Virus record (IMG/VR): IMGVR_UViG_3300027754_000034
Location: 186,001 to 250,000 of that record
Length of the DNA stretch: 64,000 nucleotides
Direction: 5' to 3' (one strand)
Both the position numbers and the translations under genes were made by a program. The number at the start of each line of letters is the position of its first letter. Position 1 is the first letter of the stretch. The notes beneath the pieces are model-generated. The model saw only the letters and a list, made by a program, of their open reading frames with translations. It was not told the origin of the DNA and did not search any database. Below, piece after piece: positions 1-64,000 of this stretch.

Positions 1-1
1 A

Positions 2-1183
2 GGGTTTTACAATTCAGCGAAGGAAATAAAGAAAAAGGATGGTACTACGGAGATCGTAGAATCAAAGAAAAAATGGTCAGGGAGTTTGCTTCCTGGCGAA
101 GAACATAATATGAATTTAGGAGGGGCATGGAAAGAAGCATGTCTGCTCGAAAATCCGACTTGGGTATCTTGGTATCAAGACAGACCTGGTCGGTTAACAA
201 AATTACGAGAAGTTCTCTTAGATAAGATTCAGAGCTATCTCGATAATAAATTACCTAAAGAAGATTACGAGGTATTGTACTCAACATGGAATACTTCTGG
301 TGGTAAGGTAATAGATAAAGATTTAGAAAGATTTCAATATGAAAGAGGTCGCTTAGAAAGGAAAAAACAAAAATTAGAGGAGAGTATAACGACCAGAGGT
401 CTTTCTCCTCAAGAGGAAGCAGAAATTGAGCGTTATAACGATAAATTCATTTTAGAAGATGAATATGGTAAACTAAAGTACTATGATGATATTAGGGAAT
501 TAACTCATAAAGAAGAACGGAGGTTAGAGGAACTGCCGTTACTTTTAAAGAAATATAATGTAAATCTTAATAGTATACCCAAGATTCCACCTAAGACGCC
601 GACACCAGTGGAACATCTAATGTGGCTTAATAAATTAGAAGACACAAGAGCGTTAACTCCTTCTTTAGATATTCTGATGGATAAGGTATATGATGAAGTG
701 TTGGATATGTTCGATGGGAAGGGGTCAATAGTCCGTTCCATAATTTCGGAAATGCCTTCTTCTTCGAATCTGTCTCTATTAAATTCGATGGCGAAGGGAT
801 TACAAAAAGTACGAGAAGAGAAAGTACGAATAAAGGATCTTCCTGCTCAGAAGGAAAAAGAATCCGAGAATGGATCAAGAGATTTTGAAGATTCAGAAGA
901 AGACTCGGTAAAGAAAGAATCCATTAAAAAAATTAAAGATATGCTTGCTCAAATCAAGCGAGCTGTTCCCCTAAAATATCTAGATCTCTTGAATGATGTA
1001 AAAGCATTTGCAGATGGAAACCCTCCATCTAGACTCCGAGATAAGAATTTTTGGAAGGATCTGGAGCCCAGTGACTTTCGAGATATTTTAAATGCAATAC
1101 CTGGAGCGAATCAATTATTAGAAGAATCTTTAGGTGTCAAAAAGGCGTCATACCTAGAACGGATTGCACTAAGTATCATGTAA
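2..1183 (+). CDS. Hypothetical protein, 5'-truncated by the window edge
   Basis: The frame of ORF 86..1183 is open back to position 2 (GFYNSAKEIKKKDG...); helical, charged; no recognisable motif. Confidence 0.7.
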   Translation, partial: GFYNSAKEIKKKDGTTEIVESKKKWSGSLLPGEEHNMNLGGAWKEACLLENPTWVSWYQDRPGRLTKLREVLLDKIQSYLDNKLPKEDYEVLYSTWNTSGGKVIDKDLERFQYERGRLERKKQKLEESITTRGLSPQEEAEIERYNDKFILEDEYGKLKYYDDIRELTHKEERRLEELPLLLKKYNVNLNSIPKIPPKTPTPVEHLMWLNKLEDTRALTPSLDILMDKVYDEVLDMFDGKGSIVRSIISEMPSSSNLSLLNSMAKGLQKVREEKVRIKDLPAQKEKESENGSRDFEDSEEDSVKKESIKKIKDMLAQIKRAVPLKYLDLLNDVKAFADGNPPSRLRDKNFWKDLEPSDFRDILNAIPGANQLLEESLGVKKASYLERIALSIM

Positions 1184-1184
1184 A

Positions 1185-1514
1185 ATGGATGGAAGTTCAA
1201 AAAATAGTGTAGTAGATGGTGTTTTATTCAGACCCGTATCCTTGTCATATGCCCTATCTGAATTTCCTGTATTAATATATGACATGATTTGTAGAAGAGT
1301 TCATATAAACCCAATATCTACTGCAAATGGTTTATATGGAGTAAAGATATTTGGCCGCAATAATAAAATATGGACTCTGAGAACTGAAGATTATGATAAG
1401 TGTCTTAATATCACAAGAAAATTCAGTTCATCCGCTCTTTTTCCTTCTTCTATTGAATCTACTCTAGAAATTGTAAAAAGTTTCATCTCTGTTGAATTTG
1501 CAGGTAGAGTATGA
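1185..1514 (+). CDS. Hypothetical protein
   Basis: 109-aa ORF tightly packed in the operon. Confidence 0.6.
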   Translation: MDGSSKNSVVDGVLFRPVSLSYALSEFPVLIYDMICRRVHINPISTANGLYGVKIFGRNNKIWTLRTEDYDKCLNITRKFSSSALFPSSIESTLEIVKSFISVEFAGRV

Positions 1515-1515
1515 C

Positions 1516-1701
1516 ATGAAGAATAAAGAAGAAGTATTTGTAGTTTGTAAGCGTGGTAAAGACAATGCTACTGCTGGTCAGCATTGTTCAAGCAACCTTG
1601 CATATAAGATGTCGGAGGATGGATCTCATTCAGTAATATTCAGGTGTGTAAAGTGTAGCTACCAATGGAGCACTCCTATTGGTGGTTCTGTTAGTTTATG
1701 A
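1516..1701 (+). CDS. Small zinc-ribbon protein (TFIIS/TFS C-terminal-like)
   Basis: C...C then FRCVKCSYQW; ATG at 1516 preferred over the track start 1492. Confidence 0.5.
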   Translation: MKNKEEVFVVCKRGKDNATAGQHCSSNLAYKMSEDGSHSVIFRCVKCSYQWSTPIGGSVSL

Positions 1702-1880
1702 TATTTTTTTGCCCGGATTGTAACAGCAAACTAGATCAGTCTGCGTTTCCGGGTAAATTATACTGCAATCTTTGTGATTGTAATTTCTCATTGGAGATTA
1801 AATTTATAAAAGAAAATAATGAACACTCTTTATATAGGAAACAAACATGCGCAAGAATTGACGAGAAGAGTAATAGATGA
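1698..1880 (+). CDS. Small zinc-ribbon protein (RpoM/RPB9 N-terminal-like)
   Basis: MIFFCPDCNSKL...LYCNLC; ATGA overlap with the previous gene. Confidence 0.45.
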   Translation: MIFFCPDCNSKLDQSAFPGKLYCNLCDCNFSLEIKFIKENNEHSLYRKQTCARIDEKSNR

Positions 1881-2595
1881 TGGCTTAGGTCCAGTTTTAC
1901 TCCAAGGACCGGGAGGAATAGGAAAATGTTCTTTTATTAAAGAAATTCTTTTATCACAAGAGTATAAAGTTAGTATATTGAATAAAGAAAGTAAGATAGA
2001 AGAATTTAAAGAAGAAATTCGGGAAAGGAGATATTTAGGGAAAGATATAAAACAACACAAAATCATTATAAGAGATGCAGATTTATTGTCTGATACCTGT
2101 AAGGATTTTTTGCTATTACATACTGAAAGTGAAGAATATTCAAATATTTTGTATTTTACTGCAGAAGATTCGGGATTAATGGGAGACCCACTGTTGTCTA
2201 GAATGCGGTATGTAATTCCTTGGGAGTCTATTAGATGTGAAGATTTTCCTGACTGTAAAGATGAGTTTTATGCTAAAATCAGCTATGGATCATATGCGAT
2301 TTATGATACTGTAAATAAAGATGAAAAAATAAAGGAATTATTTAACATTTTAACCCAAGAGGACTGGCCAGAAATCGCTATTTGCAGTAAAATACCGATT
2401 GCCATAAACGAGTTTAAAAATTATTCTACTTTAAGGAAGAAAGCTTTATCTAATTTATTTTCTTATTCATCTAGGTATTCTAAGTACAGAAATTCACTTC
2501 TTAAGATTTCTGGTCTAATTAATAGATATCCTTCAATAAACTTAGTAAACCATTATGTTGCTATAGCATCTGAATGTTTATCAATTGTACACTAA
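1819..2595 (+). CDS. holB: DNA polymerase III clamp-loader delta'-like AAA+ subunit
   Basis: VLLQGPGGIGK Walker A, IIIRDAD degenerate Walker B, PLLSRM (SRC-like) motif. Confidence 0.6.
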   Translation: MNTLYIGNKHAQELTRRVIDDGLGPVLLQGPGGIGKCSFIKEILLSQEYKVSILNKESKIEEFKEEIRERRYLGKDIKQHKIIIRDADLLSDTCKDFLLLHTESEEYSNILYFTAEDSGLMGDPLLSRMRYVIPWESIRCEDFPDCKDEFYAKISYGSYAIYDTVNKDEKIKELFNILTQEDWPEIAICSKIPIAINEFKNYSTLRKKALSNLFSYSSRYSKYRNSLLKISGLINRYPSINLVNHYVAIASECLSIVH

Positions 2596-2598
2596 CAG

Positions 2599-3504
2599 GT
2601 GTCAGTTGTAGTCATTGGTGGTAAAGAGGAATTCTTAAAAGAAAGAGCTGCATATGAAGAATATGAATCGTCACTAATTAAAAATAAGGTTGTGTTAAAA
2701 TTTAATGAATTTATAAATATCATTTATGATTTGGATCCGTCAAGTCCTACTTGCTATATCGTAACAAATACTACAGAAATCCCAATGGACTTAGAATTCG
2801 GTGTTCATAAAGTAGTTTTTATTTTATCAGAAAAATATGAAGTACCAAAAAATATAAAAGTAGATAAAATATTGCAATTTAATAAATTGAAAATTCAAGA
2901 AAACGATAACGAGGTTATCAGATGGATAATGAAAGAAGGGGAAAGATTCAATATAGACTTAAGCAAGATTGCGGGTGCTCTTTTTGTGAACTCTGGTGAT
3001 AACCTTCGAAAACTAAATTCAGAAATAGAAAAGATCAGAACCTTAGTTTTAGAAGGTACAGTGGTAACACCAGAGATCGCAAAATCCATAATTTGCTTTT
3101 CAGCAGATTTAAATCCGAAAAGCATTATCGACTCAGTATCGAGCGGAAAAACCTTGGCAGCAATGGTCTATTATGATCGATTGCAAGAACAAGGTGAAGA
3201 AACTGGATGGATAACGGCTTTTCTTTTTAATTTCGTGATACAGATCTTAAGGTCTCAGCGTATGATTGAAAAAGGAATAAAGGATATACCTGCTGTTCTT
3301 TCTTTAAATATATTCATATATAACAACTATGTGTTAGGTAATATTAACAAGTGGTCTACATCAAGTCTCATGGAATCTGCTAGAAATTGTTCAATGATAG
3401 AACAGCTTCATAGACAAGGAAATGAGCATTCAAAATTTCTTCTTGAGCAAGAAATCATCAGACTGTCTGAAGAAGCATCTCTTAAAGTAAATCAGCGCTC
3501 GTGA
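2599..3504 (+). CDS. holA: DNA polymerase III clamp-loader delta-like subunit
   Basis: GTG start; N-terminal VVVIGGKEEFL and GDNLRKLNSEIEKI match the HolA pattern; adjacent to delta'. Confidence 0.6.
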   Translation: MSVVVIGGKEEFLKERAAYEEYESSLIKNKVVLKFNEFINIIYDLDPSSPTCYIVTNTTEIPMDLEFGVHKVVFILSEKYEVPKNIKVDKILQFNKLKIQENDNEVIRWIMKEGERFNIDLSKIAGALFVNSGDNLRKLNSEIEKIRTLVLEGTVVTPEIAKSIICFSADLNPKSIIDSVSSGKTLAAMVYYDRLQEQGEETGWITAFLFNFVIQILRSQRMIEKGIKDIPAVLSLNIFIYNNYVLGNINKWSTSSLMESARNCSMIEQLHRQGNEHSKFLLEQEIIRLSEEASLKVNQRS

Positions 3505-5807
3505 CTGCGGAGAACAGATCAATGATAAACAATGAACTCTCAAATGAAACCACCGTCTCTGAAATTAAAGTAAGAAAGCGTGACGGTGTCACCCTTCAGA
3601 ATTATGATATATTTAAGATTAAGAAAGCTGTGGTTCGGGCATGGAATGATTCTGGCCATCCCCTCGATGAAAAGTCCTTAAATAAAGTAATAAAATATGT
3701 ATTTGAAGCTACGAGAAATGATGTTATTGATGTAGAAACAGTCCAAAATGTGGTTGAAGTCTCTTTAATGAGGCATGGCTTGTTTGAAGTAGCGAAATCT
3801 TATATTTTATATCGCCACAAACGATCCGAAGCTAGACAAGCTCGTAAGGCTGTCCCCGATTTAAAAGCTATATCTGATTATATTCATGCAGGAAAATATG
3901 CGAAATATATTCCGGGTCTTTCTAGAAGAGAGATTTACGAAGAAACTGTTGCTAGAACTGAAGGCATGCACGTTCGTAAATTTCCTAATTTAGAAAAAGA
4001 AATAAAACTGGCTTTTGATTTAGTTAGGAATAAACGTCTTCTTCCTTCAATGCGCTCTATGCAGTTTGGAGGACCTGCCATTGAGGCCAATAACGCTCGT
4101 ATATTTAATTGTAGTTTTTCATTCATAGATAGACCTAGAGCATTTTCCGAGGCATTGTACCTTCTTTTGTCGGGGTGTGGGGTAGGATATTCAGTACAAT
4201 ATGACCATGTAGATAAATTACCAATAATTCCATATATTGATGGGAAGAAGGTCCGCCACCATGTGGTGGAAGATACTATAGAGGGATGGGCCGACGCTTT
4301 AGAAGCCTTAATTCAAAGTTACTTAGATGGGGTGTATTTAGAGGTATCTTTCCATAAGATACGTCTTGCTGGGACTCCCCTAATAACATCTGGGGGTAGA
4401 GCTCCGGGACATTTAAAATTAAAGGACCCTTTGGAAAAAATTCGAGGAGTTTTAAATGCTGTTCAAGGACGTAAACTACGTCCTATAGAATGTCATAGAA
4501 TAATGTGTCATGCTGCAGATGCTGTTTTATCTGGTGGCATTAGAAGATCTGCAATGATTTGTCTTTTCTCGTTAGATGATAGCGAGATGATGAATTGCAA
4601 AACAGGTAACTGGTGGCAGAATGACCCCTGGTTTTCTAATGCCAATAATTCGGTCGTCTTAAAAAGAGATGAAGTTAAGAAGAAACAGTTTAAGAGAATA
4701 TTCCAGATGACTCGCCAGTGGGGTGAACCTGGTTTTTATTTTACACATGATTATGACTATGGGACAAACCCATGTGGAGAAATCGGATTAAATCCAAAAT
4801 TAGTAATAGATGAGTCAGTGAAAGCTGTTTTAAAATCTAAGGGAATAGATTCTGAAACAGGAGCTGTTCATACGGGTTGGGCATTCTGCAATCTTTGTGA
4901 GATTAATGCCGCTAAACTAACCTCTTATGAGGAGTTTCAAGAAGTAGCTAAAGCAGCTACCTTAATCGGTACTATTCAGGCTACTTACACTAAACTTCCA
5001 TATCTTGGTTGGGTTTCCGAGCATGTAGCGGAAAGAGAGGCGCTGTTAGGTATCGGTCTGACAGGGATGCTGGATGCACCGCACATTTCATGCAATCCTG
5101 AATATCAAAGTAAAATAGCCAATGAAATCAAGGAATGGAATAAGGAGTATTCAACTCTTTTAGGGATTAACCCGGCGGCTAGAACTACATGCATTAAGCC
5201 TTCAGGAACTACCTCTCTAGAATTAGGGTGCGTGGGATCCGGGCATCATGCTCATCATGCTCGTAGATATATAAGAAGAGTCACGGCGGATGAACTAGAA
5301 CATATCTTTCAAGCTTTTAAGGCTGTTAATCCTCATATGTGTGTTCGTAAACCCGATGGGAAATATGTCATAGAGTTTCCAGTAGAAGCTCCTCAGGGAG
5401 CGATGATAAAGGATGATATTGGTGCTATAGAGTTCCTAGAGATGGTGAAATCTACTCAGCAAAATTGGGTTATGTCAGGAACTGCAAATGAATCAATATC
5501 TCCGGGGTTAACTCATAACGTATCTAATACGGTTAATGTTAGAACAGAAGAGTGGGATAAAGTATCCGAGTATTTATGGGAAAACCGCAACCATTTCACG
5601 GGAGTGTCTTTGCTTGCAGCCACGGGAGATAAAGATTATGCTTTTGCCCCTATGGAAGCAGTGGTTACGGAAGCAGATGAAGCTCGCTGGAACGCCATTA
5701 TTTCGGGTTATAAGCCAGTAGATTATACTGGAATAATCGAGATGACAGACGATACTACGTTAAATGCAGAAATGGCTTGTGTTGGCGGAGCTTGTGCTCT
5801 TGTATAG
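3501..5807 (+). CDS. nrdJ: Class II (adenosylcobalamin-dependent) ribonucleotide reductase with N-terminal ATP cone
   Basis: ATP cone VRKRDG, LPSMRSMQFGG, FNC, GGIRRSA, TNPCGEI radical motif, IKPSGT, C-terminal CVGGAC redox pair. Confidence 0.93.
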   Translation: MTAENRSMINNELSNETTVSEIKVRKRDGVTLQNYDIFKIKKAVVRAWNDSGHPLDEKSLNKVIKYVFEATRNDVIDVETVQNVVEVSLMRHGLFEVAKSYILYRHKRSEARQARKAVPDLKAISDYIHAGKYAKYIPGLSRREIYEETVARTEGMHVRKFPNLEKEIKLAFDLVRNKRLLPSMRSMQFGGPAIEANNARIFNCSFSFIDRPRAFSEALYLLLSGCGVGYSVQYDHVDKLPIIPYIDGKKVRHHVVEDTIEGWADALEALIQSYLDGVYLEVSFHKIRLAGTPLITSGGRAPGHLKLKDPLEKIRGVLNAVQGRKLRPIECHRIMCHAADAVLSGGIRRSAMICLFSLDDSEMMNCKTGNWWQNDPWFSNANNSVVLKRDEVKKKQFKRIFQMTRQWGEPGFYFTHDYDYGTNPCGEIGLNPKLVIDESVKAVLKSKGIDSETGAVHTGWAFCNLCEINAAKLTSYEEFQEVAKAATLIGTIQATYTKLPYLGWVSEHVAEREALLGIGLTGMLDAPHISCNPEYQSKIANEIKEWNKEYSTLLGINPAARTTCIKPSGTTSLELGCVGSGHHAHHARRYIRRVTADELEHIFQAFKAVNPHMCVRKPDGKYVIEFPVEAPQGAMIKDDIGAIEFLEMVKSTQQNWVMSGTANESISPGLTHNVSNTVNVRTEEWDKVSEYLWENRNHFTGVSLLAATGDKDYAFAPMEAVVTEADEARWNAIISGYKPVDYTGIIEMTDDTTLNAEMACVGGACALV

Positions 5808-5813
5808 GAAAAT

Positions 5814-6062
5814 ATGGAATACGATAATAAAAGGGACCGTAACTTATATGGTTATGATGCCGGAAATATTTTAGACGGTGAAGTATTCTATGATGAAAAC
5901 CGCAAGGAGTACATTATAAAAGATGAGGATGGGATTGGCTTTTCTGTCCAGGATCTCCTCAGGGAACTAGAAGGGAAACGAATACGATTTACATGCATTT
6001 CCTTTGAATCTTTAGAGGAAATGAATAGCATGTTAGCTGCTATGGACCAGTCGAATAATTAG
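5814..6062 (+). CDS. Hypothetical protein
   Basis: 82-aa ORF 6 nt after nrdJ. Confidence 0.6.
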   Translation: MEYDNKRDRNLYGYDAGNILDGEVFYDENRKEYIIKDEDGIGFSVQDLLRELEGKRIRFTCISFESLEEMNSMLAAMDQSNN

Positions 6063-6196
6063 ATGTTCAAGGGTAGTCATACCTAAAAGATGGGGAGAAA
6101 TAGGGACAGAGTCGGAGCTAAGGAAAAATCAAGTGTTAAATAAAATATATGATTTAGGAAAGGTACGATGGGTATATACTATACAATAGGTTTTTC

Positions 6197-6682
6197 ATGG
6201 CCTTTATGTCTAGAAGTATGAATGCCTTCAAAAAAGTCGCTCGTGAAGTATCTCGGAATATAAATTCACACTTAGCGGCTTCGGATAAGGATTCTGAGTG
6301 GCAGAGAGTAAATTCTTATATCGCGGACGTCTTAAAGGACGCTCACGTATTATATGCTAAACTAGCCCGATTGCAGGGTGACTTTGCTGGTACTAATTTA
6401 GAAGAATTAGAAAAGATATCAGAGAACGTTTTAGATATTGGTGGAAAGCTTTCTGCATTTTCCAAGGCGTTCTATGAAGGACGTGTAGAAATTGCTCGGG
6501 AAGGAATATATGGGGAGTCCCAACAACCATCTCGAAGGCAAGTACCCGAGTCTGCAGATCATTCTCAGCCTCAAGAGGAAGCTCCCTCGTCTGTTCCAAG
6601 TTCTCCCGAGCAGGAAGATGTTGACATAGAATTTGATTATGAGGCTCCCAAGCCCGACAGTAAAAATTCTAAGAAGAATTAA
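6197..6682 (+). CDS. Hypothetical protein (helical N-terminus, acidic Pro/Ser-rich tail)
   Basis: 161-aa ORF. Confidence 0.65.
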   Translation: MAFMSRSMNAFKKVAREVSRNINSHLAASDKDSEWQRVNSYIADVLKDAHVLYAKLARLQGDFAGTNLEELEKISENVLDIGGKLSAFSKAFYEGRVEIAREGIYGESQQPSRRQVPESADHSQPQEEAPSSVPSSPEQEDVDIEFDYEAPKPDSKNSKKN

Positions 6683-6812
6683 CTTTTCAGTAGAATTGAC
6701 TTAGAATAATAATCTGGGATGTAAAGTTTATGTGAATACTTTTGCTTTAGTATATATCTTATACTCTGGTGGTTTGCTTAGATTCAAAGGAAGAAGAATC
6801 TGAGTAAATATC

Positions 6813-9050
6813 ATGGAGAAATTAGAAGGAAAGATACAAGGAATTCTATTTAATAATAAAGTAAACGGGTTTTCTGTACTTAAAATTCGTGTAGGAGAAG
6901 ATATTAATAGGGTTTGTGGTGCTTTTCCCGGAATAGTATTAAGTGTTGGATTAAAGGTCAGATTCACAGGAAGTAGGGAAGTACATCAGACATATGGACC
7001 TCAGTTTACTGCTTCGACTTGCGAAGTAATTCCTGAATCCGGGAGGAATGGCATAATTAGTTTTATTACTAATAACATTAATTCCATAGGAATCGTCACC
7101 GCATCAAAGTTATATGATTTTTATGGGGATGAATTGGTCAATGTTCTGGATTACGAGCCAGAGAAATTAAAAGATTCCGGAATATTAACCGATAAACAAT
7201 ATGAGGTAATATTACAGGACTGGCAAAGCGTGAATGAGTCTAAAAATTCATCTATATACTTATCAAATTTGGGGTTAACAGGAAATCAGATTAAGGGGGT
7301 TCTCACTTTGTTTGGAGGAGACTCTCGTCGCATGATTTCAGAAAATCCATATTTATTATGTAAATGTTCAGGGATCGGATTTAGTGCAGCAGATCAGGCC
7401 GCTAGAATAGTGGGTATAGGAGTAGATGACTCTCGACGAGTAAAATCCATGATTTTATATATAGTTGAGGATTTATGTAATAGTGACGGTCATATGTATG
7501 TGACTTCCGGTGAAATTCTGAAGTATGGATCCGGAAGGTTTTTTAGAAGGCACAGTTTAGAACCCTTTTCGCATGGTGATAAGATAACTGATTCGCAATA
7601 TTACGGAGCATTAAATTCATTACTTGAATCTGGGGAATTGGTATCGATCAATGATAAGATATATACAAAGTGTAATTGGGAATATGAGCATAGTATAGCT
7701 AAATATTTATCTAGTGCTTTATTGTCTGATCCTTATGAATTTAAGAATTTAGATGTCTTTCTTAAGGAATTTCAGAAAAGAAATAAAATAAAATTATCAG
7801 AAGATCAAATAAGTGCTTTTAAACTGTTGGGTAAATCTAGAATAGTTTCCATATCGGGTTATCCGGGGACCGGGAAGACTACTCTCATATCATCCTTTGT
7901 GGAACTATTCAGTAATTATAATTTAGATTTTAGTCTGTTGTCGCCCACCGGTATTGCCGCCAAAAGACTATCTAAGGTTACCGGAAAAATGGCTTCTACC
8001 ATACACAGGGCTTTAGGATATAAAAAGGATGGGACTTGGGAATTTAATCACACTAATAAGTTTATAACCGATGCCATTATCGTGGATGAGATGTCTATGG
8101 TAGATTCAGCCTCATTTTATCATTTATTGGATGCCCTAAACCCCTCAACTATTCTTATACTGGTTGGTGATTCAGCTCAGTTGCCTTCTGTTGGCTCAGG
8201 TTATGTGTTCAATAATTTATTGAATTGCGAAAATGTAAGCAAGGTGTCCCTTACTCACATTTTTAGACAGGGTAAAACATCAGATATTATCACAGTTGCA
8301 CATAATATTTTAAATAATCATCATGTGGACACTTCATTGAATAAGGAATCGGAATTCATATTTTTCCCTATGAAAGATGATGAAATAGTGTCGCAGGTGT
8401 GTCAGTTGTCCTTTAAATTAAAGGAATTAAAAAGGAATTTCCAAGTAATTTCTCCTATGCATGATGGGGTATTGGGAGTAAATAACTTAAATCAAGAACT
8501 GCGTGATGTACTGAATCCTGATAGTCTGCTTAAGACCGTATCTTATGTTAAAAGTGGAGAAACTGGCCTTTACGAAGGTGACAGAGTAATGGTGGTAAAG
8601 AATAACTATGATAAAATGATATATAATGGAGATGTAGGAAAAATAACACAGATAAATATAAAAAATGATGAGGTGGAGGTAAAAATCTTTGACTGGTTTG
8701 ACCAGGAATCGTCATCTTCCAAATATGCTGATAAATTATTAACATTCACTGTAGAAGAAGCTCGTTCTATGCTGAAGGTGTCATATGCTTGTACTACCCA
8801 TAAAGTGCAAGGTCAGGAATTTGATTATATAATAATGCCGATGAGTTCTCAATATGGAATCATGTTATACCGTAATTTAGTATACACAGCAATTACTAGA
8901 GCTAAAAAGAAAGTATTTATTTTTGGAAGTACAATTGCATTTGAGAATGCTATCAATAATATTAAGGAAACTATTCGGAATAGTGATCTAGCGAATTTGA
9001 TTAAAGAATATTATAAATTAGAATGTGCTAATGCTGTTATGATATCCTGA
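6813..9050 (+). CDS. recD2: RecD2-like SF1B helicase
   Basis: N-terminal OB/HhH (GIGFSAAD), GYPGTGKT, PTGIAAKRL, STIHR, IVDEMSM, VGDSAQLPSVG, YACTTHKVQGQE, YTAITRAK. Confidence 0.92.
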   Translation: MEKLEGKIQGILFNNKVNGFSVLKIRVGEDINRVCGAFPGIVLSVGLKVRFTGSREVHQTYGPQFTASTCEVIPESGRNGIISFITNNINSIGIVTASKLYDFYGDELVNVLDYEPEKLKDSGILTDKQYEVILQDWQSVNESKNSSIYLSNLGLTGNQIKGVLTLFGGDSRRMISENPYLLCKCSGIGFSAADQAARIVGIGVDDSRRVKSMILYIVEDLCNSDGHMYVTSGEILKYGSGRFFRRHSLEPFSHGDKITDSQYYGALNSLLESGELVSINDKIYTKCNWEYEHSIAKYLSSALLSDPYEFKNLDVFLKEFQKRNKIKLSEDQISAFKLLGKSRIVSISGYPGTGKTTLISSFVELFSNYNLDFSLLSPTGIAAKRLSKVTGKMASTIHRALGYKKDGTWEFNHTNKFITDAIIVDEMSMVDSASFYHLLDALNPSTILILVGDSAQLPSVGSGYVFNNLLNCENVSKVSLTHIFRQGKTSDIITVAHNILNNHHVDTSLNKESEFIFFPMKDDEIVSQVCQLSFKLKELKRNFQVISPMHDGVLGVNNLNQELRDVLNPDSLLKTVSYVKSGETGLYEGDRVMVVKNNYDKMIYNGDVGKITQINIKNDEVEVKIFDWFDQESSSSKYADKLLTFTVEEARSMLKVSYACTTHKVQGQEFDYIIMPMSSQYGIMLYRNLVYTAITRAKKKVFIFGSTIAFENAINNIKETIRNSDLANLIKEYYKLECANAVMIS

Positions 9051-9131
9051 TCATAAATTGGGTTGTGTATCGTGTAGATTCAGTATGATTTTCCTGTTCA
9101 AATATTTTTACAAAATATTTTGTTTATTTCA

Positions 9132-9174
9132 TTTAGAGTATAAAGTAAATGGTTATTTTTACGATGTTTATATA
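9132..9174 (+). repeat. 43-bp direct repeat, copy 1 (intergenic)
   Basis: tttagagtataaagtAaatggttatttttacgatgtttatata; 42/43 identical to 10204..10246. Confidence 0.95.
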
Positions 9175-9232
9175 TTTATTCTGAATGTATGGTACCATTA
9201 GACTTGTGTAATTTTAATGGTCACCATTAGTT

Positions 9233-10966
9233 ATGAAAATAAAATCAGGTGAAAAATATGGGGGTTTATTATACGAAGGGCCTGATTATGAAGGAAAGAC
9301 AAGGGATGTAATCGAATTAAAATGTAACTGTGGTAGATTAAAAAAAGTACGTATATATAATCTATTAAATGGATCTACCAAAAGATGTGGATTGTGTAAT
9401 TCTATTACCCTTAAAAAGGGTGATGTATTTGGTAAATTATCCTACTTAGGTCCTACCATTGAATTACCAAAAGGGTCTAAGCGTAAAATTGAGGTTAAAT
9501 GTGATTGTGGTCGTCATAAAGATATTAAGCTAGTAAATTTAATAAATGGACTTAGTACCTCTTGTAATGAGTGTAATCACATTTTACTTAAATCGGGTGA
9601 AAATTATGGAAAGATTAAATATATTGGTTCGGACATTTACATAGGTCGGTCCAGTCATAAAAAGTTATCATTTGAGTGTGAGTGCGGTCGTCTCCATATT
9701 ACTGAACTTCAGTATTTAAATGACACCTCCTCATGCGGCAAGTGTGCTAATGTTATTTTAGAAAATGGTGAAAAGTACGTTAATTTTAAATACTTCGGAG
9801 AGCGTATAGAAATTTCTCCATATAGTAATAAGAAATTATCATTTGAATGTCGTTGCGGCACTATTAAGAATATATCGGTTCAATATATTACTAAAAATCA
9901 AAAGTCGTGCGGAAGTTGCCGAAATCAAGTCTTTGGTTGGTATCAAAATAACGCAGATTTATTGAAAAATGGTGTTCCTATTGATGGTATGTTACCGATT
10001 GGGGGACCAATTGTTTTAGAAAAAATAAAGAATGCGAGTGTTCCATTTTTGGCGCAATGTTGTGTATGTGGTAAGCAGTATAATCCGAGATATAAGGACA
10101 TTAAGCGTGGTCTTTCGTTAACGTGTGGTTGCACTCAAAACAAAACATCTTCATACAGTCTATTAATTTCGGATTACTTAAGTTCCCTAAACATAATTCA
10201 TTTTTTAGAGTATAAAGTTAATGGTTATTTTTACGATGTTTATATACCTTCGGCGAATTTGCTAATAGAAATAAATGGACTCTATTGGCATTCCTCAACT
10301 TTAGTATCTAACCTTGATGCACTTAAATATAAAACCGCATGTGAAGGTAATTATGATTTTATGATGATATATGAAGATGAAATCATAAATAAGTTTAATC
10401 TAGTAAAAGCATTGGTATTTAACCGCATTAAGTCTAAATCTTTCGTCTCTTTAAGACCCTCTCAGTGTGTAATGAAAAGGGTAGATAATCATGGATTAAA
10501 GGAATTACTAAACAACCATCACTATTTAGGTACCTGTACATTTAAGATAGGGTATGGGGTATTTTATGAAGGAATGCTTATAGCAGGCATTACTTTTTCT
10601 AGACCCACCAGGCAATCATCCTATGATTGGGAACTGACTAGGATGGTTAGTGACTCTAAGTATAAAGTACATGGAATATGGAGTAAACTCTGTGGTTTAT
10701 TCATCAGGGAAATAAACCCAAAATCAATGGTTTCATTTTCTGATAATAGACTATTTTCTGGTTTAGTGTATTCGAAGATTGGCTTTAAATATGATGGTAA
10801 TGTTCGCCCTGATTATTATTGGGTAAAAGGGAAAAACAGGTACCATAAATCAAGGCTCAGGAAGAAAAAAGGAGAAGTAGGAACTGAAAATGAGTTAAGA
10901 ATTTCCCAAGGTTATAGAAAAATAATGGACCTTGGCAAGAAGCGTTGGATATTAAATGTAACTTAG
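9233..10966 (+). CDS. Zn-repeat + Vsr/DUF559-like endonuclease + GNAT (Mom-related) fusion, copy A; homing-endonuclease-like
   Basis: Four ~58-aa G..YG.L...CxCG...SCxxC repeats plus a partial fifth; DVYIP..NLLIEINGLYWH nuclease motif; HHYLG...WELTRM...VSFSDNR..GLVY..IGF GNAT-like tail. Confidence 0.7.
   Translation: MKIKSGEKYGGLLYEGPDYEGKTRDVIELKCNCGRLKKVRIYNLLNGSTKRCGLCNSITLKKGDVFGKLSYLGPTIELPKGSKRKIEVKCDCGRHKDIKLVNLINGLSTSCNECNHILLKSGENYGKIKYIGSDIYIGRSSHKKLSFECECGRLHITELQYLNDTSSCGKCANVILENGEKYVNFKYFGERIEISPYSNKKLSFECRCGTIKNISVQYITKNQKSCGSCRNQVFGWYQNNADLLKNGVPIDGMLPIGGPIVLEKIKNASVPFLAQCCVCGKQYNPRYKDIKRGLSLTCGCTQNKTSSYSLLISDYLSSLNIIHFLEYKVNGYFYDVYIPSANLLIEINGLYWHSSTLVSNLDALKYKTACEGNYDFMMIYEDEIINKFNLVKALVFNRIKSKSFVSLRPSQCVMKRVDNHGLKELLNNHHYLGTCTFKIGYGVFYEGMLIAGITFSRPTRQSSYDWELTRMVSDSKYKVHGIWSKLCGLFIREINPKSMVSFSDNRLFSGLVYSKIGFKYDGNVRPDYYWVKGKNRYHKSRLRKKKGEVGTENELRISQGYRKIMDLGKKRWILNVT
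10204..10246 (+). repeat. 43-bp direct repeat, copy 2 (coding, start of the nuclease domain)
   Basis: Encodes LEYKVNGYFYDVYI; 42/43 identical to 9132..9174. Confidence 0.95.
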
Positions 10967-10968
10967 AT

Positions 10969-11952
10969 ATGTCTTGCATTCGTTTTATTACATCCTCTGA
11001 TGAGCATGTTGCTGATTTAGCACCGGGTTTTAGGAAGGATGACTATAAAGCCAGTATTTTAAAGAAATTAGAATGGCAGGGAGAATTAGCTAAAAGAGCA
11101 TCTTCAGATGCTATTCTACGTGGTGGCGACCTTTTTCATGTTAAGGCTGCTAATAAAAACACGCACGCCACCATGCAAAGGGTAGCCGAGATACATAGAA
11201 AATATCCGTGTCCTACTTATGCTTTGGCCGGTAATCATGATATGTCTAATAATGATCCTGATTCAATATTGCGTCAACAGCCCCTGGGTGTACTAATCAA
11301 AACCGGGACATTATATGATTTAAAGGAGGAAACCTTCGTGTCTGGTTCTATGAAGGTTAGAGTAGTGGGTATTGAATATACAACAGATTTGGGAGTGGAA
11401 ACCATTCATGATGCAGTTAGAAAAAATGATGATGACGTATATACTGTCGCCGTGATTCATGCTTTGGCGTCCATGGCTCCTTCTGAGAAGATTCAATCAT
11501 TTTTTAACGAAACGATTTTTGACTATAGAGATTTAGTATTTCCTGGATGTCCAGACGTATATGTTTTCGGACATTATCATAAGGATCAAGGAATACTAAA
11601 CCATTGCGGTATTAACTTCGTAAATTTGGGTGCAATATCTAGAGGAGCGTTAACTTTCGAGAATTTAGAAAGAAAGCCTAAGGTATCTATGCTTACGTTT
11701 GATTCATCGGGAGTTTCATGTGAGGAGATAATAGTTCCACACGAAGATGCGAAGGATATTTTCGACTTAGATCTAAAACGGAGATTAGACGTGGAAAGAA
11801 AGGATCTGGATGACTTCATAAGTCGTTTAAAAAAAGATTCGTCAGTTTCGCATTCCCTAAAGAAGGAGGAACTAGATAGTTTTCCGAGTGATTTAAAAAG
11901 TTTGGCCTTGGAAGTGTTAGAAGCTGCGGAATCCGGAGTATTAGAGGACTGA
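10969..11952 (+). CDS. SbcD/Mre11-like metallophosphoesterase nuclease
   Basis: SSDEH, GGDLFH, AGNHD, VIH, GHYH motifs; ATG 10969 preferred over the overlapping track start 10945. Confidence 0.8.
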   Translation: MSCIRFITSSDEHVADLAPGFRKDDYKASILKKLEWQGELAKRASSDAILRGGDLFHVKAANKNTHATMQRVAEIHRKYPCPTYALAGNHDMSNNDPDSILRQQPLGVLIKTGTLYDLKEETFVSGSMKVRVVGIEYTTDLGVETIHDAVRKNDDDVYTVAVIHALASMAPSEKIQSFFNETIFDYRDLVFPGCPDVYVFGHYHKDQGILNHCGINFVNLGAISRGALTFENLERKPKVSMLTFDSSGVSCEEIIVPHEDAKDIFDLDLKRRLDVERKDLDDFISRLKKDSSVSHSLKKEELDSFPSDLKSLALEVLEAAESGVLED

Positions 11953-11953
11953 T

Positions 11954-12814
11954 ATGTATTATGATTTGAGTTTAAGCTATTCGGGTCGTAAAATTTATTT
12001 AAAATGTCCGAAGCAATATCAATTTAAGTACATTTTAAAGGACTCTGCCGTATTTGATACTAAAAATACCTTATTCGGTTCTATAATCGGAAAGTTATTT
12101 GAGTGGTTTTATGAAAAGCAGGTCTGGAAGAGTAGCAATCCTTCAGACTTACTTCTCAGTATGAAGGCTGAAGCTATTGAATTAGTCTATTTAAAAAATG
12201 ACTATTTTAAGGGCAGTGATAGTTCCTTAGAATTGCGAATAGAAAGCGACCTGATTAAGTATGTGCCTCTCGGCGTTGAAACGATCAAGAATCAAGGGTT
12301 ACTTACTACTAATAGTAAGTCTGAATTAGATTTAACCATATTTTATAAAACCAAAGATGACCTAGTTTTAAAAATAGTCGGAATAGCCGACTTTGTGCAT
12401 TACAATAATGCATCTGATATTTGGATAATGGATGGTAAAGCTTATAAACAAAGAGAAAAATATGTGGATGCGGATCAATTGATGTGGTATGCTACTTTAC
12501 ATTATTTAAAATATGGAGTGGCTCCATCCCGGATAGGATTTATTTATTGGTTACATCCTGAAAATCCAATTAGTTATATATCGTATGATTCGGATTCTAT
12601 GCGTCTCCTTCTTCAAGATACCATAAATACCTGTAAGGACATATTGAATAAGAAATTCGATGCTAGACCTTCGGGTGAATGTCACCGATGTGCCTATAAA
12701 CCGAAATGTGAGGAGGGGCTCTGGCATATTGCTAAACGTCGACATGAATCTGGTGGGCACTTAGAAAATTCGATTTTTGATTTTGAAGATGTAACTTCTT
12801 CTAAAGGAGACTGA
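11954..12814 (+). CDS. RecB/AddB/Cas4-like PD-(D/E)XK nuclease with Fe-S cysteines
   Basis: N-terminal CPKQY, GIADFV...IMDGK, QLMWYA, C-terminal CHRCAYKPKC. Confidence 0.8.
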   Translation: MYYDLSLSYSGRKIYLKCPKQYQFKYILKDSAVFDTKNTLFGSIIGKLFEWFYEKQVWKSSNPSDLLLSMKAEAIELVYLKNDYFKGSDSSLELRIESDLIKYVPLGVETIKNQGLLTTNSKSELDLTIFYKTKDDLVLKIVGIADFVHYNNASDIWIMDGKAYKQREKYVDADQLMWYATLHYLKYGVAPSRIGFIYWLHPENPISYISYDSDSMRLLLQDTINTCKDILNKKFDARPSGECHRCAYKPKCEEGLWHIAKRRHESGGHLENSIFDFEDVTSSKGD

Positions 12815-13092
12815 TGATTATGGAAGACATAGAGACCAGGTACAAGGAATATCTCTCGAAAAGAGAGAAGGTGATGCAGGCAAAGATTAAGATAGAGGCT
12901 GCTCTCGCAGAGCGGAAAAAGCAGCTTCGTGATACTATGGAGGAGTGTAAGAAATTAGGGCATAACCCCGATACTTTGTCTGAGGATTTAAAAAAGATGA
13001 AGGAAGTATTACTTACTAAATTAAGTATTTGTGAGTCGGATCTTGAAGCAGCTGAAGAGTCAATACTGCCGATGCTAAAAGAGATAGAATAA
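12814..13092 (+). CDS. Small coiled-coil protein
   Basis: 92 aa, heptad-like E/K/L-rich. Confidence 0.65.
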   Translation: MIMEDIETRYKEYLSKREKVMQAKIKIEAALAERKKQLRDTMEECKKLGHNPDTLSEDLKKMKEVLLTKLSICESDLEAAEESILPMLKEIE

Positions 13093-14201
13093 TGTCTATG
13101 TCTGCTAAATCTAAGGATTTAAAGTCCGGATTAAACTTAGCAAAAGTAGTAAAGCCTACTGATGGAGAATATAGAATTTCCATCTCAGGTGGTTCAATTG
13201 CTATCATCAGCAGTGACAAAAGAAGGTATCTATGTGCCTTTTTGACTACAAGGATGGGTGATGGGATTACTGAAGATTTCTTATTACCCCAGGACAGGTC
13301 TTCGATTTTCGAGGCAGACTTAGATGATGTTGATTTATCAATTAACGAAAAAGGACTTTCGCTAAAATATTCGGGAGGAGGCACTAAGAAGTCTGCAGTG
13401 ATAAAACGCAGATCTCCGTCGAAAAAGGGAGTGTTGGGAAAATCTATAATCATTGATGAAGAAGAATGGAGAATAGAATCTAATCTATTAGATGAACTTC
13501 TTACTGTAGCGTCGGCTTCTGCGTTAGTTCATGAAACTAAAACAGAAGAGGATATGAAAATGAATCAAATAATATTTGATTCGAAAAACAACTGTATCAT
13601 ATCGAATGCAAGATACTACGCAACTTTTGTTTTCCATCCGTCCATAAAGAAAGATATCTCAATTATCAGTGCTGATATACCAACAATCAGGGCATTCTGT
13701 AATAGATGTAAGGGTGATATATTAATATCCTGTGATAATGTAGGTTTATGTTTTAAACATCAAGAGACCGGGAGTTATCTTATTATCAATAAAATAAATA
13801 GTAAGCAGTCGAAAAATCCATCTGTTCCGGATGTTAGGGAATCTATCATAAATATTCAGTGTAGCACGGCACTTTTCAAAGATGCTATTAAATGGTCTGG
13901 CGTCACTTTAGAGGGAACGCAAAGAATTTCGATTCAGAGCGAAAATGATGGTGATTCGGAGGTCTTAAAGTTTTCTCAGTCTGATAGAGTGCTTACTTCG
14001 ATTCCGATTTTATCTAGTGGTAATACTTCTTTTTCTGCGGATTTACCCTTGAAGGTATTGGATAATATATCCTGTTATCTATTAGATGGAAATGTTGTTA
14101 TACGTCATGGATTAAAAGCATTTCCGGATGTTGTTATGTTCGAGCAGACTTTAGAAGACCTTAAGGTACAACATTTTGTAAGGAGTATGAGATCGAAATG
14201 A
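13092..14201 (+). CDS. Putative DNA sliding clamp (DnaN/beta-like)
   Basis: 369 aa (DnaN size); IISSDKRRY, ISNARYYAT and VPDV...FKDAIK resemble beta-clamp repeats; clamp-loader genes nearby. Confidence 0.45.
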   Translation: MSMSAKSKDLKSGLNLAKVVKPTDGEYRISISGGSIAIISSDKRRYLCAFLTTRMGDGITEDFLLPQDRSSIFEADLDDVDLSINEKGLSLKYSGGGTKKSAVIKRRSPSKKGVLGKSIIIDEEEWRIESNLLDELLTVASASALVHETKTEEDMKMNQIIFDSKNNCIISNARYYATFVFHPSIKKDISIISADIPTIRAFCNRCKGDILISCDNVGLCFKHQETGSYLIINKINSKQSKNPSVPDVRESIINIQCSTALFKDAIKWSGVTLEGTQRISIQSENDGDSEVLKFSQSDRVLTSIPILSSGNTSFSADLPLKVLDNISCYLLDGNVVIRHGLKAFPDVVMFEQTLEDLKVQHFVRSMRSK

Positions 14202-14833
14202 ATGCGGTATCAGTGCTTGAATCCAAATTTCACAATATTTCACGAAAATTGGATAAGTTAAATGCTTATCAGAGTTTACTCAGTAATAGGCTCGCGAAAG
14301 CTAGTATTGAGTCTCAGGATCATAAATATAAATCCGAGTTATATCTAAAATGTTCGACAATATTTAAGAGATGGTTAGAGGATTCAATTGAAAGAAATGT
14401 AGAATCTATTTCAGAATTAACGACTACTGGATTGAATTACATCATACACGACCAGCCCTTAAAATTCTTAATTAAGCAAGAGCAAAAAAATAATCGTATA
14501 TCCATGAAATTCGCCTTAGAACAGGATGGGTTCGAGGGAGACCCTCTTTGTTCATACGGCGGAGGGGCTGCAGTGGTAATATCATTAATTTTACGTTTAT
14601 CTATAATGCAAAGATTGGGACTTGGCAACTTATTAATATTGGATGAATCGATGGTGGCATTAGCGAACACATATGTACCGAATGCTGCATCATTCATTAG
14701 ACAACTATCGGAAAAGACGGGCGTAAATATATTGATGGTCACTCATAATCCTGAGTTTTTAAATGGTGCCCACACAGCCTATGAGGGTTTTAAGTCAGAT
14801 TCATTGCACCTGAAATGTATAGTTAATACATAA
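14198..14833 (+). CDS. SbcC/Rad50-like ABC ATPase, C-terminal half only
   Basis: Coiled coil, SYGGG signature, LLILDES Walker B, MVTH H-loop; no Walker A. Confidence 0.75.
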   Translation: MNAVSVLESKFHNISRKLDKLNAYQSLLSNRLAKASIESQDHKYKSELYLKCSTIFKRWLEDSIERNVESISELTTTGLNYIIHDQPLKFLIKQEQKNNRISMKFALEQDGFEGDPLCSYGGGAAVVISLILRLSIMQRLGLGNLLILDESMVALANTYVPNAASFIRQLSEKTGVNILMVTHNPEFLNGAHTAYEGFKSDSLHLKCIVNT

Positions 14834-14834
14834 A

Positions 14835-15326
14835 GTGAAAACGCAAATAGAAATAGAACGCCGATTGATTAAACTAACTAATCGGCATAAGAAAAGACAT
14901 TTGGGCGCAAATTTGTCTAAATTACCAGAAAACTGTAAATATAATTACTTACATGAACCAAACACGTTAGAGTACAATTCTTCTTTAGATGATTCCGATG
15001 TCGTAAAAATTTCTGAAGATAAACCCGTACGGATTTGCATGTATGGATCCGAAAATCCGGCAAAATGGAATGGTGATATATGTGATACTAAAGAGGTATC
15101 ATCGGGGTGTGGATATTTTTGCCCGAAAAAGAGCGCAGATCAATTGTCTGCTGAATTTAATGAAATGATTACGGATGATGGGTATACTATTGAAAATTAT
15201 TCAGATGTGGCTGCTTTGCAATGGGTGGTGAATGATAGAACCGTAAATTTGAAAAATCACTCTTTCTTCGTATATTATGTGTTATTAGTGTATTCTAAAT
15301 TATGTATGTTTTTTAAAAGTGTTTAA
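14835..15326 (+). CDS. Hypothetical Cys-containing protein
   Basis: 163-aa ORF, GTG start. Confidence 0.6.
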   Translation: MKTQIEIERRLIKLTNRHKKRHLGANLSKLPENCKYNYLHEPNTLEYNSSLDDSDVVKISEDKPVRICMYGSENPAKWNGDICDTKEVSSGCGYFCPKKSADQLSAEFNEMITDDGYTIENYSDVAALQWVVNDRTVNLKNHSFFVYYVLLVYSKLCMFFKSV

Positions 15327-15328
15327 CT

Positions 15329-15916
15329 ATGTCATGGTTACATAAAATATTGGATCATGACCTTCATAAAACGAAGGTGGGCATGAACTCCAGGGTCCTT
15401 CTCATAGAGACCCCGGGAAAAAAAGAATTTCTTCCATGTGTTGTTAGCACTGCGGATAAAGGAAGATTTCTAATTAATAATTCTATTACCAAGGAAGGTC
15501 GAATTAGGTCTGGAGTATTCGAAGGAGCTGAAGAGTCGTTGGATGTAATTATTCCTCCTTTGTTTACGAAGGCATATGAATTATCTATCCAGAAGGAATA
15601 TTCGAATATTTTTAGTGATTCCCAGAGTTGTCTGTCTTATATAAAGGATAAGAGTGGGTTTAAAAAGGTCCCCGGTATGTGTTTTATTCCATTCTCATGG
15701 TCAGATGTGAATCTTAAAAGGGTTTTTCCGGGGTTATCGTTAGAAGACGGGATGATTAACGGTTATTGTAAATTCTTAAAAATTGAAATGGAATTTGCTG
15801 TGTTTTTATCTAGACCTGATTTTGTGGGCCTATACACTAGACTACCGAATAATCAGAATAGTGTAATTCTACATAATGTTGAATTTGGTCTCGCGTTTTT
15901 AACACTTAATGTCTGA
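15329..15916 (+). CDS. Hypothetical protein
   Basis: 195-aa ORF in the operon. Confidence 0.6.
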   Translation: MSWLHKILDHDLHKTKVGMNSRVLLIETPGKKEFLPCVVSTADKGRFLINNSITKEGRIRSGVFEGAEESLDVIIPPLFTKAYELSIQKEYSNIFSDSQSCLSYIKDKSGFKKVPGMCFIPFSWSDVNLKRVFPGLSLEDGMINGYCKFLKIEMEFAVFLSRPDFVGLYTRLPNNQNSVILHNVEFGLAFLTLNV

Positions 15917-16715
15917 TTTTTTAAATAATTTCGTTGAATGGTCAAATGATCAGCTATTTTGCTCAGAAGTAGCAGTGGATTTCCTTCATGGTAGAGGTTC
16001 ATCGGAATACCAATGGCGAAAGCACAGTATCGGTTTTGTTTCTAATACTTATGTTCCAGATTCAGATTTAGATAGTGGTCATGGTGAATATTGTTATGAA
16101 GAAGCAGATAAAAATCGGGTCTGTGATACTTGTCGATTTAAAAAGTGGTCCACTTTATATTCAAAAGATGATCCTGTCGTTGGTGGGAAATTAATTAATA
16201 ATATAGTATACCCTCTTACTACATACTCTGGTCAGATACTTGGGGTTCAAGTCCGGTCTATTCGAGAAAAAAGATATGATACTTTCATGAGAAAGTATCG
16301 ACCCGAACCATATTTTTTTGGTACTAAGGGGTCTATTGATAAAATATGGTTAAGGAAAAAGGTAATTTTAGTAGAAGGTCCATCGGATATGTTGACTGTT
16401 GAGAGGTTTTGCGATTTACCTGTGTTGGCTTTAACCACAAATTCCACTAATGAATCTCAAACCAGATTTCTAAAGTTATTTGTTCAGAATATACTACTAT
16501 GTCTAGACAATGATATAGCCGGAAGAGAAGGCACCAATAAAATTTATAACAAATTACAAGAATATTTGACCGTTTCGATTGTAGATTATAAAAAATCAGG
16601 ATTGAAGGCCAAGGATTTAAATGAGATGTGGCAAGTTCTTAAGGATGAGAACTTCGCATCACATTTAAAAAGTGTTTTAACAGAATTGGAAGGAACCAAA
16701 AATGAGCGAGAATGA
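15909..16715 (+). CDS. DnaG-type primase (Toprim core)
   Basis: IVYPL...GQILGVQVR, VILVEGPSD, CLDNDIAG DxD motif, KDLNE. Confidence 0.8.
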   Translation: MSDFLNNFVEWSNDQLFCSEVAVDFLHGRGSSEYQWRKHSIGFVSNTYVPDSDLDSGHGEYCYEEADKNRVCDTCRFKKWSTLYSKDDPVVGGKLINNIVYPLTTYSGQILGVQVRSIREKRYDTFMRKYRPEPYFFGTKGSIDKIWLRKKVILVEGPSDMLTVERFCDLPVLALTTNSTNESQTRFLKLFVQNILLCLDNDIAGREGTNKIYNKLQEYLTVSIVDYKKSGLKAKDLNEMWQVLKDENFASHLKSVLTELEGTKNERE

Positions 16716-17181
16716 CGCAGTTCGTAACAAAAAAGAAAAAACCGCAGCCATCCCATTACTTTTCGGAGATTTTGAGGCCGCTGAGGTTATTTCCCATAAC
16801 TTGATAGCAAAGCACCATCACGAACTTAGTAGTGCAAAATTTAGGTTTCTTTGCCGCAACAGGTCAACAATGGCGGGCGGAGAAAAAGTACCTGGAAACA
16901 TTAAGAAAGCATCCCCCATGGAAAAACATGTCTGTGGGGGAGAAGTCGATTTTATAATGGTTGTGTCTTTGGATGTTTGGAATGACCTTTCGGTGATGCA
17001 AAGAATAGCTCTTGTAGATCACCTTTTGACGCGTTGTGTTATGCTGGAAGATCCTAAGACTGGAGAACCGAAGTATAAGATACGACCACCTCAAGTCCAA
17101 GAGTTTCCAGAAATAGCTGAGAGGTATGGAACCTGGAATGATGGTTTGGTAGAATTGAACGCATGTCTGAAAGATAAGTGA
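16702..17181 (+). CDS. Phage metallopeptidase-like protein (degenerate HExxH)
   Basis: DFIMVV..DVW..L...QRIALVDHLLTRC resembles the putative phage metallopeptidase family. Confidence 0.45.
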   Translation: MSENDAVRNKKEKTAAIPLLFGDFEAAEVISHNLIAKHHHELSSAKFRFLCRNRSTMAGGEKVPGNIKKASPMEKHVCGGEVDFIMVVSLDVWNDLSVMQRIALVDHLLTRCVMLEDPKTGEPKYKIRPPQVQEFPEIAERYGTWNDGLVELNACLKDK

Positions 17182-18563
17182 TGTTAGATCTAAAGTATAG
17201 ACCTTTGAAATTTGCCGATGTAATCGGTAATGTAGGTCCTGTTACTGTTCTAAAAAGAAGAAGTAACGACGGTACTTTGCTTCAAAGGTCTATACTTTTA
17301 GGTGGCCCAAAAGGATGTGGGAAGACTACGCTAGCCCGTATAATATCTAGAGCATGCATATGTAAAAATAAGGATGAAGGCGAACCGTGTAATGAATGTT
17401 ATGACTGTCGTTCTATTATGGATGGTTCATCCTCATCAGTATTTGAATTCGATGCTGCTGCTCATGGGACAGTAGATAACATTCGGAACATAGTTGATAA
17501 CTTAGACTATGTAAACTTCGATGGTAATCCTACTATTCTAACTCTAGATGAGGCACATCGTTTAAGCCCAGCATCCCAAGATGCAATGCTTAAATCGATG
17601 GAAGACAGAAGTCTTTTTGCGATTCTTTGTACTACTGAACCAAATAAAATACGTTCAGCAGTAAGGGATCGGGTAGATGAATACTCTATTCGTCAACCTG
17701 ATAAGGATTCATTAGTTAGTCATTTATCTACTATATGTGATAAAGAAGGAATATTGTACGAAGATAAAGCCATATCAATAATTGTGGATTTTAATGATAA
17801 TTCCCCAAGGTCTAGTATAAATGCGATAACATCGTTATCATATATCGGGGGATTAAGCGAAAAAAGTGTCGGAGAATATTATAAATTTAGTAGTATTGAT
17901 GTGTTAAAAAGAGGTCTTTCGTATTTGGCTGAAAACCCTTCCTTCGCTATAGGAGAAATTTATGAAGTACTAGATAAAGAGCCTGCTTCATGGGTAAAGG
18001 ATACGATTTTAAAGCTAATAAATAACTCCATAAGACATGCTCATTCCATTAAAACGAATTTTTCATATTTTTTCATACAAAAATCAGATATTGTGAAGTA
18101 TGTTGGTATTAGCAATGTACTATCTAATATATTGAAGCCTACCAATGTGGATATAGAACTTGCTTTGCTTTCTGTTCTTAGTAAAACGAGGGAGTCTGCT
18201 CCTGTCGAGCATAGGAGTCATTCCAATAGTGTCCATAAATCATCTTTTGATCAGTCTGTTCCTCATACCGAATCAATAAAACCAGAGGCTGAGTTAAGGA
18301 GCGTTCTCGTAAGAAGTGACTTAACGCGGTACGCGGAATTTTCATCAACGAAGAGTCGTATTCTTGAAGTAGACGGGGTAAAATTTACTTCTGAAGAATC
18401 TCTCACTTCAGTGGACATGAAAATGGGTCCAGGACGTAAACCAGATATTATGAAAGAGGAGACGATTTTATCAGATATTGATAATAGTAAAGTACCTATA
18501 TCAGATCAGGAGTTCAGTCGTGTCTTCACTGAAAAATTCTCAAGGCGATTCATCAACAACTAA
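17178..18563 (+). CDS. dnaX: DNA polymerase III gamma/tau clamp-loader ATPase
   Basis: KYRPLKFADVIG, GPKGCGKTT, C...PCNEC..C zinc site, EFDAA, LDEAH, LCTTEP. Confidence 0.92.
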   Translation: MMLDLKYRPLKFADVIGNVGPVTVLKRRSNDGTLLQRSILLGGPKGCGKTTLARIISRACICKNKDEGEPCNECYDCRSIMDGSSSSVFEFDAAAHGTVDNIRNIVDNLDYVNFDGNPTILTLDEAHRLSPASQDAMLKSMEDRSLFAILCTTEPNKIRSAVRDRVDEYSIRQPDKDSLVSHLSTICDKEGILYEDKAISIIVDFNDNSPRSSINAITSLSYIGGLSEKSVGEYYKFSSIDVLKRGLSYLAENPSFAIGEIYEVLDKEPASWVKDTILKLINNSIRHAHSIKTNFSYFFIQKSDIVKYVGISNVLSNILKPTNVDIELALLSVLSKTRESAPVEHRSHSNSVHKSSFDQSVPHTESIKPEAELRSVLVRSDLTRYAEFSSTKSRILEVDGVKFTSEESLTSVDMKMGPGRKPDIMKEETILSDIDNSKVPISDQEFSRVFTEKFSRRFINN

Positions 18564-19065
18564 CACTTCCAAGAAATGGGTGGTAGTGCAATTATCTTCC
18601 ACAGGAGAAAAAGAGAAAAATATTAATCTCTTTCAGAGATCTGTAAAGCGTTATCTCGGAAAGGATCTTTCCGTATTTGTTCCAGCTGCAAATTTATCGG
18701 CTAGAGAAGATAACCATGTTATGTATTACATGGATGGATATATTTTTATCGAACATGCTGCAAATATACAATATAATAAATTAAATGAAACCGCGTATTT
18801 TATGAGGGTCTTAACTCACCCGAAAACGGGTGTATGCCTAATTAATGACTCGGAAATCGAGGTCATGAGAAAGGGTATGGAAAAAATGAAGAAAGGTATC
18901 TTCGATAAGAATGATGAAGTGAAGGTAATTCGTGGTTCATTTAAAAATCTTACAGGGAAGATATCAGAGGTATATGATGGTGGAGAATTCGTTCAGATTG
19001 ATGTGGGATTGTTGAGTAAGCCCTTGCTAATAGATTACCCGGCAAATTATTTGATGAAGTTATGA
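18478..19065 (+). CDS. nusG: NusG-family transcription elongation/antitermination factor
   Basis: WVVVQL, VFVP, MDGYIFIE NGN domain plus KOW (DEVKVIRGSFKNLTGKISEV); true start uncertain. Confidence 0.8.
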   Translation: MIIVKYLYQIRSSVVSSLKNSQGDSSTTNTSKKWVVVQLSSTGEKEKNINLFQRSVKRYLGKDLSVFVPAANLSAREDNHVMYYMDGYIFIEHAANIQYNKLNETAYFMRVLTHPKTGVCLINDSEIEVMRKGMEKMKKGIFDKNDEVKVIRGSFKNLTGKISEVYDGGEFVQIDVGLLSKPLLIDYPANYLMKL

Positions 19066-20009
19066 ATCGCAGAATCGGTGGATCCAATATAAAAAAGCAT
19101 GTTTTGATTGATATTAGTAATATCATACATAAGTCTATCTATATACTAAAGAAAGAGAGTAAATCTGGTTTAGGGAATCTATCTTTAAAGGTTTTTAGTT
19201 TAGTGCTTTCTGCTTTGGATAAAATTAGCACATTTGATGATGTTCGAATATTTTTTGACGGTAAGTCCACAAGACGAAATACTTTATATCCAGCGTACAA
19301 GGGGAATAGAGCAAAACCCAAAGAAAATGACACTGTTGGAGAGTTGTTAATATCACATGAGATTTATTATGATATCAATGATGTTTTAAAGTTTCTTTTT
19401 AAAAAGGCTGGTTTTTATTGTTATCATTCAAAAACTGATGAGGCTGACGACTGTATCGGATCTTTTTGTAGGTTATATGATTCAAGCATTAAAATAATCG
19501 TGTCGGATGATAAAGACTTCTTTTTCCTCCTTAAGGATCCTCGAACAGTAATATTCAAGTATTCTTTGTCATCGTATATAGATGCTGATTCATCAAAGAG
19601 TATGTGGGGGAAAAATATACTTCTAAATCCTCAGGATGTCTTATTATTTAAATCTTTGTATGGGGATGCTTCAGATAATATAAAAGGAATTCCAAGATTA
19701 CCGAAATCATTTGTGAACATGCTTAGTGACATCGCTGATGTTGATGACCTTTTTACCAGTCGTAAAATACCTATTGATGTTTCACGAAAGATAAATGAAA
19801 ATAAGGAGTTAGTTGAACTAAATCATAAGATAGTGAGTTTAAATCTATATGTAGATTTAAACGCTTCTGAAGTCTTACCGAATAAGAATATCCCTGAACT
19901 TAGAAATATCCTTAAGGATGATCTTAAGGATGATCTATCTTTAGGAGTTTTATTTAGAAATGAAAGCTTTCACGCCGATTCTCTCCCGGATTGGTATGTG
20001 TCTTTATAA
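19062..20009 (+). CDS. 5'-3' exonuclease/flap endonuclease (PolA N-terminal/T5 D15 family)
   Basis: LIDISN, FDG, LYPAYKGNR, EADD, SDDKDF, GDASDNIKGIP. Confidence 0.9.
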   Translation: MNRRIGGSNIKKHVLIDISNIIHKSIYILKKESKSGLGNLSLKVFSLVLSALDKISTFDDVRIFFDGKSTRRNTLYPAYKGNRAKPKENDTVGELLISHEIYYDINDVLKFLFKKAGFYCYHSKTDEADDCIGSFCRLYDSSIKIIVSDDKDFFFLLKDPRTVIFKYSLSSYIDADSSKSMWGKNILLNPQDVLLFKSLYGDASDNIKGIPRLPKSFVNMLSDIADVDDLFTSRKIPIDVSRKINENKELVELNHKIVSLNLYVDLNASEVLPNKNIPELRNILKDDLKDDLSLGVLFRNESFHADSLPDWYVSL

Positions 20010-20059
20010 ACGAGTTAATTGGTATGGTAGTGAGCATCCTTTTGATGTAGACCAAGACC

Positions 20060-20068
20060 TGATACAAT
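20060..20068 (+). promoter_or_regulatory. Candidate extended -10 promoter
   Basis: TGaTACAAT 33 nt upstream of the sigma-like gene. Confidence 0.35.
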
Positions 20069-20101
20069 AAAGCGAATTACTTATTTCGCTTACGGAGAAA
20101 A

Positions 20102-20917
20102 ATGTCACATATTGTCATTCAGGACCCAAACACTATTTCCATGAGATTTAGTAATAGAAGTGGGTTTAGTCATGGTTATGATAACATTGAAGATTTTATC
20201 GATAGACAATTCGGACCTGAGGCTGAGCAAGACCTTTCTTCTTTGGTGGATGCGGGCCCTAGTTCATTAGACTATGGTCTCTTAGAAAGATACCTTTACA
20301 GAATACCAATTCGAGAGGCAGATTTAATTAGATTATACTATAAAGATAAAATGAAACAAGAACAGATAGCTAAATTATTTAGAATTACACAGGCAGCAGT
20401 AAGTTATAGACTTCACCGAGGTATCAAGAGGATACAATTTTTGCGAACGATACCTGAATTAGAAAAGAAGGATTTTGACATAGAGTTAGCCCCTAAATTT
20501 TCAGAGCAGGATAGGGAAATATTATGGAGAATGTATGAGACTACCTGCCAATCAGAAATTGCCAAGCAAATGAGTCTTACTCAGGGAAGAGTGCGACACC
20601 GGTTTTTTAGGGCTTTGGGAAAGATAAAGGAATTGATAGCTAGTGAGATAAATGAAAATTATATCAGAATGATGATGCTTCAAAAGCACGGTATAAAAGA
20701 AGACTTCGAAAGTGATCCATCGGAAATACTAAAGGAAGCACTAAAGGATTTGGAAAGTGCTGAAACCGATCTTTCAATTGCGGTTCAAGCTTCAAAATAC
20801 GGTAAATATTTTACCGTATTTTATGCCATAAGTGACAAGCATTTCAATATACTTCACGAGGTCTCGCTTCCACAGTTTAAAGACCGTGGAGACGCACAGA
20901 TTTTACCGATAGAATGA
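20102..20917 (+). CDS. Sigma70 region-4-like tandem HTH transcription regulator
   Basis: EADLIRLYY...QEQIAKLFRITQAAVSYRLHRG and a second SEQDREIL...QSEIAKQMSLTQGRVRHR; sits at the replication/structure boundary. Confidence 0.6.
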   Translation: MSHIVIQDPNTISMRFSNRSGFSHGYDNIEDFIDRQFGPEAEQDLSSLVDAGPSSLDYGLLERYLYRIPIREADLIRLYYKDKMKQEQIAKLFRITQAAVSYRLHRGIKRIQFLRTIPELEKKDFDIELAPKFSEQDREILWRMYETTCQSEIAKQMSLTQGRVRHRFFRALGKIKELIASEINENYIRMMMLQKHGIKEDFESDPSEILKEALKDLESAETDLSIAVQASKYGKYFTVFYAISDKHFNILHEVSLPQFKDRGDAQILPIE

Positions 20918-20980
20918 GTCCGCAAATTTAGGTCTCTGATAGAGGGTTTATCAGTGCCTCTTAATAACTGATAAGGTAAT

Positions 20981-21721
20981 GTGGGTACTACCTTTACATC
21001 CTACAGAACGGGAGGAACAGGGGAAATAGTAGATGCTACTATTAACTTGTCATCGGATTCCCCTATTCAAAATCCTACCGTAAGTATATACGGAAACCTC
21101 AATAAGATTTATGGGGATTTAGGGTTAAAGACTAATTACACCTTAGATTATGTTCTCTACATAAAGGGCACGAATCCTCGCCCGAATTTATATGTATATA
21201 CTTTTGTTCTTAGGGCGACTAATAAGAATTCGCCAAGTTCCTCTTATAATGCATTTCGTGGTCCCCCTGGGTCTCCTGGTCCCGAAGGTCCATTTGGTCC
21301 CATCGGTCCTACAGGATCTATTGGTCCACCGGGACCAGCTGGTCCAGGTGGAAATAGTAGATTTCAGGCACAATTAGTACCAGGAATAGCAATTGGAACA
21401 TGTGTTTCTGTAGCCTCAAGTTCTGGAATAAGTATAGTAGTCGATAAAGCAGATATTTTCGATGTGTCTCGAATGCCTTCTGTTGGTATACTTATATCTA
21501 AGTCGAGTGATACTCTGGGGACCATTATATACTCTGGAACGTATACTGTTCTCGGTTTAAGCAAGGGTATTAAATACTTTGTAGGGACCAATGGTGTTTT
21601 AACTGATGTAGCTCCTATTGCTACAGTTTCTTCTGTGTTTGTACAGTCTGTTGGTGTTGCTTTAAGTGATAATTCACTTTTAATCTCAATGCCAAATGAT
21701 TTTGTAGAGAGGGTACCATGA
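20981..21721 (+). CDS. Virion fibre/decoration protein with a short collagen-like segment
   Basis: 10 G-X-Y triplets (21260..21349) followed by a capsid-cement-like beta domain. Confidence 0.6.
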   Translation: MGTTFTSYRTGGTGEIVDATINLSSDSPIQNPTVSIYGNLNKIYGDLGLKTNYTLDYVLYIKGTNPRPNLYVYTFVLRATNKNSPSSSYNAFRGPPGSPGPEGPFGPIGPTGSIGPPGPAGPGGNSRFQAQLVPGIAIGTCVSVASSSGISIVVDKADIFDVSRMPSVGILISKSSDTLGTIIYSGTYTVLGLSKGIKYFVGTNGVLTDVAPIATVSSVFVQSVGVALSDNSLLISMPNDFVERVP

Positions 21722-22191
21722 AAGACGAAGACACTAAGCCATCAGAACCCATTAAACCCAGTAAGTCATTAAAAAAGGCATCTTCAAAGAAGTCTTCCTC
21801 GATTGATTTGTCATCGGAGATAAAAATTCCGAGTTCAATGCCTTTAGAAGAAGAGATGCAAAGGACTAGTGATGGTAATAAGATTTTTAATAAAGATGAT
21901 TTATTAAGATATAGACTTTCAGAAGCTCAATTCCAAAATGCTCAGACTAATCTAGCACTAAAAAATACTGAATTTGAGTCTCAAAAGGCTCAATTCGAGC
22001 TGAAACTTAGAGATTTAATTGAGAATGTGAAGCAAAGTCGCTCACAGTATGAAGAAAAACTTCGGGCTTTGAGCATACTCAGATCAGAACTAGAGGGAAA
22101 GTATTCGATCAATTTTGATTCGATGTCCTTCCATGAACTCACTGGCGTGATTTTCGAGCACGTAAAATCCGCAGATCCCCAAAAGGAATAA
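21718..22191 (+). CDS. Coiled-coil protein (possible fibre chaperone)
   Basis: 157 aa, heptad-rich, between fibre genes. Confidence 0.5.
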   Translation: MKDEDTKPSEPIKPSKSLKKASSKKSSSIDLSSEIKIPSSMPLEEEMQRTSDGNKIFNKDDLLRYRLSEAQFQNAQTNLALKNTEFESQKAQFELKLRDLIENVKQSRSQYEEKLRALSILRSELEGKYSINFDSMSFHELTGVIFEHVKSADPQKE

Positions 22192-22196
22192 AAAAT

Positions 22197-24668
22197 ATGT
22201 CTCTTTCTAGTCTACGTAAGCCCTTAGCTATTTCAGAATCGGGCTACAGTCAAGAATTAAATGATTCTGCCAATATTCAGGTTGGTGGTCTTAGCGCCTC
22301 CACCTTGGAGATTACAGGAAACGTTGATGCAGCTAACCTTCTGGTTAGTGGTTTATCAACTTTGTCAGGAAACGTCGCCGCGTTATCGAATCTTAGCGTC
22401 GCCAGTTCTATTACCGCTGCCAGCGCGACTCTTTCGGGCGCTCTTTCTGCAGCAACCGGTGCATTCTCCGGAAACGTTTCTGTAGGAAACATTTCTTCAG
22501 GCATCATCACTGGTTCTAGTGCCGCTCTTTCGGGCGCTCTTTCTGCAGCAACCGGTAGCATATCTGGGAACGTTTCTGTCGGAAACATTTCCTCTAACAT
22601 CATCACTGGTTCTAGTGCCGCTCTTTCGGGTGCTCTTTCTGCAGCAACCGGTGCATTTTCTGGGAACGTTTCTGTAGGAAACATTTCTTCAGGCATCATC
22701 ACTGGTTCTAGTGCCGCTCTTTCGGGCGCTCTTTCTGCAGCAACCGGTGCATTCTCCGGAAACGTTTCTGTCGGAAACATTTCTTCAGGCATCATCACTG
22801 GTTCTAGTGCCGCTCTTTCGGGTGCTCTTTCTGCAGCATCTGGTAGCTTCTCTGGAACCGTTTCTGCAGGAAACCTTTCCACGACGGGATCTTTAACGTC
22901 TAACGTATTAGCCGTTTCGGGTCAAGTTACTTTATCTGGCAACGTCACCGTTGGTAACCTTTCGACTACTCTGGGTGCCCTCAGTGCCAAGACAATAACT
23001 GCCAGTGCGAATATTTCAGCAGGCAATTTATTAGCCAGTGGTCTGCTGAGTGCAGCAACCGGTAGCTTCTCTGGGAACGTTTCTGTAGGAAACATTTCCT
23101 CAGGCGCGGTTTCCGGCACCAGTGCGTCTTTTACCAGCGCAACTCTTTCGGGTTCGCTTTCTGGTACAACCGGTAGCTTCTCTGGGAACGTTTCTGTAGG
23201 AAACATTTCTTCTAACGTGGTTTCCGGCACCAGTGCGTCTTTTACTAGTGCCGCTCTCTCGGGCGCTCTTACTGCAGAAACTGGTGCATTCTCTGGGAAC
23301 GTTTCTGTAGGAAACATTTCCTCTAACATCATCACTGGTTCTAGTGCCGCTCTTTCGGGCGCTCTTTCTGCAGCAACCGGTAGCTTCTCTGGGAACGTTT
23401 CTGTAGGAAACATTTCCTCTAACGTGATTTCAGGAACTGTAGGTGCTTTCAGCACGAGTGTTACAGTTAATGGCATCGTTGTAGGCACGGACGGTAAGAT
23501 CAGTAATTTGACTGATCCGACAGCAGACCAAGACGCTGCCACCAAAAAGTATGTTGATGGTGTTGCTGCTGGCCTTGACATTAAGCCATCTGTCAAGACC
23601 ATATCTTCCTCTTTAATCACACTGAGCGGTACACAAACGGTAAACGGAGTTGCGTTAACCGCTGGTATGAGAATCCTCGTTGCCGGTCAGGGCGGCGGGG
23701 TAACGACTCCAGATACAGCAAACGGTATATATATCGTTGCAGCTGGTGCTTGGAGTCGTTCATCTGACATGGCAGCGGGTTCAGATGCAGCCGGTGCCTT
23801 TACATTCGTAGAGCAAGGAACACTATACGCAGACGCCGGATGGGTTTGCGTTACTGACACAGCAGTCGTTGGTACCAATGCTCTCCGATTTACCCAATTC
23901 TCGTCAGCAGGCGTCATAGAAGCGGGTGCCGGTCTGTTAAAGACAGGTAACACTATTGATGTTATCGTAGATGATGGTATCAAGATTGACGGTAGCAACA
24001 AGGTTGCAGTAAACCTCGCATCTTCCTCTGGCCTAGAGTTTAGCTCCAAGGCTCTGATTATAAAACTTGCTGATAACTCCCTGCAACTTGGTGCAGGTGG
24101 TTTAAGTGTGAAGCTTAGCGGCTCAACACTCGATGAGACGGCGAGCGGTCTTGAAGTTCTTGGTGTTCCCACTCTGTTCACCGTGGCGGGAACCGCCACT
24201 GCCGCTCATGTTACTGCAGCTAACTTGGGTGTTTATTCAAGTGGTGTTGCATCTGTTGGTGGTGATGCTTCAGCACTTCACTTCCACAACATGGTCGAAT
24301 CTATGGACTTCTCAGCCCATAGTAGTGGATTGACCAAGGGAGATCCTGTCTACGTTTCATCTAGTTTTGAGGCCAAGAAGGCAACAGCGGCTGTAGCAGA
24401 TGGAGACGGCATGGTCTTCGGTGTTGCTGTAGCGAACGTTGCTGGTGGTAACACTTCTAGAGTCATTTGTTCCGGCGTAGCACTTGGAGTGCTTACTGGG
24501 CTGAGCGGAACCGGTGCTGGTTTTAAGGTATATCTTGGCGATTCAGGTGGACTAACCACTAACATTGCCACAATATCGGCAGGAAAGCGCTTAATCCTTA
24601 TGGGTGTGTGCATAAACTCGAACGACTTGTTCGTTCAGGTTCGTGATTACGGTCAGAAGGCTAGCTGA
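22197..24668 (+). CDS. Long fibre protein with tandem repeats
   Basis: Ser/Gly/Ala repeats; DAATKKYVD motif; LSGTQTVNGV...NGIY...WSR head/tail-fibre domain; C-terminal KGDPVYV cement-like domain. Confidence 0.75.
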   Translation: MSLSSLRKPLAISESGYSQELNDSANIQVGGLSASTLEITGNVDAANLLVSGLSTLSGNVAALSNLSVASSITAASATLSGALSAATGAFSGNVSVGNISSGIITGSSAALSGALSAATGSISGNVSVGNISSNIITGSSAALSGALSAATGAFSGNVSVGNISSGIITGSSAALSGALSAATGAFSGNVSVGNISSGIITGSSAALSGALSAASGSFSGTVSAGNLSTTGSLTSNVLAVSGQVTLSGNVTVGNLSTTLGALSAKTITASANISAGNLLASGLLSAATGSFSGNVSVGNISSGAVSGTSASFTSATLSGSLSGTTGSFSGNVSVGNISSNVVSGTSASFTSAALSGALTAETGAFSGNVSVGNISSNIITGSSAALSGALSAATGSFSGNVSVGNISSNVISGTVGAFSTSVTVNGIVVGTDGKISNLTDPTADQDAATKKYVDGVAAGLDIKPSVKTISSSLITLSGTQTVNGVALTAGMRILVAGQGGGVTTPDTANGIYIVAAGAWSRSSDMAAGSDAAGAFTFVEQGTLYADAGWVCVTDTAVVGTNALRFTQFSSAGVIEAGAGLLKTGNTIDVIVDDGIKIDGSNKVAVNLASSSGLEFSSKALIIKLADNSLQLGAGGLSVKLSGSTLDETASGLEVLGVPTLFTVAGTATAAHVTAANLGVYSSGVASVGGDASALHFHNMVESMDFSAHSSGLTKGDPVYVSSSFEAKKATAAVADGDGMVFGVAVANVAGGNTSRVICSGVALGVLTGLSGTGAGFKVYLGDSGGLTTNIATISAGKRLILMGVCINSNDLFVQVRDYGQKAS
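22429..22870 (+). repeat. 96-nt (32-aa) coding tandem repeat, block 1 (~4.5 units)
   Basis: Unit starts at 22429, 22525, 22621, 22717, 22813; near-identical DNA. Confidence 0.95.
23050..23430 (+). repeat. 96/111-nt coding tandem repeat, block 2
   Basis: Anchor points at 23143, 23254 (+111) and 23350 (+96). Confidence 0.9.
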
Positions 24669-24698
24669 TAACGTACTTTATACATAAACCTAGATAAT

Positions 24699-24736
24699 CA
24701 TCGGCCCCATAATCCTTAAGGATTATGGGGCCGATG
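24699..24736. repeat. Perfect 38-bp palindrome (no spacer)
   Basis: catcggccccataatccttaaggattatggggccgatg equals its own reverse complement. Confidence 0.95.
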
Positions 24737-24765
24737 TGTATATGCTTCTTATTAATTGTTCGGTT

Positions 24766-25665
24766 ATGAGTACCGTCATCACGGGGGGTGGTTTTTATTA
24801 CTCCCTTATATCAGTAGGTGGTAAATGGACATGGAAAGTAATCACAAATAATGTGGTGAATTCTGGTCAGTATTATTATGTAGATGATATAAATAGTCCT
24901 TTCGGTCCACTAAGTGTTGTAAATAGCCCGATTCCTGCGGATGTTGTGTCTTCAATGGCAGACTCTCTTAGTGTATTTCAGCAGCAGTTATTACCTAATT
25001 TATATTTAGCTTCAGGAAGTACTTTATCGATAACAGTAACGGAAGGAGACCCCGTTACCGAAGTAGGGTTAATTTCCTTTGTGAATACGGGTGCGTTAGG
25101 GTCATTCTTATCCGTAGGTTGTTCGCCATCAGAGATTTGGACTATCATTAATCCTACAAGTGTTCTGGGGTTAAACAAGAATCAGGCCGGTTCTACGTCT
25201 GTCAAAATAGACCCTTCAGACCTTTTAAGCACGGATTCTCCGTATTCCAGTGTAACTACTCTTTCCAATCTTTCCGTCCCTTTAAACTCTGTGTCGGTTA
25301 CTTTAAATGTAGAGGTTTTACCACGTCCAGAGTTGTCTTTAAGTGTGTCTACTATAGAGTTTACATATAATATTGCAAGCAATACTTCTAGTGGTCCTAT
25401 TGATGTTGATATTACCAATAGTGGTCCGCTAACTTCTATTCTTGAGTGTTATTTGAGTAAAATCCAGAACAGAAGTCCTTGGTTAAGTTTCATCCCCACT
25501 TCCTTAGGTCCCGTAGATAGTGGTGATAGTGAAACTGTTACTTTTACCCTTTCGGTATCGGGTATTACCAAAATATCGGGAACATATACTGAGACTGTAT
25601 CTGTATACTCAAATAACGCTTCAAATTCTCCTGCAATTTTAACTATAGAGCTTATTGTTACATAA
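24766..25665 (+). CDS. Virion protein with Ig-like/BACON-type domains
   Basis: Ser/Thr/Val-rich beta pattern, ITNSG...WLSF.P...VYSNNASNSP; ATG 24766 preferred. Confidence 0.55.
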   Translation: MSTVITGGGFYYSLISVGGKWTWKVITNNVVNSGQYYYVDDINSPFGPLSVVNSPIPADVVSSMADSLSVFQQQLLPNLYLASGSTLSITVTEGDPVTEVGLISFVNTGALGSFLSVGCSPSEIWTIINPTSVLGLNKNQAGSTSVKIDPSDLLSTDSPYSSVTTLSNLSVPLNSVSVTLNVEVLPRPELSLSVSTIEFTYNIASNTSSGPIDVDITNSGPLTSILECYLSKIQNRSPWLSFIPTSLGPVDSGDSETVTFTLSVSGITKISGTYTETVSVYSNNASNSPAILTIELIVT

Positions 25666-25700
25666 TATTAAATTGTTCATTAAATCCTCTATTTTAGAGG

Positions 25701-25967
25701 ATGAGTATGTTAAAAATAGATGATTTCAGCTTTGGATTTTCTTCGTCCATAGATGACTTTTATTCGCCACCTAAGTCGATATCGTTAAATACTAATAGAA
25801 TTAAAATATCTAAATCTGCTGATTTAAGTGGGTTTGTGAGAATAGCTTCGGATAGATTGGTTCGAATTTCTCAAAATGACTTTTGGAAACTAGCCAAAGA
25901 TGAAGATACGGGCGAGTTTTTTATAGAACGTTTAACTGATGATATTGATGGTCCGGTAAAGGGATGA
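25701..25967 (+). CDS. Small putative virion protein
   Basis: 88 aa, RIAS motif, GAGG RBS. Confidence 0.6.
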   Translation: MSMLKIDDFSFGFSSSIDDFYSPPKSISLNTNRIKISKSADLSGFVRIASDRLVRISQNDFWKLAKDEDTGEFFIERLTDDIDGPVKG

Positions 25968-27046
25968 TTATGGATCATAACGAGATCTGCCGCATAGCAT
26001 CTAAGATATCTGCATCCTCAAACGTTAGGACTGCGGGAAAAATAGAATTTATACGAGATCAAGGTCCTCTACGGCGAGATGTTCGGGCGAACGACTTTGA
26101 ATGGTCTTCTGACTCTTTAAAAAATTTAGCCAAAATATTATGGGCTGCGCAAAGAGCTCATAGTTATTCGGTGTCTGCTTTAAGATTATTTTCTAAAATG
26201 CCTTCTAGTCAGTTTAGCCCGGATGGGTTGCTGGGCGGAAGGGGTTATATTCAACCTATTAAGGAATTAAGAAAATCTTTATCTCAGGCTTCAGAGGTTT
26301 TGTCCTCATTTACCGATACCCTTTACGATGAAATCAACGCTAGCCATTGGTCTGATTCAGAGACTGAAGATAGTAAAAATTTACTGAAGAATACTGAAGA
26401 AGTAAAAGATAACCCTGAAGCATTCGTCGAAGAGGAATATGAGGCGGAAGGAGAAACGGATTTTCATGAAACTAGTCCTTCGTCTTTAAATCCGTCGCCA
26501 GAAGATTTTCAGGATGAAATCGAACAACCAGACGAAGAATCTGATGCAGAAGATTCCGGGGGGTTTAGTCAACAAGCTTCGTTTGATCAGTACCCTTCCT
26601 TTTTTAAAAATACGCTTGCAAAGCAAAATGGAAGAGTACTAATGGGTACTAGTTCGTTACCTGTTAGCACTCTTCCTGGTCCCAGAGTGGAACATATCGG
26701 GCCTGGAGAATCAGTATATGGCTGGGTGAATGGTCCCGATGCGGTTCCCTCTGATGATCCCTCCTTAGAGGGATTTATTACTGATCAGCCAATATATGAA
26801 GATGTGTGTGCTGATGGTGTTTCTGGATATGAAAACCCAACAGACGGAGATAATACTTATCTTAAAAAAGCTTCATACTCTTTGTTACCTGGTTCTGAGA
26901 ATTTGAAAATAATGCCTTTTTATGATCGTAATCTGACTAAAGCTGATGTAGAATGGCTTATGGCGAACTCAAGACCAGATGTCCCAAAGTTATCTACAGG
27001 AGAAGTTACAGACAGTGACACATCATGGTTATGGAAGGACATTTGA
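25964..27046 (+). CDS. Putative internal head protein
   Basis: RIASKIS...RTAG leader, acidic linkers. Confidence 0.5.
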   Translation: MIMDHNEICRIASKISASSNVRTAGKIEFIRDQGPLRRDVRANDFEWSSDSLKNLAKILWAAQRAHSYSVSALRLFSKMPSSQFSPDGLLGGRGYIQPIKELRKSLSQASEVLSSFTDTLYDEINASHWSDSETEDSKNLLKNTEEVKDNPEAFVEEEYEAEGETDFHETSPSSLNPSPEDFQDEIEQPDEESDAEDSGGFSQQASFDQYPSFFKNTLAKQNGRVLMGTSSLPVSTLPGPRVEHIGPGESVYGWVNGPDAVPSDDPSLEGFITDQPIYEDVCADGVSGYENPTDGDNTYLKKASYSLLPGSENLKIMPFYDRNLTKADVEWLMANSRPDVPKLSTGEVTDSDTSWLWKDI

Positions 27047-28030
27047 ATGCCTTCTACATTGCCTTCTGAGTCCTGCTTGGATAAGACTGTAGATACTTTC
27101 GGTCTTGGTACTTATGATTACTCTCAATGGGGGTTTGATCATGGCGAGGATAGTAACAAGAAAAAATCAGAAAGAACTCTGCCTGATGATGGGGGACCTT
27201 TGGACCCTTTTGGACCTGATAGACTATTAAGTTATCCTACTATGATTTCCACTTCCCTCGTGCCTGGGGATTCTAGTAGACCGCCTTCCCAAAAAACTCC
27301 CCCTCCTTCATATTTAGACTCGGTAGTCCATTCAGTTTCTCAATCGAAACTTCCTCCGGAAGATCCTACTGTCGCTAGGTCAGATTATTATGATTATATG
27401 ACAACTAGCACCAAAGTAAATTCTTTTGATGACATGTTTTCTAATAGCGGCGATGATACATATACTAGTTCGGATGAAGATTCATTGCCTTCATTGCCTA
27501 AAAATGAGCAGGAATTCGATAACAACTTGCAGTCATTGGGTAACTACTGGTCGGGAATGGTGATTCAAGATCAATCTGGACCAGCAGGTTTTCCATCCAC
27601 TGAATTTGAGGATCCTCAAAGATACCAAAAAACTAATGCCTCGGAGAAAAATATGAAAAGAATGGCTACCGATATAGAATTGGTTAGGGGTTTGACAAAG
27701 TCCTTTCTTAAGGACTTTGGGAAATCAGAGTTAACTAGACGTCACGTAATGGCATTCCTACAGAAGAATAACCGTAATATGTATTTTGCGTCTGATGTAA
27801 TCAGATGCTTAAAATTAGACCATGATATTATAGTAAAGGATGTTTTGGACGAATTTCCAGTAAAGAAAGAAGCATCTACAAGCCGATTATCTTCAATACG
27901 AGACATATTGATTAGTTACGAAGTACCTAATGGGAAAAATCCTGAGGTTGCTTCCGAATGTCGACTAGCTGCTGCTAACATAAGCCATGTGTTGGCTTTA
28001 TTAGAAAGATATGGAGTTAAAAATGTCTGA
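27047..28030 (+). CDS. Putative virion protein
   Basis: Disordered Pro/Asp/Ser N-terminus, helical C-terminus after RMA. Confidence 0.5.
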   Translation: MPSTLPSESCLDKTVDTFGLGTYDYSQWGFDHGEDSNKKKSERTLPDDGGPLDPFGPDRLLSYPTMISTSLVPGDSSRPPSQKTPPPSYLDSVVHSVSQSKLPPEDPTVARSDYYDYMTTSTKVNSFDDMFSNSGDDTYTSSDEDSLPSLPKNEQEFDNNLQSLGNYWSGMVIQDQSGPAGFPSTEFEDPQRYQKTNASEKNMKRMATDIELVRGLTKSFLKDFGKSELTRRHVMAFLQKNNRNMYFASDVIRCLKLDHDIIVKDVLDEFPVKKEASTSRLSSIRDILISYEVPNGKNPEVASECRLAAANISHVLALLERYGVKNV

Positions 28031-29933
28031 AAAGAAATTGGATTTTGAAGACGGACTGGGCGACATCGACTCCATACTCCATAATCAAAGTATTTCAGAT
28101 TTATCCTGGTTAGCTGTGGATGAAGAGGTATATAGAGCTTCGGAAGCGTTACCTAAGCAAAATCTGGATATGATCCCAGAATTGACTCAAGCATTGACAT
28201 ATTCTTCTGAAGAAGATATCCCTCACGCGATACCCCTTAAACCCCATGTAATGGTAAATCGGAACCCTTTAGATGCTCACGAAGCTTCTAAACGGGACTT
28301 ATCTACCCCTATTAGAAATAGAGTGGCCAAATATGTGATGGAGGGGATAAATAACTCCGAAATACATAAAAAATTATTATTAGAATATTCTCCTGTAGAT
28401 ATACGGAATGCTAGTGCATTAATATCAGAGGTATTAAGTGAGTCTGGGTTATTGGGGAATGTTTACATAAATGCAAGCCATTTTCCGAGATGTGCTCAAG
28501 AGGATGTTAAGGATAGAAAGTTTCTAACAGCTTGCGCTAAAGCGTCTTCATATATCCTTAAGAAGGGTGAATGTAATGGATGCGTAAAGAATATTAATGG
28601 TCGATGTGCATCTTTAAAAAGAGATCTGGTAGATGAAGTTCCATATGGGTCTAAATTAGCGGCTCATTATGCGCCTCAGCTTGCGGCTGAGAAAAGAGTA
28701 GCCAGTTTCAACGATGATACAAAATCGTGGAAAGAAAAAATGAGGATAGCATTCCTATCTTCGCCTACTACTTCTAATCCTGATGGGGTGAAGCATGTAG
28801 CGTATCAAGCAAAGTTATCACTTACTCCTGTAAGTGATTCTGAGATCAGTGATTATGTAGATCGGCAAGCGTCATCAAAGCGTAATTTCATACTATCTTC
28901 AGATTATAGAAAATTCGCCACTAGGATGATGGAAGGATATAACGATATCTCTACCATGCGAAGTGCTAGTAGCTCTGAACTGGATAGTTTATCTAAGGAG
29001 TATGGGCTATTGGGCCATACCTACTTAGATATGGACGTTTTAGGGGGATGTAAAAAAACTCTATTTTTTATAAAAGCCAATAAGCTTTCACCTAAATATA
29101 TTATAAGAAGAAATGCATCTTGCGGATTATGTAAGAATCTTCCTGATGGAGGTTGCGCAGAACTGTGTGGGTCTCACAATATTTTGGGTTCAATACCAGA
29201 ATTTTCTAGGAATGATCTTATTCATGCCTTAGAATCCGCTCTAAAAACTAATCGCATATCATCTAAGGATATGCAGAATGCGATTTCTAGAGTATCAGCA
29301 AATGCTGATTTCAAGTTCTTGATATCAGCCATTAACCTTCATACGCCAAAGATCCAATCTAACTCCTACTCTAGCACAAAGTATAAGGGATTTTATGGTG
29401 GAGACTCTGGAAAAATTCAAATAGAGGAAGATGAGGTAAGAAGATTCATATCACACTTGATGAACACTGGATTGAAGGGTACTGATCTAAATAATGCTGT
29501 ATTGAGTAGATATGCGAAATCAGATATTTCACACTTAAAATCTTTGGGATCAAGATTAGCTGCTGAAGAAAGTGTTCAGGGCACACATTATATCGACCCT
29601 ACTGCATATTTAGACTATGGTCATGGATGTTCTGAGGGTTCCTCTATTTTTAAAAATAGGAGTCCCAAAAATATAATGGCTAGCGCAAAATGCACCGGAT
29701 GCACTTTGCAGCTTTCTTCTGGGTGGTGTTCTAGATATGCCAAGAATCTTATAAGGTCGGTACCGGAGGACGTCCGAGAGGCAGCGAAGAGGGTTTCTTT
29801 GCCTATCTACAGGGAAGCGGCAGAAAATCCTGTAGAAAAATACGAACTCGCTACAGAGGTTATGGTGGATTTAAATGGATCAAAGGCGAGTCGTCTTCCA
29901 ATATCATTTGATGATTTTGGATTTGATGAGTAG
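28011..29933 (+). CDS. Large protein with three internal Cys-rich repeats
   Basis: Three G..G..Y[IL][ND]...C...CxxC...C units. Confidence 0.6.
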   Translation: MELKMSEKKLDFEDGLGDIDSILHNQSISDLSWLAVDEEVYRASEALPKQNLDMIPELTQALTYSSEEDIPHAIPLKPHVMVNRNPLDAHEASKRDLSTPIRNRVAKYVMEGINNSEIHKKLLLEYSPVDIRNASALISEVLSESGLLGNVYINASHFPRCAQEDVKDRKFLTACAKASSYILKKGECNGCVKNINGRCASLKRDLVDEVPYGSKLAAHYAPQLAAEKRVASFNDDTKSWKEKMRIAFLSSPTTSNPDGVKHVAYQAKLSLTPVSDSEISDYVDRQASSKRNFILSSDYRKFATRMMEGYNDISTMRSASSSELDSLSKEYGLLGHTYLDMDVLGGCKKTLFFIKANKLSPKYIIRRNASCGLCKNLPDGGCAELCGSHNILGSIPEFSRNDLIHALESALKTNRISSKDMQNAISRVSANADFKFLISAINLHTPKIQSNSYSSTKYKGFYGGDSGKIQIEEDEVRRFISHLMNTGLKGTDLNNAVLSRYAKSDISHLKSLGSRLAAEESVQGTHYIDPTAYLDYGHGCSEGSSIFKNRSPKNIMASAKCTGCTLQLSSGWCSRYAKNLIRSVPEDVREAAKRVSLPIYREAAENPVEKYELATEVMVDLNGSKASRLPISFDDFGFDE

Positions 29934-29942
29934 TATAGTTGA

Positions 29943-30521
29943 TTGATGGATAAAGATGACTCTGGTCCCCATAAGGGGAAAATACTAACGTTCCCCTCTG
30001 GGGAGTCCATAAACCCAGATGATTTAGGAGCAGATTACGTTCTGGCTCAAGGAACGCATATAACTACTGCTGAATTAGTAAATCCTCAAGATATTTCTAA
30101 AGATTTTAGAGAAAGAGAAGAATATGTCGCAAAGTCAGAATTATTAGTAAAAGTAAATGAAAAATATTCTGCTGTAGATCTTGTTGAACAAGTAATTAAA
30201 GAAATTACTGAAGAATTAGCGCATTTAAAATATGAAAGAAGGAAAGCGGCAAAGGAAGGAAAGAACACTGTAAACTACACTATTTCCAGGATATCTTCAT
30301 TAAGACAATTGGCAGATGTCTTAATGAAGAGAATAGAAAATGCAAGAGCAGAGCAGTTAGATCTAAAAAGTCCACGGTTTAGAGAAGTCTTAAAATTATG
30401 GATGGAATTCATCTATGATTCTATGGTAAAGGTCGAGGTCTCTGAACAAGTAATAGACTTGGTATTTAGACAAATAGAAGCAGATATTAAAGACTGGGAA
30501 CAAAAAGTCATAAATATATAG
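29943..30521 (+). CDS. Candidate terminase small subunit
   Basis: Helical 192-aa ORF immediately upstream of terL; positional inference. Confidence 0.35.
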   Translation: MMDKDDSGPHKGKILTFPSGESINPDDLGADYVLAQGTHITTAELVNPQDISKDFREREEYVAKSELLVKVNEKYSAVDLVEQVIKEITEELAHLKYERRKAAKEGKNTVNYTISRISSLRQLADVLMKRIENARAEQLDLKSPRFREVLKLWMEFIYDSMVKVEVSEQVIDLVFRQIEADIKDWEQKVINI

Positions 30522-30523
30522 TC

Positions 30524-32461
30524 ATGCCTATCAAAGAAGTTACTTATAAAAGTGCCCTGGTGGGTGAGGTCTCAAGTTTCATAGAGAAAAAGCGTAAGTC
30601 CAAATCTGGGGGTGAGGATGGTGATGTAGAATTTCTTCCGGTGATAGATTTTATAGAAAAATTTAAACTGTTACCTTATGGTCTTTACCCTGTACAAAAA
30701 TTGATTGTTAAAGCTTATTATAACGTTCCGTTAGATGATAAAAATAAATTAATAAAAATATCGGATAAGTTTAATGAAAGAATAATATATAATTTCACAG
30801 AAACTGAATATCTAAAATATCTTTATGATCAGGGTAGATGCAACATTCAAACACAAGATGGTATAGAAAGAAGAGAACTTTTGTTAGTGGTAGGCCGACG
30901 AAGTGGTAAAAGCGCTTTAAGTGCCATATTTGCGGCGTATGAAATATATAAACTATTAAAGAGAGGTAACCCTCAAGCATACTACGGTATGCCCGGAGGT
31001 TCAGAGATCAGAGTTCTTTGCGTAGCTAATGATAAAGATCAGGCATCTATCGTATATGGGGATGTTCAATCTCACGTAGAATCGGTAGATTACTTTAAAA
31101 GTTCCGTAGCTAATGCTACCCAGACATTCATGAAGTTTAGAACTCAGAATGATAGAGAACGATTTGCAGATTCCAATAAAGCCAGTATAGCGGCGTCCTT
31201 TAAAAGTTCAATAGCAAAAGGTCTTCGTGGTCGCGGTGTCATTTGTGCTATATTGGATGAGATAGCATTCTTTCAAGATACCGGATTTAGTAGTGGAGAA
31301 CAAATTTATAGGGCTTTAACTCCTGCATTAGCTCAATTCTCACCAAGAGACTCGCAGGACAAATTAAAACCTATCGGTCCTTCTGAAGGACGCATGATAC
31401 TAATATCATCGCCTGATGCAAAAGAGGGATTTTTCTATAGATTATATCAGACAGCCATGTCTAACAGCAAAGGCTCGTCTGATATGTTGCTCATTCAAGC
31501 TCCGACTTGGGAAGTGAATCCCACTTTGGATAGAAGTTATTACGAAAAGGAATATTATAAGAATTCAAAAGCATTCATGACAGAGCACGGGGCTGAGTTT
31601 TCAGACCGTGTTAGGGGGTGGATTGAAGATTCCAGAGATCTTTTGGAATGCGTGGATCCAAAGTTAAAACCTGTTGCTAAGGGTGTCGCAAGAGAAGTAC
31701 ATTTTGCTGGAATAGATGTTGGTCTGGTGAACGATGGTACAAGTATTGCCATTACAAAAATAAATAATGGTAAAATAGAGTTAGTTTACCATGAAACATG
31801 GTATGCCAAGAGGAAATGGAGTGATATAAATCCGCATTTAAAGGATCCTCTTACGTCTTATGCTCGCACACTTCAGGATCAAGAGAGAATAAGTATGTCT
31901 GAAATAGCCTCATGGTTTAAAGCTCTTTCAAACAGATTTTATATTCATAAAGCAATATTCGATCAGTGGAGCGGAATCGTATTTGAACAAGAATTACATA
32001 AAAACGGATTACGTCAATTTGAAATGAGAAATTTCTTTACTTCTGATTCCTCACAAATGTATCAATCTCTAAAAATGTTCATGTATAATAGGCAGCTTAG
32101 TATTTATGATTATCCATTACCAGAGTTGGAACCCGGGATGACGACGGGAAGACACTCACCTTTAATTTCTGAATTATTAGAATTACAAGCTACATCAGCA
32201 GGTAAAAATCTTATTTCTGTAGAGGCCCCAAAAGCCCCTGGAAAACACGATGATATGTCCGATGCTTTGGCACGTTCGGTATTATTAGCTTCGGAATATA
32301 TTAAAGAAAACCCAGGAATTCTAGATAAGAAGATAATCGGAACCGGTGTAGATCATTTATTGCCGGGTAGAATCCCTACGTATTCATCATTCCACAAATC
32401 AAGAATGAAATTACATGGTGCAAACACACAAAGAATAGTGCCGAAAAATAGATTGCGTTGA
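30524..32461 (+). CDS. terL: Terminase large subunit
   Basis: GRRSGKS Walker A, ILDEIAF Walker B, GIDVG and HDDMSDAL RNase H-fold nuclease motifs. Confidence 0.93.
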   Translation: MPIKEVTYKSALVGEVSSFIEKKRKSKSGGEDGDVEFLPVIDFIEKFKLLPYGLYPVQKLIVKAYYNVPLDDKNKLIKISDKFNERIIYNFTETEYLKYLYDQGRCNIQTQDGIERRELLLVVGRRSGKSALSAIFAAYEIYKLLKRGNPQAYYGMPGGSEIRVLCVANDKDQASIVYGDVQSHVESVDYFKSSVANATQTFMKFRTQNDRERFADSNKASIAASFKSSIAKGLRGRGVICAILDEIAFFQDTGFSSGEQIYRALTPALAQFSPRDSQDKLKPIGPSEGRMILISSPDAKEGFFYRLYQTAMSNSKGSSDMLLIQAPTWEVNPTLDRSYYEKEYYKNSKAFMTEHGAEFSDRVRGWIEDSRDLLECVDPKLKPVAKGVAREVHFAGIDVGLVNDGTSIAITKINNGKIELVYHETWYAKRKWSDINPHLKDPLTSYARTLQDQERISMSEIASWFKALSNRFYIHKAIFDQWSGIVFEQELHKNGLRQFEMRNFFTSDSSQMYQSLKMFMYNRQLSIYDYPLPELEPGMTTGRHSPLISELLELQATSAGKNLISVEAPKAPGKHDDMSDALARSVLLASEYIKENPGILDKKIIGTGVDHLLPGRIPTYSSFHKSRMKLHGANTQRIVPKNRLR

Positions 32462-32484
32462 CCTATTTTTAAAATATAAAAATT

Positions 32485-32730
32485 ATGGATGAGATAGGTG
32501 TAAAAGATACGATAGCATTTAGAATATCAGACCAGATCATGAGTCATATTTATCCTGATCAAAAATTTTCAGAATATGATTTTCTCAATGTATTCCATGT
32601 GTTTTTAAAAAGAGATGGTAACTGGGAGGATTTAATAAATGGTGACCCAAAGCAAATAGAGTTACTCATGGACTCGCTTAAAAGCATGATGAAGATAAAG
32701 AATAATCCTGAGAAGTATGGTATTGGGTGA
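32485..32730 (+). CDS. Hypothetical protein
   Basis: 81-aa ORF. Confidence 0.55.
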   Translation: MDEIGVKDTIAFRISDQIMSHIYPDQKFSEYDFLNVFHVFLKRDGNWEDLINGDPKQIELLMDSLKSMMKIKNNPEKYGIG

Positions 32731-33047
32731 ATAACAAGATTAGTCACGATTCACATGTAAATACCATCAATGCCCGCTTTAATGAATTCATATCCAAAAG
32801 CGAAAAAATATCGAGAGAGTTAGAAATGTTATTAAAGGATTTGGAATCGTTTGATCATACCTTCTGTAGGACTTCTTTAGGTAAAGAGCTGAATGTAAAG
32901 GGTAATCTAAAACTTGATAATTTTAAGAACATTTTAGGGTCTTCTTGCGCTAATATTAAGAAGTTCGCTTTAGGTAAGCGAAAGATTTCGTTGGCTTTTG
33001 ATAATAGGGATGATTTATCCGATTCACGCAAGACAGGGCATTCATGA
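32727..33047 (+). CDS. Hypothetical protein
   Basis: 106-aa ORF, overlapping start/stop on both sides. Confidence 0.55.
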   Translation: MNNKISHDSHVNTINARFNEFISKSEKISRELEMLLKDLESFDHTFCRTSLGKELNVKGNLKLDNFKNILGSSCANIKKFALGKRKISLAFDNRDDLSDSRKTGHS

Positions 33048-34840
33048 CTAAGCGCAAGAGTAACTCCTCAAATATTAACAAAAATGGTATGCCTGTAGTG
33101 AAAGTGGAAGATCAGATATCTTCTAAGCAGAAATTAACTAAACTGGAACGCATAGCTCGTCGCGAAATGCGTCAATCCATAAGAGTAGCTGCTTATAGTG
33201 GTGACTATGGAAATATGAACGGTGGTAATATCAAGTCCGGAGATTCTTCTTTTTATTCACCTCAGTTATCCACAGACTTTTTAGAGCTTCCGCAGTCTGA
33301 GAGAGAAAAGCGGGAGTTATTTAGATTTTGGTACAATACCCACCCTATTGTTGGTGCGGCCATAGATTTCCATACCGATGTCCCTATGAGCAAACTTCGT
33401 TTAAGTTTGCCGAAGGGTAAGGATCTAAAAAGAAATAAACAGATTCTTCATTTTTATCAGGAGATGTGTAGCAGAATACAGTTGTTCCAAACTTTATATG
33501 ACACGACACATGAATATTGGTTAAATGGAAATGTTTATTTGTTTTGCGAAGACCACGATCTTACAAATGAAATACCCGATGATCTGTTGTCCGAGGAAGA
33601 ACATGAAGAAGTCGGAGAAATAGATTATGCAGGCAGGACCACCACTAAGGAAACTACTAAGCGGGTTTTAAAACCCGAGGCAGTAAGATCCGATAATATT
33701 AGAGAATTCATCAAAGAGCACTATATGGGATGGCAAAGGATACAGATCCTCCCTCCTGAACAAATAAAATTAGAGGTGTTCCAATATACGAATAAAGCTC
33801 GTATGGAGCTAATCCCTTCTGAAAAGGATCGTTTATTAGTGTTAAGGGCTTCAGAAGGCAGTGACCCTGAATCCAATAAAATAGCTGATGATATTCCAGA
33901 ACAGATTCGAGAAAATCTGTTAAGTGGACAGCCTATTCCTCTAAATACTTCTCCATATGATGACTTCTTATGTTCATCATTTTGTTATCATTTGTCTCAC
34001 AAGAAGGCGGCTTATGATACCAGAGGAATCTCGTTATTGGAACGATGCTTACGTACTCTCATTTATCAGGATAAACTACGCCAGGCCCAGACTAGCATTG
34101 CTTCTAGAGCGATGACGCCTAAACGCATTGTTTGGGCAGATAAAATGTCGGAGCCCGATACTGACTCTTTAAGGGATCAAATAGACCAAGCCATAGTTGA
34201 CCCTGACTTCACCATAGTGACTAACTTTGAAGTACACTGGGATGAAATAGGATCTCGTGATAGATTATTAGACTTAAGCACAGAGTATGAAATCACGAAT
34301 AAAATGCTTTATATAGGTTTGCGTGTAACTGAAAGTATGTTAACTGGAGAGTCCTCCTACTCGGGTGAGAAAATTCATTTAGATGTAATGAATACTATGT
34401 ACTTGTTATACCGGGAAAGAATGTCGGAATTCGTTGAACAATGGTTATTTAAACCGGTAGCCGAGAAAAAAGGATTTTTTGAAGAAGATGAATATGGAAA
34501 CAAAAAGTTACTCTACCCTCAATTACAATTTACACGATTAGCATTGCGGGATAATTCTGAGTTGCAGGATTTCATGTTTAATTTATATCAAAAGGGTTCT
34601 CTCCCCGTATCATTCATATTGGAGCTACTTAATATAGATTCTGATGATGCTTTAGAGCAGTTAAAGAAGGATATGTTTACTCCAAATGATTCTACTTTTA
34701 ACGAATTCTTAAAGGGAGTTTTAACCAGGGCTGGTGAAGAAGCAATAGAAAAGACTGACGCCCTGGATAGGATCATCAAAAATGCTGGATTAAATCGAGT
34801 GGATAAAAAATCAGATAGATTCGGAAAGGAAGAATCATAG
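33044..34840 (+). CDS. Portal protein
   Basis: Downstream of terL; HPIVGAAIDFHTDVP and RTLIYQDKLRQAQ..IASR..TP motifs as in Bxz1-type portals. Confidence 0.8.
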   Translation: MTKRKSNSSNINKNGMPVVKVEDQISSKQKLTKLERIARREMRQSIRVAAYSGDYGNMNGGNIKSGDSSFYSPQLSTDFLELPQSEREKRELFRFWYNTHPIVGAAIDFHTDVPMSKLRLSLPKGKDLKRNKQILHFYQEMCSRIQLFQTLYDTTHEYWLNGNVYLFCEDHDLTNEIPDDLLSEEEHEEVGEIDYAGRTTTKETTKRVLKPEAVRSDNIREFIKEHYMGWQRIQILPPEQIKLEVFQYTNKARMELIPSEKDRLLVLRASEGSDPESNKIADDIPEQIRENLLSGQPIPLNTSPYDDFLCSSFCYHLSHKKAAYDTRGISLLERCLRTLIYQDKLRQAQTSIASRAMTPKRIVWADKMSEPDTDSLRDQIDQAIVDPDFTIVTNFEVHWDEIGSRDRLLDLSTEYEITNKMLYIGLRVTESMLTGESSYSGEKIHLDVMNTMYLLYRERMSEFVEQWLFKPVAEKKGFFEEDEYGNKKLLYPQLQFTRLALRDNSELQDFMFNLYQKGSLPVSFILELLNIDSDDALEQLKKDMFTPNDSTFNEFLKGVLTRAGEEAIEKTDALDRIIKNAGLNRVDKKSDRFGKEES

Positions 34841-34865
34841 AATTCTTCTGAATAGTATATATGGG

Positions 34866-36638
34866 ATGACCATATACAAAACATCGGATAGTTCCCTCTC
34901 AGGTTATGAGAGGGAAGATAAAGAAGTACGCCGAAATAGTCCCACAGGTCGAAAACCACACAGGAAAAAGAAACATACTACGAGTCGCCGTTCACCACGA
35001 CCTGACCAACGTCGCACAAGGATTCAGGAAAAAGACCCCGATTTAAAGAAGGGTGTGGAGGCAGACCCTGATTTATCATTGAATTATAAGCACTCATCTT
35101 TACGATCGTTTTCAAGAATAGCTTTCCGTATTTCTATAGGGGCTGTCCCCCCAGAAGTGATGTCTCAGTACTTTTCCTCTATTCCCGTTTTAAAAGATTT
35201 CTTAGTAATATTAAAAGGTATTAGTGAGAAGTTAAAAAATGAATACTTAATATTCCTAGAAAGTAAATATGGATTCTCGGGTTTTAAACAGGTTTATGAT
35301 GATGTAAATGATGAACATGGGCCACCGTTAATGGAAATTGGTGATTACCCTGATTCTCAGCGCGAGGAGATTGAAACAATAAACACGGGTGTCTTGAATG
35401 AAGTAAAAAAAGGAAAGTTAGAACAAAAAAAGAAGTATAAGATAACGGATTTTAATAACATAAAAAAACTTTTGAACAAGATATCTAAAGATTATGAATC
35501 TTCTACACCTATTTTTAAAGCAGGTATTAGAGAGACCATAAAAAGTGCCTTAGAGAAAGAGTATGATTATCCAAAGCCATTCATAGATTTTCATATAGCG
35601 AATCCTGACTCGCTGGAAGACCTATCTCAAAATTTGACCAATTTAGAAAACACCGGGCAGATTAGTATTCCTGATGTTTCGGATAAACAAAAGTTATTAG
35701 CATTTCTCGCTTTAGCTTCGCTTCATAAATCATTAGAAGAAAACCCAGTTAATCCGGATTGGACAAAAATGTCAGCTAAAATACAGGAATTAGTAAATAA
35801 TGTAGTCAATGAGTTTGAGTACATGGAGTCTTTAAATATGTTAATGAAACAATATGATGCGAATTCTAAAAGATTAATGGCGGATATTGAAAAAGATATT
35901 GAAGATGATTTAGATGATGATGATGTAGATGTACAGCTCCCCGAAAATTCAGGTTTATTTAGTTTCTTGCAGAACTGGGAAAAAGAGACAGATGACGTTT
36001 TAGAAGGGTTTGATGAATGGATAGGGGAAGTGAAAGATTTTGAATCTGAATTAAATGATATCTCAAAAGAGATCTCTAAAAATAGACCCCATTTTTGGAC
36101 AGAGTTGTCAAAAGCATACTTAAAATACTTTGAGAAAAACCATCCGGAGAAGGTCCCTGCTATTTTAAGGCTGAGCACCGGCTCACAGTCTTCTAATGAC
36201 AAGAGTATTTTGAAAATGCGTAAGACAGCTGAATATCATGGTACTAAAATACAGGGAAACCCAGATGGTGTTACCAACACTGGGTGGAAATCTATAGATA
36301 AAAGGTATATTGGTAGTATTCATCACAAGTCAATTCTTGATACTGCTCGTTCCATGCTTAAGGATGGTCCTTGGTTTGAATATTCTTGGCGTGGTGGTAG
36401 TGTAGATGCTCCTGTGAGAGCTGCTTTAGATATCGCCATAGCTACTGCCGATGAAAGTATATATCAAAGTAAAATAGATGCTCCTACTTATGAGTATTTA
36501 TTAAACAAATTAGCCTCTTGGGAATACGACTTATTTTCTGATACATCATTGAATATGCCTAAATCTCCTAATAAGCGCAAGGCTTCTAACGTCAGTATTT
36601 ACGACGAAATGGTCGAATTCGCTTCATTTATAAAATGA
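34866..36638 (+). CDS. Large head-associated protein
   Basis: Basic Arg-rich N-terminus, acidic middle, RKTA and RKAS motifs. Confidence 0.5.
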   Translation: MTIYKTSDSSLSGYEREDKEVRRNSPTGRKPHRKKKHTTSRRSPRPDQRRTRIQEKDPDLKKGVEADPDLSLNYKHSSLRSFSRIAFRISIGAVPPEVMSQYFSSIPVLKDFLVILKGISEKLKNEYLIFLESKYGFSGFKQVYDDVNDEHGPPLMEIGDYPDSQREEIETINTGVLNEVKKGKLEQKKKYKITDFNNIKKLLNKISKDYESSTPIFKAGIRETIKSALEKEYDYPKPFIDFHIANPDSLEDLSQNLTNLENTGQISIPDVSDKQKLLAFLALASLHKSLEENPVNPDWTKMSAKIQELVNNVVNEFEYMESLNMLMKQYDANSKRLMADIEKDIEDDLDDDDVDVQLPENSGLFSFLQNWEKETDDVLEGFDEWIGEVKDFESELNDISKEISKNRPHFWTELSKAYLKYFEKNHPEKVPAILRLSTGSQSSNDKSILKMRKTAEYHGTKIQGNPDGVTNTGWKSIDKRYIGSIHHKSILDTARSMLKDGPWFEYSWRGGSVDAPVRAALDIAIATADESIYQSKIDAPTYEYLLNKLASWEYDLFSDTSLNMPKSPNKRKASNVSIYDEMVEFASFIK

Positions 36639-36925
36639 ATTATAAATATCATTATTCAACGGATTATCTACATAAATTAGTGGACCATGAGTACGTAGGA
36701 CAAGTAGTAAATGATAAAGATAAGAAACCCCTTTCTATCCTAATAGGAGTATTAGGAGCCATAGAAAAGGGTGGAAAAACAGTTGACTCAGATGAGTCTT
36801 CAGTAGGTATTGCTCAACATTATAGCAGGATTCTTCTGTCACCTCGTAATGTGCTGTTGGAAAACAAAGACTTTAAAAAGATTAGTGAATTGATAAAAAA
36901 GTTTAATAATAGTCATAAGAAATGA
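36635..36925 (+). CDS. Hypothetical protein
   Basis: 96-aa ORF. Confidence 0.5.
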   Translation: MNYKYHYSTDYLHKLVDHEYVGQVVNDKDKKPLSILIGVLGAIEKGGKTVDSDESSVGIAQHYSRILLSPRNVLLENKDFKKISELIKKFNNSHKK

Positions 36926-37076
36926 AATTCTTATGAATGATTTTGTTTGTGAGCATGCTGTCTTTTTATCAACCCCATCATTCGGGCATGCATTAATGGG
37001 AAATTTAGGTATGATTCTCGAATCAAACTATTCATCTCTCACTGAAACTAGTAAGAGATATAACTAGAGGACTAAG

Positions 37077-37379
37077 ATGTCAGTAGACCACAACCAAAGA
37101 ATCGCTGCGGAAATTAAGGAATTAACTCACGTGGCTTATGAGAACCCCGAAGCTCGTGAAGTTCTCTTGCCAATAATTGCAGCTAAGATGAAGATGCTAA
37201 AGAAGCCTAAGGAAGCTCCTAAGAAAGCTCCTAAGAAAGCTTCACCTAAGGAAGCCCCTAAGAAAGTTTCACCCATGGAAGCTCCTAAGAAAGCTCCTAA
37301 GAAAGCTCCCAAGAAAGGTTCACCCAAGAAGAAGCGTAAGGCTTCTGTCGATATCACCCTTTCCGATTCTCGGTGGTGA
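37077..37379 (+). CDS. Histone H1-like Lys/Ala/Pro-repeat protein
   Basis: APKK/SPKK repeats in the C-terminal half; GAGG RBS. Confidence 0.6.
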   Translation: MSVDHNQRIAAEIKELTHVAYENPEAREVLLPIIAAKMKMLKKPKEAPKKAPKKASPKEAPKKVSPMEAPKKAPKKAPKKGSPKKKRKASVDITLSDSRW

Positions 37380-37424
37380 TATTTACATTTTTCATGCTTT
37401 TTTTAAAGCAGTCTGGAGTAAAAA

Positions 37425-37916
37425 ATGATTCCGAAGAGCGTTGCGAACAAAGTATTGAGTAATTTAGATTCAGCGGCTTCTCGCATTGAGTCCCTAGTGA
37501 ATGAGGGAAAAATCGGTGCAAGAGTGGCTTCGACATTAGTGCGTGATTTAGACTCCTTTGCAGACCGTTTCGAGGTGGCTGCATTTGGTAAGGAAAATCT
37601 TAGTCGTCGCATATCTACCCTTATGAAGGGAGATAAGGATGAGGAGCATTACATGAAGTCTTTCGATAATGTGAACGCTCCTTTGAAGGTTCAGGCGGAT
37701 GAGTCTTACATGCATGAGTCTGGTGACTCTGCTCGTTGGGATAGTATTCCAACATTTGATCAAGATAACTCTTCAGCGGTCATGAATCGCCCTGAATATG
37801 CAGTTGTAGACCAGAGTAAATGGTCAAACGACGGAAAAAGCGTCGCCCAACCGTCATTAATATCAGGGCCTCTTAAGAAGCATAAAGCTTCAGGTCCTAA
37901 GACCTGGGCTGACTGA
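37425..37916 (+). CDS. Putative virion protein
   Basis: 163 aa, GGAG RBS, in the head operon. Confidence 0.55.
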   Translation: MIPKSVANKVLSNLDSAASRIESLVNEGKIGARVASTLVRDLDSFADRFEVAAFGKENLSRRISTLMKGDKDEEHYMKSFDNVNAPLKVQADESYMHESGDSARWDSIPTFDQDNSSAVMNRPEYAVVDQSKWSNDGKSVAQPSLISGPLKKHKASGPKTWAD

Positions 37917-37942
37917 TCTTTCGTCATGCTTACAGGTATAAG

Positions 37943-38647
37943 ATGAACACGAGATTCGCCTTCGTAGATGAAGTATTATATTCCAAGGAATTTAATACTG
38001 GTGATTGTGTACGCAAGACTGGACTTCGTGATTTCGTTTTAACTCCGTATGCCGGGCGTGTGCTTTATAGTGATACTGATACCGGGGTGGTAGTTGTTCA
38101 GTGGCCTTGGGGAGCCGAGAACAACTATCCCTCGGAATTGGTAATCGATAAATCGGGTGATTTTGGGACTCCGAACATGGATCAGTCTTATTCTACTTGG
38201 GAATCCACTAGATATAAAGATGATCCCGATACATTAAAGAATGATGTAAAGTGGCGAAAAAGTTTAGCTTCTGATATTTCTGAGGAATTTAGTCGATTAA
38301 CCCTTCCAATATACAAATCTGCTTGTAAGGCTTGGTATCAAGAGTTACCAGAAATGGAAGTTCTGGTAACTCTCTCTAGTATTTATTCACCGAAATATGG
38401 TTTTGAACCAGTACGAAAATCAGTAGATGATGTGTATAGTTCTGGTCGTCGGATCGCTATTTATTGGGGAAGCAGTAATAGAAAGTATAGAGTAACTCAA
38501 TCAGAGATGGTAACTGGGAAGTACAAATGTCCTCGTTGTGGTAATGGTCTAAAGCCTAGAACCTTCAGACATTTAAAAAGATTAATGTCATGTGGAGGAC
38601 CTTCAGGATGTGGTTTTTCAATACATAATAAGGATTTATTAAAATGA
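37943..38647 (+). CDS. Hypothetical protein with C-terminal zinc ribbon
   Basis: CPRCG...CGGPSGC. Confidence 0.55.
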   Translation: MNTRFAFVDEVLYSKEFNTGDCVRKTGLRDFVLTPYAGRVLYSDTDTGVVVVQWPWGAENNYPSELVIDKSGDFGTPNMDQSYSTWESTRYKDDPDTLKNDVKWRKSLASDISEEFSRLTLPIYKSACKAWYQELPEMEVLVTLSSIYSPKYGFEPVRKSVDDVYSSGRRIAIYWGSSNRKYRVTQSEMVTGKYKCPRCGNGLKPRTFRHLKRLMSCGGPSGCGFSIHNKDLLK

Positions 38648-39696
38648 ATTCAATCTCCAAGATTCTAAAAATTAGTGGCTCTATTTCGAATACTCGCTTT
38701 AATGGCTTGAGATTGTCTGATGACTCGTCTTATTGGGGGACTCAGAAAACAAACGGGTTCTTTTACTCGTCTTTAGGGTATCTTGTAACTGAGGCTAAAG
38801 ACGTACTCATAGATTTAAAAAATAAGATTCGAAAGTTATTGTCTGATTCTAAAAATGCTAGAGAATTTGCTGAATCCTTAGATAAGGAAAAGGGAAAAAA
38901 GATAATCGATTTAGAGTCGATACTTAAGGCTCACAAGTTGTGGGAGGATAAGTTAAAGAAACAAGCTTCTTCTCGCCTAGCCATTTTTGGGCTTAAAAGT
39001 CCATTACAAACAATTCTTGATACAAAAGATGATGCTCTTGATACGCCACCAAGTGTAATCGAGCAGCAGTTTAAGTATAATAAGAAATTTTTTAACTTGG
39101 TTAAAAAGATTCAAGATGAATATGAAGTATTAATACAGAATCCTTCAGAAGATTCAGAAGATAATGCAGAAAAGCTGCTTCGGGATATAGATGAAGCGTT
39201 AGACATGTCATCAGGAATCCTATCTAAAATTTACCATGAACCGTCGTCCAAGGCTGTTCCTAAAAAGCCTCTTCCACCCAAACGGAAGCCTGAATATACA
39301 GAATTAACGGATGAACAATTAGAATTTATAGAGCCGGAGCAGGAATATGCGGAAGTAACTGATGGACAGTTACAATTTGTAAAGGATCCACCTCAAACAA
39401 AGTTTAAAAGTCGTCGTAATATAAATCGTGACAAAAAGGAAGAAGAAAAAGCCATAAAGAATCTTCCTGAAATGCGTTCTTATTTTGCAAGGTTACTGAG
39501 AATGAAACCAGAATCTGCGGCATATAAGAGTTCGCTTAAGAAGTTATTTAGTCTGTTAAAAGATAACTTTGGCGAAGAAGCAGATTTGAATACTGTCTTA
39601 ACGGCATCGTCTCACATATCATCATTAATACGTGATAATCAGAGAGTGAGAAATGATGTAGTGGTTTATTTATCAACTTTATGGGGAACTTTATAA
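38644..39696 (+). CDS. Putative internal head protein
   Basis: Helical, charged; SKILKIS leader; KQAS motif. Confidence 0.45.
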   Translation: MNSISKILKISGSISNTRFNGLRLSDDSSYWGTQKTNGFFYSSLGYLVTEAKDVLIDLKNKIRKLLSDSKNAREFAESLDKEKGKKIIDLESILKAHKLWEDKLKKQASSRLAIFGLKSPLQTILDTKDDALDTPPSVIEQQFKYNKKFFNLVKKIQDEYEVLIQNPSEDSEDNAEKLLRDIDEALDMSSGILSKIYHEPSSKAVPKKPLPPKRKPEYTELTDEQLEFIEPEQEYAEVTDGQLQFVKDPPQTKFKSRRNINRDKKEEEKAIKNLPEMRSYFARLLRMKPESAAYKSSLKKLFSLLKDNFGEEADLNTVLTASSHISSLIRDNQRVRNDVVVYLSTLWGTL

Positions 39697-39726
39697 TTTC
39701 TATAAATTTTATAGTTAAGGAATTTT

Positions 39727-41238
39727 ATGCCTCGTAAGCATTATGCAAATGCAATAATTTCTCGACAAAACGTTCCATTTGATGAGTGGATGGACGTATT
39801 GAGAGGACAGAACGAGGGGGCTGTTCCTAAGGATCATATTAATCGGGTAGCAAAAACCGTCTTGCGGAAGTGCGACCCGAATCAGTATTTATTATCCCAT
39901 TCCACTATAGTAGCATCTGTTGATACGATTGAACCCAAGGGAACCAAGACCGGACGGTTAATGAACCGTGGAGTACAGATCGATGTTAGATATCCGGATT
40001 TTAGGATAAAGTCCGGTTGTTTACCGATAATTAACAATAATGGAGACGCTTGGTCTCGTTCATTGTTACTTTCTTCTTATCGTACATTTATAGGTTCTCC
40101 GAATTACTTAGAACATGTCCAGATACCTGAATTATCGAAAGGTTTCATAGTTGATGCTGTGGCCCGTGACTTGGGCGACTCTTGTTATGTCGACATTCTA
40201 GTGGCAACGGACCGAAAGCACGGTCAACTGGTAAATGATATTCTTACCGGGGACATTACTGGAATGTCAATGGGCTGTATTAGTCTATTTACTATATGTA
40301 CTAAGTGTGGAAATGTTGCTTCAGACGATTCTCAGTTATGTCCTTGCATACAATATGAGGGTAAGCATACCGAATTTATTGATGAACAAGGTAATAAACA
40401 GAAAATTGCAGAATTAATTGGGCATGTAATGGTGCCAAACAGTAACCAATTTATTGAAGCAAGTTGGGTGAAGAATCCAGCTTTTACTGGTGCCGTAAGA
40501 AGAAATTTCTTAAATCAAAATATGATTCAAACAGCAGCAAAGATCAATGACGCTGCTGAAGTTTATGAAATCAAGCGATCTATGCCTGATTTAGATGGTA
40601 TGAAGAGAGCTGCTTTTACTTATAGAAAATCGGATGATGACGAGACACAGGATATCGGAGACGGTCAGGAGCCTTCTCAATCACAGAATGGTCCTTCCTC
40701 AGATTCCGAACGACCGGTCAAGAGTGACCAGCTGAATTCTCTTATTGATAAAGTTCAGGAGCAACTCCTGAGCTTAATAATGGAGAATCTCTCTGATCGG
40801 CTAAAACCGAAGCCTGAGGATGTGGGAACCGTAGTTTCTGCTCCAGTAGATCTAACTGCCGGAAACGATAATATCATTCATAGTTCGGCAGATTTCGAGC
40901 GCCATGTAAAGCGCAAATTCGCTAGTTCTACATCATTAGCGGACTGGGCAATTAAAACCCATAAGATTGTTCATGAAGGAGGAGTTAAATCTATAAAAGC
41001 GGCACGTCTAAAACCGCAAGATTTAATAATCCTTTCATGGGTTGTTGATAATGTTAATGGCAGGAGATACGCTTCTGACCTTTATCAATTGTCAATTAAA
41101 ATTGGGCCTTTGAGCAACTATCCAAACGAGATATCCTTTTTAACAGCGTGTTCTATCAAATTTGGTCGCGATTTAACGGCCAAAGAGGAGAGATTCTTAG
41201 TCTGGAAGGGTAAAATCGCGAGTATTGCGTGCTTTTAG
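39727..41238 (+). CDS. Capsid maturation (prohead) protease with Zn-finger insert
   Basis: NNNGDAW, YLEH (catalytic His), MSMGC (catalytic Ser), CTKCGN...CPC, FIEASWVKNPAF; sits before scaffold and MCP. Confidence 0.75.
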   Translation: MPRKHYANAIISRQNVPFDEWMDVLRGQNEGAVPKDHINRVAKTVLRKCDPNQYLLSHSTIVASVDTIEPKGTKTGRLMNRGVQIDVRYPDFRIKSGCLPIINNNGDAWSRSLLLSSYRTFIGSPNYLEHVQIPELSKGFIVDAVARDLGDSCYVDILVATDRKHGQLVNDILTGDITGMSMGCISLFTICTKCGNVASDDSQLCPCIQYEGKHTEFIDEQGNKQKIAELIGHVMVPNSNQFIEASWVKNPAFTGAVRRNFLNQNMIQTAAKINDAAEVYEIKRSMPDLDGMKRAAFTYRKSDDDETQDIGDGQEPSQSQNGPSSDSERPVKSDQLNSLIDKVQEQLLSLIMENLSDRLKPKPEDVGTVVSAPVDLTAGNDNIIHSSADFERHVKRKFASSTSLADWAIKTHKIVHEGGVKSIKAARLKPQDLIILSWVVDNVNGRRYASDLYQLSIKIGPLSNYPNEISFLTACSIKFGRDLTAKEERFLVWKGKIASIACF

Positions 41239-41278
41239 GGCCTTGATAAGTTATTGATTAACAGGAGACAGATTTAAT

Positions 41279-42514
41279 ATGCGTACACGTACCACCTGGC
41301 AGGGCAAGGGAAGCGAAACCGCGCGTCAGGCGACAACGGTCCGCCGTGCGGATATCTATGACATGAACTTTGGAGGACCACGTCCCCAACCTGCTCCGGA
41401 CCAATATATGGCTCCGGATGCAGGTCCAGATAAGTGGGCGGAGACTCCAGCGTCATATGACCGTATTTCTGAAGAGTATGATTCAAAGGGTCATGTTCTT
41501 CGCAACGAAAACGGTATGGCGGAGTTCCGGAAAAATACTTTTGATCGTCCTTCATGGGGTGACGAGAAGAAATATGACAACCGTACAGCTTCAGAACGCA
41601 AGGCAGTTGCCGCTCACAGACTTGCTTCATATTTATTAAAGACAACTGACCGTGGCCTTGTTCGCAAGGTCGCTCTCGGATTCATGTCAATGCCCGATGC
41701 AGCTGTTAGTACAGCTCTTCGTGCAGTTGATCAGATTTCTCCCAAGTCTCTCCCAGATGAATCTCGGTTCAAGCGTGCCTTTGCTTGTACTAAGTTAGCA
41801 GCTGGAATGCTTGGCGATGGTTCTACAGAGGAGTCAGTCGAACGTCTCGCTCGTTCGATCTACGAGGTCGACGACCCTACTCTTCGTTCCATTGTGAAGT
41901 CTGTTGCTATGGCGAAGATCGCCCAGCAGCAAGAGGAAGAGGAAGAGGAAGAGGAAGAGGAAGAGGAAGAGGAAGAGAAAGATGCCTCTTCTATGAAGCC
42001 TGAGCATCCTGCTAAGCAAGCTCAGGAAGAGGAAGAGAAAGATGCCTCTTCTATGAAGCCTGAGCATCCTGCTAAGCAAGCTCAGGAAGAGGAAGAGGAA
42101 GAGGACTCCTGTGGTTCTGATTCCATGATGGGTGGCATGCATGCTCAGGCAGAAGAGGAAGAGGAAGAGGAAGAGGAGGATGAATCCGGCGTCCCAGTTG
42201 ATGTCCAGATTATGCTCGAGCAAATGAAGCTTCCTGCCATGAGCGGTCTTCCTGCCATGTCAGAGTCTCCTGCAGCTCCTGCAGCTCCTGCAGCTCCTGC
42301 AGCTCCTGCAGCTTCGGTTGCAGCTTCTTTAGAGGCTCTTTTTTCTGATGATCCTGAGGTTCAGGCTCACCGCGAAATCATGGCAGCTTCAAACCCTGGC
42401 TTTAAGTCAGGACGAGTTGCCTCGACCAGTGGTGCTAAGAAGCTCGGTAAAGTCCAAGCTTCCGATCAGAAGAACGCAACTTCTTCTTTAGAAGCATTGT
42501 GGGATCGTTCCTGA
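41279..42514 (+). CDS. Scaffold-like acidic head protein
   Basis: Between protease and capsid genes; poly-Glu tracts, disordered repeats. Confidence 0.6.
   Translation: MRTRTTWQGKGSETARQATTVRRADIYDMNFGGPRPQPAPDQYMAPDAGPDKWAETPASYDRISEEYDSKGHVLRNENGMAEFRKNTFDRPSWGDEKKYDNRTASERKAVAAHRLASYLLKTTDRGLVRKVALGFMSMPDAAVSTALRAVDQISPKSLPDESRFKRAFACTKLAAGMLGDGSTEESVERLARSIYEVDDPTLRSIVKSVAMAKIAQQQEEEEEEEEEEEEEEEKDASSMKPEHPAKQAQEEEEKDASSMKPEHPAKQAQEEEEEEDSCGSDSMMGGMHAQAEEEEEEEEEDESGVPVDVQIMLEQMKLPAMSGLPAMSESPAAPAAPAAPAAPAASVAASLEALFSDDPEVQAHREIMAASNPGFKSGRVASTSGAKKLGKVQASDQKNATSSLEALWDRS
41930..42100 (+). repeat. (GAGGAA)n poly-Glu tracts and a 60-nt tandem duplication
   Basis: EEEEKDASSMKPEHPAKQAQ occurs twice in tandem. 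Confidence 0.9.
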
Positions 42515-42525
42515 AATAAAATTTT

Positions 42526-42561
42526 AACCCCAGATGGAGACTAAGGTTTTCATCTGGGGTT
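42526..42561 (+). terminator. Hairpin terminator after the scaffold gene
   Basis: aaccccagatg...catctggggtt followed by T run. Confidence 0.7.
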
Positions 42562-42720
42562 TTAGATAAAGAAACGCAGACTTTTACAGAACCTAGGGAA
42601 GTTTTTAGGGAAATATAAACAACAATTTGGACGGATTCGCGGAATAGGCCGGACTGAATTCACAGATTGTAAAAATTCATTGTTTACCCGAAAAGCTGAC
42701 TGAAGGACTGGAGTAATAAA

Positions 42721-43371
42721 ATGGGAATCGGCGGACAAGCATCAGGCGATTTTAAGCTTGACAATAGTGCGCTGCGTATCCTCTACTCGCTTATCAAGGA
42801 TACTATTCCTTCTTTAGCGAGCGATGGATTTACGCAGAATAATCCTTCTGTCGTAGTGGCAGCTGCGAACGCTTCAACAACCTTTCCTGTGGACGTCAAG
42901 AAGGGCGTTCTTGGTGGTTCTTGTGCGTTCCTTCGTCCCGACGTGGGTTCTAACGTAGTTGGCGGTGCCGTAGTCGATGGCATGGGCGACTATTACGTTG
43001 GTACGCGTCCAGTAGGTCTTTTCATCAATGACGCCAAGGGTGGCGCATATGAGAACACACCTTCGGTGGCTTCGGGCAAATGCCCGTTCCTTCGTGGTGG
43101 TTCCGTTGGTGTTAAGATTTATGAGACCCAGAAGCAGATTGGTGCTGATGATGACCTCACCTACTTGGTTGGTGATTTCCTCTACGCCTCAGTCAATGGC
43201 CTTCTGACCAAGAACTGGGAAGACTCGTACGAGAAGCAGTGGATTGACACTGCTACTACGGGCAGCGGCGCGGGTGGCGTTGCAATTGAACCGGATGTCA
43301 CCCGTATGGGTGTTGTCCTTTCACCCCCAGATGCAAACTCATCGGAGCTGTTCCTCGCGCTCTTCTTCTGA
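42721..43371 (+). CDS. Capsid decoration/minor capsid protein
   Basis: Immediately upstream of MCP; YENTPSVASGK...YET...GDFLYAS.NGLLT; strong codon bias. Confidence 0.6.
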   Translation: MGIGGQASGDFKLDNSALRILYSLIKDTIPSLASDGFTQNNPSVVVAAANASTTFPVDVKKGVLGGSCAFLRPDVGSNVVGGAVVDGMGDYYVGTRPVGLFINDAKGGAYENTPSVASGKCPFLRGGSVGVKIYETQKQIGADDDLTYLVGDFLYASVNGLLTKNWEDSYEKQWIDTATTGSGAGGVAIEPDVTRMGVVLSPPDANSSELFLALFF

Positions 43372-43398
43372 GCCTAGGACAGAGAAAGGACTATTATT

Positions 43399-44286
43399 AT
43401 GGCATACGGAGTACAGGTGGTTGATAACGCCATCAAAGAGCAGATTGTTGACAAGTTCATTGGAACGAGCGCTGGTCGTCGCCACTTAGCGGCTTCTATG
43501 ATTCAGCCTCTTCGCGAGCGTCGCGATTATTCGTCCGTTGGCCGCAAGACGTTCCTCGTCGAGCAGCTACCGGACGGAGCGCTTCCCATCTACGACAAGG
43601 ACCCCGACGTCGTTGCTTACGTCATCGGGGAAGAAGGCGAGTCGATCACGGCGGTTTCTAAGCCCCGCCGTGTTATCTTCCCGCTCTTCGAGATCGCGGC
43701 CCTCCCCAAGGCTCCTCTTACGCAGATCAAGGAGCGTCGTTACGACCTCCTCAAGCGTATGCAGGACCTTGGTAAGGCTCAGATCCAGGCTGCTGAGGAC
43801 GATCGCGTGTTCAGCATCCTCGATGCTATCGCGGTTAATGGCTTCGACAGCCTTCCTGGTGGTACGAACCCGGATATTCCGGTCGTTGCTCCCATCTCGC
43901 CTGCCATCCTTGCGGATGCGTTTGCCGAGATCGAGCGCCACGACCTGCGTGTTGCTCGCGTTTATATGAACGCGACCGATTACGCAGACGTTCGTAAGTT
44001 CGGACGCGACGTTCTCGATATCGAGAGCCAAGCGACGCTCTGGAAGACCGGTATGATGGCAACGGGCTGGAACGCCCAGTTCATCGTCTCGCGTCTCGTT
44101 CCCGCAGGCGTTGTTTACGTCTGCTGCGAGCCCGAGATGTTTGGTCGCATCCCGGTTCGTACTGAGCTGACCGTATTGAGCGCGGATAATCCCGAAGAGC
44201 GCACAATCGGGTTCAGCATGTTTGAGAATCTTGGTATTGGCGCATACAATCCACGCGGATTAGTGCGCCTCATCGTCCAACGCTGA
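43399..44286 (+). CDS. Major capsid protein (HK97 fold, Bxz1/cluster C-like)
   Basis: LAASMIQPL..RRDY..VGRK...VEQLPDGALP.YD, FEIAALP, QAAED; strong codon bias; terminator follows. Confidence 0.85.
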   Translation: MAYGVQVVDNAIKEQIVDKFIGTSAGRRHLAASMIQPLRERRDYSSVGRKTFLVEQLPDGALPIYDKDPDVVAYVIGEEGESITAVSKPRRVIFPLFEIAALPKAPLTQIKERRYDLLKRMQDLGKAQIQAAEDDRVFSILDAIAVNGFDSLPGGTNPDIPVVAPISPAILADAFAEIERHDLRVARVYMNATDYADVRKFGRDVLDIESQATLWKTGMMATGWNAQFIVSRLVPAGVVYVCCEPEMFGRIPVRTELTVLSADNPEERTIGFSMFENLGIGAYNPRGLVRLIVQR

Positions 44287-44306
44287 TTTTCGGAATTCCG
44301 GAAATC

Positions 44307-44342
44307 ATTAAGCCCCGGTCCTTGATTGGATCGGGGCTTAAT
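44307..44342 (+). terminator. Rho-independent terminator after MCP
   Basis: attaagccccggtcc-ttgatt-ggatcggggcttaat then tgtttt. Confidence 0.8.
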
Positions 44343-44390
44343 TGTTTTATATCCCAGTACAGAGGCTTATAACCAAATGTAAAATTTTAT

Positions 44391-45893
44391 ATGATGTGCA
44401 GAATATGCAATGCTGTTAGCCAGCACGATCTTTGCAATGTATGTCGTCAGGATACTAACTACTTAGTAAAATACCCAGTATTAAAGAATATCCTTACAGA
44501 TTCAGCCTTAGAGGTCTTGGATTTTAATCCCTCGCGCTCTGACTTTCAACGAGTAGACGTTATATGTGGTGAATGCAAGAGTACTAATAATATAGATTTA
44601 GTTAGCATCCTTAAATATATAAGACGTCATCTAAAAAAGAATCCCTATAACATATATAAGTGTCATTCATGTTCTAAAAGAGGGGAATCTCTCATTAGTC
44701 TCAAAGAGGTGATGCCGATCATAGATATGAAACTCACACAGGAAAAACATGGTGGAATAGGTAAAAATGTAAAAAAGTCCCTTGTTGTGGTCAAATGCGA
44801 GGATTGTTATGAACTATCAGACATTAAGTTAAGTAGTTTACTGCATGGGGCTAGAAGGCATCAGAAGCTAGGTCGAAAGTGTATTTACAAGTGTTTTAAG
44901 TGTGGTGTTCTATTGCCGGATGCCATAAAGAAGTCCAATGATGCCAGAGCTAAGCAGTTAGCTGTAGGAGCCCGTTCTCATATCGAAGTCGCTTTAGCCA
45001 ATAGATTAAAGGCTTTGAATATAGAATATGAGGAGTAGTTTCGTACCGATATGTATGTTTGGGACTTTTACCTCCCTAAGTATTTATTATTAATAGATGT
45101 AAATGGAGAATACTGGTATGGACTATCTCGGAATAAATCAAAAGATAAGTCTAAACTGACTTATGTAGAAAATTATCTACCTGAATATAAAACCCTAATC
45201 ATAGAGGAAAAGCGTTTTCTAAACCCCTTGATGGTAGATAAAATAATTAAGGACGCCATAGGAGAATCTAAGAAGATTACGGTAGAAGAGTTTAGCTTAT
45301 TGGATGTGATCATTAATCAGTCCTCAAAGGTATCTAAGTCCAAAAGGTCTACGGAATCTGATTTTTTAAACTCTTATCATTACTCAGGATTTGGTCGGAA
45401 CGGGAAATTAGTAATTACGGCACATCTTAATGAATCATTGGTGGCACTTTGTAAATTTAGTGGTACGACTCGACAAGGCACTGCTAAGTCTTTGGGTTAT
45501 AAATGTTATGAAGTCCTGGAACTTGACAGATTCTGCATACATCCTTCTTATCATAAAAAGAACTTCGCTTCTTGGTTTTTGTCACGATGTATGAAATTAG
45601 TATTTGAATCGAATAAACTTATGCAATGTTTGGTATCATTCGCAGATCCCACATATGGTCATACCGGCACTATTTATAAAGCCACAAATTGGGAAATGAA
45701 AGGCAAAACCAATCCAAGTTACCATTATATGGATCACTTAGGGGTTCCAGTCAATAAGAAGAGGATTTATGACTTTGCACAAAAACTTCGGATGAAGGAA
45801 GCTGAATATGTTGAACTTCATGGACTACAGAAGTTCTCTGAATTACCCAAGATTAAATATGTTTACAAGCGTTTTTCATCCGGGTCTAGATAG
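44391..45893 (+). pseudogene. Zn-ribbon repeats + degenerate endonuclease + Mom-like GNAT fusion, copy B, split by an in-frame TAG at 45036..45038
   Basis: ORFs 44391..45038 and 45051..45893 are in the same frame; YEE*FRTDMYVWDFYLP aligns to YKEQYVVGPYIFDFYLP of copy C. Confidence 0.75.
45051..45893 (+). CDS. Mom-family GNAT DNA modification protein (possible independent restart)
   Basis: YHYSG, LELDRFC, SWFLSR, VSFADPTYGHTGTIYKATNW match the Mu Mom family pattern. Confidence 0.7.
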   Translation: MYVWDFYLPKYLLLIDVNGEYWYGLSRNKSKDKSKLTYVENYLPEYKTLIIEEKRFLNPLMVDKIIKDAIGESKKITVEEFSLLDVIINQSSKVSKSKRSTESDFLNSYHYSGFGRNGKLVITAHLNESLVALCKFSGTTRQGTAKSLGYKCYEVLELDRFCIHPSYHKKNFASWFLSRCMKLVFESNKLMQCLVSFADPTYGHTGTIYKATNWEMKGKTNPSYHYMDHLGVPVNKKRIYDFAQKLRMKEAEYVELHGLQKFSELPKIKYVYKRFSSGSR

Positions 45894-46040
45894 TTCTGTT
45901 GGTATCATGTTCCAAATGGGTGATGGGGATCATTACCTTTTCATTAGTATGAATTTACTGTGTTGATGTTCGTTCATATTTGTGCTTCGCTATTTATTAG
46001 AACATACTTATCCTTTAATTTTTTATGTCACACATAAAAT

Positions 46041-46541
46041 ATGAATCGTAGTGCTATTTCTCCTTCGCGAATCTCAACGTCTCTGCGTCGCATAGCTTCC
46101 GCTATCGAGAATTCGGAGAATCCCTCACGTGAGTTGGTAGCAAGGGAGTTACAACGTCTAGTAAGAAAAATAGCTGGTAACGAAGACGGAATTTCAGTAC
46201 TTGGTCAAACGGTAAATGTTGAGGTTCCCGGTTTGGGTCTCGTACCTGTAATACTTACTAAAGTCGAATTCTTTGATGAGAAGAATACTCGAAATGTGGT
46301 AGGAACTATAAATGGTTTTATGGTCAAGACTAGTACATACAGTAGATCTTATAAGGTAGATCCTACTGATATCCTTCCTGTGGAGTTAAAGCAATATTTC
46401 GATCCTGAAGGATTCCGACCTGTCGACGCTTTTGCCATCGCAATAGACAAAATTCTTAAGAATTATGGGATAGAGGACGAGTACCCAATTATAGAAAATG
46501 GTATATATTTTTCTAGTGAGCAGGATGACGACTCAATATAA
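46041..46541 (+). CDS. Putative virion-targeted protein
   Basis: LRRIASAIENSENPSRELV...RKIAG leader. Confidence 0.55.
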   Translation: MNRSAISPSRISTSLRRIASAIENSENPSRELVARELQRLVRKIAGNEDGISVLGQTVNVEVPGLGLVPVILTKVEFFDEKNTRNVVGTINGFMVKTSTYSRSYKVDPTDILPVELKQYFDPEGFRPVDAFAIAIDKILKNYGIEDEYPIIENGIYFSSEQDDDSI

Positions 46542-46558
46542 CGATAAAGAATAGTAGA

Positions 46559-46587
46559 CTACAGGATTCCTCATCGAAATCCTGTAG
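46559..46587. terminator. Hairpin downstream of the 46041 gene
   Basis: ctacaggatt...aatcctgtag. Confidence 0.5.
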
Positions 46588-46820
46588 AGTGCTCTACACG
46601 CATTTAATTTATAAAATGTGTTAAGTATATAGGGAAATAAAGTGGAGAAGTATTCATCCTCCCTGGGTCTAAAGTTAGTAAGTACATAACAATGTGATTA
46701 AAGAAACTCGGGATATTGAAGTTCAGTATAAACCCGGCCCACATGACGACGTTAGAACATGTGGTTCCTTTATATAATAAAAACCAGGAATAACTAATGA
46801 TTTTTTTAGTATAGTATTCT

Positions 46821-47054
46821 GTGATACAGATAAAATTTTCTAAATTTGATGGTGGTAACATAGTATCAGCTGGCGGAGATTTAGTAGAAGTCACTGATAA
46901 ATATGTAATAGTTAAACATCAAGATGTCAGTTACTCCTTCCGAAGGACTCCCGGTTCTAAATCGGGATATGGTATTGGGGCGGCAAAAAATTGGAGGCTG
47001 GGGTTAGAAGAAAGAAACCAGCATGTTCACCCTGAAAATCTGAAGAAAAGATAA
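46821..47054 (+). CDS. Hypothetical protein
   Basis: 77 aa, GTG start, followed by a hairpin. Confidence 0.45.
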   Translation: MIQIKFSKFDGGNIVSAGGDLVEVTDKYVIVKHQDVSYSFRRTPGSKSGYGIGAAKNWRLGLEERNQHVHPENLKKR

Positions 47055-47091
47055 TTTAACCATCAATATATAAGCTATTGATGGTTAAATT
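47053..47091. terminator. 16-bp inverted repeat hairpin
   Basis: aatttaaccatcaata-tataagc-tattgatggttaaatt. Confidence 0.6.
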
Positions 47092-47119
47092 TTGTGTAAC
47101 TTCCTAACGGAGAATTTCT

Positions 47120-47380
47120 ATGAAAATGCTTAACGTTGTTTCAGTTTTGATTCTAGCTCTCGTGTCTTGTGGTAAGGACGAAAGTAAGCCTGTTGATGCC
47201 GCTTCTTCGGCTTCCGTGGGCTCTGGTGGCTCCGGTGGTGCCAAAATGGTTAGTGGTTCAGGAGGCGCAGACGGAGACGGAGGAACGGGCGGAGCGGTTG
47301 CATCCTCGGTTTCCGGTTCTGGTGGAGCCGGTATGGGTGGTTCTGGTGGAGCCGGAATGGGTGGTTCTGGCGGCAAGTGA
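47120..47380 (+). CDS. Small Gly-rich lipoprotein
   Basis: Signal peptide with LVSC lipobox, GSGG/GAGMGG repeats; GGAG RBS. Confidence 0.75.
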   Translation: MKMLNVVSVLILALVSCGKDESKPVDAASSASVGSGGSGGAKMVSGSGGADGDGGTGGAVASSVSGSGGAGMGGSGGAGMGGSGGK

Positions 47381-47401
47381 CTATCTAGCATATAATGTCC
47401 A

Positions 47402-47433
47402 AGGGGAAACGACCGATATCAGTCGTTTCCCCT
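47402..47433 (+). terminator. Terminator hairpin
   Basis: aggggaaacgac...gtcgtttcccct with downstream T tract. Confidence 0.7.
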
Positions 47434-47526
47434 CATTAGTTTTTTCATATTGATTTGGTTTGTGGACCAGAAGATTTTTTCTTCTTCCATTTCTTACATT
47501 GTGCTACTTCTAAATAATCGGAAAGA

Positions 47527-48072
47527 TTGACAGTTATGGATCATTTCTATCAAAGTGTTTCTGGTTGGTTTGAATCTTTGGATTTATTTAGTTTCGTTGT
47601 AAATAAATATGATCAAGCTCACTTCGTTGAAGTAGGTTCTTGGAAGGGTCGCAGCTCCTGCTGTATGGCAGTAGAAATCATAAATTCGAAGAAATCTATC
47701 AAATTTGACTGTGTAGACTTATGGGAATACTCTGATTCCCAAAATGATATTTCTTCTAATGAATTTGAAGGAGTATACGGGGAGTTTATTTCCAACATAT
47801 CTAAAGTTGCCCATTATATAAATCCTGTAAAATCTACTTCAGTAGAAGCATCTAAACTATATTTAGATGCTTCTTTAGATTTCGTCTTTATAGATGCAGC
47901 ACATGATTATGAGAATGTGAAAAAAGATATAGAAGCTTGGTTACCTAAGATGAAGTCCGGTGGTATTATCTCTGGTCATGACTATTTCTTTTCTCAAGGG
48001 GTGAGACGTGCTGTACATGAAATACTCGGTGAAGTGCATACTACTTCAGAATCTTGGTATAAAGAAGTTTAA
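47527..48072 (+). CDS. Class I SAM-dependent methyltransferase (Methyltransf_24-like)
   Basis: VEVGSWKGRS, DFVFIDAAHDYE, LPK.K.GG..SGHDY; TTG start. Confidence 0.85.
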   Translation: MTVMDHFYQSVSGWFESLDLFSFVVNKYDQAHFVEVGSWKGRSSCCMAVEIINSKKSIKFDCVDLWEYSDSQNDISSNEFEGVYGEFISNISKVAHYINPVKSTSVEASKLYLDASLDFVFIDAAHDYENVKKDIEAWLPKMKSGGIISGHDYFFSQGVRRAVHEILGEVHTTSESWYKEV

Positions 48073-48102
48073 TAAACTCATTATGATCCATGGAGTCGAA
48101 TC

Positions 48103-49086
48103 ATGAATAAATCATACCTAATGGGGATTGTAACTTGGATATCGGCTGTTTGCTTGGCTGGCTGCCCGTCAGATTTGACTCAAAAGAAAAATGAGCAGGT
48201 TTCCAGATTAAGAATAGTTAATGGTTGCAGTGACCCGATGTGGATTTTCTGGTATAATTCTGAGGGTGGTGGGGACTCGGGTACCCCCAAAAAATTCATA
48301 CTTGATGCTGGCAAACCCTATCTGGATGTGCAAATCCCAGACGCTGGATTTGCTGGTTCACGTTTTTGGCCGGGATATAACTGCGATCCTGAAGGAAACG
48401 GTTGTCAGATAGGACAGAGTGGTGGTCCCGCTAAGTACGGGTTCACTTGTCCTCCTGAGGGTTGTGCTCCACCAGTTGATAGTAAATTCGAGGGTACATT
48501 CGGTTGTTTATCAACTGTCGACCCTTCTTTATGTCAAATAAACCCTTCTGGGGCTCCCGGTCAGCGTTTACCTACCGCTGATTCTTGGGACACTAGTATG
48601 GTGGATGGATATACTCTTCCATATAAAGTTAGGGTGCTAGACGATTGCATTGGTGGTCCTAATAACAACGCGATTGACTGTTCTAATCTTTCGATGTCTT
48701 CTTGTCCCGATAATGAGGATCTTTCTTCTGGCGGTATTCATCCAGAATATTCTAGTATGGAACTAAACGTTAGTAACCCATCGACTGGAAAGAAAGCTGG
48801 ATGTTTTTCTGATTGTGGAAGACTTACTTATAACAATTGGAAGTATGAACCGGGGTTAAATCCGTCAGATTTACCGGCTGTTGATTATTGTTGTCCTGTA
48901 TCGGAGATTAGTCCAGAATCTTGCCGAAAGGGGCCAGTAGCTAACACGAGTTATGTCGATCTTATACATCAACAATGTCCTCAAGTATATGCATACTCCT
49001 ATGATGAAACAAATCCGAGCGGAGCATTGTGGTCCTGCCCAGCCGGGACCAGATATGAAGTGACGTTTTACTGCCCCAATTTTTGA
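48103..49086 (+). CDS. Thaumatin-like (PR-5/GH64-TLP superfamily) lipoprotein
   Basis: LAGC lipobox; IVNGC, FWP..NC, KFE, WDTSMVDGYTLP, DYCC, CPQVYAYSYDE, C.AGTRYEVTFYCP; 18 Cys after the lipobox Cys. Confidence 0.8.
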   Translation: MNKSYLMGIVTWISAVCLAGCPSDLTQKKNEQVSRLRIVNGCSDPMWIFWYNSEGGGDSGTPKKFILDAGKPYLDVQIPDAGFAGSRFWPGYNCDPEGNGCQIGQSGGPAKYGFTCPPEGCAPPVDSKFEGTFGCLSTVDPSLCQINPSGAPGQRLPTADSWDTSMVDGYTLPYKVRVLDDCIGGPNNNAIDCSNLSMSSCPDNEDLSSGGIHPEYSSMELNVSNPSTGKKAGCFSDCGRLTYNNWKYEPGLNPSDLPAVDYCCPVSEISPESCRKGPVANTSYVDLIHQQCPQVYAYSYDETNPSGALWSCPAGTRYEVTFYCPNF

Positions 49087-49380
49087 TAGCTGATTTCAAG
49101 TCCCTTTTCCATAAAATCTATTGTGGCTGCATTTCTAGATATGGAGAAGTCATATGTTACATTATTTATGTTATTGCCAGTTTGTTCCTCGTTGAAATTC
49201 CAACTATTTTGCCAAGATATTTGAGAAAATTCATTTGTGGAAAATCCCATCAGTCCAAAAACGCTTATTCATTAAGTAATGACTAGTGTTGACAGAGATT
49301 CCGAATATCTTCACATCTTTCTTGCTTTGTATGATAGTTGTAACCCTTCTTTCTTCGGCTGTGCACTTTCCTGGAACATA

Positions 49381-49563
49381 TTAATATCCTCCGGATTTAT
49401 ACCATCCCGATCCTATTAGTAAAAAAGCGCCCTGTTTTGATATTATCCTTTTAAAGGTGTTTTCTTTACATTCGGGACATTGTTTTAGTGGTTCCTCTTT
49501 AATGGATTGAAAGACTTCAATTATTTTTTGACACTTGTCGCATTCATATTCGTAATTGGGCAT
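49381..49563 (-). CDS. FmdB-family zinc-ribbon protein
   Basis: MPNYEYECDKC...CPEC...GSGWY. Confidence 0.85.
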   Translation of the reverse strand: MPNYEYECDKCQKIIEVFQSIKEEPLKQCPECKENTFKRIISKQGAFLLIGSGWYKSGGY

Positions 49564-49618
49564 ATTTAATTATACAGCTTTATAGATCTAGATAACATCT
49601 TAATGCCTAGCGATCATT

Positions 49619-50047
49619 ATGAATGATTTTCTTTCTTTTCTGGATAAACATGGTTATTTTTTAACAGCTTCAATTGTCTGGCCTGTCTTTTCCGGCATAA
49701 TCAATTATTTTTTTCATAAAAAATCACCTGAGGCATGGGTGGCATGGTCAGAAAAGAACCCGAAGCTTTCTGTAGTAAATAAAATTCTTAGGGCAGCTGG
49801 TTTTGATCCTGTGAAATTTTTGGAAGCTATGAAACAATTTATAGAATTGTATGCGAAGCAAATTGAAAAGAAAGAAGAAATTGTATCGCACGAGTCGAAC
49901 CAAGATTCGGAGGTTCCTGCTGTCGTGATTATTGTAGATGATGTAAAGCCGGAGTCTACTTCCGAACCTATTAAGAAGGCATTGAAGGTTCCTAAGAGTA
50001 TTAAGAAAAAGACTCCGCCAAAACCTCTGAAAAGTCGTAAAAATTAG
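49619..50047 (+). CDS. Single-TM membrane protein, holin candidate
   Basis: N-terminal hydrophobic helix, basic C-tail, upstream of the endolysin. Confidence 0.4.
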   Translation: MNDFLSFLDKHGYFLTASIVWPVFSGIINYFFHKKSPEAWVAWSEKNPKLSVVNKILRAAGFDPVKFLEAMKQFIELYAKQIEKKEEIVSHESNQDSEVPAVVIIVDDVKPESTSEPIKKALKVPKSIKKKTPPKPLKSRKN

Positions 50048-50061
50048 ATGTACATTTTCCC

Positions 50062-50277
50062 ATGAACGGATTTGGGAGAAGGAACAAAGTCGGTAGTCTA
50101 AGGTTAGAAGAAAGAAGGCACTTAATTATTATAGGGATTCAGGAGTCCCGAAGAATATATGGATTTAGTAATTCGACTTATCGGGCTATGACTGACTCCC
50201 ACGGAGTGGTTAGTGTTAACACTATAAACCGATTCCGCAATATTTATGACAAGTTATTTATGGAGTCTTCTCTATAA
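50062..50277 (-). CDS. Hypothetical small protein
   Basis: 71-aa ORF filling the gap. Confidence 0.4.
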
Positions 50278-50280
50278 ATC

Positions 50281-50982
50281 ATGCAAATTAATGATGACCT
50301 ACGTATTTCGAGTAATGGTGTAAAATTTATAACTAAGTGGGAGGGATTAAAACTTTCTAAATATTTATGTCCCGCTGGTAAATGGACTATTGGTGTGGGT
50401 CATGTTATACTTCCACATGAGAACATATCGGATACTATTACAAAGGAGCGGGCTGAATCAATTCTGCGTTCCGATTTAGTGAGATTTGAAAAAGCAATCA
50501 AGAAGTTTATAACTGTACGTCTAAATCAAAATCAATTTGATGCCCTGGTAAGTTTCATATTTAACACTGGTGAGGGTGGTATTAGAAATACTTCTGTACA
50601 ATCGACGGTAAATGAGCAGAAGTTTTCAGAAGTACCTGAAAAACTCCAGATGTGGAGTAAAATGAGACAAAATGGAAAGTTGGTGGTTAGTCAGGGACTT
50701 TTAAGACGAAGAATGAGTGAGTCAGAATTATTCATGCTTTCTGTTCCTGAACCACCTTCAATGATTTTTCATTTATGGACTAAAGAATCATTGAAGGTGG
50801 TTCAGGCGGTTCTCACCGAATTGAATTTCTATGATAAATCCATAGATGGAATATACGGTCCTGGTACTGCCATGGGTCTTAAGAAATACTGTATGTCAAT
50901 TAATTTTTTGGATGGTCAATATGATGACAATGGGATTGCTAAATCTTTATATGATTCGATCGTGATCAAGAATCTAGGTTAA
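50281..50982 (+). CDS. Endolysin: GH24 lysozyme + peptidoglycan-binding domain
   Basis: WEGL...YLCPAGKWTIGVGH, NQNQFDALVSF.FN, GLLRRR..E; C-terminal IDGIYGPGT. Confidence 0.92.
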   Translation: MQINDDLRISSNGVKFITKWEGLKLSKYLCPAGKWTIGVGHVILPHENISDTITKERAESILRSDLVRFEKAIKKFITVRLNQNQFDALVSFIFNTGEGGIRNTSVQSTVNEQKFSEVPEKLQMWSKMRQNGKLVVSQGLLRRRMSESELFMLSVPEPPSMIFHLWTKESLKVVQAVLTELNFYDKSIDGIYGPGTAMGLKKYCMSINFLDGQYDDNGIAKSLYDSIVIKNLG

Positions 50983-51236
50983 CCTACGATTCTGGCTTTA
51001 TGCGTTTTCTCCCTGGTCTTGCCTAAGTATTTATTGATATTATTTCTTAAATGTTCGAGGTTCTCATGTACAGGGTGAATAAATTCAATTATTTTCCCAT
51101 TCACATCAACATATAAAATATAATTAGGTAGTTCGATCTTATAATCAACTAGTTTATGCTCTGTAAAAGGGACCCAAGCGAATTCCTTCTTATCAACTAC
51201 TCCGCAAAGTTGGTATAGAGAGTCGTGTACTTTCAT
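50979..51236 (-). CDS. Hypothetical protein
   Basis: 85-aa ORF. Confidence 0.5.
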   Translation of the reverse strand: MKVHDSLYQLCGVVDKKEFAWVPFTEHKLVDYKIELPNYILYVDVNGKIIEFIHPVHENLEHLRNNINKYLGKTREKTHKARIVG

Positions 51237-51332
51237 GGATTCGATTACCTTTAATTTTAAAAATTCGAGAATGGGGAGAGTCTAGACACCTAGAATTTTA
51301 TAAGATGTGATAATTCCAGACGTCTAGATAAG

Positions 51333-51908
51333 TTACATTACCAATTCAGAAATTTTCTCTATACTGGTATGATCGGGAATCGCTAATCCTCGTTCTAAGT
51401 AATTTTTGATTCCTTCTAATGAATATTCTATCTTATGATCATCATACCACTCTGGTTTTTTAGTGCCTTTATTCCACTTGGCAAATAATTTTTCTCCTTT
51501 ATAATAAGACCGATATGCTACGATTGTGCCTTCATTCCGGTATATAAGAGGCATTACTTGTGGTGGTTTAGTGAATGATGATTCTCCCCATTGAATTCTA
51601 CTCATGTCATTTGATACCCTGTTTAACACAGATAAGCAGGCATGTGTTTTATGGAATCTTTTCGTATACTCTCTTGATATTTCATAGGCATGGGTTAATA
51701 ACCAAGAAAAGTTCCCTTCAGATTTCACTGTCCACCTAGAGCATGGGTGATTTTTCATCAGCAATCTATAAGGCGGGTCTGTTAATTTAAATATGTGATA
51801 TGCATTAGAAAGCATTTGGGCTGATTCTAGCAGCATCTTTGGAATATGTTTATCACATAAATTCTGAGCTGCAATATTTGGATCAAAATCAGTAAAGAAT
51901 ACGTTCAT
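51333..51908 (-). CDS. Pyrimidine-dimer DNA glycosylase/endonuclease V-like protein
   Basis: MNVFF..DP..AAQ..CDKHIPKM.LESAQML...NHPC..W pattern. Confidence 0.7.
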   Translation of the reverse strand: MNVFFTDFDPNIAAQNLCDKHIPKMLLESAQMLSNAYHIFKLTDPPYRLLMKNHPCSRWTVKSEGNFSWLLTHAYEISREYTKRFHKTHACLSVLNRVSNDMSRIQWGESSFTKPPQVMPLIYRNEGTIVAYRSYYKGEKLFAKWNKGTKKPEWYDDHKIEYSLEGIKNYLERGLAIPDHTSIEKISELVM

Positions 51909-51927
51909 TTAAAATATTACATTTTTG

Positions 51928-52464
51928 TTATCTTTTAACGTTTTTAGGAAGTTCCACTAGGTTCTTCCTCCTAAAGGGTAATACCCTATTCCCATCAATT
52001 TCTGTGGGATTTTCCAGTTCCTCCAATTTAGATTGTAAATCCATAGATAGTGTTCTATAATATATAATATATGATATTAATACTAATCCGAGAGATGTGA
52101 TAGCTGCTATCATTAATCGTTCATCTGTAATTCTCGGGAATAAATGTGGATGCTTTTCGGGATTTAATTCGTTTAATAGTCCCTTAGTTAATAGGATTCC
52201 CAACCCTATTCCGGATAAAGAATTGGTTAAAAACGAAATGGCCTTATTCAATGCTTTTTGATTCTTTGATGCAGCTTTCGGGATTGGAATTCCTTTATCA
52301 ACCAAACCTTTATATATTGTAGACGGAGAACTGGATAACTCTATGTTTTTTACGATAAATTCATCCAGTGTAGTAAGTGCTTTATCATTCAATGAATTTA
52401 ATAAATTATCTGCAATATTTTTTACATCAGAGTCATTAATATAGAGAGTCACTAACTTATCCAT
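51928..52464 (-). CDS. Membrane protein with two hydrophobic segments
   Basis: LSGIGLGILL and LMIAAITSLGLVLISYIIYY. Confidence 0.55.
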   Translation of the reverse strand: MDKLVTLYINDSDVKNIADNLLNSLNDKALTTLDEFIVKNIELSSSPSTIYKGLVDKGIPIPKAASKNQKALNKAISFLTNSLSGIGLGILLTKGLLNELNPEKHPHLFPRITDERLMIAAITSLGLVLISYIIYYRTLSMDLQSKLEELENPTEIDGNRVLPFRRKNLVELPKNVKR

Positions 52465-52491
52465 AATCGAATTAATTATTACAAGGTTATT

Positions 52492-53049
52492 TCATGAGAA
52501 TCTACTTGACACCATTCCCCAATCTATATATGGTTTTAAGGCAGTTAAATAACCATTCTTGTCGGTTCCCCAATCCATCCAGTATGCATGTTCCCAAACA
52601 TCAATGACACACAAAGGATTATATCCAAATGCTGCTCCTTCATCATGAGAATTCATGGCGAAAATGCGGAGATTTTTCGAGCCTGGATCTTGTGCTAAAA
52701 CGGCCCATCCCCGACAAGATAGACCCGTCGATTTCATTTGTTCATACAAATTATCCAGAGACCCCCAATGTTCTAGTACATGTTCTACAAACGCACTTTC
52801 GGGCGGTTTTGGTTCCAGAGACAGATTGCTAAAATAAAGAGAATGGAGGTCTGCTCCTCCTACAGCATATCCATGATTACGCAATGACTTGGCTATGTTC
52901 CCGTCTAGGGCATTTTTATTTAGTGAATGTATTGATTTTAGCTCTAAATCTGCTTTCTCAAGCATCTTAATGTAACCATCAAATAACTTTAAATGTTCGC
53001 TTAAAGCTCTCGAAGATGTGGCTCCCGGAAGTTCCGAATATCCTATCAT
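52492..53049 (-). CDS. sod: Fe/Mn superoxide dismutase
   Basis: Metal ligands EHL, LHSLY, DVWEHAY. Confidence 0.88.
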   Translation of the reverse strand: MIGYSELPGATSSRALSEHLKLFDGYIKMLEKADLELKSIHSLNKNALDGNIAKSLRNHGYAVGGADLHSLYFSNLSLEPKPPESAFVEHVLEHWGSLDNLYEQMKSTGLSCRGWAVLAQDPGSKNLRIFAMNSHDEGAAFGYNPLCVIDVWEHAYWMDWGTDKNGYLTALKPYIDWGMVSSRFS

Positions 53050-53072
53050 ATATTTATTGCATCATTAACCGT

Positions 53073-54989
53073 TCATTCTTGTAGTTCTGGATTTGGTACT
53101 TCAGGTTCATCGATTAAATCGGGTTCTGATTGGCCTATTACTACCCATTCATTCAACCCGTTTTTTTCTTCTTCCTCTGTGATGAATTTTAACTTTTTCA
53201 GATTATTCATTACTAAATGGATGAACTTCATTTTAGAATCGGTGACTCTTCCGATTTTATCCCATGATACTGATTTAGGATTTGGAAGCAAAGAAGCCAG
53301 AAGTATGCATTGCGTGAGAGATAAACTGGCCGGGTTCGTATTGAAATATTTCTTGGCTGCGTTCCCGATTCCATATTCACCGGGAGAAAACTCTACTATG
53401 TTTAGATATGTTTCCATAATTTCGTTCTTGGATAATATCTGTTCCAAATGAACAGTAAAAAATGCCTCTTGAATTTTACGTGCCATGGTTTTCTTTCTAT
53501 TCAGCCACAAGTTTTTCGCAGTCTGCATTGAAATCGTGCTACCTCCTCTAATGAATTTATGGGCTTTGATATTTTCAACCATTGAATTCTCGATTGCATT
53601 AATCAGTATGCCTTTATGCTTCATGAATGCTGAATCCTCGGTTCCCATAACAGAAATCGGCATATATTGTGAAATGTTAGAAAGACTAACCCAGTTTGGT
53701 GTTTGTGGACCTGTGACTTCTTCTATTTCTTCTCCTTTACTGTTTATTACTATTCGAGAATACTTGGACATTAGTACATTTCGTGAGTATTTTTTGGGAG
53801 AGCTCACCGAATGGCAGTTATGATTTAGTTTTATACTAACTTGGGGATTTTTGGTTAGTAACGATGTACTGCCAGATATTTGTCCAGCGAATATGAATTC
53901 ATCTAAATTGTCCTTCATGCTGTCTGGCAAGGCTTCTATCAGTGCTTGACATTCGGTTGTATCAAGCACTGTTTTGATTTCAAGGTCTTCACCATTCTTC
54001 TTTAGAATTCCGGAAATGTGGACTTCCCCAATCTTTAGATCGTAATCAAAAGTATCATCTATTTTAGATAGAAATATTTCAACACCGCGTATTTTTATAT
54101 TTGACTTACTTAACTTCTCATTAGACCCATAGATGTAGCTAGATTTAAGAAACATCTTATTGTTCTTTATTTCTATGTTAACGCCTTCCATGTTCGTAAT
54201 TTCTTCTTGATGCTGACTGATTTGAATTGATTCGCAATTCATTGTATGCGACTTATAGTCGCCACTGATGGCATTTATGGAATAACTGTTATATTTAGCT
54301 TTAATCGATTTAAAAGAAAAAGATGGTACTGATTCTAACTGGTTATATATTTTGAGAATGTAGGACTCCATATCTGCTTCCTTTTTATTTTTAGAGTCTC
54401 GGGGTTCGATCTTCCTATCATCCTGATGCTTCAGCTCAAATGATATGTTTCCTAGTGATATCCTTCCGTCTTCATATGCTCCTTTGTCTATTGTAAACGC
54501 ATTATCTCCCTTTACCAAAGACGCATTTGTAAATTTCACATATTTCTCTCCATTCATGTATGATGCCTCTGCAATATCTAACCTAACGTCATACCCGTGG
54601 GATTTAATGTTGGTTCTAATATTATTTAGGTGTAATTCATAAACGCTTCTATGGCTGTCGTATGAATTCTTATTATCCTGGATATGTGTATAGTTTACAT
54701 ACCCATCATTTGCTTTTATTATGTACTGTTCCGGATATACGTAATTAATGTTCAGTGACCGGAAGTTTATGTCTTGGTTTTCCTTAAATATGTGTACCTC
54801 ATGACAGTCAGCACCCATCCACCTCATGCTGCATTCTTGTACTTGAACTGAGTACCCTTTAGATTCTAACTTTTCTATAATTTTGTTTTTTACATATGTT
54901 GGTAAGTATGTAATCGTTGCTGAAAGAATCAAAAATACCATAAAGGAGATTTTGAATTTTAGGTTTTTTATAATTGGAAAAGCATTCAT
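53073..54989 (-). CDS. Monofunctional peptidoglycan glycosyltransferase (GT51) with N-terminal TM anchor and large extension
   Basis: All five GT51 motifs: EDSAFMKHKG, GGSTISMQTAK, RKIQE, KNEIMETYLN, LASLLPNP; ATG 54989 preferred to avoid overlap. Confidence 0.88.
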   Translation of the reverse strand: MNAFPIIKNLKFKISFMVFLILSATITYLPTYVKNKIIEKLESKGYSVQVQECSMRWMGADCHEVHIFKENQDINFRSLNINYVYPEQYIIKANDGYVNYTHIQDNKNSYDSHRSVYELHLNNIRTNIKSHGYDVRLDIAEASYMNGEKYVKFTNASLVKGDNAFTIDKGAYEDGRISLGNISFELKHQDDRKIEPRDSKNKKEADMESYILKIYNQLESVPSFSFKSIKAKYNSYSINAISGDYKSHTMNCESIQISQHQEEITNMEGVNIEIKNNKMFLKSSYIYGSNEKLSKSNIKIRGVEIFLSKIDDTFDYDLKIGEVHISGILKKNGEDLEIKTVLDTTECQALIEALPDSMKDNLDEFIFAGQISGSTSLLTKNPQVSIKLNHNCHSVSSPKKYSRNVLMSKYSRIVINSKGEEIEEVTGPQTPNWVSLSNISQYMPISVMGTEDSAFMKHKGILINAIENSMVENIKAHKFIRGGSTISMQTAKNLWLNRKKTMARKIQEAFFTVHLEQILSKNEIMETYLNIVEFSPGEYGIGNAAKKYFNTNPASLSLTQCILLASLLPNPKSVSWDKIGRVTDSKMKFIHLVMNNLKKLKFITEEEEKNGLNEWVVIGQSEPDLIDEPEVPNPELQE

Positions 54990-55016
54990 GTCGTAGTGTT
55001 TTCTGGAGGTTTTGAA

Positions 55017-56003
55017 ATGAGCACTATGTCTTGGAAACGGGGAAATTACATCAAATTCTTTGCTAAGATGAAAATCCGGGTGGGTGGCGGGACCCCGATA
55101 GATATTCAAAGTGGTGATGAATTTGATTATGATGGTTCGATTTTAAGGTACTCAGGTATGGATATCCCATCACCTCAATTAAGAGGGGCAGTAGAAAACG
55201 GTTGGGTAGTACCCGCCAGTTTAGAAGAATCTGGTGACAGGATAGATACCATACGACCCAATCGTAACATAGCAAAAGCCCAAACTGTAAACAAGGACTT
55301 GAGCCGCGTTCAGCGAGCGTCTGGTGCACAATTAACCACTACTACTTTAGACGAAGATGAGGTTCTCAAAGTAGAAGATAGAGGATCCTCCAATAAAAAG
55401 AATCCTAAAGTATTGGTAGGTACAGATAACCGTAAATCCAGGGGAATGGCCGTGTCTAGTGATACGACTGATGCTCAGGAAGCTGTATCAATTGGCAGGG
55501 TTCGCACTAGTGCCAAGGCTGTTTTTAATGACGTTTCGCGTCCTGACTCAATAAAAATAATGCAAGAATTGGAAAATATGAGCGGCGTTAAAGCCGACTT
55601 ATTTAAAGATTCGGTAATTCAAAGAGAAGGGATTACCATTACCACCAATTTAGGTAAAATGAACTCTGTTAGAGAAGCTGATGATGAATCTGGGACAGTG
55701 ATTGCTCAGGTCAGAAATTCTTCCAAGGGATCTTTTGAAGGCATTTCTGTTAAGGACACTAGTGGTATTAGGAATAAGAAGCCCGGCGCTCCTAAGATTT
55801 CTGACCCTCGCTTAAGGGTAGCTCGCGCCATTGATCCTAGCTTCCCCATGGATTGGGCTTTTACTGGTAAGCTCGCTGAACGTTTAGAAAACATTAAGCG
55901 TCATGGGGCTACCGCAGAATTTTTGGAAGCTCTGTATGCGGCAGAGGGTGATCAGATGAGAAAGACGTTGGTCAAGGAATTCCCTGATCAATTTGAAGGA
56001 TGA
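55017..56003 (+). CDS. Putative virion structural protein
   Basis: GGAGG RBS at 55005..55009 supports ATG 55017. Confidence 0.6.
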   Translation: MSTMSWKRGNYIKFFAKMKIRVGGGTPIDIQSGDEFDYDGSILRYSGMDIPSPQLRGAVENGWVVPASLEESGDRIDTIRPNRNIAKAQTVNKDLSRVQRASGAQLTTTTLDEDEVLKVEDRGSSNKKNPKVLVGTDNRKSRGMAVSSDTTDAQEAVSIGRVRTSAKAVFNDVSRPDSIKIMQELENMSGVKADLFKDSVIQREGITITTNLGKMNSVREADDESGTVIAQVRNSSKGSFEGISVKDTSGIRNKKPGAPKISDPRLRVARAIDPSFPMDWAFTGKLAERLENIKRHGATAEFLEALYAAEGDQMRKTLVKEFPDQFEG

Positions 56004-56091
56004 CTTGACTTGATCGAATAAGAATCATGGAGAAGCCCTTAATGGTTACTCCCTGATTCTTATTTGAGGTTATAATTAGAAATATTAATAT

Positions 56092-56421
56092 ATGTCGGCT
56101 ACTATTTACATACAAGAAGAATTGTCTGACGCTAGATTACGTTGTAATGAGTTAAAAAATTATATAGTTAAAGTATTTGACTTAGTTAATGCAAGCGAAA
56201 AGAAGGATCACTTCTACGCAGTAGCTGGCGATTTGATAGAGTCAATACCGAGTACACTTTTGAAATTAGAAAAATCTCTAGACGCCACAGCATTAGCAGT
56301 TAATAAGATAGATTATGAAGAGCTGCGCATGACTCTGCGCCCTGAGAAAGTAGATGAATTAGAAAGAGTACTTGAGGATGTAAGATTGAGAATTCCTCGA
56401 AGGACTGGCCGATTATTTTGA
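56092..56421 (+). CDS. Hypothetical helical protein
   Basis: 109-aa ORF. Confidence 0.6.
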   Translation: MSATIYIQEELSDARLRCNELKNYIVKVFDLVNASEKKDHFYAVAGDLIESIPSTLLKLEKSLDATALAVNKIDYEELRMTLRPEKVDELERVLEDVRLRIPRRTGRLF

Positions 56422-56422
56422 A

Positions 56423-57853
56423 ATGAATGGAGAAAAACTAGCTAAATATTTAGCTACGTTAGAGCCTGGGTATACGAATAAATCCAGAATAACTTATACT
56501 TGTGAGATGTGTGGTATTCAAAATCACATTATTTTAAAATGCTTTAAAGAAAAAATATCTAAGGGCTCGTTATATTGTAAGAAGTGTTCACTGAAGCAGA
56601 AATGGCAAGATGAAGAATATCGATCTAAAATAAAGAAAAGTCAAGAAATAATATGGAATGAAACTGATACGAAAAATAAAATATCGGAAAAAAGCAAGAA
56701 ATTGTGGCAAGATCCCGAATACAAATCTGCTCAGTTAAAAATTCACTCCGACCCCGAATATCTAAAATCAGCTAGAGAACATTCAATAGACAATTGGAAG
56801 AGTGTAGAATTCAGAGAAAACCAACTGAAAACTCGAAATACTCCTGATTTTAAAGCAAAACAGTCACAATCAATGCGTGATTTATGGAATTCTAACAAAT
56901 ATGTAGAAAAAACCCTTCTGTCCTTATCAAAAAAATTCAGTAGTGACTTTAAATCATCGTTAGAGATCATAACATCTAATATTTTAACTGCTCTTAGTAT
57001 TTCATATAAAGAGCAGTATGTAGTAGGACCCTATATTTTTGATTTTTATCTTCCCGATTTTAAAGTATATATTGAATGTCAAGGAGAGTATTGGCATTCA
57101 TTAGAATCTGCTGTTAAGCGTGATGCGAGTAAATCTACTTATCTAAGGAAGGCTCATTCTGATAGTAAGTTTTTGTACTTAAATGAGGTAGATTTCTGCA
57201 ATCCTACTTTAATCAAGCAAAAAATTATTAGTATTTGTGGTTCGACTGCCATAACACAGGTTAAGTCGTTCGAATTAAAAAGTGTAGATATTAAGTTAAT
57301 TAAAAAGGATGATCGGGATTTTAATTTAGCACATAACTTGTTAACTAGTTTTCATTATGCGGGTTTTGGTAGAGCTGCTAAGGTAATATTTGGAGCATAT
57401 AAGGATAAGGAGCTCATAGCCGTATGTAAGTTTTCACCGCCAATAAGACAGGAAGTGGCCACCTCTTTAGGCATTAGTCCTAAAAATATGCTTGAGCTTG
57501 ATAGGTTCTGTATAAAACCAGATAGGCAAATAAAGAATTTTGCTAGTTGGTTTTTATCGAGAGCAGCTAAACTCATTTTTAGTATAGATTCTTCAAAATC
57601 TCACTTGGTGTCTTTTGCTGATAGCACTTACAATCACTTAGGAACTATTTATAAAGCAGCCAATTGGGCGTATGTTGGTGTTGTTTCCCCTGATTATTAC
57701 TACGTTAATGGTCAGGGCTGGATATTACACAAAAAGACATTATATAATCAAGCTGTAAGAAATAAAATGAGGGAGTCTGATTATGCTGAAAAGCATCATT
57801 ATGTAAAAATATACGGAAAAGAAAAATATAAATTTATTCTTGCTAAGTCTTGA
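56423..57853 (+). CDS. Zn ribbon/helical repeats + Vsr/DUF559-like endonuclease + Mom-like GNAT fusion, copy C (intact)
   Basis: CEMC..CKKC; W.D.EY helical repeats; DFYLPDFKVYIECQGEYWH; FHYAG, LELDRFC, VSFADSTYNHLGTIYKAANW. Confidence 0.78.
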   Translation: MNGEKLAKYLATLEPGYTNKSRITYTCEMCGIQNHIILKCFKEKISKGSLYCKKCSLKQKWQDEEYRSKIKKSQEIIWNETDTKNKISEKSKKLWQDPEYKSAQLKIHSDPEYLKSAREHSIDNWKSVEFRENQLKTRNTPDFKAKQSQSMRDLWNSNKYVEKTLLSLSKKFSSDFKSSLEIITSNILTALSISYKEQYVVGPYIFDFYLPDFKVYIECQGEYWHSLESAVKRDASKSTYLRKAHSDSKFLYLNEVDFCNPTLIKQKIISICGSTAITQVKSFELKSVDIKLIKKDDRDFNLAHNLLTSFHYAGFGRAAKVIFGAYKDKELIAVCKFSPPIRQEVATSLGISPKNMLELDRFCIKPDRQIKNFASWFLSRAAKLIFSIDSSKSHLVSFADSTYNHLGTIYKAANWAYVGVVSPDYYYVNGQGWILHKKTLYNQAVRNKMRESDYAEKHHYVKIYGKEKYKFILAKS

Positions 57854-57880
57854 CATTGTTATTTAGCTTTTGATTATAAT
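57850..57880 (+). promoter_or_regulatory. Sigma70-type promoter candidate
   Basis: Perfect TTGACA (57850) and TATAAT (57875) but a 19-bp spacer. Confidence 0.4.
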
Positions 57881-57891
57881 ATGGTTTTGTA

Positions 57892-59025
57892 ATGGATAGT
57901 CATGGGTTTGTATTAACAGAAGCTGCTCAATATGCATTTAAATGTCAGGATGTTTATCCTGACATTTTGTCTTTTGCTGCTGCAATCCCAGAACATCTCA
58001 AGCCGATATTTCTTTTACCCGTTAAGATGGAAGCTATTGTGGCTTCTGAATCTAACTATTTGATAGCTACTCGAATAGCAGCGTGTGCTATGGATGGATC
58101 CACCCCTGAGGGTGATCTTTTTAGTTATCAATCATTCTTATATAATGATATAGAACCTACTATTCCTAATTCATCTCCGGGATCTATTTTCGATATAAGT
58201 GACGCCGATAGTCTTACCCATCATCAAGAGTATAATTTCGATCAAAATATTCAAGTTCCGACTGATACGAGTTATATGTCTGATGTTGATATGACTCAAT
58301 ATTTCAGTTATCCATATAGAACGGTAGAACAGCCCGTAAGAAAATCCTCACTGAACTCCCATCATGTTGCTTTAATCAGATTAGCACTAAATCCGGATTA
58401 TTTGGAAACGAAAACTCCCAGAAAAATAAAGAAAAATGCTGATGAATGCACTGTAATTTTGATAGATTATGATCGGAAGACACGAACTTTTACATTTAAT
58501 GTGGTTTGTGGTAGCGATAAAAAAGTAGTAAAAGCCGCTTTATCTGATGTAAGAAATGTTGTACTGGTTTGCAATTGCGAATTCTGGAGATACAATGGTC
58601 CTGATTACAATGCGAAAACCAACAAATTTTTATTAGGTCCCCCCGTTGGTCGTGCTACTCCCCCAAATATAAGAGATCCTAAGCGACAATATTGGCTTTG
58701 TAAGCATACGTATGCTGTCATAGTTAGATTAGACGATTTCTTGAAGGACATTTCTTCGGAAAATCTAGAACTTGACGAAAAGTCCTTGTTAAATGTAGTA
58801 GATAGGGAGTATGATAGGTTAGCAGAGAAGACTCTAGTTCCTCTTGAAGATGTCGAGCAGGACGTGGAAGTAGATTGGGAGGGATTTGATGGGCAACAAC
58901 AAATCCCTGTTTATTTTGATGAAGATGAGCAGCAACAAACTCCTGTCGATATGGAACAGGATCAACAAGATGTAATCCAACTCACTCAGGATGACGTCCA
59001 ATTTTTACAGCAACAGCAAAAATAA
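57892..59025 (+). CDS. SWIM-type Zn-finger protein with acidic/Gln tail
   Basis: CNCEFW...CKH. Confidence 0.55.
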   Translation: MDSHGFVLTEAAQYAFKCQDVYPDILSFAAAIPEHLKPIFLLPVKMEAIVASESNYLIATRIAACAMDGSTPEGDLFSYQSFLYNDIEPTIPNSSPGSIFDISDADSLTHHQEYNFDQNIQVPTDTSYMSDVDMTQYFSYPYRTVEQPVRKSSLNSHHVALIRLALNPDYLETKTPRKIKKNADECTVILIDYDRKTRTFTFNVVCGSDKKVVKAALSDVRNVVLVCNCEFWRYNGPDYNAKTNKFLLGPPVGRATPPNIRDPKRQYWLCKHTYAVIVRLDDFLKDISSENLELDEKSLLNVVDREYDRLAEKTLVPLEDVEQDVEVDWEGFDGQQQIPVYFDEDEQQQTPVDMEQDQQDVIQLTQDDVQFLQQQQK

Positions 59026-59048
59026 CTCACTACTTTGTAAAGTAGTAT

Positions 59049-59453
59049 ATGCCTACATATAGTTATAAGTGCACTTCTGATTCATGTGAAAATGTTCAGG
59101 AGTGTGTAGCTTCCATGAAAGAATATAATGTAATCACTCCAGCATGTAAAGAGTGTGGTAGTTTATGTAATTATTTCTATGTGCCTTCGGTTCCCTTGGT
59201 TTCATTTTTGGACGGTCCTTCGGGCAGTTGGCCATCAAAGGGAAATCGGTTCAAAAAGCACCGAGAAAAGTCTGCTGAAGCCGCTAGCCTAAGGCAAAGA
59301 GATAGATATGGTGCAGTGGGCGGGGCTGTCCCGAATTTTCAAGGTAAAGATACGGGTACTTGGGCAGAAGCTCAATTTCAGGCTATGAAAGAAAAAGGTG
59401 TGGAAAGTGCTGCTACATATAATGATAAGGTAAAATCCGAAAAGACGAAGTAA
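59049..59453 (+). CDS. FmdB-like zinc-ribbon protein with C-terminal extension
   Basis: MPTYSYKC..DSC...CKECG. Confidence 0.7.
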   Translation: MPTYSYKCTSDSCENVQECVASMKEYNVITPACKECGSLCNYFYVPSVPLVSFLDGPSGSWPSKGNRFKKHREKSAEAASLRQRDRYGAVGGAVPNFQGKDTGTWAEAQFQAMKEKGVESAATYNDKVKSEKTK

Positions 59454-59486
59454 CTATTGGTCTTTTATTCAGTCGTCTACATTAAG

Positions 59487-60128
59487 ATGCCGAGAGTATT
59501 TTCTTTAAATCGTCGCAGGAAAAATCTTTTAGATATAGTCATTTCTTCAAAATCTGACGTCGGATCATATCAATTCGCGGTATCAGATAATTTTGATGGA
59601 ATGTTTTCGGATTTTCAAGTAGTGCCCAAGGCGGGATACCGTTCTAAAGGTGTAGTAGAAGGATCTCAGTCTTATTCGGGGTTTAGAGGGTTAACCAGAT
59701 TCCTTCTAAATCCAGAAGACTACGTGATGTCTTTCCCGGACCTGGATGATACAAAGCCTTTTTGGATTACTGTATCCGAAATTCCTTATGGAGGAGCTGC
59801 TGGCGCTCCTAGTGCACCCCATTTGGTGTTGCCATATAACACCACCCCTAATCTAGGCTTTAATATTTCGGGAAGCGTTTCTGCTACGGTTACTGAAATA
59901 CAATTACCACAATTAGTTTCTAATATTGTAATAGATGTAGTGGGTCCAGATGGTTTAAATTTGGCCTATGAGGAAAATGGAACCGTATTTACTATCCCAC
60001 TAAATGCGGGTCTTGACGTTGAGTATTGGTCAACATTCCACACAACCGGACAGTTATTCTTGTCTAGTACTGGAATGGACACAGAATTCAGTGCTGCTTT
60101 CCGACTGATGAACAGTTTAGCCTTATAA
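59487..60128 (+). CDS. Putative structural protein
   Basis: Beta-rich ORF; ATG 59487 preferred. Confidence 0.5.
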   Translation: MPRVFSLNRRRKNLLDIVISSKSDVGSYQFAVSDNFDGMFSDFQVVPKAGYRSKGVVEGSQSYSGFRGLTRFLLNPEDYVMSFPDLDDTKPFWITVSEIPYGGAAGAPSAPHLVLPYNTTPNLGFNISGSVSATVTEIQLPQLVSNIVIDVVGPDGLNLAYEENGTVFTIPLNAGLDVEYWSTFHTTGQLFLSSTGMDTEFSAAFRLMNSLAL

Positions 60129-60157
60129 TACTTTACCAAAATTGGTAGGAGATTTCA

Positions 60158-60712
60158 ATGCCCCTGATTTACATAAGAGTTGTTAATGAACAAGTCATTG
60201 ACCGGTCACTTTTAATAGATAAAATTGACAAGAGCCAGGGGAACTTTGAAGGTTATGCTCAGCGTGCAAAACAGGCTGTTTATATCCCTTACGTAAATCC
60301 GGATGATACTTCTGTAAAGGGGTATTTAAATCTGGTACCTACGGATGAAGTCCTGTTGGCGGCAAATAATGGATCTATAAAGGGTCTTTCAGACGCTAAC
60401 TACATTACTTTCTCTCCTGTAGACGCTTTAGCGATTGCGAAAAGCGTGGTTGTGGCTGCGGCCAACGACGTCATGAACAACTGGACTGACGTGGATGGCT
60501 TGACTTTTACATCTGTTTACCCAGATGACACTCGTCTCCAATTGAAGAATATGGGTGGAACGGTCCAGACAATTACTTCAGGGGACTTTGCAGTGTTTAC
60601 CGGTATAGCTATCCGTGTGTTGGATGCAGTAGTAACTATTGGCGTTCCAGCAGCAGGGTGGCAAGTGAGAGTCCAGGCTAATTCGCTATTTAGCGAGTGG
60701 TTCACTCTCTGA
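60158..60712 (+). CDS. Putative structural protein
   Basis: GGAG RBS, biased codons. Confidence 0.55.
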   Translation: MPLIYIRVVNEQVIDRSLLIDKIDKSQGNFEGYAQRAKQAVYIPYVNPDDTSVKGYLNLVPTDEVLLAANNGSIKGLSDANYITFSPVDALAIAKSVVVAAANDVMNNWTDVDGLTFTSVYPDDTRLQLKNMGGTVQTITSGDFAVFTGIAIRVLDAVVTIGVPAAGWQVRVQANSLFSEWFTL

Positions 60713-60742
60713 TAAGACTTTAGAATAAAGAGGAGCAAACAA

Positions 60743-61543
60743 ATGCGAGTCGGTGCTATCAGAACGGACATTCAAAAGGTTTACTTAGCGGACATTGAGA
60801 ATCGCGCTCAGCGTTGCTTCTCTAGCGAGCCGCCAGGGCAGTCTCGTTATCTCGAAAAGCCGTCAGATGACGACTTTAAGAGCGTGTTAGATACGTACGC
60901 GTTTTTGTCGCTGTACGGGTCTAACAATGCGGCTACGGTCAACACGACTGGTGGAAATAACGTTTTTAAGGTTCGCGTTTCAGCGACAGCTGCCTACACG
61001 ACCATTAACGTTACCTCGAATGCTGCTTTAGCTAAAGCTACGATCCGTAATGAGTTGAATGCAGGATTTGAATCTGCCAGCCTTCCGCTAGTTGCTCGTT
61101 TAGTGGGCAATCGCATCATCGTAGATTCAAATGGATCAAATTCCGGTCCGGCTGCTTACATTGGGGTTGATGTTGGTGGCAATTCAACACTCAATCCGAT
61201 AGTGGGCTTCACGGCTGGTGCACTCTCTGGGTTATCAGTTACTGCTCTTAAAGCGGCAGTATATGCTGGTGGTACAGTAGATGTTTCGAGCGCCACTATT
61301 TTGGCTCTTTCTACTTTTACCCGTTTGCTTGCTGCAGCTCAGGATGCACTAGTCGGCGGTATAGCAGACTTGGCAGCACCAAGTCTCATTGAGACCGGTC
61401 CCGTTCTCTTGTCCTTCGTTTATGGTAATCTCTCTAAGTACAACTCGGCTGATTTCCAGCCGGGTGGAGACAGAGCAGGTTTAACTGCTGGTGCGGCTGT
61501 TGTCTGCTTAGAAGACGACGGTTCTACTCTTTTCTCAGTCTGA
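60743..61543 (+). CDS. Putative structural protein
   Basis: GAGGAG RBS, Ala/Gly-rich, biased codons, hairpin downstream. Confidence 0.55.
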   Translation: MRVGAIRTDIQKVYLADIENRAQRCFSSEPPGQSRYLEKPSDDDFKSVLDTYAFLSLYGSNNAATVNTTGGNNVFKVRVSATAAYTTINVTSNAALAKATIRNELNAGFESASLPLVARLVGNRIIVDSNGSNSGPAAYIGVDVGGNSTLNPIVGFTAGALSGLSVTALKAAVYAGGTVDVSSATILALSTFTRLLAAAQDALVGGIADLAAPSLIETGPVLLSFVYGNLSKYNSADFQPGGDRAGLTAGAAVVCLEDDGSTLFSV

Positions 61544-61557
61544 GAGAGCGTAGTATT

Positions 61558-61596
61558 TTATGCCTACCCAGGGTGTGAATCCCCGGGTAGGCATAA
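61558..61596 (+). terminator. Hairpin after the 60743 gene
   Basis: ttatgcctaccc...gggtaggcataa. Confidence 0.6.
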
Positions 61597-61640
61597 TCGT
61601 ATTAGTGGTTCGATGAGTATTGTGTGTTGGAAAATTTAAA

Positions 61641-61874
61641 ATGGAACAAGAAGAATTAGAAACTCATGACATTTATTTGGCGGCTTATCTTAGCATCGCG
61701 GGTTGTGCGCTTAAACGCAGATATCGAACTGGTCCCAGGGTTTATTTTGTATTTGTAAATCCTGCAGGTTCTATAAATGAACTACGTGAATCGTATTATG
61801 CTGGTAGCGCGACTGTAAAAGCCCATGACTTCTCACAAAAAGTGATCGGGATGAAGAATCTTTGCTTTGAATGA
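61641..61874 (+). CDS. Small phage protein, DUF5659-like
   Basis: ETHDIYLAAYL...G...VYFVF pattern. Confidence 0.5.
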   Translation: MEQEELETHDIYLAAYLSIAGCALKRRYRTGPRVYFVFVNPAGSINELRESYYAGSATVKAHDFSQKVIGMKNLCFE

Positions 61875-61878
61875 GTGA

Positions 61879-62172
61879 TTATTGACTTGCTATTTGCCGC
61901 AATTTTTTTGGTTTAGATTCGAATATTCCACTATCTAGGTGGGTGGATTCAGCTTTTCCCTGCATCTCGTCTTTTTTGTCACGTATCATATTTGCTAAAT
62001 AACCGAGGTTTTCCGTTATTTCAAGTTCTTTAGGTGCAGTCAGTACTCTATGAATTTTATCTAATATTTCGATTAAGTTCTCAGAATACCAAAATTCTTT
62101 ATTCTTAGGTATTCCTGACCAATTGAGTTCCTCGATGCCAGCTATTCTGAAGGAGATTTTTCTCAGATTCAT
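61879..62172 (-). CDS. Small protein with MNLRKISFRIA leader
   Basis: ATG 62172 gives a leader matching other virion-type proteins. Confidence 0.55.
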   Translation of the reverse strand: MNLRKISFRIAGIEELNWSGIPKNKEFWYSENLIEILDKIHRVLTAPKELEITENLGYLANMIRDKKDEMQGKAESTHLDSGIFESKPKKLRQIASQ

Positions 62173-62225
62173 AATTCTTGCTCTATTCAAGAGCCTTTAT
62201 TAGATTACTAATAATTAATTCAATT

Positions 62226-62609
62226 ATGAGCCGTTTAGTGTCTAGTGGTGTTATAATATACGATCAGATAGTAATAGTTGATCCTCTGAATTCTCAGGAT
62301 AGAGTACTGGATGTCTTAGTCGGTGATTTATCTTTAAATCTTTTTGTTAACAATGTGAAATATAACTGGGATATCTTAGATGGATCATCAGTATTAGATT
62401 CAAATATCTCTCCTGGGAGTATTTATTTTAATGAAATTAGTGGATCCCCGGGTTTTTATTCTGTAAGATTCTATCCTGATAAAACTGGCTATTGGTATAC
62501 ATCTTACGTATATAGTGTAAACTCGCTTGAAATTGTTAGGGATTATGATTTAGTACCAAGAAATTTCTTCGGGTCTTCTTCTTCTGGCATAGTCGCCAGC
62601 TTTACTTGA
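62226..62609 (+). CDS. Putative structural protein
   Basis: Beta-rich; ATG 62226 preferred. Confidence 0.5.
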   Translation: MSRLVSSGVIIYDQIVIVDPLNSQDRVLDVLVGDLSLNLFVNNVKYNWDILDGSSVLDSNISPGSIYFNEISGSPGFYSVRFYPDKTGYWYTSYVYSVNSLEIVRDYDLVPRNFFGSSSSGIVASFT

Positions 62610-62610
62610 T

Positions 62611-63294
62611 ATGACCGTAGTTTATAAGAATCAGCAGCTTAGTGTAGGCGAGATAAGCTTGCAGCTACAGAATGCTGAAGGGCAAATCATTAATGTCAAT
62701 TCCGTCACATACTCTATTTATGCGTTAGATGGGAAATTAGTTTCGGGAAAATCTTTACCAGCCATTTTGGCTGTTGATGGAAAATACTATATTCCTTGGG
62801 AATCCAATATACCAAATGGTACTTATAAAATTTTGTGGGAAATCAATACAAATGGCATCCAGATAGAAATCAAAGAATCATATATTTTTGTGTTAGATAA
62901 GGCGGCTTATCCTAAATCTCCTTCAAGTGTCTGTTGTATTCTGCCTTCTAGTATACCTAATCCATTATCAAAAGTCTTTATATCAGGAACAACATTAGGT
63001 CCTGAAGATTTAAATATGTACTTGAACGATTCAATAACAGGTCTTTTCATCGACCCTTATTCAATATATTGGACGATATTTAACTGTCGCGGTTGTATCG
63101 AAACCCGGAAAACTGTTGGGTCTAAATACGCTGTTGGTAAATTTTACGCCCCGTACACCGTAATGGGTCCGACTGCTGAATATGATATAGTATGGGAATT
63201 TAAAGAGAATGTGAATTCACCTCTGATGTCAAAAACTCAGAGATTCTCAGTGTTAAATACTACAAACCTAAAATTTAAAGAGTGTGACTGTTAA
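62611..63294 (+). CDS. Putative structural protein (duplicated Ig-like domain)
   Basis: Two similar halves ending G.Y.I.WE. Confidence 0.5.
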   Translation: MTVVYKNQQLSVGEISLQLQNAEGQIINVNSVTYSIYALDGKLVSGKSLPAILAVDGKYYIPWESNIPNGTYKILWEINTNGIQIEIKESYIFVLDKAAYPKSPSSVCCILPSSIPNPLSKVFISGTTLGPEDLNMYLNDSITGLFIDPYSIYWTIFNCRGCIETRKTVGSKYAVGKFYAPYTVMGPTAEYDIVWEFKENVNSPLMSKTQRFSVLNTTNLKFKECDC

Positions 63295-63651
63295 CGTTTA
63301 TCAAACAGTTTCTTGGTCTTTCTGGTCTCTCTGTCTACTGTAGTGTTTCTATCGAGATCTGCTTCCTCGGAGAGGAGGTTAGCCATGTCCTCGGCTTCAT
63401 TTTCATCATCATCATCAGTTTCAGGTGCTGGTTTTTCATACTCTCTAAAGAAATAATCTAATCTTTTATCTAGTATGGTAAGGTTATCAACCTATTGTTT
63501 CCGGGTCTTTACCTGATAAAGCACCCGACATACCCCAAGCCACGAGATTAGAAGTCTCTGTTTTCCAAAAATCAGGATTTTTAGGTAAGTTATCGAATTT
63601 AGGTATTAAATCTAATGATGCGATCCGAGTAGCTATCCTTTTAAGATTCAT
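63291..63651 (-). pseudogene. Frameshifted gene absent from the ORF track
   Basis: MNLKRIATRIAS...PETIG* (63651..63487) continues in the +1 frame as VDNLTILDKRLDYFF...KKLFDKR*, ending at 63291 and overlapping the neighbour's stop. Confidence 0.55.
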
Positions 63652-63685
63652 AAATAATCATTAAAATTTCGGATTAAAACCACAA

Positions 63686-63982
63686 TTATCGCAAGTTCAT
63701 GAATTTTCTAATTCTTGGAGCTTCTGTATGATCTAGTAACGAATCAAAATTATCACGCTTTATGTATGTGTCTATGATATCATATATGAAACCTTCCTTA
63801 GACCGTGTCTTCCTAAAATCGTAAGATTCAAAGAAAGAGTAGAGGCACACTACTTTTTCTGATATTATGCGACTGAGTATTAATGCTTCCAGATTGATTG
63901 ATTCTCCCTCGCTATAACTTCCATATACTGGGCCTCTGAATACCGGAACTGATTTCTTGATGGAGTCGAAAAACTCTATCAT
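63686..63982 (-). CDS. Hypothetical protein
   Basis: 98-aa ORF at the window edge. Confidence 0.45.
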   Translation of the reverse strand: MIEFFDSIKKSVPVFRGPVYGSYSEGESINLEALILSRIISEKVVCLYSFFESYDFRKTRSKEGFIYDIIDTYIKRDNFDSLLDHTEAPRIRKFMNLR

Positions 63983-64000
63983 TAATGGTTCTGGGTGTCG

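What the first reader, a model, noticed from the sequence alone, without database searches (positions are those of the whole stretch)
9085..10246. 43-bp duplicate of the nuclease-boundary sequence lies upstream of its own gene, inside a 38-aa mini-ORF
Seen: 9132..9174 and 10204..10246 are 42/43 identical, and homology extends a few bases 5' with a 3-nt indel. The upstream copy is in frame within an unannotated ORF 9085..9201 (MIFLFKYFYKIFCLFHLEYKVNGYFYDVYIFILNVWYH*), and the single mismatch is synonymous (GTA/GTT Val). The two copies bracket the start codon and the whole N-terminal Zn-repeat reader (~1.07 kb). Inference: recombination between them would excise the reader module, offering a mechanism for N-terminal swapping or switching off the nuclease. 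Alternatives are a scar of a previous element, an autoregulatory or decoy site, or a cis-regulatory RNA.
Basis: partly seen in the sequence, partly recalled or inferred. Interest (0 to 1): 0.6.

Follow-up and report, generated by a model that had tools for sequence, protein, structure and literature searches.

The report
Short self-copy upstream of a homing endonuclease
A 43-base piece of a selfish phage nuclease gene is really duplicated just upstream of that gene, but it looks like a one-off recombination scar in an unusually long leader, not a built-in switch for swapping or removing the DNA-reading module.

Summary
The repeat is real. 9132-9174 and 10204-10246 are 42/43 identical, these are the only two copies in the 257-kb phage record, and independent assemblies show the same arrangement.

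The gene (9233-10966, 577 aa) is a free-standing homing-endonuclease gene: four tandem Zn-ribbon repeats plus a Zn knuckle, an EDxHD/Vsr-like nuclease (I-Bth0305I type), and a Mom-like GNAT domain. It sits between RecD2 helicase and an Mre11-like gene. Most relatives have those two genes adjacent.

The repeat is not at the domain boundary. It encodes the beta1-beta2 hairpin of the nuclease core (E326, D335), downstream of helix alpha1.

The flanks of the two copies are not homologous, so this is a sharp-edged patch. Ten other loci of the family lack such a duplicate: four paralogues in this genome and six loci in other phages, two of them at the same site. Same-site relatives have leaders of 40 nt or less, against 182 nt here. 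Contigs from four runs showed no deletion form.

Best reading: a non-functional patch duplication left by recombination or repair around a mobile gene. Incidentally it is a substrate for a 1,072-bp deletion that would cripple the gene.

A significant hairpin (9189-9230) masks the start region and overlaps the mini-ORF stop, so a regulatory role for the leader stays open.

The parts
9132..9174 (+). Upstream copy of the 43-nt patch, in the leader of the endonuclease gene
   Evidence: 42/43 identical to 10204-10246. Only two copies in the 257-kb record. Flanks not homologous.
10204..10246 (+). Internal copy: third base of codon F324 to I338. Encodes the beta1-beta2 hairpin of the EDxHD/Vsr-like nuclease core, including E326 and the invariant metal-binding D335.
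   Evidence: Family alignment A1. AF2 secondary structure has strands 324-329 and 332-338. Alignment to 3R3P.
9058..9201 (+). Mini-ORF (TTG 9058 or ATG 9085 to TAG 9201) that reads the upstream copy in the gene's amino-acid frame. Probably not a gene.
   Evidence: No Pfam hit. Family profile score of its flanks is not above shuffles (p 0.10 and 0.89). No other contig in two collections holds the 27-nt core.
9051..9232 (+). 182-nt leader between the RecD2 stop and the endonuclease start, 25% G+C. Far longer than in relatives.
   Evidence: RecD-Mre11 spacers in HEG-less relatives are mostly 16-60 nt. Same-site HEGs in L036 and L039 have leaders of 40 nt or less. G+C.
9189..9230 (+). Hairpin HP2. 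Two copies of a palindromic 13/14-mer (9189-9201 and 9217-9230) pair with each other. The 3' arm ends 3 nt before ATG 9233. The mini-ORF stop TAG 9199-9201 lies in the 5' arm.
   Evidence: The 61-nt stretch 9180-9240 that holds the hairpin folds at -16.9 kcal/mol, z = -3.07, 3 of 200 shuffles as good. The 13/14-mer occurs only at these two places in the genome.
9130..9187 (+). Weaker hairpin HP1 that encloses the upstream copy. The 3' flank 9175-9187 pairs with the first bases of the patch. The internal copy in its own context is unstructured.
   Evidence: -11.3 kcal/mol, z = -2.0 (5 of 200). Internal copy z = +1.58.
9110..9123 (.). 14-nt perfect palindrome just 5' of the patch
9233..10966 (+). 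Free-standing homing-endonuclease gene (P0001, 577 aa). Residues 1-300 (9233-10132): four Zn-ribbon repeats plus a C276/C279/C298/C300 knuckle. Residues 307-399 (10151-10429): EDxHD/Vsr-like nuclease. Residues 405-577 (10445-10963): Mom-like GNAT domain.
   Evidence: phrog_559 4e-68 and phrog_3339 8e-53. PF25680 Mom. 3R3P E = 7e-5. Foldseek: 8BV8 Mom 9e-7, 3R3P TM 0.79. AF2 pLDDT 86. 87 homologues.
6813..9050 (+). RecD2-type helicase, the upstream neighbour of the insertion site
   Evidence: Pfam AAA_30, HHH_RecD2, SH3_13, OB_YrrC
10969..11952 (+). Mre11/SbcD-like phosphoesterase, the downstream neighbour. Its start lies 2 nt after the endonuclease stop.
   Evidence: Pfam Metallophos. Relatives align from residue 9 of the TTG-started ORF.
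6037..6189 (+). Decayed C-terminal remnant (about 40 residues) of another gene of the same family, upstream of RecD2. Shows that fragments of these genes persist in this region.
   Evidence: 48-55% identity to residues 536-576
10659..10674 (+). Third, 16-nt near-copy (15/16) of the start of the patch, inside the Mom-like domain, in the same codon phase. Unexplained.

Best explanation
The upstream 43-mer is a non-functional patch duplication, a recombination or repair scar, in the leader of a free-standing EDxHD-type homing-endonuclease gene that inserted between RecD2 and an Mre11-like gene.

Shown:
- The gene is a mobile insertion at a polymorphic hot spot.
- The patch is a sharp-edged, near-identical copy of 15 codons of the gene's own nuclease core, and its flanks are not homologous.
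- The leader is about 120-150 nt longer than at the same site in relatives.
- The feature is unique to this locus.

Inferred:
- The patch was copied from the gene itself. One route is template switching or aberrant strand invasion during the break repair that moves or maintains such genes. Another is that it is the last surviving piece of a transient tandem or earlier copy.
- It is recent, with one change in 43.

Consequence, mechanically certain but not observed: the two copies are a 43-bp direct-repeat substrate. Recombination between them would delete the hairpin, the start codon, the Zn-ribbon array and helix alpha1. That leaves a 269-aa ORF, most likely a crippled enzyme. This would be one step in the usual invasion-decay-loss cycle of homing-endonuclease genes, not a designed switch.
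For: - The repeat is real and unique.
- Flanks are not alignable at DNA level (p 0.8-0.98). At profile level the 5' flank gives p 0.10 and the 3' flank p 0.89.
- The gene is an insertion: of 28 related loci most have RecD next to Mre11. L036, L039 and the P0003 contig have a same-family gene (41-45% identity) at the same site. Others carry unrelated inserts.
- Spacers and leaders in relatives are 16-60 nt, against 182 nt here.
- There is no upstream duplicate in the four paralogues of this genome or in L016, L017, L018, L019, L036 and L039.
- The full-length architecture is conserved in the family, so the Zn array is ancestral.
- The repeat lies inside the nuclease fold.
- Other debris of the family lies nearby: the remnant at 6037-6189 and a paralogue with an in-frame stop.
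- Recombination at repeats in Zn-finger homing-endonuclease genes is documented in ICP1 gp174 (PMC10055350).
Against: - The event cannot be dated or its mechanism shown. No relative close enough covers 9051-9180. The 95-99% identical estuary fragments start at 9180.
- The patch keeps the reading frame and sits in an open 38-47-codon frame. Its only change is synonymous, and it maps exactly onto one beta-hairpin. These are mild coincidences under a pure-scar model.
- In the leader the patch is enclosed in a marginally significant stem (z = -2.0). It lies next to a clearly significant hairpin that masks the start region (z = -3.07). The leader as a whole may therefore be functional.
Confidence: 0.6

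Rival explanations
1. The leader is a regulatory unit and the upstream copy is part of it. Hairpin HP2 masks the translation-initiation region of the endonuclease. Translation of the mini-ORF, which contains the patch and stops inside the 5' arm of HP2, or folding of HP1 around the patch, would open or close it. Alternatively the enzyme binds the 43-mer as an operator or decoy and represses itself, as I-TevI does at its own promoter (from my knowledge of Edgell et al. 2004, not checked here).
For: - HP2 is significant: the 61-nt stretch 9180-9240 folds at -16.9 kcal/mol, z = -3.07. It ends 3 nt before the ATG, and the mini-ORF stop lies in its 5' arm.
- HP1 around the patch has z = -2.0, while the internal copy is unstructured.
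- The frame is kept open and the only mismatch is synonymous.
Against: - No other locus of the family has such a leader or duplicate, including two at the same site.
- There is no inverted complement of the patch for RNA pairing.
- No sigma-70-like promoter lies in either copy, and the promoter count is at shuffle level.
- The 43-mer is not similar to HEG-less RecD|Mre11 junctions of relatives beyond background.
- Shine-Dalgarno use in this genome is too weak to judge either start.
- There is no Rfam match.
- HP2 could act without the patch.
Confidence: 0.15
2. The two copies are a working recombination device that excises the Zn-ribbon reader. This would switch the nuclease off, make a reader-less nuclease-Mom protein, or let a new N-terminal module be swapped in.
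For: - 43 bp of direct repeat is enough for phage recombination systems (general statement in PMC10055350).
- The deletion product is an in-frame 269-aa ORF.
- Paralogues in this genome carry different N-terminal modules on the same nuclease-Mom core.
- Natural family members lacking one end exist: P0064 and P0070.
Against: - No joint appears in contigs of four runs, and three assemblies are identical.
- The repeat lies 17-24 residues inside the nuclease domain, so the product loses alpha1 and near-invariant S306. It gains a hydrophobic AT-codon N-terminus with no homology to alpha1.
- No family member begins at this point. P0064 begins near residue 256.
- The feature is not recurrent in the family.
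- No site-specific recombinase lies nearby.
Confidence: 0.07
3. The whole stretch 9058-9201 is the ghost of an older resident endonuclease gene. It would be a decayed copy of residues about 299-353, and only the central 43 nt has been refreshed by short-patch gene conversion from the live gene.
For: - The family profile aligns the translated leader from a 'GC' dipeptide (position of invariant G299-C300) to DVYI with almost the right spacing. A 'W-Y-H' follows where W352-H353 would lie.
- Another remnant of the family lies 3 kb upstream.
Against: - The flank contribution is not significant: profile p 0.10 (5') and 0.89 (3'), DNA p 0.8-0.98.
- Conversion of a 43-nt island needs flanking homology, which is absent.
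- The flanks are 18-25% G+C sequence whose translation is dominated by F, Y, K, I and L, as expected of non-coding AT-rich DNA.
Confidence: 0.15

Closest known systems
EDxHD (Vsr-like) homing endonucleases, prototype I-Bth0305I (PDB 3R3P; PMC3239194)
   Same: The nuclease domain matches by sequence (E = 7e-5) and by fold (TM 0.79, rmsd 2.6 A over 93 columns). The positions that 3R3P carries as D196A and H213A align with D335 and H353. E326, E346 and D362 are conserved in the family. The layout is bipartite, with DNA binding N-terminal and the nuclease behind it. The genes sit in phage recombination and replication genes.
   Different: The DNA-binding part is four tandem Zn-ribbon repeats plus a knuckle (PF14311-like), not NUMOD/HTH motifs. 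There is an extra C-terminal Mom-like GNAT domain. The gene is free-standing between two genes, not inside a group I intron or intein. Activity is untested.
PHROG 559 / 3339 'HNH/homing endonuclease' proteins, some of them intron-encoded in terminase genes of Bastillevirinae (PMC11878797)
   Same: Full-length profile match (4e-68). That paper reports a VSR signature for P559 proteins.
   Different: Those are intron-encoded. No upstream self-duplicate is described there.
Repeat-mediated deletion and domain swapping in Zn-finger homing-endonuclease genes of vibriophage ICP1 and others (Barth, Dunham and Seed, PMC10055350)
   Same: These are beads-on-a-string Zn-finger DNA-binding arrays on a nuclease. 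Direct repeats act as substrates for deletion. Paralogues have swapped DNA-binding modules.
   Different: In ICP1 gp174 the repeats are degenerate module repeats inside the gene, and the 228-bp in-frame deletion is seen among isolates. Here one copy lies outside the gene, the repeat is in the nuclease core, and no deletion variant has been seen.
Intronless homing of free-standing endonuclease genes of T-even phages (seg, mob genes), and their control by start-site-masking hairpins
   Same: The gene is inserted between conserved genes, with presence/absence polymorphism among relatives. A stable hairpin covers the start region.
   Different: The nuclease family differs. Control by the hairpin is inferred only.
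Phage Mu Mom (PDB 8BV8), a GNAT-fold DNA-modifying enzyme
   Same: The C-terminal domain is the best structural match (E = 9e-7). PF25680 scores 28.6 bits for the domain alone, above the 27.1 cut-off.
   Different: The domain is fused to a nuclease. Identity is 14-16%. Its role here is unknown: DNA binding, modification, or loss of activity.

Membership tests
EDxHD / Vsr-like homing endonuclease | Vsr-like nuclease fold | tested here: met
   3R3P phmmer E = 7e-5 over residues 312-393. Foldseek TM 0.79, rmsd 2.6 A. AF2 model pLDDT 86.
EDxHD / Vsr-like homing endonuclease | Composite catalytic residues: Glu, metal-binding Asp, general-base His, second Asp | tested here: met
   D335, E346 and H353 are invariant. 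E326 and D362 are at least 90% conserved in 20 sequences, and all are present in P0001. D335 and H353 align with the mutated D196A and H213A of 3R3P.
EDxHD / Vsr-like homing endonuclease | Mobile: presence/absence at a fixed site in otherwise collinear genomes | tested here: met
   RecD|Mre11 is adjacent in most of 28 related loci. A same-family gene occupies the same site in L036, L039 and the P0003 contig.
EDxHD / Vsr-like homing endonuclease | Site-specific cleavage of the empty allele and homing | not testable with these tools
   Needs the enzyme and DNA of a HEG-less relative.
Mom family (PF25680) | Profile score above the gathering threshold and a Mom/GNAT fold | tested here: met
   The domain alone scores 28.6 bits, above 27.1. 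The whole protein scores 23.9, below the cut-off. 8BV8 is the top Foldseek hit.
Diversity-generating retroelement (template/variable repeat pair) | Reverse transcriptase nearby, and many adenine-specific differences between the repeats | tested here: not met
   No RVT_1 match in the 257-kb record. There is only one difference in 43 nt.
Transposon or IS insertion with target-site duplication | Transposase and terminal inverted repeats, with a short (2-15 bp) duplication | tested here: not met
   The 1,029 nt between the copies encode only the N-terminal part of the endonuclease. The duplication is 43 nt. No inverted repeats lie at the borders.
Group I intron or other known structured RNA | Match to an Rfam covariance model | tested here: not met
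   No match at E of 1 or less in 8500-11500.
Programmed site-specific excision or inversion switch | Dedicated recombinase adjacent, and both forms present in the population | tested here: not met
   The neighbours are RecD2, Mre11-like and PD-(D/E)XK proteins. No joints in the contigs of four runs, though contigs cannot show rare forms.

The most novel reading that the evidence does not exclude
The 182-nt leader is a purpose-built control and decay module for a selfish nuclease. On this reading a mini-ORF made from a copy of the gene's own catalytic hairpin is translated and, by ending inside hairpin HP2, unmasks the endonuclease start. The same 43-mer also serves as a pre-set recombination site that lets the phage shed the DNA-reading array, producing a reader-less nuclease-Mom protein.
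Probability: 0.06. Interest if true: 0.6.

Novelty: new member of a known kind. Interest (0 to 1): 0.22.

Why it matters
As a scar it matters little in itself. It is one more footprint of the sloppy recombination that surrounds homing-endonuclease genes, and of their cycle of invasion, decay and loss.

The locus is a clean natural example of a polymorphic insertion hot spot (RecD2|Mre11) in a group of freshwater and estuarine jumbo phages. The endonuclease architecture there is little studied: a Zn-ribbon array, an EDxHD nuclease and a Mom-like domain.

If the patch or the leader proved functional, it would be a new way for a selfish nuclease to be throttled or dismantled.

Tried and rejected
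- Misassembly. Rejected: Logan's contig is identical, a second JGI sample has the same spacing, and the shared exact words are 27 nt or shorter.
- Genome-wide motif or promoter. The 43-mer and its 16-mer head occur only at this locus. No enriched intergenic k-mer matches it. No sigma-70-like site lies in either copy.
- A mosaic of other templated patches in the leader. blastn-short against the 257-kb record gave nothing significant. The record is only about 60% complete.
- Homing-site mimic. The 43-mer resembles the HEG-less junctions of L009-L012 no more than background.
- Decayed pseudogene around the patch. The flank signal is not significant.
- Recent acquisition of the Zn module. There is no G+C or GC3 break, and the architecture is conserved in the family.
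- DGR, transposon, intron. See the membership tests.
- Other holders of the sequence. The 27-nt core is in no viral contig, and among metagenome contigs only in the source contig. There is no similarity to INPHARED phages.
- 38-nt matches to 9145-9182 in estuary contigs, with 7 mismatches and unlike on both sides. Judged AT-rich chance matches.
- Reads. Only contigs were on hand, so the absence of a deletion joint is weak evidence.
- The DNA of the best same-site homologue (P0003, 45% identity) and of the second JGI sample could not be fetched.
Full report
OBSERVATION

The window is bases 186001-250000 of a 257-kb IMG/VR virus record, estimated 60% complete. It is a jumbo phage from a freshwater metagenome.

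The two 43-nt stretches 9132-9174 and 10204-10246 are 42/43 identical and 1,072 nt apart. None of 100 shuffles gave two matches. They are the only copies in the whole record. The 27-nt exact core occurs in no other viral contig, and among metagenome contigs only in the source contig.

The one difference (9147 A, 10219 T) is GTA versus GTT, both Val.

The mini-ORF exists. It runs from ATG 9085, or TTG 9058, to TAG 9201, and reads the upstream copy in the gene's amino-acid frame.

Misassembly is unlikely:
- Logan's own contig of the probable source run is identical over 5.5 kb.
- A 101-kb contig from a second JGI sample carries the identical protein with the same 182-nt spacing.
- A third study holds 100% identical fragments.
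- The longest exact word shared by the copies is 27 nt.

WHAT THE GENE IS

ORF 9233-10966 (P0001, 577 aa) matches PHROG 559 (4e-68) and PHROG 3339 (8e-53), both named homing endonucleases. It has 87 homologues, the best at 45% identity. These carry PF14311 (Zn ribbon), PF18741 (restriction-endonuclease-like) and PF25680 (Mom).

An AlphaFold model built on 20 homologues (pLDDT 86) shows three parts:
- Four repeated Zn-ribbon units, a long helix, and a last Cys knuckle (C276, C279, C298, C300).
- A nuclease domain: alpha1 307-318, beta1 324-329, beta2 332-338, beta3 343-348, then helices.
- A GNAT-like domain from about residue 405.

The nuclease matches the catalytic domain of I-Bth0305I (3R3P) by sequence (E = 7e-5) and by fold (TM 0.79). 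I-Bth0305I is the prototype of the EDxHD/Vsr-like homing endonucleases (PMC3239194). D335 and H353 align with the residues mutated in that crystal (D196A, H213A). D335, E346 and H353 are invariant in the family, and E326 and D362 nearly so.

The C-terminal domain's best structural match is phage Mu Mom (8BV8).

WHERE THE GENE SITS

The gene lies between a RecD2-type helicase (6813-9050) and an Mre11-like phosphoesterase. The true start of the latter is ATG 10969, 2 nt after the endonuclease stop.

I compared 28 related loci found through Mre11, and 4 found through RecD:
- Most have RecD followed directly by Mre11, with a spacer of mostly 16-60 nt.
- L036 and L039 have a same-family endonuclease gene (41% identity) at exactly this site. 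So does an ENA contig with the best homologue, P0003.
- Several others carry unrelated inserts there.
- In four relatives RecD itself is split by inserts.

This is the signature of a free-standing homing-endonuclease gene at an insertion hot spot.

The same genome holds four paralogues at about 30% identity, with other N-terminal modules. One has an in-frame stop. There is also a 40-residue C-terminal remnant at 6037-6189.

WHERE THE REPEAT FALLS

The internal copy runs from the third base of codon 324 to codon 338. That is exactly the beta1-beta2 hairpin, carrying E326 and the metal-binding D335.

So it is not the boundary between reader and nuclease. The boundary is near residues 300-306, where model confidence dips, and helix alpha1 lies between it and the repeat.

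Recombination between the copies would remove HP2, the start codon, the Zn array and alpha1. It would leave an in-frame 269-aa ORF from ATG 9085. The first 16 residues of that ORF are hydrophobic AT-codon sequence with no likeness to alpha1.

IS THE UPSTREAM COPY PART OF SOMETHING LARGER?

No. At DNA level the flanks do not align better than shuffles (p 0.8-0.98).

The family profile does align the translated leader from a 'GC' dipeptide to DVYI. However, the flank contribution is not significant: p 0.10 for the 5' side and 0.89 for the 3' side.

No other piece of the leader matches anything in the record. The patch does not resemble the empty junctions of relatives. It is a sharp-edged patch of 43 nt, or at most about 52 nt counting an 8-of-9 extension with a one-codon indel.

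IS THIS A FEATURE OF THE FAMILY?

No. None of the four paralogues has an exact word of 12 nt or more shared between the gene and the 500-600 nt upstream of it. The same holds for L016, L017, L018, L019, L036 and L039.

Family members usually abut or overlap the upstream gene (DNA polymerase, DnaB, RecD). The 182-nt, 25% G+C leader here is the exception.

THE LEADER

Besides the patch, the leader holds three structural elements:
- A 14-nt perfect palindrome at 9110-9123.
- HP2: two copies of a palindromic 13/14-mer (9189-9201 and 9217-9230), found nowhere else in the genome. They pair into a hairpin; the 61-nt stretch 9180-9240 that holds it folds at -16.9 kcal/mol (z = -3.07). The hairpin ends 3 nt before the ATG, and the mini-ORF stop lies in its 5' arm.
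- HP1: the patch with its 3' flank forms a weaker stem (z = -2.0). The internal copy in its own context does not.

Shine-Dalgarno use in this genome is weak, so neither start can be judged by it. There is no Rfam match, no reverse transcriptase, and no excess of promoter-like sites.

DELETION FORMS

Contigs of four runs laid on 7300-12800 show no joints. They are contigs, so rare forms would not show.

Estuary samples hold 95-99% identical fragments of the gene, including 9180-9346. None covers 9051-9180, so the one comparison that could date the patch is missing.

VERDICT

The best-supported reading is a recent, idiosyncratic patch duplication of the gene's own nuclease hairpin into an unusually long leader. 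It is a scar of recombination or repair around a mobile gene, with no evidence of a dedicated function (confidence about 0.6).

The patch incidentally creates a substrate for a deletion that would cripple the gene. That fits the known decay cycle of such genes, and fits documented repeat-mediated deletions in Zn-finger homing-endonuclease genes (PMC10055350).

A regulatory role for the leader is credible, HP2 above all. That role does not need the patch.

The designed excision or module-swap reading is not supported.

Noticed in passing
window 6037-6189: A 50-codon open frame is a decayed C-terminal remnant of another endonuclease of the same family (48-55% identical to residues 536-576). It lies between two small ORFs upstream of RecD2.
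   Followed up: partly
window 44373-45893: A paralogue of the endonuclease (Zn-ribbon N-terminus, same nuclease-Mom core) has one in-frame TAG just before the nuclease hairpin. It is probably a pseudogene. I did not read it with another genetic code.
   Followed up: no
window 56390-57853; genome C1:44640-46541 and C1:178977-180515: Three further paralogues carry a different N-terminal module, made of repeated 'W-x-D/N-P-E-Y-R/K' units, on the same nuclease-Mom core. This is natural module diversity within one genome.
   Followed up: partly
window 10659-10674: A third 16-nt near-copy (15/16) of the head of the 43-mer lies inside the Mom-like domain, in the same codon phase (K-Y-K-V-H-G versus E-Y-K-V-N-G). 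The 10-mer at its core occurs 5 times in 257 kb, 3 of them in this locus. Unexplained.
   Followed up: partly
window 22429-23420 and 41931-42097: Two arrays of long near-exact tandem or interspersed direct repeats, with exact words of 40-84 nt. They are unrelated to this finding.
   Followed up: no
L023, L028, L030, L037 (relatives): In four related phages the RecD2 gene is split by inserts of about 0.2-1.3 kb. Two of them are at the same codon (664|665). These are candidates for introns, inteins or further endonuclease genes.
   Followed up: no
L009/L041 8256-9454; L020, L021, L024, L030, L034, L038: The RecD|Mre11 junction holds unrelated inserts in several relatives. In L009 they are a 314-aa and an 85-aa ORF. 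The site is a general insertion hot spot.
   Followed up: partly
P0064 (331 aa), P0070 (340 aa): The database holds family members that lack one end. P0070 has the Zn array and the nuclease but no Mom-like domain. P0064 starts near residue 256 and may be a cut ORF on a 3-kb contig.
   Followed up: partly

What the first reader, a model, noticed from the sequence alone, without database searches (positions are those of the whole stretch)
9233..57853. Three-copy family of endonuclease-Mom(GNAT) fusion genes with swappable DNA-binding N-termini: a candidate one-gene 'cut-and-modify' selfish or anti-defence system
Seen: three dispersed genes (9233..10966, 44391..45893, 56423..57853) share a core of a Vsr/DUF559-like PD-(D/E)XK nuclease (D[VF]Y[IL]P....I[ED].[NQ]G.YW[HY]) followed by a GNAT domain. 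In copies B and C that domain carries the Mu Mom signature (HY.G ... ELDRFC ... SWFLSR ... SFAD.TY.H.GTIYKA.NW). Each copy has a different N-terminus: A has four CxC...CxxC repeats, B has tandem treble-clef-like CxxC repeats, C has a Zn ribbon plus W.D.EY helices. Each sits between conserved core genes (after recD2, after the MCP terminator, within virion genes). Established: Mom is a GNAT-fold adenine hypermodifier that protects Mu DNA from restriction, and free-standing homing endonucleases occupy such sites. Inference: a single polypeptide that targets by a modular reader, cuts or nicks unmodified rival or host DNA and marks its own DNA. That would be a one-gene R-M-like or homing element whose specificity is diversified by N-terminal domain swapping.
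Basis: partly seen in the sequence, partly recalled or inferred. Interest (0 to 1): 0.85.

Follow-up and report, generated by a model that had tools for sequence, protein, structure and literature searches.

The report
Hef-type homing endonucleases with Mom domain
Three dispersed genes in this huge-phage genome, one of them broken, are mobile "Hef-type" homing endonuclease genes that carry a well-conserved Mom-like DNA-modifying domain; this gene type, and the cut-and-modify idea for it, are already in the literature, so these are new members of a known kind.

Summary
Copies A (9233-10966) and C (56423-57853) are intact. Copy B is split by an in-frame TAG at 45036-45038.

All three share the same core. 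It has a Vsr-like nuclease of the EDxHD homing-endonuclease family (closest structure I-Bth0305I, PDB 3r3p). This is followed by a Mom-type GNAT domain (closest structure Mu Mom, PDB 8bv8). N-terminal zinc-ribbon or helical arrays precede the core.

The genes behave as mobile elements:
- Each sits at an intergenic site that is empty in some related phages.
- Two of the three sites hold LAGLIDADG-type genes in other relatives.
- B-type genes are scattered over the capsid-gene tree.
- Copy B is decaying: CAG to TAG at an invariant Gln, and the catalytic His changed to Tyr.
- At least one more paralogue lies on the same 257-kb contig, and two fossils lie in the window.

This is the family annotated as "Hef-like homing endonuclease". 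Taylor 2011 placed Hef in the EDxHD family. Iyer 2021 described jumbo-phage Mom-nuclease fusions and proposed cut-and-modify.

Mom catalytic residues are almost invariant in about 200 fusion proteins, so the domain is probably enzymatic. Its role is untested. N-terminal types are clade-specific, not freely swapped.

Verdict: new members of a known kind, moderate interest.

The parts
9233..10966 (+). Copy A, intact 577-aa Hef-type gene. It has four Zn-ribbon repeats (about 9233-9928), a further Cys cluster, an EDxHD nuclease (about 10130-10432) and a Mom-type GNAT domain (about 10445-10963).
   Evidence: ORF. It matches phrog_559 at 4e-68 and phrog_3339 at 8e-53. The AF2 model has pLDDT 91.5. 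Foldseek finds 8bv8 at E 5e-6 and 3r3p at TM 0.78-0.79. Family invariants are D335, H353, D362, K365, H430, Y431, R470, D504, R506 and Y513.
44391..45038 (+). Copy B, N-terminal fragment (215 aa). It holds CxxC zinc-finger modules and the first helix of the nuclease, and it ends at the premature TAG.
   Evidence: Orthologues in nine related contigs (L003, L018, L021, L042, L045, L048, L052, L054, L063) read through this point as one ORF.
45036..45038 (+). In-frame TAG nonsense codon inside the nuclease domain of copy B, at a position where every B-type relative has Gln (CAG or CAA).
   Evidence: The window has no tRNA. TAG ends 9 other long + strand frames, and this is the only TAG-split pair.
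45051..45893 (+). Copy B, C-terminal fragment (280 aa). It holds the rest of the nuclease (about 45051-45275) and an apparently intact Mom-type domain (about 45333-45890). The ATG at 45051 is an ancestral internal Met.
   Evidence: Pfam Mom scores 2e-19. It is 40% identical to copy C. The Mom catalytic positions are all retained.
45117..45119 (+). TAT (Tyr) codon replacing the catalytic His of the nuclease. This is the equivalent of H213 in I-Bth0305I and H225 in copy C.
   Evidence: All 16 B-type relatives have His at this position. The aligned relatives have CAT. H213 is the putative general base (PMC3239194).
56423..57853 (+). Copy C, intact 476-aa Hef-type gene. It has a Zn ribbon plus a helical repeat array (56423-56947), an EDxHD nuclease (56948-57238) and a Mom-type GNAT domain (57308-57850). 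Its start lies 1 nt after the stop of the upstream gene.
   Evidence: ORF. Pfam Mom scores 1e-23. The AF2 model has pLDDT 93.3 and pTM 0.75. Foldseek finds 8bv8 at E 7e-11 and 3r3p at TM 0.79, rmsd 2.6. Invariants are D207, H225, K237, H311, Y312, R361, D400 and Y410; E181, E218, D234 and S375 are nearly invariant.
44307..44342 (+). Terminator-like hairpin (15-bp stem) after the capsid gene. Homology with relatives that lack the gene ends just downstream of it.
   Evidence: The blastn breakpoints lie 66-71 nt after the capsid-gene stop.
9132..9174 (+). 43-nt copy (42/43 identical) of 10204-10246, which lies inside the nuclease-coding part of copy A. This copy sits in the intergenic spacer upstream of copy A. 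It is probably a recombination or decay scar.
   Evidence: It is absent from the orthologous loci L099 and L102.
6085..6183 (+). Fossil of the last 33 codons of an A-type gene, with stop codons upstream in the same frame.
   Evidence: tblastn gives 54.5% identity to A residues 544-576, E 2e-5.

Best explanation
The three loci are free-standing homing endonuclease genes of the Hef / EDxHD (Vsr-like) family, living as selfish mobile genes in a huge-phage genome. The window is about positions 180,001-244,000 of a 257-kb metagenomic contig.

Each protein has three parts:
- an N-terminal array of zinc ribbons or short helices, which most likely reads a long DNA site (inferred);
- a Vsr-fold nuclease with the family's Asp/His/Asp catalytic set, which cuts an allele lacking the gene, so that repair copies the gene in (inferred from the family);
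- a C-terminal Mom-type GNAT domain.

Shown here:
- the domain identities;
- conservation of the catalytic residues of both enzymes across the family;
- presence/absence at fixed intergenic sites in relatives, and replacement by other endonuclease genes in some;
- decay of copy B, where the nuclease is hit twice and the Mom part is still intact.

Inferred: the Mom domain is an active transferase that modifies adenine in DNA. It probably uses an aminoacyl-tRNA like Mu Mom rather than acyl-CoA. It either shields the carrier genome's own target sites from the linked nuclease, or shields phage DNA from host restriction. I put that role at about 0.3-0.4. I put the homing-endonuclease identity at about 0.85.
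For: Nuclease:
- Its closest solved relative is the I-Bth0305I catalytic domain, by sequence and by fold for both A and C.
- Taylor 2011 states that Hef-type phage endonucleases belong to this EDxHD family.
- The equivalents of D196, H213 and D222 are D207, H225 and D234 in C and D335, H353 and D362 in A. Each is kept in 90% or more of the aligned relatives (D207 and H225 in C, and D335 in A, in every row).

Mom domain:
- Pfam PF25680 hits and a phmmer hit to 8bv8.
- 8bv8 is the top Foldseek match for both models.
- The equivalents of H58, Y59, E108, R111, D149 and Y159 are conserved in essentially all of about 200 fusion proteins. S124 is conserved in the B and C types.
- A two-helix insertion sits where Mu Mom has its essential helix-turn-helix-like insertion.

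Mobility:
- A B-type gene is present in 10 of 44 capsid loci with enough downstream DNA. This needs at least 8 changes on the capsid-gene tree (5 forced by well-supported branches), no fewer than label shuffling gives.
- The recD2|phosphoesterase junction is empty (gap under about 130 nt) in at least 12 relatives and holds A-type genes in two.
- The site of C is empty in L114. In L113 and L115 it holds ORFs with the LAGLIDADG-type LLGDGS/LLGDAS motif plus Cys-rich tails.
- Copy B carries two inactivating C-to-T changes.
- Fossils lie at 6085-6183 and 9132-9174.

Family context:
- Cultured-phage homologues are annotated as Hef-like homing endonucleases, with 9-11 copies per Campylobacter phage genome.
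- A Hef-like gene sits between the gp24 and gp23 capsid genes in an Acinetobacter T4-like phage.
- 386 clusters at 50% identity match copy C at E <= 1e-30.
Against: - No cleavage, homing or modification has been measured for these proteins, and their targets are unknown.
- Copies B and C (and their clades) have Thr where Mu Mom has R151, which is essential in Mu.
- Copy A has Leu at the first Glu of EDxHD, which is only 58% conserved in its clade. Its S124 equivalent depends on the aligner.
- Cultured-phage Hef-like proteins have Y59 changed to Leu and D149 changed to Asn, and they get no Pfam Mom hit. The domain can therefore persist without the full catalytic set.
- The region after the capsid gene is a variable island, not a clean insertion with two conserved flanks.
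- Relatives are too diverged (capsid-gene DNA 84% or less) to see co-conversion tracts or target-site polymorphisms.
Confidence: 0.75

Rival explanations
1. The Mom-like domain is not an enzyme here. It is a DNA-binding, base-flipping or dimerising module that helps the nuclease find or clamp its site. The proteins are then plain homing endonucleases with no modification step.
For: - Mu Mom is a tight dimer with a positively charged DNA cleft and a helix-turn-helix-like insertion.
- I-Bth0305I works as a homodimer.
- R151, essential in Mu, is Thr in the B and C clades.
- Cultured Hef-like proteins lack Y59 and D149 yet keep the domain.
Against: - The equivalents of H58, Y59, E108, R111, S124, D149 and Y159 are almost invariant in about 200 proteins that are only 35-45% identical overall. 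This is the pattern of a working active site.
- The A clade also keeps R151 in 68 of 68 proteins.
- W48, which Mu needs for dimerisation, is not conserved.
Confidence: 0.25
2. The genes are a phage-encoded one-polypeptide restriction-modification weapon. The nuclease attacks host or co-infecting phage DNA in general, and momylation protects the phage's own genome. This is the reading of Iyer et al. 2021, and homing is not the point.
For: - It is a published proposal for jumbo-phage Mom-nuclease fusions, with five in phage PA5oct.
- This genome holds several divergent copies.
- Both active sites are conserved.
Against: - Occupancy is site-specific and patchy, at intergenic sites that other homing endonuclease genes also use.
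- Long modular N-terminal arrays suggest long, rare targets.
- The nuclease family's characterised members are homing enzymes.
- Copy B is lost without replacement.
Confidence: 0.2
3. Copy B is not broken. Its TAG is read as glutamine (stop-codon recoding, as in some large phages), so all three genes are intact.
For: - The TAG lies exactly at a codon that is Gln in every relative.
- Recoding of TAG is known in some large phages (my own knowledge, not tested here).
Against: - No suppressor tRNA, or any tRNA, lies in the 64-kb window.
- This is the only TAG-split gene pair in the window.
- TAG ends 9 other long + strand frames, including copy B itself.
- CAG to TAG is a single transition, and a second transition removes the catalytic His 27 codons downstream.
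Confidence: 0.07

Closest known systems
Hef (phage U5) and 'Hef-like homing endonucleases' of T4-like, Campylobacter, Tenacibaculum and jumbo phages
   Same: - The nuclease + GNAT-like core aligns end to end.
- They are free-standing genes between conserved genes, including next to capsid genes.
- Genomes carry many copies.
- PHROG families 559 and 3339 cover copy A almost fully.
- BFVD full-length structural matches include CP21 and PA5oct 'homing endonuclease'.
   Different: - Identity is only 22-27%.
- The two cultured examples checked have Y59 changed to Leu and D149 changed to Asn, and get no Pfam Mom hit. The window's copies keep the Mom catalytic set.
- The N-terminal arrays differ.
- The original Hef paper (Sandegren 2005) was not available to read.
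I-Bth0305I, prototype of the EDxHD (Vsr-like) homing endonuclease family (PDB 3r3p)
   Same: - Same catalytic fold: TM 0.78-0.79, rmsd about 2.5 A, 26-27% identity.
- Same Asp/His/Asp set.
- A separate DNA-binding region lies N-terminal of the nuclease.
   Different: - I-Bth0305I is intron-encoded, has NUMOD/HTH motifs and has no C-terminal GNAT domain.
- The window genes are free-standing and carry Zn-ribbon or helical arrays and a Mom domain.
Mom of phage Mu (PDB 8bv8; PF25680)
   Same: - Best structural match for the C-terminal domain of A and C.
- Shares the H58, Y59, E108, R111, S124, D149 and Y159 equivalents and a helical insertion.
- Shares the (K/R)N..S loop in place of the usual GNAT CoA-binding R/Q-x-x-G-x-G/A motif (the motif is from my own knowledge).
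   Different: - Mu Mom is a stand-alone 231-aa late protein under Com control, with no nuclease.
- The R151 equivalent is Thr in B and C.
- The insertion is about 11 residues shorter.
- The dimer residue W48 is not conserved.
Mom-REase fusions of jumbo phages described by Iyer, Anantharaman, Krishnan, Burroughs and Aravind 2021 (PMC7824862)
   Same: - Same architecture, same type of host genome (huge or jumbo phage) and multiple copies per genome.
- Same proposed logic: momylation protects, the nuclease attacks.
   Different: That paper treats them as restriction-like conflict systems and gives no evidence on mobility. Here the comparative data point to homing-type behaviour.
T4 Seg and Mob free-standing homing endonucleases
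   Same: They are free-standing genes inserted between conserved phage genes, patchy among relatives and prone to decay (family knowledge; for their distribution).
   Different: Their catalytic folds are unrelated (GIY-YIG, HNH) and they have no modification domain.

Membership tests
EDxHD (Vsr-like) / Hef-type homing endonucleases | Catalytic domain with the Vsr-like fold of I-Bth0305I | tested here: met
   phmmer to 3r3p gives E 0.013. Foldseek gives TM 0.79, rmsd 2.6 for C and TM 0.78-0.79, rmsd 2.5 for A. B was not modelled, but it is 40% identical to C.
EDxHD (Vsr-like) / Hef-type homing endonucleases | Catalytic residues E170, D196, (N208), H213 and D222 of I-Bth0305I | tested here: inconclusive
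   C has all of them: E181, D207, Q220, H225, D234. A has D335, N348, H353 and D362, but Leu at the first Glu, which is 33/57 conserved in its clade and which the paper calls only a possible participant. B has lost the His (Tyr) and is cut by a stop.
EDxHD (Vsr-like) / Hef-type homing endonucleases | Mobile: present or absent at the same site among related genomes | tested here: met
   Site B is occupied in 10 of 44 loci, needing at least 8 changes on the capsid-gene tree. Site A is empty in at least 12 relatives and occupied in 2. Site C is empty in 1 relative and holds ORFs with LAGLIDADG-type motifs in 2.
EDxHD (Vsr-like) / Hef-type homing endonucleases | Site-specific double-strand cleavage of the gene-less allele, and gene conversion | not testable with these tools
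   This needs purified protein and target DNA. The targets are unknown.
Mom family (PF25680) of GNAT-fold DNA adenine modifiers | Pfam PF25680 above the gathering score | tested here: inconclusive
   C scores 84.5 bits and the B fragment 70.4 bits, against a cut-off of 27.1. A scores 23.9 bits, below the cut-off. Many A-clade homologues carry precomputed PF25680 hits.
Mom family (PF25680) of GNAT-fold DNA adenine modifiers | GNAT fold with the Mom-specific helical insertion near the C-terminus | tested here: met
   8bv8 is the top PDB match for C (E 7e-11, TM 0.64-0.67) and for A (E 5e-6). Helices 437-446 and 451-457 in C, and 539-542 and 552-558 in A, sit between the last strands. The insertion is described.
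Mom family (PF25680) of GNAT-fold DNA adenine modifiers | Residues needed for Mu Mom activity: H58, Y59, R111, S124, D149, R151, Y159 | tested here: inconclusive
   H58, Y59, R111, D149 and Y159 are present in A, B and C. S124 is present in B and C; in A it depends on the aligner. R151 is present in A (68 of 68 in its clade) but is Thr in B and C, with a co-varying His three residues on.
Mom family (PF25680) of GNAT-fold DNA adenine modifiers | Transfers glycine from Gly-tRNA(Gly) to N6 of adenine in dsDNA | not testable with these tools
   The activity is defined in PMC13219725.
Restriction-modification-like one-polypeptide system | The modification made by the protein blocks cleavage by its own nuclease | not testable with these tools
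   This is only an inference, published for the jumbo-phage fusions. No PADLOC defence model matches except a generic 'HEase' model.

The most novel reading that the evidence does not exclude
The Mom domain gives the homing endonuclease a modification-based immunity. While the gene is resident, the protein marks an adenine inside its own recognition site on the carrier genome. The linked nuclease then cuts only unmarked, gene-less rival genomes during co-infection. The carrier needs no protective sequence change at the target. This would be a third way for a homing element to avoid self-cleavage, besides target disruption and target polymorphism. Copy B would then show the next step: the nuclease is lost while the modifier is kept.
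Probability: 0.3. Interest if true: 0.7.

Novelty: new member of a known kind. Interest (0 to 1): 0.35.

Why it matters
The family is large: 386 clusters at 50% identity match copy C at E <= 1e-30. It is routinely annotated only as 'homing endonuclease' or 'hypothetical'. No one has shown what its Mom-like half does. The chemistry of Mu Mom was solved in 2026 (Gly-tRNA-dependent adenine modification), so the question is now directly testable. Copies A and C are good candidates, because they keep nearly the whole Mom catalytic set, unlike the cultured-phage Hef-like proteins checked here. If the domain does modify the nuclease's own target, that would be a new immunity logic for selfish nucleases and a source of programmable 'write-and-cut' enzymes. 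If it does not, these are ordinary selfish genes in a phage genome.

Tried and rejected
- DNA-level search of copy A in the phage collection found no match. NCBIfam found nothing. PADLOC gave only a generic homing-endonuclease model.
- TAG-to-Gln recoding for copy B was considered and judged unlikely.
- The original Hef paper (Sandegren 2005) and Iyer 2009 could not be read. What is said about Hef's activity therefore rests on secondary citations.
- I tried to find clean insertion junctions for copy B by aligning loci with and without the gene. Homology stops 66-71 nt after the capsid-gene stop and does not resume nearby, so the site is a variable island and no target sequence could be derived.
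- I considered that LAGLIDADG + methyltransferase-like ORFs at the same post-capsid site in relatives are an independent 'nuclease + modifier' convergence. The methyltransferase-like gene also occurs there without the LAGLIDADG part, and in one locus alongside a Hef-type gene. It may therefore be a resident gene that endonucleases have invaded, and I do not use it as support.
- I tested 'swappable N-termini' on domain trees. N-terminal type changes the minimum possible number of times on the separate nuclease and Mom trees. The A and B types are single clades on the core tree. More distant relatives do pair the core with other N-termini, namely DUF7487 and the P0104 type. The sampling is biased, because homologues were collected with full-length queries.

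Full report
**What is there**

ORF listing confirms copy A (9233-10966, 577 aa) and copy C (56423-57853, 476 aa) as single ORFs.

The three share a C-terminal core of about 300 residues. C versus the B fragment is 40% identical (E 7e-65). A versus C is 29% identical (E 1e-17). They are therefore old paralogues or separate acquisitions, not recent duplicates.

**Where the window comes from**

The window matches IMG/VR contig 3300027754_000034 (257,205 bp) with an offset of 180,000. Its capsid protein is 77% identical to that of a 485-kb uncultured phage and 38% to that of Bacillus phage G. This is a huge phage.

**Domain identities**

Sequence searches:
- Pfam finds Mom (PF25680) in C (1e-23) and in the B fragment (2e-19). 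In A it falls below the cut-off (3.7e-5). C also gets weak DUF559/MTES_1575/Vsr hits.
- PHROGs places A almost end to end in families labelled 'HNH endonuclease' (phrog_559, 4e-68) and 'homing endonuclease' (phrog_3339). All three also hit 'Mom-like DNA modification protein'.
- By sequence, the only PDB hit for the nuclease part is I-Bth0305I (3r3p), and for the GNAT part it is Mu Mom (8bv8).

Structure predictions:
- AlphaFold models built on 57-58 homologues are confident: C has pLDDT 93.3 and A has 91.5.
- Foldseek against the PDB puts 8bv8 first for both models.
- It finds 3r3p for the nuclease at TM 0.78-0.79 and rmsd about 2.5 A.
- Against viral models, the full-length matches include 'homing endonuclease' of Campylobacter phage CP21 and of Pseudomonas phage PA5oct.

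**Active sites: nuclease**

I-Bth0305I defines the EDxHD family with E170, D196, N208, H213 and D222.
- Copy C has E181, D207, Q220, H225 and D234.
- Copy A has D335, N348, H353 and D362, but Leu at the first Glu. That position is only 58% conserved in its clade.
- These positions are invariant or nearly so across the collected homologues.

**Active sites: Mom**

Silva et al. 2026 showed three things:
- Mu Mom transfers glycine from Gly-tRNA(Gly) to adenine N6.
- R111, S124 and R151 are essential, and H58, Y59, D149 and Y159 are important.
- A helix-turn-helix-like insertion is required.

In about 200 fusion proteins, the equivalents of H58, Y59, E108, R111, D149 and Y159 are essentially invariant. 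The S124 equivalent is Ser or Thr in the B and C types. In A its placement depends on the aligner. R151 is Arg in all 68 A-type proteins but Thr in the B and C types, with a co-varying His three residues later. A two-helix insertion is present in both models. The pattern is that of a working active site in two flavours, not of a relic.

**Mobility**

Site B, after the capsid gene:
- Of 44 related capsid loci with at least 1.7 kb of downstream DNA, 10 carry a B-type gene directly after the capsid-gene terminator.
- On the capsid-gene DNA tree, presence changes at least 8 times (5 forced by well-supported branches). This is no more clustered than shuffled labels, which average 9.2 changes.
- The DNA after the terminator hairpin (44307-44342) is a variable island. 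Homology between loci with and without the gene stops 66-71 nt after the capsid-gene stop.

Site A:
- At least 12 relatives have the RecD2 helicase gene and the metallophosphoesterase gene adjacent.
- Two relatives (L099, L102) have A-type genes at 41% identity. Others hold unrelated inserts.

Site C:
- L114 is empty.
- L113 and L115 hold ORFs with the LAGLIDADG-type LLGDGS/LLGDAS motif plus Cys-rich tails.

**Copy B is decaying**

All nine related B-type genes read straight through where the window has TAG. Each has Gln there. At the DNA level the window has TAG against CAG or CAA. Twenty-seven codons later the catalytic His is Tyr in the window (TAT against CAT), while 16 of 16 B-type relatives have His.

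Recoding of TAG is unlikely:
- The window has no tRNA.
- There is no other TAG-split gene.
- TAG is used as an ordinary stop, including by copy B itself.

The Mom part of B keeps every catalytic position and begins after an ancestral in-frame ATG. Whether it is still made is unknown.

**More copies and fossils**

- P0061 (632 aa) is encoded at about 44.6 kb on the same contig.
- P0104 (507 aa) is listed with the same longest contig.
- The last 33 codons of an A-type gene survive at 6085-6183.
- A 43-nt segment of copy A's nuclease-coding region is repeated (42/43) in the spacer upstream of copy A.

**N-termini**

- On trees of the nuclease domain and of the Mom domain, N-terminal type changes the minimum number of times.
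- On the core tree, the A type is one clade (support 100). The B type is one clade (support 94), nested among C-type proteins.
- More distant relatives pair the same core with other N-termini: DUF7487, a P0104 type, and Zn_ribbon_8 in Campylobacter.
- The core has therefore acquired new N-termini several times, but rarely. 'Modular' is fair; 'swappable' overstates it.
- The sample is biased, because it was gathered with full-length queries.

**Comparison with what is known**

- tblastn finds the nuclease+GNAT core in 284 phage records, 89 of them with at least 80% coverage. They are annotated as 'Hef-like homing endonuclease', 'homing endonuclease' or 'nuclease/acetyltransferase', with 9-11 copies in Campylobacter phages.
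- GenBank notes tie these to Hef of phage U5. Secondary sources describe Hef as having endonuclease activity with cleavage sites near its own locus.
- Taylor 2011 put Hef-type enzymes in the EDxHD family.
- Iyer et al. [quoted passage not shown] They proposed that momylation protects phage DNA while the nuclease attacks other DNA, and they noted five such enzymes in PA5oct.
- Both the architecture and the cut-and-modify idea are therefore published.

What this window adds:
- comparative evidence that the fusions behave as homing-type mobile genes;
- a caught-in-the-act decay of one nuclease;
- the observation that these copies keep the Mom catalytic set, whereas the two cultured Hef-like proteins I checked have Y59 changed to Leu and D149 changed to Asn, with no Pfam Mom hit.

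**Verdict**

These are real features, correctly read at the domain level. They are new members of a known family. The mechanism of the nuclease half is well grounded by homology. The role of the Mom half is open. My estimates are self-protective modification about 0.3, a structural or dimerising module about 0.25, and general anti-restriction or restriction-like use about 0.2. Nothing here was tested at the bench.

Noticed in passing
window 9132-9174 and 10204-10246: A 43-nt direct repeat, 42/43 identical. One copy lies in the spacer between the RecD2 gene and copy A. The other lies inside copy A, where it encodes the strand with the catalytic Asp335. It is absent from the orthologous loci L099 and L102. 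It may be a repair or recombination scar.
   Followed up: partly
window 6085-6183: Fossil of the last 33 codons of an A-type nuclease-Mom gene (54.5% identity, E 2e-5), with stop codons upstream. It lies in the 390-nt spacer before ORF 6197-6682.
   Followed up: partly
L030 7087-9399; L060 7162-9477; L001 (LR745208.1) 9080-12766; also L014, L023, L024, L065: In relatives, the same post-capsid site holds large ORFs that combine a LAGLIDADG_2 endonuclease domain with a SAM-methyltransferase-like domain (Cons_hypoth95 / N6_N4_Mtase, SPPY motif) and zinc fingers. The methyltransferase-like part also occurs there without LAGLIDADG, and in L048 it occurs alongside a Hef-type gene. It may be a resident gene that has been invaded, rather than a second 'nuclease + modifier' design.
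   Followed up: partly
L113 4928-5920; L115 5044-5981; L114 about 5973-5992: The site of copy C is occupied in two relatives by ORFs with the LAGLIDADG-type LLGDGS/LLGDAS motif plus Cys-rich tails; the L115 one is split in two. The site is empty in a third relative.
   Followed up: yes
L091 4462-5601; L100 3628-4701; L093; L086: The RecD2 helicase gene of several relatives is interrupted by inserts of about 1.1-1.3 kb. These encode intein-like or LAGLIDADG-like proteins in frame with the helicase. The window's RecD2 gene is uninterrupted.
   Followed up: no
L117 901-2325 (Acinetobacter phage fHyAci03); L118 517-2337 (Campylobacter phage NCTC12673 gp059): Cultured-phage Hef-like proteins align across both domains, but they have Leu for Mom Y59 and Asn for D149, and they get no Pfam Mom hit. 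The Acinetobacter gene sits between the gp24 and gp23 capsid genes, a similar niche to copy B.
   Followed up: partly
L119 3001-4899 (same contig as the window, about 44.6 kb): A fourth paralogue (P0061, 632 aa) has a much longer W..PEYR helical repeat array than copy C. Repeat number varies widely within the C-type clade.
   Followed up: no
window 45030-45053: The two Glu codons just before the premature TAG read GAGGAG, 15 nt upstream of the internal ATG at 45051. This could serve as a weak ribosome-binding site for a stand-alone Mom fragment. The spacing is long, and this is speculation.
   Followed up: no

Follow-up and report, generated by a model that had tools for sequence, protein, structure and literature searches.

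Why do otherwise unrelated open reading frames of one phage begin with nearly the same basic amphipathic helix? The question is raised by the 64,000-nucleotide stretch analyzed here (the window), which sits within a 257-kb contig of an uncultured freshwater jumbo phage, a relative of phage G, whose record is about 60% complete. A sequence-only reading had collected seven such peptides from the window and taken them for a single leader, a portable tag that loads proteins into the head for injection, by analogy with a T4 signal that the prohead protease removes. All seven were found at their reported positions, and the shared RIA leader proved real and more widespread than had been said. In the full contig, with its 329 greedy ORFs, a strict form of the motif, [RK]I[ASG]x[RKSAE]I[ASG], was matched 11 times against 0.6 expected (maximum 5 in 500 per-protein shuffles), and 7 of the matches fell within the first 35 residues, where shuffles gave 0.09. 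Since this pattern had been picked post hoc, we added an unbiased test over all tripeptides. RIA was the most enriched of the 3847 tripeptides tested in residues 2 to 26 of the contig ORFs (5.1-fold, P=1.2e-6), with 14 occurrences there against 26 across the remaining 70,665 positions. Codons vary among the leader copies and the DNA upstream is without conservation; the signal therefore resides in the protein. The differing codons and unrelated upstream regions also ruled out a DNA or RNA element at the gene starts, and a promoter common to the tagged genes was dropped after k-mer enrichment gave just the rare word TGTAAAGTA, present in 8 scattered copies.

The examples that had been read as one leader are related to each other but split into classes. 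In type A, the N-terminus forms an amphipathic helix of 12 residues, M-N-[LF]-x-[RK]-I-A-S-R-I-A, represented in the window by the ORFs at 63487, 61879, and 25964 and in degenerate form at 38644. Types B and C are helix-turn-helix modules of 33 to 45 residues with a core like that of type A, L-R-R-I-A-S-x-I...NP..LV, and the ORF at 46041 carries type B, which has 45 residues. The cores of types A and B have the same residue at 6 of 9 consensus positions, and their profiles are weakly linked (hhalign P=0.002). In AF2 models of the type-B module of 46041, helices at residues 8 to 24 and 30 to 44 flank a turn (pLDDT 88-93); the same helix-turn-helix is predicted for P0124, and a protein with two modules is predicted to form two independent hairpins. 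The leaders have low mean hydrophobicity and no large aromatic residues. No curated family in Pfam or PHROGs spans residues 1 to 45 of any bearer; DUF7433 was rejected, with sub-threshold matches in two proteins only and none in five genomes.

Within the window, the canonical type-A leader opens a 54-aa ORF on the minus strand (63487..63651; leader residues 1-12, nt 63616-63651), and another type-A leader (nt 62137-62172) opens a 97-aa ORF on the same strand (61879..62172); each matches the type-A profile at E=3e-6. The two proteins have leader, spacer, and an FW..E motif in common, and for the longer one the ATG at 62172, which gives the family-typical MNLRK, is preferred to the upstream TTG at 62190. 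On the plus strand, a 360-aa acidic ORFan (25964..27046) has a type-A-like leader at residues 3 to 18 (E=1.8e-3 to the type-A profile). Its one orthologue, in LR745208, has an N-terminus that is amphipathic and not of the RIA type, and searches of Pfam, PHROG, and ESM Atlas gave no lead. A 166-aa ORF (46041..46541, plus strand) contains the type-B module at residues 6 to 48 (nt 46056-46184), followed by a short beta domain; ESM Atlas gave no lead to the function of this cargo, and its model was without a Foldseek match in the PDB. An internal LIATRIAA helix (residues 57-64, 58060..58083, plus strand) lies within the 377-aa protein 57892-59025, whose orthologues have RIASRIA at the equivalent place. 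We take this protein to be one of the two SWIM zinc-finger members that a scan of 43 tagged proteins yielded; Pfam searched directly with the window protein itself returned no family. Outside the window, bearers are located at contig positions 70941, 72574, 74604, 113821, 115138, 148870, 177266, 253197, 253670, and 256952, those at 70941, 74604, 113821, and 148870 being distant from the head genes. In total, 14 ORFs of the contig carry either module (7 type A and 7 type B/C), or up to 19 if weaker and internal cases are included, and bearers amount to about 5%, or one in twenty, of the proteins of this phage.

A chance or low-complexity likeness of short basic amphipathic N-termini is refuted for the core set, and we regard its probability as negligible. 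It would draw on the weakest cases, 38644 (E=0.03) and 25964 (E=2e-3 to 5e-3), which are insufficient alone; against it stand the shuffle and tripeptide statistics, profile matches of the type-B module with E-values down to 1e-37 in a search of 1.8 billion proteins, and conservation of the leader across relatives spanning a GC content of 0.37 to 0.60. That search recovered the type-B module in 1067 cluster representatives, nearly always in a terminal position, and in 144 of the best 150 matches the module started at or before residue 16. Its carriers are mostly small acidic ORFans; the cargo of tagged proteins has a median pI of 4.5 to 4.9, and domains such as C39-like peptidase, GNAT, SWIM, and LRV/HEAT are rare in it. 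A Mu-like protease/scaffold Pfam match among the 150 type-B proteins (E=7e-5) could not be traced to any member in two follow-up scans and was discarded.

Beyond the leader, the bearers in the contig are unrelated by BLASTP, except for one small family (61879 and 63487, with 74604 outside the window) and one recent duplicate; 113821 and 256952 form a second paralogue group. Such groups, and a cluster holding 25 of the 132 cargoes discussed below, are what would be expected if the bearers were a diverged paralogue family that kept its N-terminus for folding, stability, or expression, with no targeting involved. We consider this very improbable. Among the best 150 type-B matches, 132 had enough cargo for comparison, and these fell into 93 unrelated clusters. 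At the edge of the type-B module, a single residue separates conservation of about 99% from background. The module is also found at the C-terminus, in tandem, or alone without cargo, and alternative versions of the tag occur on the same orthologue, the orthologue L097 having the 12-residue form in place of the 45-residue form; neither this interchange nor the lack of codon conservation is expected of a paralogue family. The tag is thus portable among unrelated proteins, as had been suggested from the window.

The relatives of this phage extend the picture: there the same leader precedes dozens of unrelated bodies, and type-A matches in five related records number 15, 11, 6, 3, and 2. A sister subclade has a different leader of 30 residues (type D) on 8 to 16 proteins per record. 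Profiles of types B and D showed no significant similarity; we therefore treat the type-D leader as analogous and do not claim homology. No homologue of type-D cargo was found in this genome or its subclade. Among the cultured phages searched, none had the type-B module, and the type-D leader matched only the uncultured LR745208. A literature search found no paper mentioning the motif. When sequencing runs were checked for RNA evidence, the window turned up only in the DNA run from which it derives.

What the module might dock to is suggested by the conserved proteins on which it occurs in the head module, all of whose genes lie on the plus strand. These genes include the large terminase (30524..32461, PHROG 2 and 9), the portal protein (33044..34840, PHROG 16240), and a 590-aa portal-adjacent protein (34866-36638) with an internal IAxRIA-type helix at residues 81 to 92 (35106..35141), preceded by a very basic N-terminal stretch. 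The peptide SRIAFRISIG, which the sequence-only reading had pointed out inside this protein, has an equivalent helix in the corresponding position of most of 22 orthologues, as judged by eye, the strict pattern matching 0 of 22 there. In relatives, the portal-adjacent protein has a second, type-C-like module past its conserved C-terminal domain. The 100-aa ORF at 37077..37379, in which a RIAAEI...ENPEAR..LLPII motif is combined with a basic tail rich in K, P, and A, had been listed as a stand-alone leader. Its homology is instead to the C-terminal part of the portal-adjacent protein, which in the relatives is one large protein, and this points to an apparent gene split. The adjacent 163-aa protein (37425..37916) is conserved and scaffold-like, and its N-terminal helical hairpin has a weak profile similarity to the type-B module (P=0.011).

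Directly upstream of the prohead protease gene lies a gene for a 350-aa K/E-rich helical protein (38644..39696) with the degenerate leader KILKISGS, the leader that matches the type-A profile at E=0.03. It shows weak homology (E 3e-5 and 1e-4) to the family that relatives encode at the same position with canonical type-C or type-A leaders; the gene at this position is tagged in at least nine relatives. We regard the 38644 product as a candidate scaffold or core protein. The protease itself (503 aa, 39727..41238) belongs to PHROG 18299 ('head maturation protease') and has an invariant His130 and Ser181 in the alignment; by sequence and profile it had no match in the PDB or Pfam, the T4-type Pfam models included. 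It is followed by an acidic protein of 411 aa that contains a poly-Glu tract and occupies the scaffold-gene position (41279..42514) and by the HK97-fold major capsid protein (43399..44286, PHROG 2522), to which related proteins exist in relatives. Co-folding of the 54-aa tagged protein with the capsid protein and the 163-aa and 411-aa proteins gave ipSAE values of 0.04 and 0.06, which weigh neither way on binding.

Gene positions speak in part for a link to the head. A complete 427-kb relative has eight consecutive tagged genes beginning 0.6 kb downstream of the capsid gene, a sister-clade record has five genes with type-D leaders downstream of its capsid gene, and type-B genes were found 0.1 to 5 kb downstream of the capsid gene at about 12 loci. 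In phage G, similar basic N-termini are restricted to the head-gene region. Up to 10 kb from the capsid gene, tagged genes occur at an average of 0.05 per kb, which is not above the genome-wide value, and in LR745208, 9 of 11 tagged genes are far from the head genes. For the earlier proposal that the tag loads cargo into the head, the evidence is circumstantial: the tagged gene that precedes the prohead protease, the tag inside the portal-adjacent protein, and the islands after the capsid gene in two subclades speak for it, but not the remaining tagged genes, which are scattered.

This scatter over the genomes and over both strands would also be consistent with a module that docks its bearers to another intracellular hub, be it a membrane, a replication or transcription factory, or a chaperone or protease that reads N-termini. 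The small acidic ORFan cargo resembles many early proteins of host takeover and anti-defence, and the few domains recognized in cargo have enzymatic or regulatory roles. Fixation of the tag on conserved head-module proteins argues against this explanation, as do the tagged islands that abut the capsid gene in the same orientation. A membrane hub is further disfavored by the low hydrophobicity of the leaders and their lack of large aromatics, unlike membrane-targeting helices, and a protease hub by the lack of an encoded ClpP in this record, which is, however, only about 60% complete. We consider another hub a minority prospect, somewhat unlikely on balance.

An anchor on the exterior of the capsid or virion, serving decoration or display, appears less probable still, and we regard it as unlikely. 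Tagged genes cluster near capsid and decoration genes, the cargo is acidic like many decoration proteins, and two-module proteins with their Ala/Pro-rich linkers could bridge adjacent capsomers in the manner of cement proteins. However, the tag occurs on helical scaffold-like proteins beside the protease and on a portal-adjacent protein whose basic N-terminal stretch is apparently suited to DNA binding, both of which are expected inside the head, and peptidase, GNAT, and SWIM cargo suggests intracellular action.

We tentatively favor, at a confidence a little short of even, the interpretation that the RIA leaders serve as a docking module, portable, terminal, and specific to this lineage, whose receptor most likely resides in the assembling prohead. 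In type A, residues L3, I6, A7, I10, and A11 form a single hydrophobic stripe with Arg or Lys on its flanks, and in types B and C the same helix is extended, past a turn at (N/D)P, by a second one. Through an unconserved linker, this module is attached to ORFan bodies that are small, evolve fast, and are mostly acidic. The conserved stripe may bind one conserved phage-encoded receptor, for which the likeliest candidates would be proteins of the scaffold or core, or else the highly conserved HK97-fold capsid protein on its inner face, and the same handle could co-assemble scaffold-like head proteins and accessory cargo into the head. On this circumstantial evidence, the tag is plausible as an address label for the assembling head, with encapsidation and later ejection as its possible consequences. 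The suggestion that the prohead protease removes the leader found no support. No residue is fixed after the type-B module, which moreover also occurs at the C-terminus and in tandem; no conserved residue was found past position +16 of the type-B module, where there is only a mild excess of Glu, Asp, and Gly, and varied sequence without a conserved site follows the type-A leaders.

Among known systems, the closest in arrangement is phage T4, in which an N-terminal capsid-targeting sequence (CTS) of 10 to 20 residues incorporates the internal proteins into the head, routes them to the scaffolding core, and can be transferred to foreign proteins (PMC5694885). As with the CTS of IPI-III and Alt, a short conserved N-terminal peptide is here attached, in a large myovirus, to accessory proteins that evolve fast and are otherwise unrelated, and in length the 12-residue type-A leader, at the N-terminus of 7 contig ORFs with the degenerate 38644 in addition, falls within the T4 range. 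In contrast to the T4 tag, which is followed by cleavage at (L/I)-x-E, the RIA tags are without a conserved cleavage site and are also found C-terminally, internally, and in tandem. Their repertoire is far bigger, with at least 14 bearers per genome and more than 1000 clusters; the putative cargo is acidic, whereas T4 internal proteins are basic, and the protease of the window matches no T4-type Pfam model. To our knowledge, the RIA consensus has no sequence similarity to the T4 CTS.

The scaffolding protein of P22 has a coat-binding helix-turn-helix, the scaffold-like proteins 80alpha gp46 and SaPI1 CpmB have terminal helices in common, and in systems of this kind such helices suffice for recruiting cargo to the procapsid. 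Types B and C are comparable as predicted basic amphipathic helix-turn-helices of about 30 residues on scaffold-like head-module proteins, but the RIA module is N-terminal in most bearers, unlike the C-terminal P22-type module, and the two have no sequence relation. Encapsulation peptides of microcompartments and cargo-loading peptides of encapsulins, whose shells have the HK97 fold, likewise consist of a short amphipathic helix or peptide at either terminus joined by an unconserved linker to diverse cargo. Those are cellular compartments with one or few cargo enzymes and unrelated motifs, whereas the RIA system belongs to a virus with dozens of ORFan cargoes. In the jumbo phages phiKZ and SPN3US, many inner-head proteins have N-termini thought to target the prohead, and gp53 and gp54 of SPN3US have an identical 15-residue N-terminus (PMC5694885). 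Their propeptides differ in being mostly longer than 100 residues and cut at (S/A/G)-x-E; these phages, of a different lineage, have no portable module common to tens of proteins.

Even if its receptor is another one, a docking module on about 5% of the proteins that lies outside curated families points to an undescribed hub in these phages. Should the tag prove to be an encapsidation signal, it would mark the full set of injected or internal proteins of widespread uncultured huge phages, readable from sequence, and this set would include hundreds of unknown small acidic proteins as candidate anti-defence or host-takeover factors at infection. A short portable capsid address like that of T4 would then have arisen independently in HK97-type jumbo phages, and a 12-residue handle would be at hand for putting foreign proteins into large capsids. 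A broader proposal, possible and in our view on the doubtful side, is that the clade uses its terminal tag of 12 to 45 residues as a general encapsidation system through which dozens of small, fast-changing acidic effectors per genome, more than a thousand different ones over the whole clade, would be loaded into the head and co-injected with the DNA. If true, these phages would carry pre-packaged proteins in far greater number than any phage known, directed by a minimal and probably transplantable address peptide.

The proposal of the sequence-only reading, that otherwise unrelated proteins share an N-terminal 'RIAxRIA' leader, is borne out both by N-terminal enrichment and by protein bodies that do not match one another, and all peptides that it quoted were found in place. 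A strict leader pattern had 11 matches in the contig's 329 ORFs compared with 0.6 in shuffled proteins, and seven in the first 35 residues compared with 0.09 expected. Because this pattern was selected post hoc, tripeptide enrichment was also computed: RIA is the most enriched tripeptide at residues 2-26 of all contig ORFs, with 14 occurrences there versus 26 elsewhere (5.1-fold; P=1.2e-6). Profile searches gave 14 contig matches at E < 2e-3, seven to a short leader (type A) and seven to a longer helix-turn-helix form (type B). With weaker or internal cases counted (the proteins starting at 38644, 34866, 37077, and 57892, and a C-terminal copy at contig position 3250), 4-6% of contig ORFs are tagged. 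Codons differ between leader copies and the DNA upstream is unrelated; thus, the signal is a peptide, and a nucleic-acid element at gene starts is ruled out. Beyond the leader, tagged contig proteins lack mutual matches, apart from one small family with three members and, at the end of the contig, a single near-identical fragment of 45 residues. Near that end, beyond the window, short fragments at contig positions 256952-257089 and 253197-253313 duplicate the tagged N-terminus of 113821 (95% identity over 19 residues) and those of type-B genes, and resemble leftovers from the turnover of cargo genes.

Type A is strictly N-terminal, with the consensus M-[ND]-[LF]-x-[RKQ]-I-A-[SAT]-R-[IV]-A, a hydrophobic stripe at residues 3, 6, 7, 10, and 11, a hydrophobic moment of 0.6-0.7, and a mean hydrophobicity near zero. 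Type B, represented in the window by 46041, has the same core, L-R-R-I-A-S-x-I, extended via S-K-N-P-D-R to a second helix, L-V-A-R-D-L-K-K-V-L-A-A. An anchored set of 130 type-B proteins shows an unbroken run of 33 conserved positions, several of them at 98-100%; after this run conservation is lost within one residue, the linker that follows is only mildly Glu/Asp/Gly-rich, and no conserved cleavage motif was found after the module. An AlphaFold2 model of 46041 (121 sequences) predicts helices at 8-24 and 30-44 separated by a turn (pLDDT ~90); a linker then leads to a small beta domain. Type C, the variant L-Y-R-I-A-S-E-L..(D/E)P-L..Y-E-L, occurs in relatives on the protein encoded directly upstream of the protease. 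In the orthologue of this protein in one relative (E 1e-34 to 1e-66), an 11-residue type-A leader replaces the 45-residue hairpin. The consensus cores of types A and B agree at 6/9 positions, and hhalign aligned the two over ten columns (P=0.002). Judging from these alignments, the short and long forms are interchangeable, and in view of the orthologue swap, core agreement, and hhalign result, we regard type A as the hairpin's first helix.

The tag recurs on diverse cargo. Five related records contain 15, 11, 6, 3, and 2 type-A profile matches, nearly all right at the start codon of proteins whose bodies lack mutual similarity. The 44 type-A-tagged proteins have a median length of 143 aa and a median cargo pI of 4.9, compared with 6.4 for the genome; the only Pfam domains recognized in 43 tagged proteins were two SWIM fingers, a C39-like peptidase, and a GNAT domain. 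Searched against 1.84 billion representatives, the type-B profile matched 1067 proteins at E≤1e-3, 424 of them at E≤1e-10. Among the best 150 of these 1067 matches, the module starts within residue 16 in 144, is present twice in 21, and lies at the end in 13; several consist only of two modules and an Ala/Pro-rich linker, with no cargo. Five such cargo-free proteins (P0124, P0129, P0137, P0140, and P0163) are 88-97 aa long. AlphaFold2 modeled one two-module protein as two independent hairpins joined by a linker with pLDDT below 50 (pTM 0.44). Of the best 150, the 132 proteins with enough cargo for comparison fell into 93 unrelated BLAST clusters, and we consider it very unlikely that the bearers are a paralogue family without a targeting role. 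No Pfam or PHROG family spans the module, and a literature search found it mentioned nowhere. That a portable docking module exists is nearly certain.

The window covers positions 186,001-250,000 of a single contig of 257,205 bp (GC 40%), classed by IMG/VR as a linear virus record, ~60% complete; the sole sequencing run containing the window is one freshwater-metagenome DNA run. The head genes of the window encode the large terminase (30524-32461), portal (33044-34840), prohead protease (39727-41238), and HK97-fold major capsid protein (43399-44286). Identity of the capsid protein to its counterparts is 77% for the uncultured phage LR745208 (485 kb), 45% for Tunturiibacter phage Tunturi_5, and 38% for Bacillus phage G; IMG/VR contains 481 relatives of it, on contigs as long as 618 kb. 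The window thus belongs to a jumbo phage from the phage-G-like assemblage. GC reaches 0.51-0.57 in the block 41279-44286 (scaffold-like, decoration-position, and capsid genes) versus 0.40 genome-wide, and the capsid protein is ≥85% identical among relatives spanning GC 0.37 to 0.60, which suggests that the block either has been exchanged or is subject to very strong constraint or selection on codons. In the gene for the acidic scaffold-like protein 41279, repeats of 60 and 9 nt accompany runs of GAG (41931-42313). ORF 22197-24668 (823 aa) contains tandemly repeated units of 96 and 111 nt at 22429-23423 (85-92% matches; surrounding GC 0.49) and matches head-decoration, tail-fibre, and virion-structural PHROGs. 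In many relatives the protease gene encodes 900-1346 aa; in L026, the only relative checked, the protease (5106-7850) contains an intein that includes a LAGLIDADG homing endonuclease; the insertion apparently lies directly behind the invariant G-M-S-M-G|C bearing the putative catalytic Ser. The window protease has no intein.

Several tagged proteins belong to this head module. The protein directly upstream of the protease is conserved, K/E-rich, and helical, and always tagged: relatives carry type C or A, and 38644 of the window carries a degenerate form. The portal-adjacent family, represented by 34866, combines a very basic N-terminus with an IAxRIA-kind helix, whose position is shared by most orthologues, and a second, type-C-like module behind a conserved C-terminal domain. 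In relatives it is one protein of 730-878 aa, corresponding to 34866-36638, 36635-36925, and 37077-37379, and its gene appears, on sequence comparison, to be split in the window. The detached C-terminal piece, 37077, ends in a Lys/Pro/Ala-rich basic tail, built from a K/P/A-coding repeat of 12-27 nt (37206-37330). A complete 427-kb relative has eight consecutive type-A genes on the strand of the capsid gene, starting 0.6 kb downstream, and in ~12 loci, that of 46041 included, type-B genes follow the capsid gene at a distance of 0.1-5 kb. Between 46041 and the capsid gene sits one of two Mom-family/HNH-type ORFs (45051-45893; the other is 56423-57853), which looks like invasion of the cargo island by a homing element.

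A sister subclade (records with ~78% capsid identity, LR745208 among them) carries another leader of ~30 residues, type D, with the consensus M-T-x-L-R-S-K-L-I-R-L-A-H-x-N-P-E-L-R-P-x-L-L-P-L-L-K-E-A. It was found in 11, 16, 10, and 8 proteins of four records (E 1e-9 to 1e-23), with just two weak matches in a fifth (618 kb), and is mainly N-terminal, at times internal, tandem, or C-terminal. One record has five type-D genes downstream of its capsid gene, at distances of 1.6-7.6 kb. Type-D cargo has no homologue in the window's genome. Since profile comparison did not demonstrate homology to the RIA modules, we regard type D as an analogous system. In phage G (NC_023719, L003), eight ORFs (gp10, 13, 17, 20, 38, 53, 56, and 57) start with an MKRL[IV]KK-type basic peptide; all lie at 9.9-39 kb, around the head genes, and there is one weak further match in 497 kb.

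The suggestion that the tag loads cargo into the head thus draws support from conserved head-module proteins and from the islands downstream of the capsid gene, but many tagged genes are distant from head genes, on either strand, and in the 10 kb around the capsid gene they are on average no denser than genome-wide. We tentatively favor a role in encapsidation. The conserved Leu/Ile/Ala stripe would dock on one conserved phage receptor, most probably in the prohead interior, with the inner face of the capsid and the scaffold or core proteins as candidates. A common handle would then let scaffold-like proteins co-assemble with accessory cargo, and two-module proteins would serve as bivalent bridges. 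With tagged genes so scattered, docking of the bearers to a non-virion hub deserves consideration, although we judge it rather doubtful, and an anchor for external decoration is less likely still. Co-folding of the capsid protein with the scaffold-like 37425 and 41279 and the 54-aa type-A-tagged protein (63487-63651) gave no answer and carries no weight either way.

In T4, a 10-20-residue N-terminal capsid-targeting sequence takes internal proteins, and foreign proteins too, into the scaffolding core (PMC5694885). The arrangement of RIA-tagged proteins and head genes resembles that of T4. However, the scattered genes without density excess, the absence of a conserved cleavage motif after the module, the C-terminal or duplicated tags, and the acidic cargo argue against a simple copy of the T4 system. 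Short portable address peptides also serve other protein shells, as in scaffold helix-turn-helix domains and the targeting peptides of microcompartments and encapsulins. The principle is therefore known, whereas the RIA sequence family appears undescribed. The same holds for its architecture in two sizes, the use of either terminus, and the scale, with at least 14 bearers in a partial genome and more than 1000 distinct clusters.
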